A DNA stretch of 64,000 nucleotides. Source: Auanema rhodensis. Its lineage: Eukaryota > Animalia > Nematoda. The stretch lies in NCBI GenBank assembly GCA_964057225.1, contig OZ059899.1:10292001-10356000 (forward strand), in the 5' to 3' direction. The translations under genes and the position numbers were made by a program. The notes beneath the pieces are model-generated. The model was not told the origin of the DNA. It did not search any database and saw only the letters and a program-made list of their open reading frames with translations. This document shows, one piece after another, positions 1 to 64,000 of this stretch (the stretch's first letter is position 1; every line of letters starts with the position of its first letter).

Positions 1-3000
1 AGAAAAATGTAATGTCAGCTCCATAGGTTTTCTCTTAATTTCTCTCATCACAATTGTCTTAGTTTTTTTCTCATAAGAGTTTCTGAAATCTTAGGTGAAC
101 AAGGCCGTATATATTTTTTTCTGGAATTCGAAAGCATTTGGGATGGAAATTATAAAGAAAAGAACTAGTTTTTCCTATTTTAAAACAAACAAAAAAAAAT
201 AAAATGAAAAAGATTGTTAGATATCCAATTTAAACTTATACATTTACTTCGATAAAGAGCCTATTAGTTTGAAATTTTATGTCTTACAGTTCTCCAACAG
301 AACAGACTGATCCTGATTTCTCTATGATTACATAAAACTCTCGTTTGATATAAAAAAGAAGAGGAATAACGTTTCCAGGATGTCAATGATATCGAATCTA
401 GTGATATTGTAGAAAAATGTAATGTCAGCTCCATAGGTTTTCTCTTAATTTCTCTCATCACAATTGTCTTAGTTTTTTTTCTCATAAGAGTTTCTGAAAT
501 CTTAGGTGAACAAGGCCGTATATTTTTTTTTCTGGAATTCGAAAACATTTGGGATGGAAATTAGAAGGAAAAGAACTAGTTTTTCCTACTTTAAAACAAA
601 CAATAAGAAATAAAATAAAAAAGATTGTTAGATATCCAATTTAAACTTATACATTTACTTTGATAAAGAGCCTATTAGTTTGAAATTTTATGTCTTACAG
701 TTCTCCAACAGAACAGACTGATCCTGATTTCTCTATGATTACATAAAACTCTCGTTTGATATAAAAAAGAAGAGGAATAACGTTTCCAGGATGTCAATGA
801 TATCGAATCTAGTGATATTGTAGAAAAATGTAATGTCAGCTCCATAGGTTTTCTCTTAATTTCTCTCATCACAATTGTCTTAGTTTTTTTTCTCATAAGA
901 GTTTCTGAAATCTTAGGTGAACAAGGCCGTATATATTTTTTTCTGGAATTCGAAAGCATTTGGGATGGAAATTAGAAAGAAAAGAACTAGTTTTTCCTAT
1001 TTTTAAACAAACAAAAAAAAATAAAATGAAAAAGATTGTTAGATATCCAATTTAAACTTATACATTTACTTCGATAAAGAGCCTATTAGTTTGAAATTTT
1101 ATGTCTTACAGTTCTCCAACAGAACAGACTGATCCTGATTTCTCTATGATTACATAAAACTCTCGTTTGATATAAAAAAAGAAGAGGAATAACGTTTCCA
1201 GGATGTCAATGATATCGAATCTAGTGATATTGTAGAAAAATGTAATGTCAGCTCCATAGGTTTTCTCTTAATTTCTCTCATCACAATTGTCTTAGTTTTT
1301 TTTCTCATAAGAGTTTCTGAAATCTTAGGTGAACAAGGCCGTATATATTTTTTTCTGGAATTCGAAAACATTTGGGATGGAAATTAGAAGGAAAAGAACT
1401 AGTTTTTCCTACTTTAAAACAAACAATAAGAAATAAAATAAAAAAGATTGTTAGATATCCAATTTAAACTTATACATTTACTTCGATAAAGAGCCTATTA
1501 GTTTGAAATTTTATGTCTTACAGTTCTCCAACAGAACAGACTGATCCTGATTTCTCTATGATTACATAAAACTCTCGTTTGATATAAAAAAGAAGAGGAA
1601 TAACGTTTCCAGGATGTCAATGATATCGAATCTAGTGATATTGTAGAAAAATGTAATGTCAGCTCCATAGGTTTTCTCTTAATTTCTCTCATCACAATTG
1701 TCTTAGTTTTTTTCTCAAAAGAGTTTCTGAAATCTTAGGTGAACAAGGCCGTATATATTTTTTTCTGGAATTCGAAAGCATTTGGGATGGAAATTATAAA
1801 GAAAAGAACTAGTTTTTCCTATTTTAAAACAAACAAAAAAAATAAAATGAAAAAGATTGTTAGATATCCAATTTAAACTTATACATTTACTTCGATAAAG
1901 AGCCTATTAGTTTGAAATTTTATGTCTTACAGTTCTCCAACAGAACAGACTGATCCTGATTTCTCTATGATTACATAAAACTCTCGTTTGATATAAAAAA
2001 GAAGAGGAATAACGTTTCCAGGATGTCAATGATATCGAATCTAGTGATATTGTAGAAAAATGTAATGTCAGCTCCATAGGTTTTCTCTTAATTTCTCTCA
2101 TCACAATTGTCTTAGTTTTTTTTCTCATAAGAGTTTCTGAAATCTTAGGTGAACAAGGCCGTATATTTTTTTTTCTGGAATTCGAAAACATTTGGGATGG
2201 AAATTAAAAGGAAAAGAACTAGTTTTTCCTACTTTAAAACAAACAATAAGAAATAAAATAAAAAAGATTGTTAGATATCTAATTTAAACTTATACATTTA
2301 CTTTGATAAAGAGCCTATTAGTTTGAAATTTTATGTCTTACAGTTCTCCAACAGAACAGACTGATCCTGATTTCTCTATGATTACATAAAACTCTCGTTT
2401 GATATAAAAAAAGAAGAGGAATAACGTTTCCAGGATGTCAATGATATCGAATCTAGTGATATTGTAAAAAAATGTAATGTCAGCTCCATAGGTTTTCTCT
2501 TAATTTCTCTCATCACAATTGTCTTAGTTTTTTTTCTCATAAGAGTTTCTGAAATCTTAGGTGAACAAGGCCGTATATATTTTTTTCTGGAATTCGAAAG
2601 CATTTGGGATGGAAATTAGAAAGAAAAGAACTAGTTTTTCCTACTTTAAAACAAACAATAAGAAATAAAATGAAAAAGATTGTTAGATATCCAATTTAAA
2701 CTTATACATTTACTTCGATAAAGAGCCTATTAGTTTGAAATTTTATGTCTTACAGTTCTCCAACAGAACAGACTGATCCTGATTTCTCTATGATTATATA
2801 AAACTCTCGTTTGATATAAAAAAAGAAGAGGAATAACGTTTCCAGGATGTCAATAATATCGAATCTAGTGATATTGTAGAAAAATGTAATGTCAGCTCCA
2901 TAGGTTTTCTCTTAATTTCTCTCATCACAATTGTCTTAGTTTTTTTCTCATAAGAGTTTCTGAAATCTTAGGTGAACAAGGCAGTATATATTTTTTTCTG

Positions 3001-6000
3001 GAATTCGAAAGCATTTGGGATGGAAATTATAAAGAAAAGAACTAGTTTTTCCTATTTTAAAACAAACAAAAAAAAATAAAATGAAAAAGATTGTTAGATA
3101 TCCAATTTAAACTTATACATTTACTTCGATAAAGAGCCTATTAGTTTGAAATTTTATGTCTTACAGTTCTCCAACAGAACAGACTGATCCTGATTTCTCT
3201 ATGATTACATAAAACTCTCGTTTGATATAAAAAAGAAGAGGAATAACGTTTCCAGGATGTCAATGATATCGAATCTAGTGATATTGTAGAAAAATGTAAT
3301 GTCAGCTCCATAGGTTTTCTCTTAATTTCTCTCATCACAATTGTCTTAGTTTTTTTTCTCATAAGAGTTTCTGAAATCTTAGGTGAACAAGGCCGTATAT
3401 ATTTTTTTCTGGAATTCGAAAACATTTGGGATGGAAATTAGAAGGAAAAGAACTAGTTTTTCCTACTTTAAAACAAACAATAAGAAATAAAATAAAAAAG
3501 ATTGTTAGATATCCAATTTAAACTTATACATTTACTTTGATAAAGAGCCTATTAGTTTGAAATTTTATGTCTTACAGTTCTCCAACAGAACAGACTGATC
3601 CTGATTTCTCTATGATTACATAAAACTCTCGTTTGATATAAAAAAGAAGAGGAATAACGTTTCCAGGATGTCAATGATATCGAATCTAGTGATATTGTAG
3701 AAAAATGTAATGTCAGCTCCATAGGTTTTCTCTTAATTTCTCTCATCACAATTGTCTTAGTTTTTTTTCTCATAAGAGTTTCTGAAATCTTAGGTGAACA
3801 AGGCCGTATATATTTTTTTCTGGAATTCGAAAGCATTTGGGATGGAAATTAGAAAGAAAAGAACTAGTTTTTCCTATTTTAAAACAAACAAAAAAAAATA
3901 AAATGAAAAAGATTGTTAGATATCCAATTTAAACTTATACATTTACTTCGATAAAGAGCCTATTAGTTTGAAATTTTATGTCTTACAGTTCTCCAACAGA
4001 ACAGACTGATCCTGATTTCTCTATGATTACATAAAACTCTCGTTTGATATAAAAAAAGAAGAGGAATAACGTTTCCAGGATGTCAATGATATCGAATCTA
4101 GTGATATTGTAAAAAAATGTAATGTCAGCTCCATAGGTTTTCTCTTAATTTCTCTCATCACAATTGTCTTAGTTTTTTTTCTCATAAGAGTTTCTGAAAT
4201 CTTAGGTGAACAAGGCCGTATATATTTTTTTCTGGAATTCGAAAGCATTTGGGATGGAAATTAGAAAGAAAAGAACTAGTTTTTCCTACTTTAAAACAAA
4301 CAATAAGAAATAAAATGAAAAAGATTGTTAGATATCCAATTTAAACTTATACATTTACTTCGATAAAGAGCCTATTAGTTTGAAATTTTATGTCTTACAG
4401 TTCTCCAACAGAACAGACTGATCCTGATTTCTCTATGATTATATAAAACTCTCGTTTGATATAAAAAAAGAAGAGGAATAACGTTTCCAGGATGTCAATA
4501 ATATCGAATCTAGTGATATTGTAGAAAAATGTAATGTCAGCTCCATAGGTTTTCTCTTAATTTCTCTCATCACAATTGTCTTAGTTTTTTTTCTCATAAG
4601 AGTTTCTGAAATCTTAGGTGAACAAGGCCGTATATATTTTTTTCTGGAATTCGAAAGCATTTGGGATGGAAATTAGAAAGAAAAAAACTAGTTTTTCCTA
4701 CTTTAAAACAAACAATAAGAAATAAAATAAAAAAGATTGTTAGATATCCAATTTAAACTTATACATTTACTTCGATAAAGAGCCTATTAGTTTGAAATTT
4801 TATGTCTTACAGTTCTCCAACAGAACAGACTGATCCTGATTTCTCTATGATTACATAAAACTCTCGTTTGATATAAAAAAAGAAGAGGAATAACGTTTCC
4901 AGGATGTCAATGATATCGAATCTAGTGATATTGTAGAAAAATGTAATGTCAGCTCCATAGGTTTTCTCTTAATTTCTCTCATCACAATTGTCTTAGTTTT
5001 TTTTCTCATAAGAGTTTCTGAAATCTTAGGTGAACAAGGCCGTATATATTTTTTTCTGGAATTCGAAAACATTTGGGATGGAAATTAGAAGGAAAAGAAC
5101 TAGTTTTTCCTACTTTAAAACAAACAATAAGAAATAAAATAAAAAAGATTGTTAGATATCCAATTTAAACTTATACATTTACTTTGATAAAGAGCCTATT
5201 AGTTTAAATTTTATGTCTTACAGTTCTCCAACAGAACAGACTGATCCTGATTTCTCTATGATTACATAAAACTCTCGTTTGATATAAAAAAGAAGAGGAA
5301 TAACGTTTCCAGGATGTCAATGATATCGAATCTAGTGATATTGTAGAAAAATGTAATGTCAGCTCCATAGGTTTTCTCTTAATTTCTCTCATCACAATTG
5401 TCTTAGTTTTTTTTCTCAAAAGAGTTTCTGAAATCTTAGGTGAACAAGGCCGTATATATTTTTTTCTGGAATTCGAAAGCATTTGGGATGGAAATTGGAA
5501 AGAAAAGAACTAGTTTTTCCTACTTTAAAACAAACAATGAGAAATAAAAAAAAAAGATTGTTAGATATCCAATTTAAACTTATACATTTACTTCGATAAA
5601 GAGCCTATTAGTTTGAAGTTTTATGTCTTACAGTTCTCCAACAGAACAGACTGATCCTGATTTCTCTATGATTACATAAAACTCTCGTTTGATATAAAAA
5701 AAAGAAGAGGAATAACGTTTCCAGGATGTCAATGATATCGAATCTAGTGATATTGTAGAAAAATGTAATGTCAGCTCCATAGGTTTTCTCTTAATTTCTC
5801 TCATCACAATTGTCTTAGTTTTTTTCTCATAAGAGTTTCTGAAATCTTAGGTGAACAAGGCCGTATATATTTTTTTCTGGAATTCGAAAGCATTTGGGAT
5901 GGAAATTATAAAGAAAAGAACTAGTTTTTCCTATTTTAAAACAAACAAAAAAAAATAAAATGAAAAAGATTGTTAGATATCCAATTTAAACTTATACATT

Positions 6001-9000
6001 TACTTCGATAAAGAGCCTATTAGTTTGAAATTTTATGTCTTACAGTTCTCCAACAGAACAGACTGATCCTGATTTCTCTATGATTACATAAAACTCTCGT
6101 TTGATATAAAAAAGAAGAGGAATAACGTTTCCAGGATGTCAATGATATCGAATCTAGTGATATTGTAGAAAAATGTAATGTCAGCTCCATAGGTTTTCTC
6201 TTAATTTCTCTCATCACAATTGTCTTAGTTTTTTTTCTCATAAGAGTTTCTGAAATCTTAGGTGAACAAGGCCGTATATTTTTTTTTCTGGAATTCGAAA
6301 ACATTTGGGATGGAAATTAGAAGGAAAAGAACTAGTTTTTCCTACTTTAAAACAAACAATAAGAAATAAAATAAAAAAGATTGTTAGATATCCAATTTAA
6401 ACTTATACATTTACTTTGATAAAGAGCCTATTAGTTTGAAATTTTATGTCTTACAGTTCTCCAACAGAACAGACTGATCCTGATTTCTCTATGATTACAT
6501 AAAACTCTCGTTTGATATAAAAAAGAAGAGGAATAACGTTTCCAGGATGTCAATGATATCGAATCTAGTGATATTGTAGAAAAATGTAATGTCAGCTCCA
6601 TAGGTTTTCTCTTAATTTCTCTCATCACAATTGTCTTAGTTTTTTTTCTCATAAGAGTTTCTGAAATCTTAGGTGAACAAGGCCGTATATATTTTTTTCT
6701 GGAATTCGAAAGCATTTGGGATGGAAATTAGAAAGAAAAGAACTAGTTTTTCCTATTTTAAAACAAACAAAAAAAAATAAAATGAAAAAGATTGTTAGAT
6801 ATCCAATTTAAACTTATACATTTACTTCGATAAAGAGCCTATTAGTTTGAAATTTTATGTCTTACAGTTCTCCAACAGAACAGACTGATCCTGATTTCTC
6901 TATGATTACATAAAACTCTCGTTTGATATAAAAAAAGAAGAGGAATAACGTTTCCAGGATGTCAATGATATCGAATCTAGTGATATTGTAGAAAAATGTA
7001 ATGTCAGCTCCATAGGTTTTCTCTTAATTTCTCTCATCACAATTGTCTTAGTTTTTTTTCTCATAAGAGTTTCTGAAATCTTAGGTGAACAAGGCCGTAT
7101 ATATTTTTTTCTGGAATTCGAAAACATTTGGGATGGAAATTAGAAGGAAAAGAACTAGTTTTTCCTACTTTAAAACAAACAATAAGAAATAAAATAAAAA
7201 AGATTGTTAGATATCCAATTTAAACTTATACATTTACTTCGATAAAGAGCCTATTAGTTTGAAATTTTATGTCTTACAGTTCTCCAACAGAACAGACTGA
7301 TCCTGATTTCTCTATGATTACATAAAACTCTCGTTTGATATAAAAAAGAAGAGGAATAACGTTTCCAGGATGTCAATGATATCGAATCTAGTGATATTGT
7401 AGAAAAATGTAATGTCAGCTCCATAGGTTTTCTCTTAATTTCTCTCATCACAATTGTCTTAGTTTTTTTCTCAAAAGAGTTTCTGAAATCTTAGGTGAAC
7501 AAGGCCGTATATATTTTTTTCTGGAATTCGAAAGCATTTGGGATGGAAATTATAAAGAAAAGAACTAGTTTTTCCTATTTTAAAACAAACAAAAAAAATA
7601 AAATGAAAAAGATTGTTAGATATCCAATTTAAACTTATACATTTACTTCGATAAAGAGCCTATTAGTTTGAAATTTTATGTCTTACAGTTCTCCAACAGA
7701 ACAGACTGATCCTGATTTCTCTATGATTACATAAAACTCTCGTTTGATATAAAAAAGAAGAGGAATAACGTTTCCAGGATGTCAATGATATCGAATCTAG
7801 TGATATTGTAGAAAAATGTAATGTCAGCTCCATAGGTTTTCTCTTAATTTCTCTCATCACAATTGTCTTAGTTTTTTTTCTCATAAGAGTTTCTGAAATC
7901 TTAGGTGAACAAGGCCGTATATTTTTTTTTCTGGAATTCGAAAACATTTGGGATGGAAATTAAAAGGAAAAGAACTAGTTTTTCCTACTTTAAAACAAAC
8001 AATAAGAAATAAAATAAAAAAGATTGTTAGATATCTAATTTAAACTTATACATTTACTTTGATAAAGAGCCTATTAGTTTGAAATTTTATGTCTTACAGT
8101 TCTCCAACAGAACAGACTGATCCTGATTTCTCTATGATTACATAAAACTCTCGTTTGATATAAAAAAAGAAGAGGAATAACGTTTCCAGGATGTCAATGA
8201 TATCGAATCTAGTGATATTGTAAAAAAATGTAATGTCAGCTCCATAGGTTTTCTCTTAATTTCTCTCATCACAATTGTCTTAGTTTTTTTTCTCATAAGA
8301 GTTTCTGAAATCTTAGGTGAACAAGGCCGTATATATTTTTTTCTGGAATTCGAAAGCATTTGGGATGGAAATTAGAAAGAAAAGAACTAGTTTTTCCTAC
8401 TTTAAAACAAACAATAAGAAATAAAATGAAAAAGATTGTTAGATATCCAATTTAAACTTATACATTTACTTCGATAAAGAGCCTATTAGTTTGAAATTTT
8501 ATGTCTTACAGTTCTCCAACAGAACAGACTGATCCTGATTTCTCTATGATTATATAAAACTCTCGTTTGATATAAAAAAAGAAGAGGAATAACGTTTCCA
8601 GGATGTCAATAATATCGAATCTAGTGATATTGTAGAAAAATGTAATGTCAGCTCCATAGGTTTTCTCTTAATTTCTCTCATCACAATTGTCTTAGTTTTT
8701 TTCTCATAAGAGTTTCTGAAATCTTAGGTGAACAAGGCAGTATATATTTTTTTCTGGAATTCGAAAGCATTTGGGATGGAAATTATAAAGAAAAGAACTA
8801 GTTTTTCCTATTTTAAAACAAACAAAAAAAAATAAAATGAAAAAGATTGTTAGATATCCAATTTAAACTTATACATTTACTTCGATAAAGAGCCTATTAG
8901 TTTGAAATTTTATGTCTTACAGTTCTCCAACAGAACAGACTGATCCTGATTTCTCTATGATTACATAAAACTCTCGTTTGATATAAAAAAGAAGAGGAAT

Positions 9001-9150
9001 AACGTTTCCAGGATGTCAATGATATCGAATCTAGTGATATTGTAGAAAAATGTAATGTCAGCTCCATAGGTTTTCTCTTAATTTCTCTCATCACAATTGT
9101 CTTAGTTTTTTTTCTCATAAGAGTTTCTGAAATCTTAGGTGAACAAGGCC
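1..9150. repeat. Higher-order duplication, offset 5756 bp (14 monomers): ~1-3395 repeated at ~5757-9150
   Basis: Rare variants recur at the same offset, e.g. GGCAGTATA at 2983/8739 and GATATCTAAT at ~2280/~8036. The ORF pattern at 264-2603 repeats at 6020-8359. Confidence 0.85.
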
Positions 9151-12100
9151 GTATATTTTTTTTTCTGGAATTCGAAAACATTTGGGATGGAAATTAGAAG
9201 GAAAAGAACTAGTTTTTCCTACTTTAAAACAAACAATAAGAAATAAAATAAAAAAGATTGTTAGATATCCAATTTAAACTTATACATTTACTTTGATAAA
9301 GAGCCTATTAGTTTGAAATTTTATGTCTTACAGTTCTCCAACAGAACAGACTGATCCTGATTTCTCTATGATTAGATAAAACTCTCGTTTGATATAAAAA
9401 AGAAGAGGAATAACGTTTCCAGGATGTCAATGATATCGAATCTAGTGATATTGTAGAAAAATGTAATGTCAGCTCCATAGGTTTTCTCTTAATTTCTCTC
9501 ATCACAATTGTCTTAGTTTTTTTTCTCATAAGAGTTTCTGAAATCTTAGGTGAACAAGGCCGTATATATTTTTTTCTGGAATTCGAAAGCATTTGGGATG
9601 GAAATTAGAAAGAAAAGAACTAGTTTTTCCTATTTTAAAACAAACAAAAAAAAATAAAATGAAAAAGATTGTTAGATATCCAATTTAAACTTATACATTT
9701 ACTTCGATAAAAAGCCTATTAGTTTGAAATTTTATGTCTTACAGTTCTCCAACAGAACAGACTGATCCTGATTTCTCTATGATTACATAAAACTCTCGTT
9801 TGATATAAAAAAGAAGAGGAATAACGTTTCCAGGATGTCAATGATATCGAATCTAGTGATATTGTAGAAAAATGTAATGTCAGCTCCATAGGTTTTCTCT
9901 TAATTTCTCTCATCACAATTGTCTTAGTTTTTTTTCTCATAAGAGTTTCTGAAATCTTAGGTGAACAAGGCCGTATATTTTTTTTTCTGGAATTCGAAAA
10001 CATTTGGGATGGAAATTAGAAGCAAAAGAACTAGTTTTTCCTACTTTAAAACAAACAATAAGAAATAAAATAAAAAAGATTGTTATATATCCAATTTAAA
10101 CTTATACATTTACTTTGATAAAGAGCCTATTAGTTTGAAATTTTATGTCTTACAGTTCTCCAACAGAACAGACTGATCCTGATTTCTCTATGATTACATA
10201 AAACTCTCGTTTGATATAAAAAAGAAGAGGAATAACGTTTCCAGGATGTCAATGATATCTAATCTAGTGATATTGTAGAAAAATGTAATGTCAGCTCCAT
10301 AGGTTTTCTCTTAATTTCTCTCATCACAATTGTCTTAGTTTTTTTTCTCATAAGAGTTTCTGAAATCTTAGGTGAACAAGGCCGTATATATTTTTTTCTG
10401 GAATTCGAAAGCATTTGGGATGGAAATTAGAAAGAAAAGAACTAGTTTTTCCTATTTTAAAACAAACAAAAAAAAATAAAATGAAAAAGATTGTTAGATA
10501 TCCAATTTAAACTTATACATTTACTTCGATAAAGAGCCTATTAGTTTGAAATTTTATGTCTTACAGTTCTCCAACAGAACAGACTGATCCTGATTTCTCT
10601 ATGATTTTATAAAACTCTCGTTTGATATAAAAAAAGAAGAGGAATAACGTTTCCAGGATGTCAATGATATCGAATCTAGTGATATTGTAGAAAAATGTAA
10701 TGTCAGCTCCATAGGTTTTCTCTTAATTTCTCTCATCACAATTGTCTTAGTTTTTTTTCTCATAAGAGTTTCTGAAATCTTAGGTGAACAAGGCCGTATA
10801 TATTTTTTTCTGGAATTCGAAAGCATTTGGGATGGAAATTAGAAAGAAAAAAACTAGTTTTTCCTACTTTAAAACAAACAATAAGAAATAAAATAAAAAA
10901 GATTGTTAGATATCCAATTTAAACTTATACATTTACTTCGATAAAGAGCCTATTAGTTTGAAATTTTATGTCTTACAGTTCTCCAACAGAACAGACTGAT
11001 CCTGATTTCTCTATGATTTTATAAAACTCTCGTTTGATATAAAAAAAGAAGAGGAATAACGTTTCCAGGATGTCAATGATATCGAATCTAGTGATATTGT
11101 AGAAAAATGTAATGTCAGCTCCATAGGTTTTCTCTTAATTTCTCTCATCACAATTGTCTTAGTTTTTTTTCTCATAAGAGTTTCTGAAATCTTAGGTGAA
11201 CAAGGCCGTATATAATTTTTTCTGGAATTCGAAAACATTTGGGATGGAAATTAGAAGGAAAAGAACTAGTTTTTCCTACTTTAAAACAAACAATAAGAAA
11301 TAAAATAAAAAAGATTGTTAGATATCCAATTTAAACTTATACATTTACTTTGATAAAGAGCCTATTAGTTTGAAATTTTTTGTCTTACAGTTCTCCAACA
11401 GAACAGACTGATCCTGATTTCTCTATGATTACATAAAACTCTCGTTTGATATAAAAAAGAAGAGGAATAACGTTTCCAGGATGTCAATGATATCGAATCT
11501 AGTGATATTGTAGAAAAATGTAATGTCAGCTCCATAGGTTTTCTCTTAATTTCTCTCATCACAATTGTCTTAGTTTTTTTTCTCATAAGAGTTTCTGAAA
11601 TCTTAGGTGAACAAGGCCGTATATATTTTTTTCTGGAATTCGAAAGCATTTGGGATGGAAATTATAAAGAAAAGAACTAGTTTTTCCTATTTTAAAACAA
11701 ACAAAAAAAAATAAAATGAAAAAGATTGTTAGATATCCAATTTAAACTTATACATTTACTTCGATAAAGAGCCTATTAGTTTGAAATTTTATGTCTTACA
11801 GTTCTCCAACAGAACAGACTGATCCTGATTTCTCTATGATTACCTAAAACTCTCGTTTGATATAAAAAAAGAAGAGGAATAACGTTTCCAGGATGTCAAT
11901 GATATCGAATCTAGTGATATTGTAAAAAAATGTAATGTCAGCTCCATAGGTTTTCTCTTAATTTCTCTCATCACAATTGTCTTAGTTTTTTTTCTCATAA
12001 GAGTTTCTGAAATCTTAGGTGAACAAGGCCGTATATATTTTTTTCTGGAAATCGAAAGCATTTGGGATGGAAATTAGAAAGAAAAGAACTAGTTTTTCCT

Positions 12101-12849
12101 ATTTTAAAACAAACAAAAAAAAATAAAATAAAAAAGATTGTTAGATATCCAATTTAAACTCATACATTTACTTTGATAAAGAGCCTATTAGTTTGAAATT
12201 TTATGTCTTACAGTTCTCCAACAGAACAGACTGATCCTGATTTCTCTATGATTACATAAAACTCTCGTTTGATATAAAAAAGAAGAGGAATAACGTTTCC
12301 AGGATGTCAATGATATCGAATCTAGTGATATTGTAGAAAAATGTAATGTCAGCTCCATAGGTTTTCTCTTAATTTCTCTCATCACAATTGTCTTAGTTTT
12401 TTTTCTCATAAGAGTTTCTGAAATCTTAGGTGAACAAGGCCGTATATATTTTTTTCTGGAATTCGAAAGCATTTGGGATGGAAATTATAAAGAAAAGAAC
12501 TAGTTTTTCCTATTTTAAAACAAACAAAAAAAAATAAAATGAAAAAGATTGTTAGATATCCAATTTAAACTTATACATTTACTTCGATAAAGAGCCTATT
12601 AGTTTGAAATTTTATGTCTTACAGTTCTCCAACAGAACAGACTGATCCTGATTTCTCTATGATTACATAAAACTCTCGTTTGATATTATAAAAGAAGAGG
12701 AATAACGTTTCCAGGATGTCAATGATATCGAATCTAGTGATATTGTAGAAAAATGTAATGTCAGCTCCATAGGTTTTCTCTTAATTTCTCTCATCACAAT
12801 AGTCTTAGTTTTTTTTCTCATAAGAGTTTCTGAAATCCTAGTTGAACAA

Positions 12850-12922
12850 GGCCGCGTGGCGCAATGGATAACGCGTCTGCCTACGGAGCAGAAGATTGTA
12901 GGTTCGAATCCTGCCGTGGTCG
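12850..12922 (+). tRNA. tRNA-Arg(ACG), copy 1
   Basis: Cloverleaf: acceptor GGCCGCG/CGTGGTC+G73; D arm GCGC-AATGGATA-ACGC; anticodon arm TCTGC-CT[ACG]GA-GCAGA; T arm GTAGG-TTCGAAT-CCTGC. A box TGGCGCAATGG, B box GGTTCGAATCC, no encoded CCA. Confidence 0.97.
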
Positions 12923-12925
12923 TAA

Positions 12926-12932
12926 TTCTTTT
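12926..12932 (+). terminator. Interrupted Pol III terminator (TTCTTTT) of tRNA copy 1
   Basis: T-run just 3' of the tRNA. The other copies have T7 here. Confidence 0.6.
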
Positions 12933-15900
12933 CATTTCACTTGTCATTTACAAAAATCAAATTTATCTTCTTCAACGATTATTTTTGCAATGTGTCATAA
13001 AAATTTCACAGTTGAACAAAACGTTTTTTAAGAATTTTTTTTGTTGTCAACATATATATTTTCCTGGAATTCGAAAGCATTTGGGATGGAAATTAGAAAG
13101 AAAAGAACTAGTTTTTCCTATTTTAAAACAAACAAAAAAAAATAAAATGAAAAAGATTGTTAGATATCCAATTTAAACTTATACATTTACTTCGATAAAG
13201 AGCCTATTAGTTTGAAATTTTATGTCTTACAGTTCTCCAACAGAACAGACTGATCCTGATTTCTCTATGATTACATGAAACTCTCGTTTGATATAAAAAA
13301 AGAAGAGGAATAACGTTTCCAGGATGTCAATGATATCGAATCTAGTGATATTGTAAAAAAATGTAATGTCAGCTCCATAGGTTTTCTCTTAATTTCTCTC
13401 ATCACAATTGTCTTAGTTTTTTTTCTCATAAGAGTTTCTGAAATTTTAGGTGAACAAGGCCGTATATATTTTTTTCTGGAATTCGAAAGCATTTGGGATG
13501 GAAATTAGAAAGAAAAGAACTAGTTTTTCCTACTTTAAAACAAACAATAAGAAATAAAATAAAAAAGATTGTTAGATATCCAATTTAAACTTATACATTT
13601 ACTTCGATAAAGAGCCTATTAGTTTGAAATTTTATGTCTTACAGTTCTCCAACAGAACAGACTGATCCTGATTTCTCTATGATTACATAAAACTCTCGTT
13701 TGATATAAAAAAAGAAGAGGAATAACGTTTCCAGGATGTCAATGATATCGAATCTAGTGATATTGTAGAAAAATGTAATGTCAGCTCCATAGGTTTTCTC
13801 TTAATTTCTCTCATCACAATTGTCTTAGTTTTTTTCTCATAAGAGTTTCTGAAATCTTAGGTGAACAAGGCCGTATATATTTTTTTCTGGAATTCGAAAG
13901 CATTTGGGATGGATATTAGAAGGAAAAGAACTAGTTTTTCCTACTTTAAAACAAACAATAAGAAATAAAATAAAAAAGATTGTTAGATATCCAATTTAAA
14001 CTCATACATTTACTTCGATAAAGAGCCTATTAGTTTGAAATTTTATGTCTTACAGTTCTCCAACAGAACAGACTGATCCTGATTTCTCTATGATTACATA
14101 AAACTCTCGTTTGATATAAAAAAGAAGAGGAATAACGTTTCCAGGATGTCAATGATATCGAATCTAGTGATATTGTAGAAAAATGTAATGTCAGCTCCAT
14201 AGGTTTTCTCTTAATTTCTCTCATCACAATTGTCTTAGTTTTTTTTCTCATAAGAGTTTCTGAAATCTTAGGTGAACAAGGCCGTATATTTTTTTTTCTG
14301 GAATTCGAAAACATTTGGAATGGAAATTAGAAGGAAAAGAACTAGTTTTTCCTACTTTAAAACAAACAATAAGAAATAAAATAAAAAAGATTGTTAGATA
14401 TCCAATTTAAACTTATACATTTACTTTGATAAAGAGCCTATTAGTTTGAAATTTTATGTCTTACAGTTCTCCAACAGAACAGACTGATCCTGATTTCTCT
14501 ATGATTACATAAAACTCTCGTTTGATATAAAAAAGAAGAGGAATAACGTTTCCAGGATGTCAATGATATCGAATCTAGTGATATTGTAGAAAAATGTAAT
14601 GTCAGCTCCATAGGTTTTCTCTTAATTTCTCTCATCACAATTGTCTTAGTTTTTTTTCTCATAAGAGTTTCTGAAATCTTAGGTGAACAAGGCCGTATAT
14701 ATTTTTTTCTGGAATTCGAAAGCATTTGGGATGGAAATTAGAAAGAAAAGAACTAGTTTTTCCTATTTTAAAACAAACAAAAAAAAATAAAATGAAAAAG
14801 ATTGTTAGATATCCAATTTAAACTTATACATTTACTTCGATAAAAAGCCTATTAGTTTGAAATTTTATGTCTTACAGTTCTCCAACAGAACAGACTGATC
14901 CTGATTTCTCTATGATTACATAAAACTCTCGTTTGATATAAAAAAGAAGAGGAATAACGTTTCCAGGATGTCAATGATATCGAATCTAGTGATATTGTAG
15001 AAAAATGTAATGTCAGCTCCATAGGTTTTCTCTTAATTTCTCTCATCACAATTGTCTTAGTTTTTTTTCTCATAAGAGTTTCTGAAATCTTAGGTGAACA
15101 AGGCCGTATATATTTTTTTCTGGAATTCGAAAGCATTTGGGATGGAAATTAGAAAGAAAAAAACTAGTTTTTCCTACTTTAAAACAAACAATAAGAAATA
15201 AAATAAAAAAGATTGTTAGATATCCAATTTAAACTTATACATTTACTTCGATAAAGAGCCTATTAGTTTGAAATTTTATGTCTTACAGTTCTCCAACAGA
15301 ACAGACTGATCCTGATTTCTCTATGATTACATAAAACTCTCGTTTGATATAAAAAAGAAGAGGAATAACGTTTCCAGGATGTCAATGATATCGAATCTAG
15401 TGATATTGTAGAAAAATGTAATGTCAGCTCCATAGGTTTTCTCTTAATTTCTCTCATCACAATTGTCTTAGTTTTTTTTCTCATAAGAGTTTCTGAAATC
15501 TTAGGTGAACAAGGCCGTATATTTTTTTTTCTGGAATTCGAAAACATTTGGGATGGAAATTAGAAGCAAAAGAACTAGTTTTTCCTACTTTAAAACAAAC
15601 AATAAGAAATAAAATAAAAAAGATTGTTAGATATCCAATTTAAACTTATACATTTACTTTGATAAAGAGCCTATTAGTTTGAAATTTTATGTCTTACAGT
15701 TCTCCAACAGAACAGACTGATCCTGATTTCTCTATGATTACATAAAACTCTCGTTTGATATAAAAAAGAAGAGGAATAACGTTTCCAGGATGTCAATGAT
15801 ATCTAATCTAGTGATATTGTAGAAAAATGTAATGTCAGCTCCATAGGTTTTCTCTTAATTTCTCTCATCACAATTGTCTTAGTTTTTTTTCTCATAAGAG

Positions 15901-17570
15901 TTTCTGAAATCTTAGGTGAACAAGGCCGTATATATTTTTTTCTGGAATTCGAAAGCATTTGGGATGGAAATTAGAAAGAAAAGAACTAGTTTTTCCTATT
16001 TTAAAACAAACAAAAAAAAATAAAATGAAAAAGATTGTTAGATATCCAATTTAAACTTATACATTTACTTCGATAAAGAGCCTATTAGTTTGAAATTTTA
16101 TGTCTTACAGTTCTCCAACAGAACAGACTGATCCTGATTTCTCTATGATTATATAAAACTCTCGTTTGATATAAAAAAAGAAGAGGAATAACGTTTCCAG
16201 GATGTCAATGATATCGAATCTAGTGATATTGTAGAAAAATGTGATGTCAGCTCCATAGGTTTTCTCTTAATTTCTCTCATCACAATTGTCTTAGTTTTTT
16301 TTCTCATAAGAGTTTCTGAAATCTTAGGTGAACAAGGCCGTATATATTTTTTTCTGGAATTCGAAAGCATTTGGGATGGAAATTAGAAAGAAAAAAACTA
16401 GTTTTTCCTACTTTAAAACAAACAATAAGAAATAAAATAAAAAAGATTGTTAGATATCCAATTTAAACTTATACATTTACTTCGATAAAGAGCCTATTAG
16501 TTTGAAATTTTATGTCTTACAGTTCTCCAACAGAACAGACTGATCCTGATTTCTCTATGATTTTATAAAACTCTCGTTTGATATAAAAAAAGAAGAGGAA
16601 TAACGTTTCCAGGATGTCAATGATATCGAATCTAGTGATATTGTAGAAAAATGTAATGTCAGCTCCATAGGTTTTCTCTTAATTTCTCTCATCACAATTG
16701 TCTTAGTTTTTTTTCTCATAAGAGTTTCTGAAATCTTAGGTGAACAAGGCCGTATATAATTTTTTCTGGAATTCGAAAACATTTGGGATGGAAATTAGAA
16801 GGAAAAGAACTAGTTTTTCCTACTTTAAAACAAACAATAAGAAATAAAATAAAAAAGATTGTTAGATATCCAATTTAAACTTATACATTTACTTTGATAA
16901 AGAGCCTATTAGTTTGAAATTTTTTGTCTTACAGTTCTCCAACAGAACAGACTGATCCTGATTTCTCTATGATTACATAAAACTCTCGTTTGATATAAAA
17001 AAGAAGAGGAATAACGTTTCCAGGATGTCAATGATATCGAATCTAGTGATATTGTAGAAAAATGTAATGTCAGCTCCATAGGTTTTCTCTTAATTTCTCT
17101 CATCACAATTGTCTTAGTTTTTTTTCTCATAAGAGTTTCTGAAATCTTAGGTGAACAAGGCCGTATATATTTTTTTCTGGAATTCGAAAGCATTTGGGAT
17201 GGAAATTATAAAGAAAAGAACTAGTTTTTCCTATTTTAAAACAAACAAAAAAAAATAAAATGAAAAAGATTGTTAGATATCCAATTTAAACTTATACATT
17301 TACTTCGATAAAGAGCCTATTAGTTTGAAATTTTATGTCTTACAGTTCTCCAACAGAACAGACTGATCCTGATTTCTCTATGATTACCTAAAACTCTCGT
17401 TTGATATAAAAAAAGAAGAGGAATAACGTTTCCAGGATGTCAATGATATCGAATCTAGTGATATTGTAAAAAAATGTAATGTCAGCTCCATAGGTTTTCT
17501 CTTAATTTCTCTCATCACAATTGTCTTAGTTTTTTTTCTCATAAGAGTTTCTGAAATCTTAGGTGAACAA

Positions 17571-17643
17571 GGCCGCGTGGCGCAATGGATAACGCGTCTG
17601 CCTACGGAGCAGAAGATTGTAGGTTCGAATCCTGCCGTGGTCG
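17571..17643 (+). tRNA. tRNA-Arg(ACG), copy 2
   Basis: Identical 73-nt gene followed by TAAA-T7. Confidence 0.97.
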
Positions 17644-17772
17644 TAAATTTTTTTCATTTCACTTGTCATTTACAAAAATCAAATTTATCTTCTTCAACGA
17701 TTATTTTTGCAATGTGTCATAAAAATTTCACAGTTGAACAAAACGTTTTTTAAGAATTTTTTTTGTTGTCAA
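17576..17772 (+). other. Representative 197-bp segment that distinguishes L from S monomers (tRNA nt 6-73, terminator and AT-rich trailer)
   Basis: L reads GGCCG[CGTGG...GTCAA]CATATATATTTTCCTGG and S reads GGCCG-TATATATTTTTTTCTGG. The length difference is 197 bp (196 in copy 1). Confidence 0.93.
17648..17654 (+). terminator. Pol III oligo-dT terminator (T7); the same element follows tRNA copies 2-27, starting at the 5th nt after the discriminator base
   Basis: GGTCG-TAAA-TTTTTTT-C directly after the tRNA. Oligo-T is the established Pol III terminator. Confidence 0.85.
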
Positions 17773-19822
17773 CATATATATTTTCCTGGAATTCGAAAGC
17801 ATTTGGGATGGAAATTAGAAAGAAAAGAACTAGTTTTTCCTATTCTAAAACAAACAAAAAAAAATAAAATGAAAAAGATTGTTAGATATCCAATTTAAAC
17901 TTATACATTTACTTCGATAAAGAGCCTATTAGTTTGAAATTTTATGTCTTACAGTTCTCCAACAGAACAGACTGATCCTGATTTCTCTATGATTACATGA
18001 AACTCTCGTTTGATATAAAAAAAGAAGAGGAATAACGTTTCCAGGATGTCAATGATATCGAATCTAGTGATATTGTAAAAAAATGTAATGTCAGCTCCAT
18101 AGGTTTTCTCTTAATTTCTCTCATCACAATTGTCTTAGTTTTTTTTCTCATAAGAGTTTCTGAAATTTTAGGTGAACAAGGCCGTATATATTTTTTTCTG
18201 GAATTCGAAAGCATTTGGGATGGAAATTAGAAAGAAAAGAACTAGTTTTTCCTACTTTAAAACAAACAATAAGAAATAAAATAAAAAAGATTGTTAGATA
18301 TCCAATTTAAACTTATACATTTACTTCGATAAAGAGCCTATTAGTTTGAAATTTTATGTCTTACAGTTCTCCAACAGAACAGACTGATCCTGATTTCTCT
18401 ATGATTACATAAAACTCTCGTTTGATATAAAAAAAGAAGAGGAATAACGTTTCCAGGATGTCAATGATATCGAATCTAGTGATATTGTAGAAAAATGTAA
18501 TGTCAGCTCCATAGGTTTTCTCTTAATTTCTCTCATCACAATTGTCTTAGTTTTTTTCTCATAAGAGTTTCTGAAATCTTAGGTGAACAAGGCCGTATAT
18601 ATTTTTTTCTGGAATTCGAAAGCATTTGGGATGGATATTAGAAGGAAAAGAACTAGTTTTTCCTACTTTAAAACAAACAATAAGAAATAAAATAAAAAAG
18701 ATTGTTAGATATCCAATTTAAACTTATACATTTACTTCGATAAAGAGCCTATTAGTTTGAAATTTTATGTCTTACAGTTCTCCAACAGAACAGACTGATC
18801 CTGATTTCTCTATGATTACATAAAACTCTCGTTTGATATACAAAAAGGAGAGGAATAACGTTTCCAGGATATCAATGATATCGAATCTAGTGATATTGTA
18901 GAAAAATGTAATGTCAGCTTCATAGTTTTTCTCTTAATTTCTCTCATCACAATAGTCTTATTTTTTTTTCATAAGAGTTTCTGAAATCTTAGTTGAACAA
19001 GGCCGTATATATTTTTTTCTGGAATTCGAAAGCATTTGGGATGGATATTAGAAGGAAAAGAACTAGTTTTTCCTACTTTAAAACAAACAATAAGAAATAA
19101 AATAAAAAAGATTGTTAGATATCCAATTTAAACTCATACATTTACTTCGATAAAGAGCCTATTAGTTTGAAATTTTATGTCTTACAGTTCTCCAACAGAA
19201 CAGACTGATCCTGATTTCTCTATGATTACATACAATTCTCGTTTGATATGAAAAAAGAAGAGGAATAACGTTTCCAGGATGTCAATGATATCGAATCTAG
19301 TGATATTGTAAAAAAATGTAATGTCAGCTCCATAGGTTTTCTCTTAATTTCTCTCATCACAATTGTCTTAGTTTTTTTTCTCATAAGAGTTTCTGAAATC
19401 TTAGGTGAACAAGGCCGTATATATTTTTTTCTGGAATTCGAAAGCATTTGGGATGGAAATTAGAAAGAAAAGAACTAGTTTTTCCTACTTTAAAACGAAC
19501 AATGAGAAATAAAATAAAAAAGATTGTTAGATATCCAATTTAAACTTATACATTTACTTCGATAAAGAGCCTATTAGTTTGAAATTTTATGTCTTACAGT
19601 TCTCCAACAGAACAGACTGATCCTGATTTCTCTATGATTACATAAAACTCTCGTTTGATATACAAAAAGGAGAGGAATAACGTTTCCAGGATATCAATGA
19701 TATCGAATCTAGTGATATTGTAGAAAAATGTAATGTCAGCTCCATAGTTTTTCTCTAAATTTCTCTCATCACAATAGTCTTATTTTTTTTTCATAAGAGT
19801 TTCTGAAATCTTAGTTGAACAA

Positions 19823-19895
19823 GGCCGCGTGGCGCAATGGATAACGCGTCTGCCTACGGAGCAGAAGATTGTAGGTTCGAATCCTGCCGTGGTCG
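19823..19895 (+). tRNA. tRNA-Arg(ACG), copy 3
   Basis: Identical 73-nt gene plus T7. Confidence 0.97.
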
Positions 19896-22075
19896 TAAAT
19901 TTTTTTCATTTGACTTGTCATTTACAAAAATCAAATTTATCTTCTTCAACGATTATTTTTGCAATGTGTCATAAAAATTTCACAGTTGAACAAAACGTTT
20001 TTTAAGAAATTTTTTTGTTGTCAACATATATATTTTCCTGGAATTCGAAAGCATTTGGGATGGAAATTAGAAAGAAAAGAACTAGTTTTTCCTATTTTAA
20101 AACAAACAAAAAAAAATAAAATGAAAAAGATTGTTAGATATCCAATTTAAACTTATACATTTACTTCGATAAAGAGCCTATTAGTTTGAAATTTTATGTC
20201 TTACAGTTCTCCAACAGAACAGACTGATCCTGATTTCTCTATGATTACATAAAACTCTCGTTTGATATGAAAAAAGAAGAGGAATAACGTTTCCAGGATG
20301 TCAATGATATCGAATCTAGTGATATTGTAAAAAAATGTAATGTCAGCTCCATAGGTTTTCTCTTAATTTCTCTCATCACAATTGTCTTAGTTTTTTTTCT
20401 CATAAGAGTTTCTGAAATCTTAGGTGAACAAGGCCGTATATATTTTTTTCTGGAATTCGAAAGCATTTGGGATGGAAATTAGAAAGAAAAGAACCAGTTT
20501 TTCCTACTTTAAAACAAACAATAAGAAATAAAATAAAAAAGATTGTTAGATATCCAATTTAAACTTATACATTTACTTCGATAAAGAGCCAGTTTGAAAT
20601 TTTATGTCTTACAGTTCTCCAACAGAACAGACTGATCCTGATTTCTCTATGATTACATAAAATTCTCGTTTGATATAAAAAAAGAAGAGGAATAACGTTT
20701 CCAGGATGTCAATGATATCGAATCTAGTGATATTGTAAAAAAATGTAATGTCAGCTCCATAGGTTTTCTCTTAATTTCTCTCATCACAATTGTCTTAGTT
20801 TTTTTTCTCATAAGAGTTTCTGAAATCTTAGGTGAACAAGGCCGTATATATTTTTTTCTGGAATTCGAAAGCATTTGGGATGGAAATTAGAAAGAAAAGA
20901 ACTAGTTTTTCCTACTTTAAAACAAACAATAAGAAATAAAATAAAAAAGATTGTTAGATATCCAATTTAAACTTATACATTTACTTCGATAAAGAGCCTA
21001 TTAGTTTGAAATTTTATGTCTTACAGTTCTCCAACAGAACAGACTGATCCTGATTTCTCTATGATTATATAAAACTCTCGTTTGATATAAAAAAAGAAGA
21101 GGAATAACGTTTCCAGGATGTCAATGATATCGAATCTAGTGATATTGTAGAAAAATGTAATGTCAGCTCCATAGGTTTTCTCTTAATTTCTCTCATCACA
21201 ATTGTCTTAGTTTTTTTTCTCATAAGAGTTTCTGAAATCTTAGGTGAACAAGGCCGTATATATTTTTTTCTGGAATTCGAAAGCATTTGGGATGGAAATT
21301 AGAAAGAAAAGAACTAGTTTTTCCTACTTTAAAACAAACAATAAGAAATAAAATAAAAAAGATTGTTAGATATCCAATTTAAACTTATACATTTACTTCG
21401 ATAAAGAGCCTATTAGTTTGAAATTTTATGTCTTACAGTTCTCCAACAGAACAGACTGATCCTGATTTCTCTATGATTATATAAAACTCTCGTTTGATAT
21501 AAAAAAAGAAGAGGAATAACGTTTCCAGGATGTCAATGATATCGAATCTAGTGATATTGTAGAAAAATGTAATGTCAGCTCCATAGGTTTTCTCTTAATT
21601 TCTCTCATCACAATTGTCTTAGTTTTTTTTCTCATAAGAGTTTCTGAAATCTTAGGTGAACAAGGCCGTATATATTTTTTTCTGGAATTCGAAAGCATTT
21701 GGGATGGAAATTAGAAAGAAAAGAACTAGTTTTTCCTACTTTAAAACAAACAATAAGAAATAAAATAAAAAAGATTGTTAGATATCCAATTTAAACTTAT
21801 ACATTTATTTCGATAAAGAGCCTATTAGTTTGAAATTTTATGTCTTACAGTTCTCCAACAGAACAGACTGATCCTGATTTCTCTATGATTACATAAAACT
21901 CTCGTTTGATATAAAAAAAGAAGAGGAATAACGTTTCCAGGATGTCAATGATATCGAATCTAGTGATATTGTAGAAAAATGTAATGTCAGCTCCATAGGT
22001 TTTCTCTTAATTTCTCTCATCACAATTGTCTTAGTTTTTTTTCTCATAAGAGTTTCTGAAATCTTAGGTGAACAA

Positions 22076-22148
22076 GGCCGCGTGGCGCAATGGATAACGC
22101 GTCTGCCTACGGAGCAGAAGATTGTAGGTTCGAATCCTGCCGTGGTCG
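22076..22148 (+). tRNA. tRNA-Arg(ACG), copy 4
   Basis: Identical 73-nt gene plus T7. Confidence 0.97.
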
Positions 22149-23096
22149 TAAATTTTTTTCATTTCACTTGTCATTTACAAAAATTAAATTTATCTTCTTC
22201 AACGATTATTTTTGCAATGTGTCATAAAAATTTCACAGTTGAACAAAAAGTTTTTTGAGAATTTTTTTTGTTGTCAACATATATATTTTCCTGGAATTCG
22301 AAAGCATTTGGGATGGAAATTAGAAAGAAAAGAACTAGTTTTTCCTATTTTAAAACAAACAAAAAAAAATAAAATGAAAAAGATTGTTAGATATCCAATT
22401 TAAACTTATACATTTACTTCGATAAAGAGCCTATTAGTTTGAAATTTTATGTCTTACAGTTCTCCAACAGAACAGACTGATCCTGATTTCTCTATGATTA
22501 TATAAAACTCTCGTTTGATATAAAAAAAGAAGAGGAATAACGTTTCCAGGATGTCAATGATATCGAATCTAGTGATATTGTAGAAAAATGTAATGTCAGC
22601 TCCATAGGTTTTCTCTTAATTTCTCTCATCACAATTGTCTTAGTTTTTTTTCTCATAAGAGTTTCTGAAATCTTAGGTGAACAAGGCCGTATATATTTTT
22701 TTCTGGAATTCGAAAGCATTTGGGATGGAAATTAGAAAGAAAAAAACTAGTTTTTCCTACTTTAAAACAAACAATAAGAAATAAAATAAAAAAGATTGTT
22801 AGATATCCAATTTAAACTTATACATTTACTTCGATAAAGAGCCTATTAGTTTGAAATTTTATGTCTTACAGTTCTCCAACAGAACAGACTGATCCTGATT
22901 TCTCTATGATTACATAAAACTCTCGTTTGATATAAAAAAAGAAGAGGAATAACGTTTCCAGGATGTCAATGATATCGAATCTAGTGATATTGTAGAAAAA
23001 TGTAATGTCAGCTCCATAGGTTTTCTCTTAATTTCTCTCATCACAATTGTCTTAGTTTTTTTTCTCATAAGAGTTTCTGAAATCTTAGGTGAACAA

Positions 23097-23169
23097 GGCC
23101 GCGTGGCGCAATGGATAACGCGTCTGCCTACGGAGCAGAAGATTGTAGGTTCGAATCCTGCCGTGGTCG
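23097..23169 (+). tRNA. tRNA-Arg(ACG), copy 5
   Basis: Identical 73-nt gene plus T7. Confidence 0.97.
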
Positions 23170-25349
23170 TAAATTTTTTTCATTTCACTTGTCATTTACA
23201 AAAATCAAATTTATCTTCTTCAACGATTATTTTTGCAATGTGTCATAAAAATTTCACAGTTGAACAAAACGTTTTTTAAGAAATTTTTTTGTTGTCAACA
23301 TATATATTTTCCTGGAATTCGAAAGCATTTGGGATGGAAATTAGAAAGAAAAGAACTAGTTTTTCCTATTTTAAAACAAACAAAAAAAAATAAAATGAAA
23401 AAGATTGTTAGATATCCAATTTAAACTTATACATTTACTTCGATAAAGAGCCTATTAGTTTGAAATTTTATGTCTTACAGTTCTCCAACAGAACAGACTG
23501 ATCCTGATTTCTCTATGATTACATAAAACTCTCGTTTGATATGAAAAAAGAAGAGGAATAACGTTTCCAGGATGTCAATGATATCGAATCTAGTGATATT
23601 GTAAAAAAATGTAATGTCAGCTCCATAGGTTTTCTCTTAATTTCTCTCATCACAATTGTCTTAGTTTTTTTTCTCATAAGAGTTTCTGAAATCTTAGGTG
23701 AACAAGGCCGTATATATTTTTTTCTGGAATTCGAAAGCATTTGGGATGGAAATTAGAAAGAAAAGAACCAGTTTTTCCTACTTTAAAACAAACAATAAGA
23801 AATAAAATAAAAAAGATTGTTAGATATCCAATTTAAACTTATACATTTACTTCGATAAAGAGCCAGTTTGAAATTTTATGTCTTACAGTTCTCCAACAGA
23901 ACAGACTGATCCTGATTTCTCTATGATTACATAAAATTCTCGTTTGATATAAAAAAAGAAGAGGAATAACGTTTCCAGGATGTCAATGATATCGAATCTA
24001 GTGATATTGTAAAAAAATGTAATGTCAGCTCCATAGGTTTTCTCTTAATTTCTCTCATCACAATTGTCTTAGTTTTTTTTCTCATAAGAGTTTCTGAAAT
24101 CTTAGGTGAACAAGGCCGTATATATTTTTTTCTGGAATTCGAAAGCATTTGGGATGGAAATTAGAAAGAAAAGAACTAGTTTTTCCTACTTTAAAACAAA
24201 CAATAAGAAATAAAATAAAAAAGATTGTTAGATATCCAATTTAAACTTATACATTTACTTCGATAAAGAGCCTATTAGTTTGAAATTTTATGTCTTACAG
24301 TTCTCCAACAGAACAGACTGATCCTGATTTCTCTATGATTATATAAAACTCTCGTTTGATATAAAAAAAGAAGAGGAATAACGTTTCCAGGATGTCAATG
24401 ATATCGAATCTAGTGATATTGTAGAAAAATGTAATGTCAGCTCCATAGGTTTTCTCTTAATTTCTCTCATCACAATTGTCTTAGTTTTTTTTCTCATAAG
24501 AGTTTCTGAAATCTTAGGTGAACAAGGCCGTATATATTTTTTTCTGGAATTCGAAAGCATTTGGGATGGAAATTAGAAAGAAAAGAACTAGTTTTTCCTA
24601 CTTTAAAACAAACAATAAGAAATAAAATAAAAAAGATTGTTAGATATCCAATTTAAACTTATACATTTACTTCGATAAAGAGCCTATTAGTTTGAAATTT
24701 TATGTCTTACAGTTCTCCAACAGAACAGACTGATCCTGATTTCTCTATGATTATATAAAACTCTCGTTTGATATAAAAAAAGAAGAGGAATAACGTTTCC
24801 AGGATGTCAATGATATCGAATCTAGTGATATTGTAGAAAAATGTAATGTCAGCTCCATAGGTTTTCTCTTAATTTCTCTCATCACAATTGTCTTAGTTTT
24901 TTTTCTCATAAGAGTTTCTGAAATCTTAGGTGAACAAGGCCGTATATATTTTTTTCTGGAATTTGAAAGCATTTGGGATGGAAATTAGAAAGAAAAGAAC
25001 TAGTTTTTCCTACTTTAAAACAAACAATAAGAAATAAAATAAAAAAGATTGTTAGATATCCAATTTAAACTTATACATTTATTTCGATAAAGAGCCTATT
25101 AGTTTGAAATTTTATGTCTTACAGTTCTCCAACAGAACAGACTGATCCTGATTTCTCTATGATTACATAAAACTCTCGTTTGATATAAAAAAAGAAGAGG
25201 AATAACGTTTCCAGGATGTCAATGATATCGAATCTAGTGATATTGTAGAAAAATGTAATGTCAGCTCCATAGGTTTTCTCTTAATTTCTCTCATCACAAT
25301 TGTCTTAGTTTTTTTTCTCATAAGAGTTTCTGAAATCTTAGGTGAACAA

Positions 25350-25422
25350 GGCCACGTGGCGCAATGGATAACGCGTCTGCCTACGGAGCAGAAGATTGTA
25401 GGTTCGAATCCTGCCGTGGTCG
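25350..25422 (+). tRNA. tRNA-Arg(ACG), copy 6, G5A variant
   Basis: Starts GGCCACG. A at 25354 converts the G5-U68 wobble to an A-U pair; otherwise identical. Confidence 0.95.
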
Positions 25423-27194
25423 TAAATTTTTTTCATTTCACTTGTCATTTACAAAAATTAAATTTATCTTCTTCAACGATTATTTTTGCAATGTGTCATA
25501 AAAATTTCACAGTTGAACAAAAAGTTTTTTGAGAATTTTTTTTGTTGTCAACATATATATTTTCCTGGAATTCGAAAGCATTTGGGATGGAAATTAGAAA
25601 GAAAAGAACTAGTTTTTCCTATTTTAAAACAAACAAAAAAAAATAAAATGAAAAAGATTGTTAGATATCCAATTTAAACTTATACATTTACTTCGATAAA
25701 GAGCCTATTAGTTTGAAATTTTATGTCTTACAGTTCTCCAACAGAACAGACTGATCCTGATTTCTCTATGATTATATAAAACTCTCGTTTGATATAAAAA
25801 AAGAAGAGGAATAACGTTTCCAGGATGTCAATGATATCGAATCTAGTGATATTGTAGAAAAATGTAATGTCAGCTCCATAGGTTTTCTCTTAATTTCTCT
25901 CATCACAATTGTCTTAGTTTTTTTTCTCATAAGAGTTTCTGAAATCTTAGGTGAACAAGGCCGTATATATTTTTTTCTGGAATTCGAAAGCATTTGGGAT
26001 GGAAATTAGAAAGAAAAGAACTAGTTTTTCCTACTTTAAAACAAACAATAAGAAATAAAATAAAAAAGATTGTTAGATATCCAATTTAAACTTATACATT
26101 TACTTCGATAAAGAGCCTATTAGTTTGAAATTTTATGTCTTACAGTTCTCCAACAGAACAGACTGATCCTGATTTCTCTATGATTATATAAAACTCTCGT
26201 TTGATATAAAAAAAGAAGAGGAATAACGTTTCCAGGATGTCAATGATATCGAATCTAGTGATATTGTAGAAAAATGTAATGTCAGCTCCATAGGTTTTCT
26301 CTTAATTTCTCTCATCACAATTGTCTTAGTTTTTTTTCTCATAAGAGTTTCTGAAATCTTAGGTGAACAAGGCCGTATATATTTTTTTCTGGAATTCGAA
26401 AGCATTTGGGATGGAAATTAGAAAGAAAAGAACTAGTTTTTCCTACTTTAAAACAAACAATAAGAAATAAAATAAAAAAGATTGTTAGATATCCAATTTA
26501 AACTTATACATTTACTTCGATAAAGAGCCTATTAGTTTGAAATTTTATGTCTTACAGTTCTCCAACAGAACAGACTGATCCTGATTTCTCTATGATTATA
26601 TAAAACTCTCGTTTGATATAAAAAAAGAAGAGGAATAACGTTTCCAGGATGTCAATGATATCGAATCTAGTGATATTGTAGAAAAATGTAATGTCAGCTC
26701 CATAGGTTTTCTCTTAATTTCTCTCATCACAATTGTCTTAGTTTTTTTTCTCATAAGAGTTTCTGAAATCTTAGGTGAACAAGGCCGTATATATTTTTTT
26801 CTGGAATTCGAAAGCATTTGGGATGGAAATTAGAAAGAAAAGAACTAGTTTTTCCTACTTTAAAACAAACAATAAGAAATAAAATAAAAAAGATTGTTAG
26901 ATATCCAATTTAAACTTATACATTTATTTCGATAAAGAGCCTATTAGTTTGAAATTTTATGTCTTACAGTTCTCCAACAGAACAGACTGATCCTGATTTC
27001 TCTATGATTACATAAAACTCTCGTTTGATATAAAAAAAGAAGAGGAATAACGTTTCCAGGATGTCAATGATATCGAATCTAGTGATATTGTAGAAAAATG
27101 TAATGTCAGCTCCATAGGTTTTCTCTTAATTTCTCTCATCACAATTGTCTTAGTTTTTTTTCTCATAAGAGTTTCTGAAATCTTAGGTGAACAA

Positions 27195-27267
27195 GGCCGC
27201 GTGGCGCAATGGATAACGCGTCTGCCTACGGAGCAGAAGATTGTAGGTTCGAATCCTGCCGTGGTCG
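27195..27267 (+). tRNA. tRNA-Arg(ACG), copy 7
   Basis: Identical 73-nt gene plus T7. Confidence 0.97.
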
Positions 27268-28215
27268 TAAATTTTTTTCATTTCACTTGTCATTTACAAA
27301 AATTAAATTTATCTTCTTCAACGATTATTTTTGCAATGTGTCATAAAAATTTCACAGTTGAACAAAAAGTTTTTTGAGAATTTTTTTTGTTGTCAACATA
27401 TATATTTTCCTGGAATTCGAAAGCATTTGGGATGGAAATTAGAAAGAAAAGAACTAGTTTTTCCTATTTTAAAACAAACAAAAAAAAATAAAATGAAAAA
27501 GATTGTTAGATATCCAATTTAAACTTATACATTTACTTCGATAAAGAGCCTATTAGTTTGAAATTTTATGTCTTACAGTTCTCCAACAGAACAGACTGAT
27601 CCTGATTTCTCTATGATTATATAAAACTCTCGTTTGATATAAAAAAAGAAGAGGAATAACGTTTCCAGGATGTCAATGATATCGAATCTAGTGATATTGT
27701 AGAAAAATGTAATGTCAGCTCCATAGGTTTTCTCTTAATTTCTCTCATCACAATTGTCTTAGTTTTTTTTCTCATAAGAGTTTCTGAAATCTTAGGTGAA
27801 CAAGGCCGTATATATTTTTTTCTGGAATTCGAAAGCATTTGGGATGGAAATTAGAAAGAAAAGAACTAGTTTTTCCTACTTTAAAACAAACAATAAGAAA
27901 TAAAATAAAAAAGATTGTTAGATATCCAATTTAAACTTATACATTTACTTCGATAAAGAGCCTATTAGTTTGAAATTTTATGTCTTACAGTTCTCCAACA
28001 GAACAGACTGATCCTGATTTCTCTATGATTACATAAAACTCTCGTTTGATATAAAAAAAGAAGAGGAATAACGTTTCCAGGATGTCAATGATATCGAATC
28101 TAGTGATATTGTAGAAAAATGTAATGTCAGCTCCATAGGTTTTCTCTTAATTTCTCTCATCACAATTGTCTTAGTTTTTTTTCTCATAAGAGTTTCTGAA
28201 ATCTTAGGTGAACAA

Positions 28216-28288
28216 GGCCGCGTGGCGCAATGGATAACGCGTCTGCCTACGGAGCAGAAGATTGTAGGTTCGAATCCTGCCGTGGTCG
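28216..28288 (+). tRNA. tRNA-Arg(ACG), copy 8
   Basis: Identical 73-nt gene plus T7. Confidence 0.97.
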
Positions 28289-29237
28289 TAAATTTTTTTC
28301 ATTTCACTTGTCATTTACAAAAATTAAATTTATCTTCTTCAACGATTATTTTTGCAATGTGTCATAAAAATTTCACAGTTGAACAAAAAGTTTTTTGAGA
28401 ATTTTTTTTGTTGTCAACATATATATTTTCCTGGAATTCGAAAGCATTTGGGATGGAAATTAGAAAGAAAAGAACTAGTTTTTCCTATTTTAAAACAAAC
28501 AAAAAAAAAATAAAATGAAAAAGATTGTTAGATATCCAATTTAAACTTATACATTTACTTCGATAAAGAGCCTATTAGTTTGAAATTTTATGTCTTACAG
28601 TTCTCCAACAGAACAGACTGATCCTGATTTCTCTATGATTACATAAAACTCTCGTTTGATATACAAAAAGGAGAGGAATAACGTGTCCAGGATATCAATG
28701 ATATCGAATCTAGTGATATTGTAGAAAAATGTAATGTCAGCTCCATAGGTTTTCTCTTAATTTCTCTCATCACAATTGTCTTAGTTTTTTTTCTCATAAG
28801 AGTTTCTGAAATCTTAGGTGAACAAGGCCGTATCTATTTTTTTCTGGAATTCGAAAGCATTTGGGATGGATATTAGAAGGAAAAGAACTAGTTTTTCCTA
28901 CTTTAAAACAAACAATAAGAAATAAAATAAAAAAGATTGTTAGATATCCAATTTAAACTTATACATTTACTTCGATAAAGAGCCTATTAGTTTGAAATTT
29001 TATGTCTTACAGTTCTCCAACAGAACAGACTGATCCTGATTTCTCTATGATTACATAGAACTCTCGTTTGATATAAAAAAAGAAGAGGAATAACGTTTCC
29101 AGGATGTCAATGATATCGAATCTAGTGATATTGTAGAAAAATGTAATGTCAGCTCCATAGGTTTTCTCTTAATTTCTCTCATCACAATTGTCTTAGTTTT
29201 TTTTCTCATAAGAGTTTCTGAAATCTTAGGTGAACAA

Positions 29238-29310
29238 GGCCGCGTGGCGCAATGGATAACGCGTCTGCCTACGGAGCAGAAGATTGTAGGTTCGAATCCT
29301 GCCGTGGTCG
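29238..29310 (+). tRNA. tRNA-Arg(ACG), copy 9
   Basis: Identical 73-nt gene plus T7. Confidence 0.97.
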
Positions 29311-31082
29311 TAAATTTTTTTCATTTCACTTGTCATTTACAAAAATTAAATTTATCTTCTTCAACGATTATTTTTGCAATGTGTCATAAAAATTTCACAG
29401 TTGAACAAAAAGTTTTTTGAGAATTTTTTTTGTTGTCAACATATATATTTTCCTGGAATTCGAAAGCATTTGGGATGGAAATTAGAAAGAAAAGAACTAG
29501 TTTTTCCTACTTTAAAACAAACAATAAGAAATAAAATAAAAAAGATTGTTAGATATCCAATTTAAACTTATACATTTACTTCGATAAAGAGCCTATTAGT
29601 TTGAAATTTTATGTCTTACAGTTCTCCAACAGAACAGACTGATCCTGATTTCTCTATGATTATATAAAACTCTCGTTTGATATAAAAAAAGAAGAGGAAT
29701 AACGTTTCCAGGATGTCAATGATATCGAATCTAGTGATATTGTAGAAAAATGTAATGTCAGCTCCATAGGTTTTCTCTTAATTTCTCTCATCACAATTGT
29801 CTTAGTTTTTTTTCTCATAAGAGTTTCTGAAATCTTAGGTGAACAAGGCCGTATATATTTTTTTCTGGAATTCGAAAGCATTTGGGATGGAAATTAGAAA
29901 GAAAAGAACTAGTTTTTCCTACTTTAAAACAAACAATAAGAAATAAAATAAAAAAGATTGTTAGATATCCAATTTAAACTTATACATTTACTTCGATAAA
30001 GAGCCTATTAGTTTGAAATTTTATGTCTTACAGTTCTCCAACAGAACAGACTGATCCTGATTTCTCTATGATTACATAAAACTCTCGTTTGATATAAAAA
30101 AAGAAGAGGAATAACGTTTCCAGGATGTCAATGATATCGAATCTAGTGATATTGTAGAAAAATGTAATGTCAGCTCCATAGGTTTTCTCTTAATTTCTCT
30201 CATCACAATTGTCTTAGTTTTTTTTCTCATAAGAGTTTCTGAAATCTTAGGTGAACAAGGCCGTATATATTTTTTTCTGGAATTCGAAAGCATTTGGGAT
30301 GGAAATTAGAAAGAAAAGAACTAGTTTTTCCTACTTTAAAACAAACAATAAGAAATAAAATAAAAAAGATTGTTAGATATCCAATTTAAACTTATACATT
30401 TACTTCGATAAAGAGCCTATTAGTTTGAAATTTTATGTCTTACAGTTCTCCAACAGAACAGACTGATCCTGATTTCTCTATGATTATATAAAACTCTCGT
30501 TTGATATAAAAAAAGAAGAGGAATAACGTTTCCAGGATGTCAATGATATCGAATCTAGTGATATTGTAGAAAAATGTAATGTCAGCTCCATAGGTTTTCT
30601 CTTAATTTCTCTCATCACAATTGTCTTAGTTTTTTTTCTCATAAGAGTTTCTGAAATCTTAGGTGAACAAGGCCGTATATATTTTTTTCTGGAATTCGAA
30701 AGCATTTGGGATGGAAATTAGAAAGAAAAGAACTAGTTTTTCCTACTTTAAAACAAACAATAAGAAATAAAATAAAGAAGATTGTTAGATATCCAATTTA
30801 AACTTATACATTTACTTCGATAAAGAGCCTATTAGTTTGAAATTTTATGTCTTACAGTTCTCCAACAGAACAGACTGATCCTGATTTCTCTATGATTACA
30901 TAAAACTCTCGTTTGATATAAAAAAAGAAGAGGAATAACGTTTCCAGGATGTCAATGATATCGAATCTAGTGATATTGTAGAAAAATGTAATGTCAGCTC
31001 CATAGGTTTTCTCTTAATTTCTCTCATCACAATTGTCTTAGTTTTTTTTCTCATAAGAGTTTCTGAAATCTTAGGTGAACAA

Positions 31083-31155
31083 GGCCGCGTGGCGCAATGG
31101 ATAACGCGTCTGCCTACGGAGCAGAAGATTGTAGGTTCGAATCCTGCCGTGGTCG
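31083..31155 (+). tRNA. tRNA-Arg(ACG), copy 10
   Basis: Identical 73-nt gene plus T7. Confidence 0.97.
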
Positions 31156-34100
31156 TAAATTTTTTTCATTTCACTTGTCATTTACAAAAATTAAATTTAT
31201 CTTCTTCAACGATTATTTTTGCAATGTGTCATAAAAATTTCACAGTTGAACAAAAAGTTTTTTGAGAATTTTTTTTGTTGTCAACATATATATTTTCCTG
31301 GAATTCGAAAGCATTTGGGATGGAAATTAGAAAGAAAAGAACTAGTTTTTCCTACTTTAAAACAAACAATAAGAAATAAAATAAAAAAGATTGTTAGATA
31401 TCCAATTTAAACTTATACATTTACTTCGATAAAGAGCCTATTAGTTTGAAATTTTATGTCTTACAGTTCTCCAACAGAACAGACTGATCCTGATTTCTCT
31501 ATGATTATATAAAACTCTCGTTTGATATAAAAAAAGAAGAGGAATAACGTTTCCAGGATGTCAATGATATCGAATCTAGTGATATTGTAGAAAAATGTAA
31601 TGTCAGCTCCATAGGTTTTCTCTTAATTTCTCTCATCACAATTGTCTTAGTTTTTTTTCTCATAAGAGTTTCTGAAATCTTAGGTGAACAAGGCCGTATA
31701 TATTTTTTTCTGGAATTCGAAAGCATTTGGGATGGAAATTAGAAAGAAAAGAACTAGTTTTTCCTACTTTAAAACAAACAATAAGAAATAAAATAAAAAA
31801 GATTGTTAGATATCCAATTTAAACTTATACATTTACTTCGATAAAGAGCCTATTAGTTTGAAATTTTATGTCTTACAGTTCTCCAACAGAACAGACTGAT
31901 CCTGATTTCTCTATGATTACATAAAACTCTCGTTTGATATAAAAAAAGAAGAGGAATAACGTTTCCAGGATGTCAATGATATCGAATCTAGTGATATTGT
32001 AGAAAAATGTAATGTCAGCTCCATAGGTTTTCTCTTAATTTCTCTCATCACAATTGTCTTAGTTTTTTTTCTCATAAGAGTTTCTGAAATCTTAGGTGAA
32101 CAAGGCCGTATATATTTTTTTCTGGAATTCGAAAGCATTTGGGATGGAAATTAGAAAGAAAAGAACTAGTTTTTCCTATTTTAAAACAAACAAAAAAAAA
32201 TAAAATGAAAAAGATTGTTAGATATCCAATTTAAACTTATACATTTACTTCGATAAAGAGCCTATTAGTTTGAAATTTTATGTCTTACAGTTCTCCAACA
32301 GAACAGACTGATCCTGATTTCTCTATGATTACATAAAACTCTCGTTTGATATACAAAAAGAAGAGGAATAACGTTTCCAGGATGTCAATGATATCGAATC
32401 TAGTGATATTGTAAAAAAATGTAATGTCAGCTCCATAGGTTTTCTCTTAATTTCTCTCATCACAATTGTCTTAGTTTTTTTTCTCATAAGAGTTTCTGAA
32501 ATCTTAGGTGAACAAGGCCGTATATATTTTTTTCTGGAATTCGAAAGCATTTGGGATGGAAATTAGAAAGAAAAGAACTAGTTTTTCCTACTTTAAAACA
32601 AACAATAAGAAATAAAATAAAAAAGATTGTTAAATATCCAATTTAAACTTATACATTTACTTCGATAAAGAGCCTATTAGTTTGAAATTTTATGTCTTAC
32701 AGTTCTCCAACAGAACAGACTGATCCTGATTTCTCTATGATTATATAAAACTCTCGTTTGATATAAAAAAAGAAGAGGAATAACGTTTCCAGGATGTCAA
32801 TGATATCGAATCTAGTGATATTGTAGAAAAATGTAATGTCAGCTCCATAGGTTTTCTCTTAATTTCTCTCATCACAATTGTCTTAGTTTTTTTTCTCATA
32901 AGAGTTTCTGAAATCTTAGGTGAACAAGGCCGTATATATTTTTTTCTGGAATTCGAAAGCATTTGGGATGGAAATTAGAAAGAAAAGAACTAGTTTTTCC
33001 TACTTTAAAACAAACAATAAGTAATAAAATAAAAAATATTGTTAGATATCCAATTTAAACTTATACATTTACTTCGATAAAGAGCCTATTAGTTTGAAAT
33101 TTTATGTCTTACAGTTCTCCAACAGAACAGACTGATCCTGATTTCTCTATGATTATATAAAACTCTCGTTTGATATAAAAAAAGAAGAGGAATAACGTTT
33201 CCAGGATGTCAATGATATCGAATCTAGTGATATTGTAGAAAAATGTAATGTCAGCTCCATAGGTTTTCTCTTAATTTCTCTCATCACAATTGTCTTAGTT
33301 TTTTTTCTCATAAGAGTTTCTGAAATCTTAGGTGAACAAGGCCGTATATATTTTTTTCTGGAATTCGAAAGCATTTGGGATGGAAATTAGAAAGAAAAGA
33401 ACTAGTTTTTCCTACTTTAAAACAAACAATAAGAAATAAAATAAAAAAGATTGTTAGATATCCAATTTAAACTTATACATTTACTTCGATAAAGAGCCTA
33501 TTAGTTTGAAATTTTATGTCTTACAGTTCTCCAACAGAACAGACTGATCCTGATTTCTCTATGATTACATAAAACTCTCGTTTGATATAAAAAAAAAAGA
33601 GGAATAACGTTTCCAGGATGTCAATGATATCGAATCTAGTGATATTGTAGAAAAATGTAATGTCAGCTCCATAGGTTTTCTCTTAATTTCTCTCATCACA
33701 ATTGTCTTAGTTTTTTTTCTCATAAGAGTTTCTGAAATCTTAGGTGAACAAGGCCGTATATATTTTTTTCTGGAATTCGAAAGCATTTGGGATGGAAATT
33801 AGAAAGAAAAGAACTAGTTTTTCCTACTTTAAAACAAACAATAAGAAATAAAATAAAAAAGATTGTTAGATATCCAATTTAAACTTATACATTTACTTCG
33901 ATAAAGAGCCTATTAGTTTGAAATTTTATGTCTTACAGTTCTCCAACAGAACAGACTGATCCTGATTTCTCTATGATTACATAAAACTCTCGTTTGATAT
34001 AAAAAAAGAAGAGGAATAACGTTTCCAGGATGTCAATGATATCGAATCTAGTGATATTGTAGAAAAATGTAATGTCAGCTCCATAGGTTTTCTCTTAATT

Positions 34101-34163
34101 TCTCTCATCACAATTGTCTTAGTTTTTTTTCTCATAAGAGTTTCTGAAATCTTAGGTGAACAA

Positions 34164-34236
34164 GGCCGCGTGGCGCAATGGATAACGCGTCTGCCTACGG
34201 AGCAGAAGATTGTAGGTTCGAATCCTGCCGTGGTCG
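34164..34236 (+). tRNA. tRNA-Arg(ACG), copy 11
   Basis: Identical 73-nt gene plus T7. Confidence 0.97.
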
Positions 34237-36421
34237 TAAATTTTTTTCATTTCACTTGTCATTTACAAAAATTAAATTTATCTTCTTCAACGATTATTTT
34301 TGCAATGTGTCATAAAAATTTCACAGTTGAACAAAAAGTTTTTTGAGAATTTTTTTTGTTGTCAACATATATATTTTCCTGGAATTCGAAAGCATTTGGG
34401 ATGGAAATTAGAAAGAAAAGAACTAGTTTTTCCTATTTTAAAACAAACAAAAAAAAAATAAAATGAAAAAGATTGTTAGATATCCAATTTAAACTTATAC
34501 ATTTACTTCGATAAAGAGCCTATTAGTTTGAAATTTTATGTCTTACAGTTCTCCAACAGAACAGACTGATCCTGATTTCTCTATGATTACATAAAACTCT
34601 CGTTTGATATAAAAAAAAAAGAGGAATAACGTTTCCAGGATGTCAATGATATCGAATCTAGTGATATTGTAGAAAAATGTAATGTCAGCTCCATAGGTTT
34701 TCTCTTAATTTCTCTCATCACAATTGTCTTAGTTTTTTTTCTCATAAGAGTTTCTGAAATCTTAGGTGAACAAGGCCGTATATATTTTTTTCTGGAATTC
34801 GAAAGCATTTCGGATGGAAATTAGAAAGAAAAGAACTAGTTTTTCCTACTTTAAAACAAACAATAAGAAATAAAATGAAAAAGATTGTTAGATATCCAAT
34901 TTAAACTTATACATTCACTTCGATAAAGAGCCTATTAGTTTGAAATTTTATGTCTTACAGTTCTCCAACAGAACAGACTGATCCTGATTTCTCTATGATT
35001 ACATAAAACTCTCGTTTGATATACAAAAAGGAGAGGAATAACGTGTCCAGGATATCAATGATATCGAATCTAGTGATATTGTAGAAAAATGTAATGTCAG
35101 CTCCATAGGTTTTCTCTTAATTTCTCTCATCACAATTGTCTTAGTTTTTTTTCTCATAAGAGTTTCTGAAATCTTAGGTGAACAAGGCCGTATCTATTTT
35201 TTTCTGGAATTCGAAAGCATTTGGGATGGATATTAGAAGGAAAAGAACTAGTTTTTCCTACTTTAAAACAAACAATAAGAAATAAAATAAAAAAGATTGT
35301 TAGATATCCAATTTAAACTTATACATTTACTTCGATAAAGAGCCTATTAGTTTGAAATTTTATGTCTTACAGTTCTCCAACAGAACAGACTGATCCTGAT
35401 TTCTCTATGATTACATAAAACTCTCGTTTGATATAAAAAAAGAAGAGGAATAACGTTTCCAGGATGTCAATGATATCGAATCTAGTGATATTGTAGAAAA
35501 ATGTAATGTCAGCTCCATAGGTTTTCTCTTAATTTCTCTCATCACAATTGTCTTAGTTTTTTTTCTCATAAGAGTTTCTGAAATCTTAGGTGAACAAGGC
35601 CGTATATATTTTTTTCTGGAATTCGAAAGCATTTCGGATGGAAATTAGAAAGAAAAGAACTAGTTTTTCCTACTTTAAAACAAACAATAAGAAATAAAAT
35701 GAAAAAGATTGTTAGATATCCAATTTAAACTTATACATTCACTTCGATAAAGAGCCTATTAGTTTGAAATTTTATGTCTTACAGTTCTCCAACAGAACAG
35801 ACTGATCCTGATTTCTCTATGATTACATAAAACTCTCGTTTGATATACAAAAAGGAGAGGAATAACGTGTCCAGGATATCAATGATATCGAATCTAGTGA
35901 TATTGTAGAAAAATGTAATGTCAGCTCCATAGGTTTTCTCTTAATTTCTCTCATCACAATTGTCTTAGTTTTTTTTCTCATAAGAGTTTCTGAAATCTTA
36001 GGTGAACAAGGCCGTATCTATTTTTTTCTGGAATTCGAAAGCATTTGGGATGGATATTAGAAGGAAAAGAACTAGTTTTTCCTACTTTAAAACAAACAAT
36101 AAGAAATAAAATAAAAAAGATTGTTAGATATCCAATTTAAACTTATACATTTACTTCGATAAAGAGCCTATTAGTTTGAAATTTTATGTCTTACAGTTCT
36201 CCAACAGAACAGACTGATCCTGATTTCTCTATGATTACATAAAACTCTCGTTTGATATAAAAAAAGAAGAGGAATAACGTTTCCAGGATGTCAATGATAT
36301 CGAATCTAGTGATATTGTAGAAAAATGTAATGTCAGCTCCATAGGTTTTCTCTTAATTTCTCTCATCACAATTGTCTTAGTTTTTTTTCTCATAAGAGTT
36401 TCTGAAATCTTAGGTGAACAA

Positions 36422-36494
36422 GGCCGCGTGGCGCAATGGATAACGCGTCTGCCTACGGAGCAGAAGATTGTAGGTTCGAATCCTGCCGTGGTCG
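36422..36494 (+). tRNA. tRNA-Arg(ACG), copy 12
   Basis: Identical 73-nt gene; trailer is CAAA-T7 instead of TAAA-T7. Confidence 0.97.
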
Positions 36495-37854
36495 CAAATT
36501 TTTTTCATTTCACTTGTCATTTACAAAAATTAAATTTATCTTCTTCAACGATTATTTTTGCAATGTGTCATAAAAATTTCACAGTTGAACAAAAAGTTTT
36601 TTGAGAATTTTTTTTGTTGTCAACATATATATTTTCCTGGAATTCGAAAGCATTTGGGATGGAAATTAGAAAGAAAAGAACTAGTTTTTCCTACTTTAAA
36701 ACAAACAATAAGAAATAAAATAAAAAAGATTGTTAGATATCCAATTTAAACTTATACATTTACTTCGATAAAGAGCCTATTAGTTTGAAATTTTATGTCT
36801 TACAGTTCTCCAACAGAACAGACTGATCCTGATTTCTCTATGATTACATAAAACTCTCGTTTGATATAAAAAAAGAAGAGGAATAACGTTTCCAGGATGT
36901 CAATGATATCGAATCTAGTGATATTGTAGAAAAATGTAATGTCAGCTCCATAGGTTTTCTCTTAATTTCTCTCATCACAATTGTCTTAGTTTTTTTTCTC
37001 ATAAGAGTTTCTGAAATCTTAGGTGAACAAGGCCGTATATATTTTTTTCTGGAATTCGAAAGCATTTGGGATGGAAATTAGAAAGAAAAGAACTAGTTTT
37101 TCCTACTTTAAAACAAACAATAAGAAATAAAATAAAAAAGATTGTTAGATATCCAATTTAAACTTATACATTTACTTCGATAAAGAGCCTATTAGTTTGA
37201 AATTTTATGTCTTACAGTTCTCCAACAGAACAGACTGATCCTGATTTCTCTATGATTACATAAAACTCTCGTTTGATATGAAAAAAGAAGAGGAATAACG
37301 TTTCCAGGATGTCAATGATATCGAATCTAGTGATATTGTAGAAAAATGTAATGTCAGCTCCATAGGTTTTCTCTTAATTTCTCTCATCACAATTGTCTTA
37401 GTTTTTTTTCTCATAAGAGTTTCTGAAATCTTAGGTGAACAAGGCCGTATATATTTTTTTCTGGAATTCGAAAGCATTTGGGATGGAAATTAGAAAGAAA
37501 AGAACTAGTTTTTCCTACTTTAAAACAAACAATAAGAAATAAAATAAAAAAGATTGTTAGATATCCAATTTAAACTTATACATTTACTTCGATAAAGAGC
37601 CTATTAGTTTGAAATTTTATGTCTTACAGTTCTCCAACAGAACAGACTGATCCTGATTTCTCTATGATTATATAAAACTCTCGTTTGATATAAAAAAAGA
37701 AGAGGAATAACGTTTCCAGGATGTCAATGATATCGAATCTAGTGATATTGTAGAAAAATGTAATGTCAGCTCCATAGGTTTTCTCTTAATTTCTCTCATC
37801 ACAATTGTCTTAGTTTTTTTTCTCATAAGAGTTTCTGAAATCTTAGGTGAACAA

Positions 37855-37927
37855 GGCCGCGTGGCGCAATGGATAACGCGTCTGCCTACGGAGCAGAAGA
37901 TTGTAGGTTCGAATCCTGCCGTGGTCG
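37855..37927 (+). tRNA. tRNA-Arg(ACG), copy 13
   Basis: Identical 73-nt gene plus T7. Confidence 0.97.
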
Positions 37928-38875
37928 TAAATTTTTTTCATTTCACTTGTCATTTACAAAAATTAAATTTATCTTCTTCAACGATTATTTTTGCAATGTG
38001 TCATAAAAATTTCACAGTTGAACAAAAAGTTTTTTGAGAATTTTTTTTGTTGTCAACATATATATTTTCCTGGAATTCGAAAGCATTTGGGATGGAAATT
38101 AGAAAGAAAAGAACTAGTTTTTCCTATTTTAAAACAAACAAAAAAAAATAAAATGAAAAAGATTGTTAGATATCCAATTTAAACTTATACATTTACTTCG
38201 ATAAAGAGCCTATTAGTTTGAAATTTTATGTCTTACAGTTCTCCAACAGAACAGACTGATCCTGATTTCTCTATGATTACATGAAACTCTCGTTTGATAT
38301 ACAAAAAGGAGAGGAATAACGTGTCCAGGATATCAATGATATCGAATCTAGTGATATTGTAGAAAAATGTAATGTCAGCTCCATAGGTTTTCTCTTAATT
38401 TCTCTCATCACAATTGTCTTAGTTTTTTTTCTCATAAGAGTTTCTGAAATCTTAGGTGAACAAGGCCGTATCTATTTTTTTCTGGAATTCGAAAGCATTT
38501 GGGATAAATATTAGAAGGAAAAGAACTAGTTTTTCCTACTTTAAAACAAACAATAAGAAATAAAATAAAAAAGATTGTTAGATATCCAATTTAAACTTAT
38601 ACATTTACTTCGATAAAGAGCCTATTAGTTTGAAATTTTATGTCTTACAGTTCTCCAACAGAACAGACTGATCCTGATTTCTCTATGATTACATAAAACT
38701 CTCGTTTGATATAAAAAAAGAAGAGGAATAACGTTTCCAGGATGTCAATGATATCGAATCTAGTGATATTGTAGAAAAATGTAATGTCAGCTCCATAGGT
38801 TTTCTCTTAATTTCTCTCATCACAATTGTCTTAGTTTTTTTTCTCATAAGAGTTTCTGAAATCTTAGGTGAACAA

Positions 38876-38948
38876 GGCCGCGTGGCGCAATGGATAACGC
38901 GTCTGCCTACGGAGCAGAAGATTGTAGGTTCGAATCCTGCCGTGGTCG
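38876..38948 (+). tRNA. tRNA-Arg(ACG), copy 14
   Basis: Identical 73-nt gene plus T7. Confidence 0.97.
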
Positions 38949-39896
38949 TAAATTTTTTTCATTTCACTTGTCATTTACAAAAATTAAATTTATCTTCTTC
39001 AACGATTATTTTTGCAATGTGTCATAAAAATTTCACAGTTGAACAAAAAGTTTTTTGAGAATTTTTTTTGTTGTCAACATATATATTTTCCTGGAATTCG
39101 AAAGCATTTGGGATGGAAATTAGAAAGAAAAGAACTAGTTTTTCCTACTTTAAAACAAACAATAAGAAATAAAATAAAAAAGATTGTTAGATATCCAATT
39201 TAAACTTATACATTTACTTCGATAAAGAGCCTATTAGTTTGAAATTTTATGTCTTACAGTTCTCCAACAGAACAGACTGATCCTGATTTCTCTATGATTA
39301 TATAAAACTCTCGTTTGATATAAAAAAAGAAGAGGAATAACGTTTCCAGGATGTCAATGATATCGAATCTAGTGATATTGTAGAAAAATGTAATGTCAGC
39401 TCCATAGGTTTTCTCTTAATTTCTCTCATCACAATTGTCTTAGTTTTTTTTCTCATAAGAGTTTCTGAAATCTTAGGTGAACAAGGCCGTATATATTTTT
39501 TTCTGGAATTCGAAAGCATTTGGGATGGAAATTAGAAAGAAAAGAACTAGTTTTTCCTACTTTAAAACAAACAATAAGAAATAAAATAAAAAAGATTGTT
39601 AGATATCCAATTTAAACTTATACATTTACTTCGATAAAGAGCCTATTAGTTTGAAATTTTATGTCTTACAGTTCTCCAACAGAACAGACTGATCCTGATT
39701 TCTCTATGATTACATAAAACTCTCGTTTGATATAAAAAAAGAAGAGGAATAACGTTTCCAGGATGTCAATGATATCGAATCTAGTGATATTGTAGAAAAA
39801 TGTAATGTCAGCTCCATAGGTTTTCTCTTAATTTCTCTCATCACAATTGTCTTAGTTTTTTTTCTCATAAGAGTTTCTGAAATCTTAGGTGAACAA

Positions 39897-39969
39897 GGCC
39901 GCGTGGCGCAATGGATAACGCGTCTGCCTACGGAGCAGAAGATTGTAGGTTCGAATCCTGCCGTGGTCG
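39897..39969 (+). tRNA. tRNA-Arg(ACG), copy 15
   Basis: Identical 73-nt gene plus T7. Confidence 0.97.
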
Positions 39970-41741
39970 TAAATTTTTTTCATTTCACTTGTCATTTACA
40001 AAAATTAAATTTATCTTCTTCAACGATTATTTTTGCAATGTGTCATAAAAATTTCACAGTTGAACAAAAAGTTTTTTGAGAATTTTTTTTGTTGTCAACA
40101 TATATATTTTCCTGGAATTCGAAAGCATTTGGGATGGAAATTAGAAAGAAAAGAACTAGTTTTTCCTATTTTAAAACAAACAAAAAAAAATAAAATGAAA
40201 AAGATTGTTAGATATCCAATTTAAACTTATACATTTACTTCGATAAAAAGCCTATTAGTTTGAAATTTTATGTCTTACAGTTCTCCAACAGAACAGACTG
40301 ATCCTGATTTCTCTATGATTACATAAAACTCTCGTTTGATATACAAAAAGGAGAGGAATAACGTGTCCAGGATATCAATGATATCGAATCTAGTGATATT
40401 GTAGAAAAATGTAATGTCAGCTCCATAGGTTTTCTCTTAATTTCTCTCATCACAATTGTCTTAGTTTTTTTTCTCATAAGAGTTTCTGAAATCTTAGGTG
40501 AACAAGGCCGTATATATTTTTTTCTGGAATTCGAAAGCATTTGGGATGGAAATTAGAAAGAAAAGAACTAGTTTTTCCTACTTTAAAACAAACAATAAGA
40601 AATAAAATAAAAAAGATTGTTAGATATCCAATTTAAACTTATACATTTACTTCGATAAAGAGCCTATTAGTTTGAAATTTTATGTCTTACAGTTCTCCAA
40701 CAGAACAGACTGATCCTGATTTCTCTATGATTATATAAAACTCTCGTTTGATATAAAAAAAGAAGAGGAATAACGTTTCCAGGATGTCAATGATATCGAA
40801 TCTAGTGATATTGTAGAAAAATGTAATGTCAGCTCCATAGGTTTTCTCTTAATTTCTCTCATCACAATTGTCTTAGTTTTTTTTCTCATAAGAGTTTCTG
40901 AAATCTTAGGTGAACAAGGCCGTATATATTTTTTTCTGGAATTCGAAAGCATTTGGGATGGAAATTAGAAAGAAAAGAACTAGTTTTTCCTACTTTAAAA
41001 CAAACAATAAGAAATAAAATAAAAAAGATTGTTAGATATCCAATTTAAACTTATACATTTACTTCGATAAAGAGCCTATTAGTTTGAAATTTTATGTCTT
41101 ACAGTTCTCCAACAGAACAGACTGATCCTGATTTCTCTATGATTACATAAAACTCTCGTTTGATATGAAAAAAGAAGAGGAATAACGTTTCCAGGATGTC
41201 AATGATATCGAATCTAGTGATATTGTAGAAAAATGTAATGTCAGCTCCATAGGTTTTCTCTTAATTTCTCTCATCACAATTGTCTTAGTTTTTTTTCTCA
41301 TAAGAGTTTCTGAAATCTTAGGTGAACAAGGCCGTATATATTTTTTTCTGGAATTCGAAAGCATTTGGGATGGAAATTAGAAAGAAAAGAACTAGTTTTT
41401 CCTACTTTAAAACAAACAATAAGAAATAAAATAAAAAAGATTGTTAGATATCCAATTTAAACTTATACATTTACTTCGATAAAGAGCCTATTAGTTTGAA
41501 ATTTTATGTCTTACAGTTCTCCAACAGAACAGACTGATCCTGATTTCTCTATGATTATATAAAACTCTCGTTTGATATAAAAAAAGAAGAGGAATAACGT
41601 TTCCAGGATGTCAATGATATCGAATCTAGTGATATTGTAGAAAAATGTAATGTCAGCTCCATAGGTTTTCTCTTAATTTCTCTCATCACAATTGTCTTAG
41701 TTTTTTTTCTCATAAGAGTTTCTGAAATCTTAGGTGAACAA

Positions 41742-41814
41742 GGCCGCGTGGCGCAATGGATAACGCGTCTGCCTACGGAGCAGAAGATTGTAGGTTCGAA
41801 TCCTGCCGTGGTCG
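41742..41814 (+). tRNA. tRNA-Arg(ACG), copy 16
   Basis: Identical 73-nt gene plus T7. Confidence 0.97.
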
Positions 41815-42762
41815 TAAATTTTTTTCATTTCACTTGTCATTTACAAAAATTAAATTTATCTTCTTCAACGATTATTTTTGCAATGTGTCATAAAAATTTC
41901 ACAGTTGAACAAAAAGTTTTTTGAGAATTTTTTTTGTTGTCAACATATATATTTTCCTGGAATTCGAAAGCATTTGGGATGGAAATTAGAAAGAAAAGAA
42001 CTAGTTTTTCCTATTTTAAAACAAACAAAAAAAAATAAAATGAAAAAGATTGTTAGATATCCAATTTAAACTTATACATTTACTTCGATAAAGAGCCTAT
42101 TAGTTTGAAATTTTATGTCTTACAGTTCTCCAACAGAACAGACTGATCCTGATTTCTCTATGATTACATGAAACTCTCGTTTGATATACAAAAAGGAGAG
42201 GAATAACGTGTCCAGGATATCAATGATATCGAATCTAGTGATATTGTAGAAAAATGTAATGTCAGCTCCATAGGTTTTCTCTTAATTTCTCTCATCACAA
42301 TTGTCTTAGTTTTTTTTCTCATAAGAGTTTCTGAAATCTTAGGTGAACAAGGCCGTATCTATTTTTTTCTGGAATTCGAAAGCATTTGGGATAAATATTA
42401 GAAGGAAAAGAACTAGTTTTTCCTACTTTAAAACAAACAATAAGAAATAAAATAAAAAAGATTGTTAGATATCCAATTTAAACTTATACATTTACTTCGA
42501 TAAAGAGCCTATTAGTTTGAAATTTTATGTCTTACAGTTCTCCAACAGAACAGACTGATCCTGATTTCTCTATGATTACATAAAACTCTCGTTTGATATA
42601 AAAAAAGAAGAGGAATAACGTTTCCAGGATGTCAATGATATCGAATCTAGTGATATTGTAGAAAAATGTAATGTCAGCTCCATAGGTTTTCTCTTAATTT
42701 CTCTCATCACAATTGTCTTAGTTTTTTTTCTCATAAGAGTTTCTGAAATCTTAGGTGAACAA

Positions 42763-42835
42763 GGCCGCGTGGCGCAATGGATAACGCGTCTGCCTACGGA
42801 GCAGAAGATTGTAGGTTCGAATCCTGCCGTGGTCG
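42763..42835 (+). tRNA. tRNA-Arg(ACG), copy 17
   Basis: Identical 73-nt gene plus T7. Confidence 0.97.
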
Positions 42836-43783
42836 TAAATTTTTTTCATTTCACTTGTCATTTACAAAAATTAAATTTATCTTCTTCAACGATTATTTTT
42901 GCAATGTGTCATAAAAATTTCACAGTTGAACAAAAAGTTTTTTGAGAATTTTTTTTGTTGTCAACATATATATTTTCCTGGAATTCGAAAGCATTTGGGA
43001 TGGAAATTAGAAAGAAAAGAACTAGTTTTTCCTACTTTAAAACAAACAATAAGAAATAAAATAAAAAAGATTGTTAGATATCCAATTTAAACTTATACAT
43101 TTACTTCGATAAAGAGCCTATTAGTTTGAAATTTTATGTCTTACAGTTCTCCAACAGAACAGACTGATCCTGATTTCTCTATGATTATATAAAACTCTCG
43201 TTTGATATAAAAAAAGAAGAGGAATAACGTTTCCAGGATGTCAATGATATCGAATCTAGTGATATTGTAGAAAAATGTAATGTCAGCTCCATAGGTTTTC
43301 TCTTAATTTCTCTCATCACAATTGTCTTAGTTTTTTTTCTCATAAGAGTTTCTGAAATCTTAGGTGAACAAGGCCGTATATATTTTTTTCTGGAATTCGA
43401 AAGCATTTGGGATGGAAATTAGAAAGAAAAGAACTAGTTTTTCCTACTTTAAAACAAACAATAAGAAATAAAATAAAAAAGATTGTTAGATATCCAATTT
43501 AAACTTATACATTTACTTCGATAAAGAGCCTATTAGTTTGAAATTTTATGTCTTACAGTTCTCCAACAGAACAGACTGATCCTGATTTCTCTATGATTAC
43601 ATAAAACTCTCGTTTGATATAAAAAAAGAAGAGGAATAACGTTTCCAGGATGTCAATGATATCGAATCTAGTGATATTGTAGAAAAATGTAATGTCAGCT
43701 CCATAGGTTTTCTCTTAATTTCTCTCATCACAATTGTCTTAGTTTTTTTTCTCATAAGAGTTTCTGAAATCTTAGGTGAACAA

Positions 43784-43856
43784 GGCCGCGTGGCGCAATG
43801 GATAACGCGTCTGCCTACGGAGCAGAAGATTGTAGGTTCGAATCCTGCCGTGGTCG
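43784..43856 (+). tRNA. tRNA-Arg(ACG), copy 18
   Basis: Identical 73-nt gene plus T7. Confidence 0.97.
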
Positions 43857-45216
43857 TAAATTTTTTTCATTTCACTTGTCATTTACAAAAATTAAATTTA
43901 TCTTCTTCAACGATTATTTTTGCAATGTGTCATAAAAATTTCACAGTTGAACAAAAAGTTTTTTGAGAATTTTTTTTGTTGTCAACATATATATTTTCCT
44001 GGAATTCGAAAGCATTTGGGATGGAAATTAGAAAGAAAAGAACTAGTTTTTCCTATTTTAAAACAAACAAAAAAAAATAAAATGAAAAAGATTGTTAGAT
44101 ATCCAATTTAAACTTATACATTTACTTCGATAAAAAGCCTATTAGTTTGAAATTTTATGTCTTACAGTTCTCCAACAGAACAGACTGATCCTGATTTCTC
44201 TATGATTACATAAAACTCTCGTTTGATATACAAAAAGGAGAGGAATAACGTGTCCAGGATATCAATGATATCGAATCTAGTGATATTGTAGAAAAATGTA
44301 ATGTCAGCTCCATAGGTTTTCTCTTAATTTCTCTCATCACAATTGTCTTAGTTTTTTTTCTCATAAGAGTTTCTGAAATCTTAGGTGAACAAGGCCGTAT
44401 ATATTTTTTTCTGGAATTCGAAAGCATTTGGGATGGAAATTAGAAAGAAAAGAACTAGTTTTTCCTACTTTAAAACAAACAATAAGAAATAAAATAAAAA
44501 AGATTGTTAGATATCCAATTTAAACTTATACATTTACTTCGATAAAGAGCCTATTAGTTTGAAATTTTATGTCTTACAGTTCTCCAACAGAACAGACTGA
44601 TCCTGATTTCTCTATGATTATATAAAACTCTCGTTTGATATAAAAAAAGAAGAGGAATAACGTTTCCAGGATGTCAATGATATCGAATCTAGTGATATTG
44701 TAGAAAAATGTAATGTCAGCTCCATAGGTTTTCTCTTAATTTCTCTCATCACAATTGTCTTAGTTTTTTTTCTCATAAGAGTTTCTGAAATCTTAGGTGA
44801 ACAAGGCCGTATATATTTTTTTCTGGAATTCGAAAGCATTTGGGATGGAAATTAGAAAGAAAAGAACTAGTTTTTCCTACTTTAAAACAAACAATAAGAA
44901 ATAAAATAAAAAAGATTGTTAGATATCCAATTTAAACTTATACATTTACTTCGATAAAGAGCCTATTAGTTTGAAATTTTATGTCTTACAGTTCTCCAAC
45001 AGAACAGACTGATCCTGATTTCTCTATGATTACATAAAACTCTCGTTTGATATAAAAAAAGAAGAGGAATAACGTTTCCAGGATGTCAATGATATCGAAT
45101 CTAGTGATATTGTAGAAAAATGTAATGTCAGCTCCATAGGTTTTCTCTTAATTTCTCTCATCACAATTGTCTTAGTTTTTTTTCTCATAAGAGTTTCTGA
45201 AATCTTAGGTGAACAA

Positions 45217-45289
45217 GGCCGCGTGGCGCAATGGATAACGCGTCTGCCTACGGAGCAGAAGATTGTAGGTTCGAATCCTGCCGTGGTCG
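45217..45289 (+). tRNA. tRNA-Arg(ACG), copy 19
   Basis: Identical 73-nt gene plus T7. Confidence 0.97.
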
Positions 45290-46649
45290 TAAATTTTTTT
45301 CATTTCACTTGTCATTTACAAAAATTAAATTTATCTTCTTCAACGATTATTTTTGCAATGTGTCATAAAAATTTCACAGTTGAACAAAAAGTTTTTTGAG
45401 AATTTTTTTTGTTGTCAACATATATATTTTCCTGGAATTCGAAAGCATTTGGGATGGAAATTAGAAAGAAAAGAACTAGTTTTTCCTATTTTAAAACAAA
45501 CAAAAAAAAATAAAATGAAAAAGATTGTTAGATATCCAATTTAAACTTATACATTTACTTCGATAAAGAGCCTATTAGTTTGAAATTTTATGTCTTACAG
45601 TTCTCCAACAGAACAGACTGATCCTGATTTCTCTATGATTACATAAAATTCTCGTTTGATATAAAAAAAGAAGAGGAATAACGTTTCCAGGATGTCAATG
45701 ATATCGAATCTAGTGATATTGTAAAAAAATGTAATGTCAGCTCCATAGGTTTTCTCTTAATTTCTCTCATCACAATTGTCTTAGTTTTTTTTCTCATAAG
45801 AGTTTCTGAAATCTTAGGTGAACAAGGCCGTATCTATTTTTTTCTGGAATTCGAAAGCATTTGGAATGGATATTAGAAGGAAAAGAACTAGTTTTTCCTA
45901 CTTTAAAACAAACAATAAGAAATAAAATAAAAAAGATTGTTAGATATCCAATTTAAACTTATACATTTACTTTGATAAAGAGCCTATTAGTTTGAAATTT
46001 TATGTCTTACAGTTCTCCAACAGAACAGACTGATCCTGATTTCTCTATGATTACATAAAACTCTCGTTTGATATGAAAAAAGAAGAGGAATAACGTTTCC
46101 AGGATGTCAATGATATCGAATCTAGTGATATTGTAGAAAAATGTAATGTCAGCTCCATAGGTTTTCTTTTAATTTCTCTCATCACAATTGTCTTAGTTTT
46201 TTTTCTCATAAGAGTTTCTGAAATCTTAGGTGAACAAGGCCGTATATATTTTTTTCTGGAATTCGAAAGCATTTGGGATGGAAATTAGAAAGAAAAGAAC
46301 TAGTTTTTCCTACTTTAAAACAAACAATAAGAAATAAAATAAAAAAGATTGTTAGATATCCAATTTAAACTTATACATTTACTTCGATAAAGAGCCTATT
46401 AGTTTGAAATTTTATGTCTTACAGTTCTCCAACAGAACAGACTGATCCTGATTTCTCTATGATTATATAAAACTCTCGTTTGATATAAAAAAAGAAGAGG
46501 AATAACGTTTCCAGGATGTCAATGATATCGAATCTAGTGATATTGTAGAAAAATGTAATGTCAGCTCCATAGGTTTTCTCTTAATTTCTCTCATCACAAT
46601 TGTCTTAGTTTTTTTTCTCATAAGAGTTTCTGAAATCTTAGGTGAACAA

Positions 46650-46722
46650 GGCCGCGTGGCGCAATGGATAACGCGTCTGCCTACGGAGCAGAAGATTGTA
46701 GGTTCGAATACTGCCGTGGTCG
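46650..46722 (+). tRNA. tRNA-Arg(ACG), copy 20, C61A variant (probable pseudogene)
   Basis: GGTTCGAATAC instead of GGTTCGAATCC (A at 46710). This breaks the invariant G53-C61 pair and the B box. Confidence 0.88.
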
Positions 46723-47670
46723 TAAATTTTTTTCATTTCACTTGTCATTTACAAAAATTAAATTTATCTTCTTCAACGATTATTTTTGCAATGTGTCATA
46801 AAAATTTCACAGTTGAACAAAAAGTTTTTTGAGAATTTTTTTTGTTGTCAACATATATATTTTCCTGGAATTCGAAAGCATTTGGGATGGAAATTAGAAA
46901 GAAAAGAACTAGTTTTTCCTATTTTAAAACAAACAAAAAAAAATAAAATGAAAAAGATTGTTAGATATCCAATTTAAACTTATACATTTACTTCGATAAA
47001 GAGCCTATTAGTTTGAAATTTTATGTCTTACAGTTCTCCAACAGAACAGACTGATCCTGATTTCTCTATGATTACATGAAACTCTCGTTTGATATACAAA
47101 AAGGAGAGGAATAACGTGTCCAGGATATCAATGATATCGAATCTAGTGATATTGTAGAAAAATGTAATGTCAGCTCCATAGGTTTTCTCTTAATTTCTCT
47201 CATCACAATTGTCTTAGTTTTTTTTCTCATAAGAGTTTCTGAAATCTTAGGTGAACAAGGCCGTATCTATTTTTTTCTGGAATTCGAAAGCATTTGGGAT
47301 GGATATTAGAAGGAAAAGAACTAGTTTTTCCTACTTTAAAACAAACAATAAGAAATAAAATAAAAAAGATTGTTAGATATCCAATTTAAACTTATACATT
47401 TACTTCGATAAAGAGCCTATTAGTTTGAAATTTTATGTCTTACAGTTCTCCAACAGAACAGACTGATCCTGATTTCTCTATGATTACATAAAACTCTCGT
47501 TTGATATAAAAAAAGAAGAGGAATAACGTTTCCAGGATGTCAATGATATCGAATCTAGTGATATTGTAGAAAAATGTAATGTCAGCTCCATAGGTTTTCT
47601 CTTAATTTCTCTCATCACAATTGTCTTAGTTTTTTTTCTCATAAGAGTTTCTGAAATCTTAGGTGAACAA

Positions 47671-47743
47671 GGCCGCGTGGCGCAATGGATAACGCGTCTG
47701 CCTACGGAGCAGAAGATTGTAGGTTCGAATCCTGCCGTGGTCG
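47671..47743 (+). tRNA. tRNA-Arg(ACG), copy 21
   Basis: Identical 73-nt gene plus T7. Confidence 0.97.
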
Positions 47744-48691
47744 TAAATTTTTTTCATTTCACTTGTCATTTACAAAAATTAAATTTATCTTCTTCAACGA
47801 TTATTTTTGCAATGTGTCATAAAAATTTCACAGTTGAACAAAAAGTTTTTTGAGAATTTTTTTTGTTGTCAACATATATATTTTCCTGGAATTCGAAAGC
47901 ATTTGGGATGGAAATTAGAAAGAAAAGAACTAGTTTTTCCTACTTTAAAACAAACAATAAGAAATAAAATAAAAAAGATTGTTAGATATCCAATTTAAAC
48001 TTATACATTTACTTCGATAAAGAGCCTATTAGTTTGAAATTTTATGTCTTACAGTTCTCCAACAGAACAGACTGATCCTGATTTCTCTATGATTATATAA
48101 AACTCTCGTTTGATATAAAAAAAGAAGAGGAATAACGTTTCCAGGATGTCAATGATATCGAATCTAGTGATATTGTAGAAAAATGTAATGTCAGCTCCAT
48201 AGGTTTTCTCTTAATTTCTCTCATCACAATTGTCTTAGTTTTTTTTCTCATAAGAGTTTCTGAAATCTTAGGTGAACAAGGCCGTATATATTTTTTTCTG
48301 GAATTCGAAAGCATTTGGGATGGAAATTAGAAAGAAAAGAACTAGTTTTTCCTACTTTAAAACAAACAATAAGAAATAAAATAAAAAAGATTGTTAGATA
48401 TCCAATTTAAACTTATACATTTACTTCGATAAAGAGCCTATTAGTTTGAAATTTTATGTCTTACAGTTCTCCAACAGAACAGACTGATCCTGATTTCTCT
48501 ATGATTACATAAAACTCTCGTTTGATATAAAAAAAGAAGAGGAATAACGTTTCCAGGATGTCAATGATATCGAATCTAGTGATATTGTAGAAAAATGTAA
48601 TGTCAGCTCCATAGGTTTTCTCTTAATTTCTCTCATCACAATTGTCTTAGTTTTTTTTCTCATAAGAGTTTCTGAAATCTTAGGTGAACAA

Positions 48692-48764
48692 GGCCGCGTG
48701 GCGCAATGGATAACGCGTCTGCCTACGGAGCAGAAGATTGTAGGTTCGAATCCTGCCGTGGTCG
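48692..48764 (+). tRNA. tRNA-Arg(ACG), copy 22
   Basis: Identical 73-nt gene plus T7. Confidence 0.97.
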
Positions 48765-49712
48765 TAAATTTTTTTCATTTCACTTGTCATTTACAAAAAT
48801 TAAATTTATCTTCTTCAACGATTATTTTTGCAATGTGTCATAAAAATTTCACAGTTGAACAAAAAGTTTTTTGAGAATTTTTTTTGTTGTCAACATATAT
48901 ATTTTCCTGGAATTCGAAAGCATTTGGGATGGAAATTAGAAAGAAAAGAACTAGTTTTTCCTATTTTAAAACAAACAAAAAAAAATAAAATGAAAAAGAT
49001 TGTTAGATATCCAATTTAAACTTATACATTTACTTCGATAAAAAGCCTATTAGTTTGAAATTTTATGTCTTACAGTTCTCCAACAGAACAGACTGATCCT
49101 GATTTCTCTATGATTACATAAAACTCTCGTTTGATATACAAAAAGGAGAGGAATAACGTGTCCAGGATATCAATGATATCGAATCTAGTGATATTGTAGA
49201 AAAATGTAATGTCAGCTCCATAGGTTTTCTCTTAATTTCTCTCATCACAATTGTCTTAGTTTTTTTTCTCATAAGAGTTTCTGAAATCTTAGGTGAACAA
49301 GGCCGTATATATTTTTTTCTGGAATTCGAAAGCATTTGGGATGGAAATTAGAAAGAAAAGAACTAGTTTTTCCTACTTTAAAACAAACAATAAGAAATAA
49401 AATAAAAAAGATTGTTAGATATCCAATTTAAACTTATACATTTACTTCGATAAAGAGCCTATTAGTTTGAAATTTTATGTCTTACAGTTCTCCAACAGAA
49501 CAGACTGATCCTGATTTCTCTATGATTATATAAAACTCTCGTTTGATATAAAAAAAGAAGAGGAATAACGTTTCCAGGATGTCAATGATATCGAATCTAG
49601 TGATATTGTAGAAAAATGTAATGTCAGCTCCATAGGTTTTCTCTTAATTTCTCTCATCACAATTGTCTTAGTTTTTTTTCTCATAAGAGTTTCTGAAATC
49701 TTAGGTGAACAA

Positions 49713-49785
49713 GGCCGCGTGGCGCAATGGATAACGCGTCTGCCTACGGAGCAGAAGATTGTAGGTTCGAATCCTGCCGTGGTCG
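49713..49785 (+). tRNA. tRNA-Arg(ACG), copy 23
   Basis: Identical 73-nt gene plus T7. Confidence 0.97.
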
Positions 49786-51143
49786 TAAATTTTTTTCATT
49801 TCACTTGTCATTTACAAAAATTAAATTTATCTTCTTCAACGATTATTTTTGCAATGTGTCATAAAAATTTCACAGTTGAACAAAAAGTTTTTTGAGAATT
49901 TTTTTTGTTGTCAACATATATATTTTCCTGGAATTCGAAAGCATTTGGGATGGAAATTAGAAAGAAAAGAACTAGTTTTTCCTATTTTAAAACAAACAAA
50001 AAAAAATAAAATGAAAAAGATTGTTAGATATCCAATTTAAACTTATACATTTACTTCGATAAAGAGCCTATTAGTTTGAAATTTTATGTCTTACAGTTCT
50101 CCAACAGAACAGACTGATCCTGATTTCTCTATGATTACATAAAACTCTCGTTTGATATACAAAAAGGAGAGGAATAACGTGTCCAGGATATCAATGATAT
50201 CGAATCTAGTGATATTGTAGAAAAATGTAATGTCAGCTCCATAGGTTTTCTCTTAATTTCTCTCATCATAATTGTCTTAGTTTTTTTTCTCATAAGAGTT
50301 TCTGAAATCTTAGGTGAACAAGGCCGTATCTATTTTTTTCTGGAATTCGAAAGCATTTGGGATGGATATTAGAAGGAAAAGAACTAGTTTTTCCTACTTT
50401 AAAACAAACAATAAGAAATAAAATAAAAAAGATTGTTAGATATCCAATTTAAACTTATACATTTACTTTGATAAAGAGCCTATTAGTTTGAAATTTTATG
50501 TCTTACAGTTCTCCAACAGAACAGACTGATCCTGATTTCTCTATGATTACATAAAACTCTCGTTTGATATGAAAAAAGAAGAGGAATAACGTTTCCAGGA
50601 TGTCAATGATATCGAATCTAGTGATATTGTAGAAAAATGTAATGTCAGCTCCATAGGTTTTCTCTTAATTTCTCTCATCACAATTGTCTTAGTTTTTTTT
50701 CTCATAAGAGTTTCTGAAATCTTAGGTGAACAAGGCCGTATCTATTTTTTTCTGGAATTCGAAAGCATTTGGGATGGATATTAGAAGGAAAAGAACTAGT
50801 TTTTCCTACTTTAAAACATACAATAAGAAATAAAATAAAAAAGATTGTTAGATATCCAATTTAAACTTATACATTTACTTCGATAAAGAGCCTATTAGTT
50901 TGAAATTTTATGTCTTACAGTTCTCCAACAGAACAGACTGATCCTGATTTCTCTATGATTACATAAAACTCTCGTTTGATATACAAAAAGGAGAGGAATA
51001 ACGTTTCCAGGATATCAATGATATCGAATCTAGTGATATTGTAGAAAAATGTAATGTCAGCTCCATAGTTTTTCTCTAAATTTCTCTCATCACAATAGTC
51101 TTATTTTTTTTTCATAAGAGTTTCTGAAATCTTAGTTGAACAA

Positions 51144-51216
51144 GGCCGCGTGGCGCGATGGATAACGCGTCTGCCTACGAAGCAGAAGATTGTAGGTTCG
51201 AATCCTGCCGTGGTCG
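51144..51216 (+). tRNA. tRNA-Arg(ACG), copy 24, A14G + G37A variant (probable pseudogene)
   Basis: TGGCGCGATGG (G at 51157, loss of invariant A14 in the A box) and anticodon loop CTACGAA (A at 51180). Confidence 0.88.
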
Positions 51217-52574
51217 TAAATTTTTTTCATTTGACTTGTCATTTACAAAAATCAAATTTATCTTCTTCAACGATTATTTTTGCAATGTGTCATAAAAATT
51301 TCACAGTTGAACAAAACGTTTTTTAAGAATTTTTTTTGTTGTCAACATATATATTTTCCTGGAATTCGAAAGCATTTGGGATGGAAATTAGAAAGAAAAG
51401 AACTAGTTTTTCCTATTTTAAAACAAACAAAAAAAAATAAAATGAAAAAGATTGTTAGATATCCAATTTAAACTTATACATTTACTTCGATAAAGAGCCT
51501 ATTAGTTTGAAATTTTATGTCTTACAGTTCTCCAACAGAACAGACTGATCCTGATTTCTCTATGATTACATAAAATTCTCGTTTGATATAAAAAAAGAAG
51601 AGGAATAACGTTTCCAGGATGTCAATGATATCGAATCTAGTGATATTGTAAAAAAATGCAATGTCAGCTCCATAGGTTTTCTCTTAATTTCTCTTATCAC
51701 AATTGTCTTAGTTTTTTTTCTCATAAGAGTTTCTGAAATCTTAGGTGAACAAGGCCGTATATATTTTTTTCTGGAATTCGAAAGCATTTGGGATGGAAAT
51801 TAGAAAGAAAAGAACTAGTTTTTCCTACTTTAAAACGAACAATAAGAAATAAAATAAAAAAGATTGTTAGATATCCAATTTAAACTTATACATTTACTTC
51901 GATAAAGAGCCTATTAGTTTGAAATTTTATGTCTTACAGTTCTCCAACAGAACAGACTGATCCTGATTTCTCTATGATTACATAAAACTCTCGTTTGATA
52001 TACAAAAAGGAGAGGAATAACGTTTCCAGGATGTCAATGATATCGAATCTAGTGATATTGTAGAAAAATGTAATGTCAGCTCCATAGGTTTTCTCTTAAT
52101 TTCTCTCATCACAATTGTCTTAGTTTTTTTTCTCATAAGAGTTTCTGAAATCTTAGGTGAACAAGGCCGTATATATTTTTTTCTGGAATTCGAAAACATT
52201 TGGGATGGAAATTAGAAGGAAAAGAACTAGTTTTTCCTACTTTAAAACAAACAATAAGAAATAAAATAAAAAAGATTGTTAGATATCCAATTTAAACTTA
52301 TACATTTACTTTGATAAAGAGCCTATTAGTTTGAAATTTTATGTCTTACAGTTCTCCAACAGAACAGACTGATCCTGATTTCTCTATGATTACATAAAAC
52401 TCTCGTTTGATATACAAAAAGGAGAGGAATAACGTTTCCAGGATATCAATGATATCGAATCTAGTGATATTGTAGAAAAATGTAATGTCAGCTCCATAGT
52501 TTTTCTCTAAATTTCTCTCATCACAATAGTCTTATTTTTTTTTCATAAGAGTTTCTGAAATCTTAGTTGAACAA

Positions 52575-52647
52575 GGCCGCGTGGCGCAATGGATAACGCG
52601 TCTGCCTACGGAGCAGAAGATTGTACGTTCGAATCCTGCCGTGGTCG
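52575..52647 (+). tRNA. tRNA-Arg(ACG), copy 25, G52C variant (possibly defective)
   Basis: GTACGTTCGAATCC (C at 52626) gives a C52-C62 mismatch in the T stem. Confidence 0.9.
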
Positions 52648-55049
52648 TAAATTTTTTTCATTTGACTTGTCATTTACAAAAATCAAATTTATCTTCTTCA
52701 ACGATTATTTTTGCAATGTGTCATAAAAATTTCACAGTTGAACAAAACGTTTTTTAAGAATTTTTTTTGTTGTCAACATATATATTTTCCTGGAATTCGA
52801 AAGCATTTGGGATGGAAATTAGAAAGAAAAGAACTAGTTTTTCCTATTTTAAAACAAACAAAAAAAAATAAAATGAAAAAGATTGTTAGATATCCAATTT
52901 AAACTTATACATTTACTTCGATAAAGAGCCTATTAGTTTGAAATTTTATGTCTTACAGTTCTCCAACAGAACAGACTGATCCTGATTTCTCTATGATTAC
53001 ATAAAACTCTCGTTTGATATAAAAAAAGAAGAGGAATAACGTTTCCAGGATGTCAATGATATCGAATCTAGTGATATTGTAAAAAAATGTAATGTCAGCT
53101 CCATAGGTTTTCTCTTAATTTCTCTCATCACAATTGTCTTAGTTTTTTTTCTCATAAGAGTTTCTGAAATCTTAGGTGAACAAGGCCGTATATATATTTT
53201 CCTGGATTTCGAAAGCATTTGGGATGGAAATTAGAAAGAAAAGAACTAGTTTTTCCTACTTTAAAACAAACAAAAAAAAAATAAAATGAAAAAGATTGTT
53301 AGATGTCCAATTTAAACTTATACATTTACTTCGATAAAGAGCCTATTAGTTTGAAATTTTATGTCTTACAGTTCTCCAACAGAACAGACTGATCCTGATT
53401 TCTCTATGATTACATAAAACTCTCGTTTGATATAAAAAAAGAAGAGGAATAACGTTTCCAGGATGTCAATGATATCGAATCTAGTGATATTGTAGAAAAA
53501 TGTAATGTCAGCTCCATAGGTTTTCTCTTAATTTCTCTCATCACAATTGTCTTAGTTTTTTTTCTCATAAGAGTTTCTAAAATCTTAGGTGAACAAGGCC
53601 GTATATATTTTTTTCTGGAATTCGAAAGCATTTGGGATGGAAATTAGAAAGAAAAGAACTAGTTTTTCCTACTTTAAAACAAACAATAAGAAATAAAATA
53701 AAAAAGATTGTTAGATATCCAATTTAAACTTATACATTTACTTCGATAAAGAGCCTATTAGTTTGAAATTTTATGTCTTACAGTTCTCCAACAGAACAGA
53801 CTGATCCTGATTTCTCTATGATTATATAAAACTCTCGTTTGATATAAAAAAAGAAGAGGAATAACGTTTCCAGGATGTCAATGATATCGAATCTAGTGAT
53901 ATTGTAGAAAAATGTAATGTCAGCTCCATAGGTTTTCTCTTAATTTCTCTCATCACAATTGTCTTAGTTTTTTTTCTCATAAGAGTTTCTGAAATCTTAG
54001 GTGAACAAGGCCGTATATATTTTTTTCTGGAATTCGAAAGCATTTGGGATGGAAATTAGAAAGAAAAGAACTAGTTTTTCCTACTTTAAAACAAACAATA
54101 AGAAATAAAATAAAAAAGATTGTTAGATATCCAATTTAAACTTATACATTTACTTCGATAAAGAGCCTATTAGTTTGAAATTTTATGTCTTACAGTTCTC
54201 CAACAGAACAGACTGATCCTGATTTCTCTATGATTACATAAAACTCTCGTTTGATATAAAAAAAGAAGAGGAATAACGTTTCCAGGATGTCAATGATATC
54301 GAATCTAGTGATATTGTAGAAAAATGTAATGTCAGCTCCATAGGTTTTCTCTTAATTTCTCTCATCACAATTGTCTTAGTTTTTTTTCTCATAAGAGTTT
54401 CTGAAATCTTAGGTGAACAAGGCCGTATATATTTTTTTCTGGAATTCGAAAGCATTTGGGATGGAAATTAGAAAGAAAAGAACTAGTTTTTCCTATTTTA
54501 AAACAAACAAAAAAAAATAAAATGAAAAAGATTATTAGATATCCAATTTAAACTTATACATTTACTTCGATAAAGAGCCTATTAGTTTGAAATTTTATGT
54601 CTTACAGTTCTCCAACAGAACAGACTGATCCTGATTTCTCTATGATTACATAAAACTCTCGTTTGATATAAAAAAAGAAGAGGAATAACGTTTCCAGGAT
54701 GTCAATGATATCGAATCTAGTGATATTGTAAAAAAATGTAATGTCAGCTCCATAGGTTTTCTCTTAATTTCTCTCATCACAATTGTCTTAGTTTTTTTTC
54801 TCATAAGAGTTTCTGAAATCTTAGGTGAACAAGGCCGTATATATTTTTTTCTGGAATTCGAAAGCATTTGGGATGGAAATTAGAAAGAAAAGAACTAGTT
54901 TTTCCTACTTTAAAACAAACAATAAGAAATAAAATGAAAAAGATTGTTAGATATCCGATTTAAACTTATACATTTACTTCGATAAAGAGCCTATTAGTTT
55001 GAAATTTTATGTCTTACAGTTCTCCAACAGAACAGACTGATCCTGATTT

Positions 55050-58000
55050 CTCTATGATTACATAAAACTCTCGTTTGATATAAAAAAAGAAGAGGAATAA
55101 CGTTTCCAGGATGTCAATGATATCGAATCTAGTGATATTGTAGAAAAATGTAATGTCAGCTCCATAGGTTTTCTCTTAATTTCTCTCATCACAATTGTCT
55201 TAGTTTTTTTTCTCATAAGAGTTTCTGAAATCTTAGGTGAACAAGGCCGTATATATTTTTTTCTGGAATTTGAAAACATTTGGGATGGAAATTAGAAGGA
55301 AAAGAACTAGTTTTTCCTACTTTAAAACAAACAATAAGAAATAAAATAAAAAAGATTGTTAGATATCCAATTTAAACTTATACATTTACTTTGATAAAGA
55401 GCCTATTAGTTTGAAATTTTATGTCTTACAGTTCTCCAACAGAACAGACTGATCCTGATTTCTCTATGATTACATAAAACTCTCGTTTGATATAAAAAAA
55501 GAAGAGGAATAACGTTTCCAGGATGTCAATGATATCGAATCTAGTGATATTGTAGAAAAATGTAATGTCAGCTCCATAGGTTTTCTCTTAATTTCTCTCA
55601 TCACAATTGTCTTAGTTTTTTTTCTCATAAGAGTTTCTGAAATCTTAGGTGAACAAGGCCGTATATATTTTTTTCTGGAATTCGAAAGCATTTGGGATGG
55701 AAATTATAAAGAAAAGAACTAGTTTTTCCTATTTTAAAACAAACAAAAAAAAATAAAATGAAAAAGATTGTTAGATATCCAATTTAAACTTATACATTTA
55801 CTTCGATAAAGAGCCTATTAGTTTGAAATTTTATGTCTTACAGTTCTCCAACAGAACAGACTGATCCTGATTTCTCTATGATTACATAAAACTCTCGTTT
55901 GATATAAAAAAAGAAGAGGAATAACGTTTCCAGGATGTCAATGATATCGAATCTAGTGATATTGTAAAAAAATGTAATGTCAGCTCCATAGGTTTTCTCT
56001 TAATTTCTCTCATCACAATTGTCTTAGTTTTTTTTCTCATAAGAGTTTCTGAAATCTTAGGTGAACAAGGCCGTATATTTGTTTTTTCTGGAAATCGAAA
56101 GCATTTGGGATGGAAATTAGAAAGAAAAGAACTAGTTTTTCCTATTTTAAAACAAACAAAAAAAATAAAATAAAAAAGATTGTTAGATATCCAATTTAAA
56201 CTCATACATTTACTTTGATAAAGAGCCTATTAATTTGAAATTTTATGTCTTACAGTTCTCCAACAGAACAGACTGATCCTGATTTCTCTATGATTACATA
56301 AAACTCTCGTTTGATATAAAAAAGAAGAGGAATAACGTTTCCAGGATGTCAATGATATCGAATCTAGTGATATTGTAAAAAAATGTAATGTCAGCTCCAT
56401 AGGTTTTCTCTTAATTTCTCTCATCACAATTGTCTTAGTTTTTTTTCTCATAAGAGTTTCTGAAATCTTAGGTGAACAAGGCCGTATATATTTTTTTCTG
56501 GAATTCGAAAACATTTGGGATGGAAATTAGAAGGAAAAGAACTAGTTTTTCCTACTTTAAAACAAACAATAAGAAATAAAATAAAAAAGATTGTTAGATA
56601 TCCAATTTAAACTTATACATTTACTTTGATAAAGAGCCTATTAGTTTGAAATTTTATGTCTTACAGTTCTCCAACAGAACAGACTGATCCTGATTTCTCT
56701 ATGATTACATAAAACTCTCGTTTGATATAAAAAAGAAGAGGAATAACGTTTCCAGGATGTCAATGATATCGAATCTAGTGATATTGTAGAAAAATGTAAT
56801 GTCAGCTCCATAGGTTTTCTCTTAATTTCTCTCATCACAATTGTCTTAGTTTTTTTTCTCATAAGAGTTTCTGAAATCTTAGGTGAACAAGGCCGTATAT
56901 ATTTTTTTCTGGAATTCGAAAGCATTTGGGATGGAAGTTAGAAAGAAAAGAACTAGTTTTTCCTATTTTAAAACAAACAAAAAAAAATAAAATGAAAAAG
57001 ATTGTTAGATATCCAATTTAAACTTATACATTTACTTCGATAAAGAGCCTATTAGTTTGAAATTTTATGTCTTACAGTTCTCCAACAGAACAGACTGATC
57101 CTGATTTCTCTATGATTACATAAAACTCTCGTTTGATATAAAAAAAGAAGAGGAATAACGTTTCCAGGATGTCAATGATATCGAATCTAGTGATATTGTA
57201 AAAAAATGTAATGTCAGCTCCATAGGTTTTCTCTTAATTTCTCTCATCACAATTGTCTTAGTTTTTTTTCTCATAAGAGTTTCTGAAATCTTAGGTGAAC
57301 AAGGCCGTATATATTTTTTTCTGGAATTCGAAAGCATTTGGGATGGAAGTTAGAAAGAAAAGAACTAGTTTTTCCTATTTTAAAACAAACAAAAAAAAAT
57401 AAAATGAAAAAGATTGTTAGATATCCAATTTAAACTTATACATTTACTTCGATAAAGAGCCTATTAGTTTGAAATTTTATGTCTTACAGTTCTCCAACAG
57501 AACAGACTGATCCTGATTTCTCTATGATTACATAAAACTCTCGTTTGATATACAAAAAGGAGAGGAATAACGTGTCCAGGATATCAATGATATCGAATCT
57601 AGTGATATTGTAGAAAAATGTAATGTCAGCTCCATAGGTTTTCTCTTAATTTCTCTCATCACAATTGTCTTAGTTTTTTTTCTCATAAGAGTTTCTGAAA
57701 TCTTAGGTGAACAAGGCCGTATATATTTTTTTCTGGAATTCGAAAGCATTTGGGATGGAAATTAGAAAGAAAAGAACTAGTTTTTCCTACTTTAAAACAA
57801 ACAATAAGAAATAAAATGAAAAAGATTGTTAGATATCCAATTTAAACTTATACATTTACTTCGATAAAGAGCCTATTAGTTTGAAATTTTATGTCTTACA
57901 GTTCTCCAACAGAACAGACTGATCCTGATTTCTCTATGATTACATAAAACTCTCGTTTGATATAAAAAAAGAAGAGGAATAACGTTTCCAGGATGTCAAT

Positions 58001-59520
58001 GATATCGAATCTAGTGATATTGTAGAAAAATGTAATGTCAGCTCCATAGGTTTTCTCTTAATTTCTCTCATCACAATTGTCTTAGTTTTTTTTCTCATAA
58101 GAGTTTCTGAAATCTTAGGTGAACAAGGCCGTATATATTTTTTTCTGGAATTTGAAAACATTTGGGATGGAAATTAGAAGGAAAAGAACTAGTTTTTCCT
58201 ACTTTAAAACAAACAATAAGAAATAAAATAAAAAAGATTGTTAGATATCCAATTTAAACTTATACATTTACTTTGATAAAGAGCCTATTAGTGTGAAATT
58301 TTATGTCTTACAGTTCTTCAACAGAACAGACTGATCCTGATTTCTCTATGATTACATAAAACTCTCGTTTGATATAAAAAAAGAAGAGGAATAACGTTTC
58401 CAGGATGTCAATGATATCGAATCTAGTGATATTGTAGAAAAATGTAATGTCAGCTCCATAGGTTTTCTCTTAATTTCTCTCATCACAATTGCCTTAGTTT
58501 TTTTTCTCATAAGAGTTTCTGAAATCTTAGGTGAACAAGGCCGTATATATTTTTTTCTGGAATTCGAAAGCATTTGGGATGGAAATTATAAAGAAAAGAA
58601 CTAGTTTTTCCTATTTTAAAACAAACAAAAAAAATAAAATGAAAAAGATTGTTAGATATCCAATTTAAACTTATACATTTACTTCGATAAAGAGCCTATT
58701 AGTTTGAAATTTTATGTCTTACAGTTCTCCAACAGAACAGACTGATCCTGATTTCTCTATGATTACATAAAACTCTCGTTTGATATAAAAAAAGAAGAGG
58801 AATAACGTTTCCAGGATGTCAATGATATCGAATCTAGTGATATTGTAAAAAAATGTAATGTCAGCTCCATAGGTTTTCTCTTAATTTCTCTCATCACAAT
58901 TGTCTTAGTTTTTTTTCTCATAAGAGTTTCTGAAATCTTAGGTGAACAAGGCCGTATATATTTTTTTCTGGAAATCGAAAGCATTTGGGATGGAAATTAG
59001 AAAGAAAAGAACTAGTTTTTCCTATTTTAAAACAAACAAAAAAAAATAAAATAAAAAAGATTGTTAGATATCCAATTTAAACTCATACATTTACTTTGAT
59101 AAAGAGCCTATTAATTTGAAATTTTATGTCTTACAGTTCTCCAACAGAACAGACTGATCCTGATTTCTCTATGATTACATAAAACTCTCGTTTGATATAA
59201 AAAAGAAGAGGAATAACGTTTCCAGGATGTCAATGATATCGAATCTAGTGATATTGTAAAAAAATGTAATGTCAGCTCCATAGGTTTTCTCTTAATTTCT
59301 CTCATCACAATTGTCTTAGTTTTTTTTCTCATAAGAGTTTCTGAAATCTTAGGTGAACAAGGCCGTATATATTTTTTTCTGGAATTCGAAAACATTTGGG
59401 ATGGAAATTAGAAGGAAAAGAACTAGTTTTTCCTACTTTAAAACAAACAATAAGAAATAAAATAAAAAAGATTGTTAGATATCCTATTTAAACTTATACA
59501 TTTACTTTGATAAAGAGCCT
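55050..59520. repeat. Higher-order duplication, offset ~2881-2882 bp (7 S monomers)
   Basis: GGAATTTGAAAAC at ~55270/~58151, GGAAATCG at ~56093/~58974 and CTATTAATTTG at ~56232/~59113. Confidence 0.8.
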
Positions 59521-59770
59521 ATTAGTTTGAAATTTTATGTCTTACAGTTCTCCAACAGAACAGACTGATCCTGATTTCTCTATGATTACATAAAACTCTC
59601 GTTTGATATACAAAAAGGAGAGGAATAACGTTTCCAGGATATCAATGATATCGAATCTAGTGATATTGTAGAAAAATGTAATGTCAGCTCCATAGTTTTT
59701 CTCTAAATTTCTCTCATCACAATAGTCTTATTTTTTTTTCATAAGAGTTTCTGAAATCTTATTTGAACAA

Positions 59771-59843
59771 GGCCGCGTGGCGCAATGGATAACGCGTCTG
59801 CCTACGGAGCAGAAGATTGTAGGTTCGAATCCTGCCGTGGTCG
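59771..59843 (+). tRNA. tRNA-Arg(ACG), copy 26
   Basis: Identical 73-nt gene plus T7. Confidence 0.97.
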
Positions 59844-62435
59844 TAAATTTTTTTCATTTGACTTGTCATTTACAAAAATCAAATTTATCTTCTTCAACGA
59901 TTATTTTTGCAATGTGTCATAAAAATTTCACAGTTGAACAAAACGTTTTTTAAGAATTTTTTTTGTTGTCAACATATATATTTTCCTGGAATTCGAAAGC
60001 ATTTGGGATGGAAATTAGAAAGAAAAGAACTAGTTTTTCCTATTTTAAAACAAACAAAAAAAAATAAAATGAAAAAGATTGTTAGATATCCAATTTAAAC
60101 TTATACATTTACTTCGATAAAGAGCCTATTAGTTTGAAATTTTATGTCTTACAGTTCTCCAACAGAACAGACTGATCCTGATTTCTCTATGATTACATAA
60201 AATTCTCGTTTGATATAAAAAAAGAAGAGGAATAACGTTTCCAGGATGTCAATGATATCGAATCTAGTGATATTGTAAAAAAATGTAATGTCAGCTCCAT
60301 AGGTTTTCTCTTAATTTCTCTTATCACAATTGTCTTAGTTTTTTTTCTCATAAGAGTTTCTGAAATCTTAGGTGAACAAGGCCGTATATATTTTTTTCTG
60401 GAATTCGAAAGCATTTGGGATGGAAATTAGAAAGAAAAGAACTAGTTTTTCCTATTTTAAAACAAACAAAAAAAAATAAAATGAAAAAGATTGTTAGATA
60501 TCCAATTTAAACTTATACATTTACTTCGATAAAGAGCCTATTAGTTTGAAATTTTATGTCTTACAGTTCTCCAACAGAACAGACTGATCCTGATTTCTCT
60601 ATGATTACATAAAACTCTCGTTTGATATACAAAAAGGAGAGGAATAACGTGTCCAGGATATCAATGATATCGAATCTAGTGATATTGTAGAAAAATGTAA
60701 TGTCAGCTCCATAGGTTTTCTCTTAATTTCTCTCATCACAATTGTCTTAGTTTTTTTTCTCATAAGAGTTTCTGAAATCTTAGGTGAACAAGGCCGTATA
60801 TATTTTTTTCTGGAATTCGAAAGCATTTGGGATTGATATTAGAAGGAAAAGAACTAGTTTTTCCTACTTTAAAACAAACAATAAGAAATAAAATAAAAAA
60901 GATTGTTAGATATCCAATTTAAACTTATACATTTACTTTGATAAAGAGCCTATTAGTTTGAAATTTTATGTCTTACAGTTCTCCAACAGAACAGACTGAT
61001 CCTGATTTCTCTATGATTACATAAAACTCTCGTTTGATATAAAAAAAAAAGAGGAATAACGTTTCCAGGATGTCAATGATATCGAATCTAGTGATATTGT
61101 AGAAAAATGTAATGTCAGCTCCATAGGTTTTCTCTTAATTTCTCTCATCACAATTGTCTTAGTTTTTTTTCTCATTAGAGTTTCTGAAATCTTAGGTGAA
61201 CAAGGCCGTATATATTTTTTTCTAGAATTTGAAAGCATTTGGGATGGACATTAGAAGTAAAAGAACTAGTTTTTCCTACTTTAAAACAAACAAAAAAAAA
61301 TAAAATGAAAAAGATTGTTAGATATCCAATTTAAACTTATACATTTACTTCGATGAAGAGCCTATTAGTTTGAAATTTTATGTCTTACAGTTCTCCAACA
61401 GAACAGACTGATCCTGATTTCTCTATGATTACATAAAACTCTCGTTTGATATAAAAAAAGAAGAGAAATAACGTTTCCAGGATGTCAATGATATCGAATC
61501 TAGTGATATTGTAAAAAAATGTAATGTCAGCTCCATAAGTTTTCTCTTAATTTCTCTCATCACAATTGTCTTAGTTTTTTTTCTCATAAGAGTTTCTGAA
61601 ATCTTAGGTGAACAAGGCCGTATATATTTTTTTCTGGAATTCGAAAGCATTTGGGATGGAAATTAGAAAGAAAAGAACTAGTTTTTCCTACTTTAAAACA
61701 AACAATAAGAAATAAAATAAAAAAGATTGTTAGATATCCAATTTAAACTTATACATTTACTTCGATAAAGAGCCTATTAGTTTGAAATTTTATGTCTTAC
61801 AGTTCTCCAACAGAACAGACTGATCCTGATTTCTCTATGATTATATAAAACTCTCGTTTGATATACAAAAAGGAGAGGAATAACGTTTCCAGGATATCAA
61901 TGATATCGAATCTAGTGATATTGTAGAAAAATGTAATGTCAGCTCCATAGTTTTTCTCTTAATTTCTCTCATCACAATAGTCTTATTTTTTTTTCATAAG
62001 AGTTTCTGAAATCTTAGTTGAACAAGGCCGTATATATTTTTTTCTGGAATTCGAAAGCATTTGGGATGGATATTAGAAGGAAAAGAACTAGCTTTTCCTA
62101 CTTTAAAACAAACAATAAGAAATAAAATAAAAAAGATTGTTAGATATCCAATTTAAACTTATACATTTACTTCGATAAAGAGCCTATTAGTTTGAAATTT
62201 TATGTCTTACAGTTCTCCAACAGAACAGACTGATCCTGATTTCTCTATGATTACATAAAACTCTCGTTTGATATACAAAAAGGAGAGGAATAACGTTTCC
62301 AGGATATCAATGATATCGAATCTAGTGATATTGTAGAAAAATGTAATGTCAGCTCCATAGTTTTTCTCTAAATTTCTCTCATGACAATAGTCTTATTTTT
62401 TTTTCATAAGAGTTTCTGAAATCTTAGTTGAACAA

Positions 62436-62508
62436 GGCCGCGTGGCGCAATGGATAACGCGTCTGCCTACGGAGCAGAAGATTGTAGGTTCGAATCCTGC
62501 CGTGGTCG
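62436..62508 (+). tRNA. tRNA-Arg(ACG), copy 27
   Basis: Identical 73-nt gene plus T7. Confidence 0.97.
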
Positions 62509-64000
62509 TAAATTTTTTTCATTTGACTTGTCATTTACAAAAATCAAATTTATCTTCTTCAACGATTATTTTTGCAATGTGTCATAAAAATTTCACAGTT
62601 GAACAAAACGTTTTTTAAGAATTTTTTTTGTTGTCAACATATATATTTTCCTGGAATTCGAAAGCATTTGGGATGGAAATTAGAAAGAAAAGAACTAGTT
62701 TTTCCTATTTTAAAACAAACAAAAAAAATAAAATGAAAAAGATTGTTAGATATCCAATTTAAACTTATACATTTACTTCGATAAAGAGCCTATTAGTTTG
62801 AAATTTTATGTCTTACAGTTCTCCAACAGAACAGACTGATCCTGATTTCTCTATGATTACATAAAATTCTCGTTTGATATAAAAAAAGAAGAGGAATAAC
62901 GTTTCCAGGATGTCAATGATATCGAATCTAGTGATATTGTAAAAAAATGTAATGTCAGCTCCATAGGTTTTCTCTTAATTTCTCTCATCACAATTGTCTT
63001 AGTTTTTTTTCTCATAAGAGTTTCTGAAATCTTAGGTGAACAAGGCCGTATATATTTTTTTCTGGAATTCAAAAGCATTTGGGATGGAAATTAGAAAGAA
63101 AAGAACTAGTTTTTCCTACTTTAAAACGAACAATAAGAAATAAAATAAAAAAGATTGTTAGATATCCAATTTAAACTTATACATTTACTTCGATAAAGAG
63201 CCTATTAGTTTGAAATTTTATGTCTTACAGTTCTCCAACAGAACAGACTGATCCTGATTTCTCTATGATTACATAAAACTCTCGTTTGATATAAAAAAAG
63301 AAGAGGAATAACGTTTCCAGGATGTCAATGATATCGAATCTAGTGATATTGTAGAAAAATGTAATGTCAGCTCCATAGGTTTTCTCTTAATTTCTCTCAT
63401 CACAATTGTCTTAGTTTTTTTTCTCATAAGAGTTTCTGAAATCTTAGGTGAACAAGGCCGTATATATTTTTTTCTGGAATTCGAAAGCATTTGGGATGGA
63501 TATTAGAAGGAAAAGAACTAGTTTTTCCTACTTTAAAACAAACAATAAGAAATAAAATAAAAAAGATTGTTAGATATCCAATTTAAACTTATACATTTAC
63601 TTTGATAAAGAGCCTATTAGTTTGAAATTTTATGTCTTACAGTTCTCCAACAGAACAGACTGATCCTGATTTCTCTATGATTATATAAAACTCTCGTTTG
63701 ATATAAAAAAAGAAGAGAAATAACGTTTCCAGGATGTCAATGATATCGAATCTAGTGATATTGTAAAAAAATGTAATGTCAGCTCCATAAGTTTTCTCTT
63801 AATTTCTCTCATCACAATTGTCTTAGTTTTTTTTCTCATAAGAGTTTCTGAAATCTTAGGTGAACAAGGCCGTATATATTTTTTTCTGGAATTCGAAAGC
63901 ATTTGGGATGGAAATTAGAAAGAAAAGAACTAGTTTTTCCTACTTTAAAACAAACAATAAGAAATAAAATAAAAAAGATTGTTAGATATCCAATTTAAAC

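Follow-up and report, generated by a model that had tools for sequence, protein, structure and literature searches.

A tandem array of tRNA-Arg(ACG) gene units interspersed with gene-less units that probably derive from them by a single deletion

The window (the whole 64-kb stretch of DNA analysed here) is occupied by a mixed tandem array of two unit types (Table 1). Splitting at a backbone anchor resolved 141 complete head-to-tail units that abut directly, with nothing else in between across the whole window, and these comprise 114 short (S) units of 408–413 bp (mode, 412 bp) and 27 long (L) units of 606–610 bp (mode, 609 bp). The resulting S:L ratio of 4.2:1 agrees with an earlier note on this DNA, which had put tRNA-deleted monomers at about four for each gene-bearing one. 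Only 27 of the 141 units carry a tRNA gene, so that the array differs from a plain tandem tRNA array, in which every unit does. Between successive L units lie 1–16 S units, and the density of L rises from zero in the first 12.7 kb to a peak of 6 in 16 units around 40–48 kb (range within the window, 0–38%); GC content is 28–30% and flat throughout. MluI was expected to be specific to L and is (one site in each of the 27 L units, zero in S). The companion expectation, one EcoRI site per monomer, holds for 133 of the 141 units and fails for eight S units that lack the site, so an EcoRI ladder of 412 and 609 bp would include some multimers. Neither a telomere hexamer nor the piRNA upstream motif is present in the window. 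Open reading frames of 92–107 aa on the minus strand, at 264–548 and in 23 similar places, are confined to some backbone haplotypes and were taken as chance.

Table 1. Coordinates of the array, its representative units and individual variants in the window.
Feature	Position	Strand	Description
Mixed tandem array	1..64000	+	114 S and 27 L complete units, head to tail; continues beyond both window ends
Pure S (gene-less) stretch	1..12723	+	30 complete units; contains a 9-unit block recurring 14 units later
L monomer, representative	21950..22558	+	609 bp
tRNA-Arg(ACG) gene	22076..22148	+	73 nt; cloverleaf, A and B boxes; 23/27 copies identical
Segment absent from S	22081..22279	+	199 bp; tRNA nt 6–73, terminator, 131-bp trailer; joint 22080 to 22280
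T7 run	22153..22159	+	4 nt past tRNA; L only; Pol III terminator-like
S monomer, representative	22559..22970	+	412 bp
Residual tRNA nt 1–5 at S junction	22685..22689	+	
Variant tRNA copy	starts at 25350		G5A
L-rich zone	34000..50200	+	Recently duplicated multi-unit blocks
Variant tRNA copy	starts at 46650		C61A
tRNA copy with two private changes	51144..51216	+	A14G and G37A
Variant tRNA copy	starts at 52575		G52C
Atypical S	53058..53470	+	Shared left breakpoint, L-type 3' flank, one extra TA; junction type also in X4, X7

Each L unit contains exactly one tRNA-Arg(ACG) gene (27 by ARAGORN; Rfam tRNA match, 58.3 bits), and the genes of the array are structurally intact, with an A box, a B box, a cloverleaf and a T7 run, which we take, from established knowledge of Pol III, to be a terminator-like signal. 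An Rfam match to Y RNA reached 21 bits, well below the threshold of 38, and was set aside as chance. Variation within the gene amounts to five changes spread over 4 of the 27 copies, every one a singleton. The copy with two private changes is probably impaired, and in three of the four variant copies the promoter boxes or the T stem are likely to be harmed, as judged by established tRNA structure.

The S unit lacks a single segment that begins at nucleotide 6 of the tRNA. Its left breakpoint is common to all 114 S units, and the five tRNA nucleotides left in front of it read GGCCG in 112 and GGCAG in 2, so that both the stub and the shared breakpoint are as first described (the latter for the left side). 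The earlier note had S equal to L minus one 197-bp segment, of which the single missing segment stands and the length does not: it is better given as 199 bp, followed by a later gain of 2 nt by slippage and one C>T change. Immediately 3' of the junction, the T4-CC of L corresponds in 113 of the 114 S units to a lengthened T run followed by a single C (T7-C), and the simplest reading of the window's S form would be a 199-bp deletion plus two extra nucleotides and one C>T. A clean 199-bp skip from 22080 to 22280 is found in public runs X1 and X4, with a loose end in X5, and its existence makes a two-step deletion via the likeness of the tRNA 5' and 3' ends unneeded. A 198-nt skip with one T between occurs in runs X4 and X7 and matches the atypical window unit at 53058–53470, which rules this unit out as a one-off recombinant and marks it as one of an S subfamily. 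There are thus at least three S junction subtypes with a single left breakpoint, as would be expected from one event and subsequent slippage in the TA/T tract. Neither the S/L alignment nor the public-run joints show microhomology at the deletion joint.

L units, S units and the S junction are all present in public runs of three independent studies (P1, P2, and P3), and the junction is thus not an assembly artefact. That the mixture of L and S arose from collapsed or mis-joined repeats is hardly credible: long near-identical repeats are indeed hard to assemble, and the order of units is beyond the reach of the short public contigs, but besides the recurrence in three studies, the S units of the window fall into 77 different sequences and the L units into 19, and their haplotypes are coherent. 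The repeat is best represented in two sets of runs filed under one species label: the first, of 2023, has chimeric, Hi-C-like joints carrying GATC, and the second, of 2019, contains mate-pair adapters. This combination fits the Hi-C and older short-read data behind the germline genome of Auanema rhodense (bioRxiv 10.64898/2026.08.27.747507). Run X1 yielded many further joints that contain GATC and were discarded as likely products of Hi-C ligation. Trailer depth bins are several-fold below backbone bins, in tables that we did not take as copy numbers. A second, rare gene-less joint, from 21915/6 to 22297 with 17 other letters between, was seen in runs X4 and X5; it would yield a unit of ∼246 bp, which is absent from this window, and it suggests that loss of the gene from L recurs.

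We favour deletion over insertion as the direction of change, and consider it quite likely that one ancestral deletion in a unit of a tRNA-Arg array gave rise to S, which was then amplified by ordinary array turnover. This proposal of the earlier note is supported by the shared left breakpoint, by the five-nucleotide stub, and by diverged L-type contigs: among the contigs listed, L-type sequences ∼11–12% diverged from the window's L already join gene, trailer and backbone, reading through from the trailer, or from the 3' end of the tRNA, to the backbone downstream (run X5 record 21, 26 mismatches and 3 gaps over 223 letters; run X4 record 12, 15 over 136). In the window, by comparison, L and S backbones differ by 1.3–2.5%, which argues that the gene-bearing layout is old, with the proviso that diverged S forms could exist beyond the contigs listed. 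Because recombination homogenises the backbone, the low divergence between L and S does not date the deletion. Outside the window, runs X4, X5 and X7 contain a diverged L subfamily (∼10–12% in trailer and backbone) over 22133–22355.

The main alternative, in which the satellite came first and the tRNA gene and trailer were inserted once into a monomer, either by homology at a five-nucleotide match or as a SINE-like copy, with L amplified afterwards, would likewise yield a single shared junction. It would, however, need the backbone to supply the exact 5' end of the acceptor stem at the insertion point, and the five-nucleotide stub is found anywhere, on either strand, in only 1.1% of dinucleotide-shuffled backbones. 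Neither a target-site duplication nor an A-rich (poly(A)) tail was found around the extra segment in the L/S alignment or the public-run joints, which counts against insertion of a tRNA-derived SINE. The trailer, for its part, is unrelated to the backbone: it shares a 10-mer with the 5' flank, but this is not above shuffles (p 0.7–0.9), and the trailer was therefore not accepted as a degenerate copy of that flank. A satellite that came first would suit the fourfold excess of S and its pure stretches, as well as the 3'-side diversity of S, which is no lower than that of L (pi 0.021 vs 0.018), but not the existence of the diverged L-type contigs. We regard insertion as improbable, and the earlier judgement that it is the less parsimonious course is supported by the ∼1% chance of the stub and the lack of a target-site duplication at the joints.

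In the runs labelled as organisms B and C the variants are those of the other runs, and the event cannot be polarised from them. Run X5 (organism B, study P1) contains the array with matching variants in similar proportions, together with tRNA-Arg genes that lie in unique flanks. It may come from the same species filed under a different label, from a sample of mixed origin, or from a very close relative. Loose ends leading into foreign flanks occur, among the rows listed, at the ends of the tRNA itself, where they represent other tRNA-Arg loci, and not at the end of the trailer. A metagenome scan with the L 5' junction gave no match.

The earlier note had also proposed to decompose the array and build a phylogeny of its monomers; the decomposition gave the units described above, and the backbone tree turned out to be uninformative. 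Recombination deprives such a tree of meaning (L as one clade was rejected only marginally, p-AU 0.0495, and the tree was dropped as evidence), and we therefore used four-gamete counts instead. All four gametes (backbone variant by cassette presence) are found at 18 backbone sites, and six L units have a backbone identical to that of some S unit; L and S thus exchange sequence. On the 3' side, linkage to the cassette falls from an r2 of 0.96 within 13 bp to 0.2 at 70–100 bp and is low beyond, and a stretch of 57 bp 3' of the cassette (22290–22347 and equivalents) is invariant in 27 of 27 L units, as compared with at least five variable sites in S subsamples. These data suggest that exchange may be suppressed beside the 199-bp heterology. 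On the 5' side, the S units at 18877–19286 and 61902–62311 carry, up to 13 bp from the junction, a flank haplotype otherwise found in five L units. Whole blocks have also been copied: a nine-unit SSLSLSLSS block is repeated with one difference and a seven-unit SLSLSLS block with four, and such repetition of mixed blocks indicates recent growth by multi-unit duplication. Two L units are never neighbours (0 observed vs 5 expected, p 0.002; 0.004–0.05 with duplicated contexts collapsed), and the shortest spacing from gene to gene is 1021 bp. We infer a mechanical cause, in that an L–L pair needs a crossover within 410 bp flanked on both sides by heterology.

The same absence of L–L neighbours could be read as a sign that the mixture, once deletion had produced it, has been selected, with L transcribed in germline or early embryonic cells, or bound by TFIIIC, and S serving as spacers that set gene density; in another version the block would be a landmark specific to its chromosome, for example a pairing site, and a recent Auanema preprint speculates on pairing-centre roles of chromosome-specific repeat blocks (bioRxiv 10.64898/2026.08.27.747507). 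We consider selection of this kind, both versions taken together, unlikely. The tRNA has five singleton and no shared variants, as compared with 8 singleton and 23 shared among 31 sites in the rest of L (Fisher p 0.003), and its five private changes exceed the 1.7 expected at the backbone rate (p 0.03), but the lack of shared tRNA sites is not significant per bp alone (p 0.10), and these tests are post hoc, with very small numbers and non-independent units. Similarly, variants at ≥5% in four public runs number 0 inside the tRNA and 14 in the 131-bp trailer, with tRNA variant shares in these runs diluted by other tRNA-Arg loci. Nematode tRNA genes are reported to combine high, transcription-linked mutation with purifying selection (PMC13010820), and the singleton-only pattern resembles that combination of mutation and purging; we take it as a weak hint of selection, since conservation of the tRNA may also be ancestral or reflect conversion by other tRNA-Arg copies. 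Backbone or trailer sequence occurs in none of the public RNA runs, which carry either nothing or conserved tRNA words whose source locus cannot be assigned, and L density varies widely within the window; both weigh against a selected mixture, as does the mechanical account of L–L absence, provided that intervals flanked by the 199-bp heterology are avoided in exchange. Conversely, pure drift without extra assumptions leaves the absence of L–L pairs and the singleton-only tRNA mutations unexplained.

The earlier note did not recognise such a mixed array as a described system, and in this it needs correction, because the same architecture has been published for 5S genes in the flour beetle Tribolium freemani. 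There, 5S genes alternate with 1–10 gene-less monomers of TfSat, a satellite from their own spacer (TfSat/NTS similarity, ∼73%); the long monomer retains 26 bp of 5S, and the sibling species T. castaneum has a plain array (PMC11202950). The two systems agree in having gene-less monomers homologous to the parent spacer, a variable number of them between genes, and a gene remnant in the monomer, which in our case is present in all S units. They differ in that the parent gene here is tRNA-Arg(ACG) and not 5S rRNA, in that the stub is the 5'-terminal 5 nt of the gene as against 26 bp, and in that the gene-less unit comprises the entire 410-bp flank, formed by one sharp deletion and 98–99% identical to its parent; the window array is, moreover, without retrotransposons. 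By its sequence the array would be a tRNA variant of the T. freemani type, outside strict membership. Satellites derived from the intergenic spacer of rDNA are known from potato, tomato, Vicia, Nicotiana and Phaseolus, and 5S-derived ones from Hoplias and Plantago (PMC12692304); PcP190 of frogs is likewise derived from 5S (PMC4877019). These too were born of a multigene RNA array, but rDNA-derived satellites are mostly apart from, and well diverged from, their parent, and PcP190 retains the gene-like part, whereas here the spacer was retained. In the open-access literature searched, which leaves most subscription papers outside, no satellite derived from the spacer of a tRNA gene was found, and to that extent the claim of novelty stands.

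As far as the accessible parts of the reports go, tandem tRNA arrays in Nippostrongylus brasiliensis (tRNA-Trp and tRNA-Ser; PMC5765664), in Entamoeba (PMC2652664), and at human 1q23.3 (a tRNA VNTR; PMC4041453) resemble the present array in their head-to-tail genes, species-specific spacers and homogenisation by concerted evolution. All their units, however, carry one or more genes, and a majority of gene-deleted units is not reported in those parts for any of the three. The germline genome of Auanema rhodense measures 181 Mb, of which 61% is eliminated from the soma; it contains multi-megabase repeat blocks with units of 167–504 bp and 19,554 tRNA genes, and the eliminated DNA includes tRNA arrays (bioRxiv 10.64898/2026.08.27.747507). 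The S unit of ∼412 bp falls within the range of these germline-restricted repeats; A. rhodense is the probable host of the array, which is probably germline-restricted as well. The accessible text of the preprint keeps satellites apart from tRNA arrays as a class of their own and makes no mention of 412/609-bp units or of a tRNA-derived satellite, and the Auanema FISH probes AT-1, XT-1, XT-2 and XR-1 do not match the repeat at up to six edits on either strand.

The likeliest history would begin with a tandem array of tRNA-Arg(ACG) genes in 609-bp units. One 199-bp deletion starting at tRNA nucleotide 6 would have taken away the internal promoter with its A and B boxes, along with terminator and trailer, producing a promoter-less unit of 410 bp, and unequal exchange, gene conversion and block duplication would have spread this unit among intact ones. 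With tRNA-Arg copies in great excess, shorter and unconstrained units could gain ground by neutral drive, and if the DNA is germline-restricted, weak selection on repeat load may also favour the gain of S. Slippage at the junction would then account for local subtypes, including the 412-bp form of the window. It is also conceivable, albeit doubtful, that this is a megabase-scale germline-restricted tRNA-Arg array whose gene-less derivative has been co-opted, in a block that is discarded in the soma. If so, the remaining genes would be transcribed in the germline and purged of mutations there, and S would separate the genes, tuning the dose of tRNA or forming a TFIIIC-anchored chromosome landmark.

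No new mechanism is revealed by these findings; they provide a clear instance of satellite DNA arising from an array of genes. Parent and derivative can here be compared base by base for a satellite whose source is a tRNA gene array, an origin missing from a 2025 review of satellite origins, in which the word tRNA is absent (PMC12692304). Because a single sharply bounded 199-bp marker tells L from S, the array can serve as a natural assay of unequal exchange and conversion at a heterology, and also of whether repeats in regions of programmed elimination drift freely, as the Auanema preprint proposes. Lastly, it serves as a warning that in such genomes tRNA gene counts and satellite families are not independent classes.
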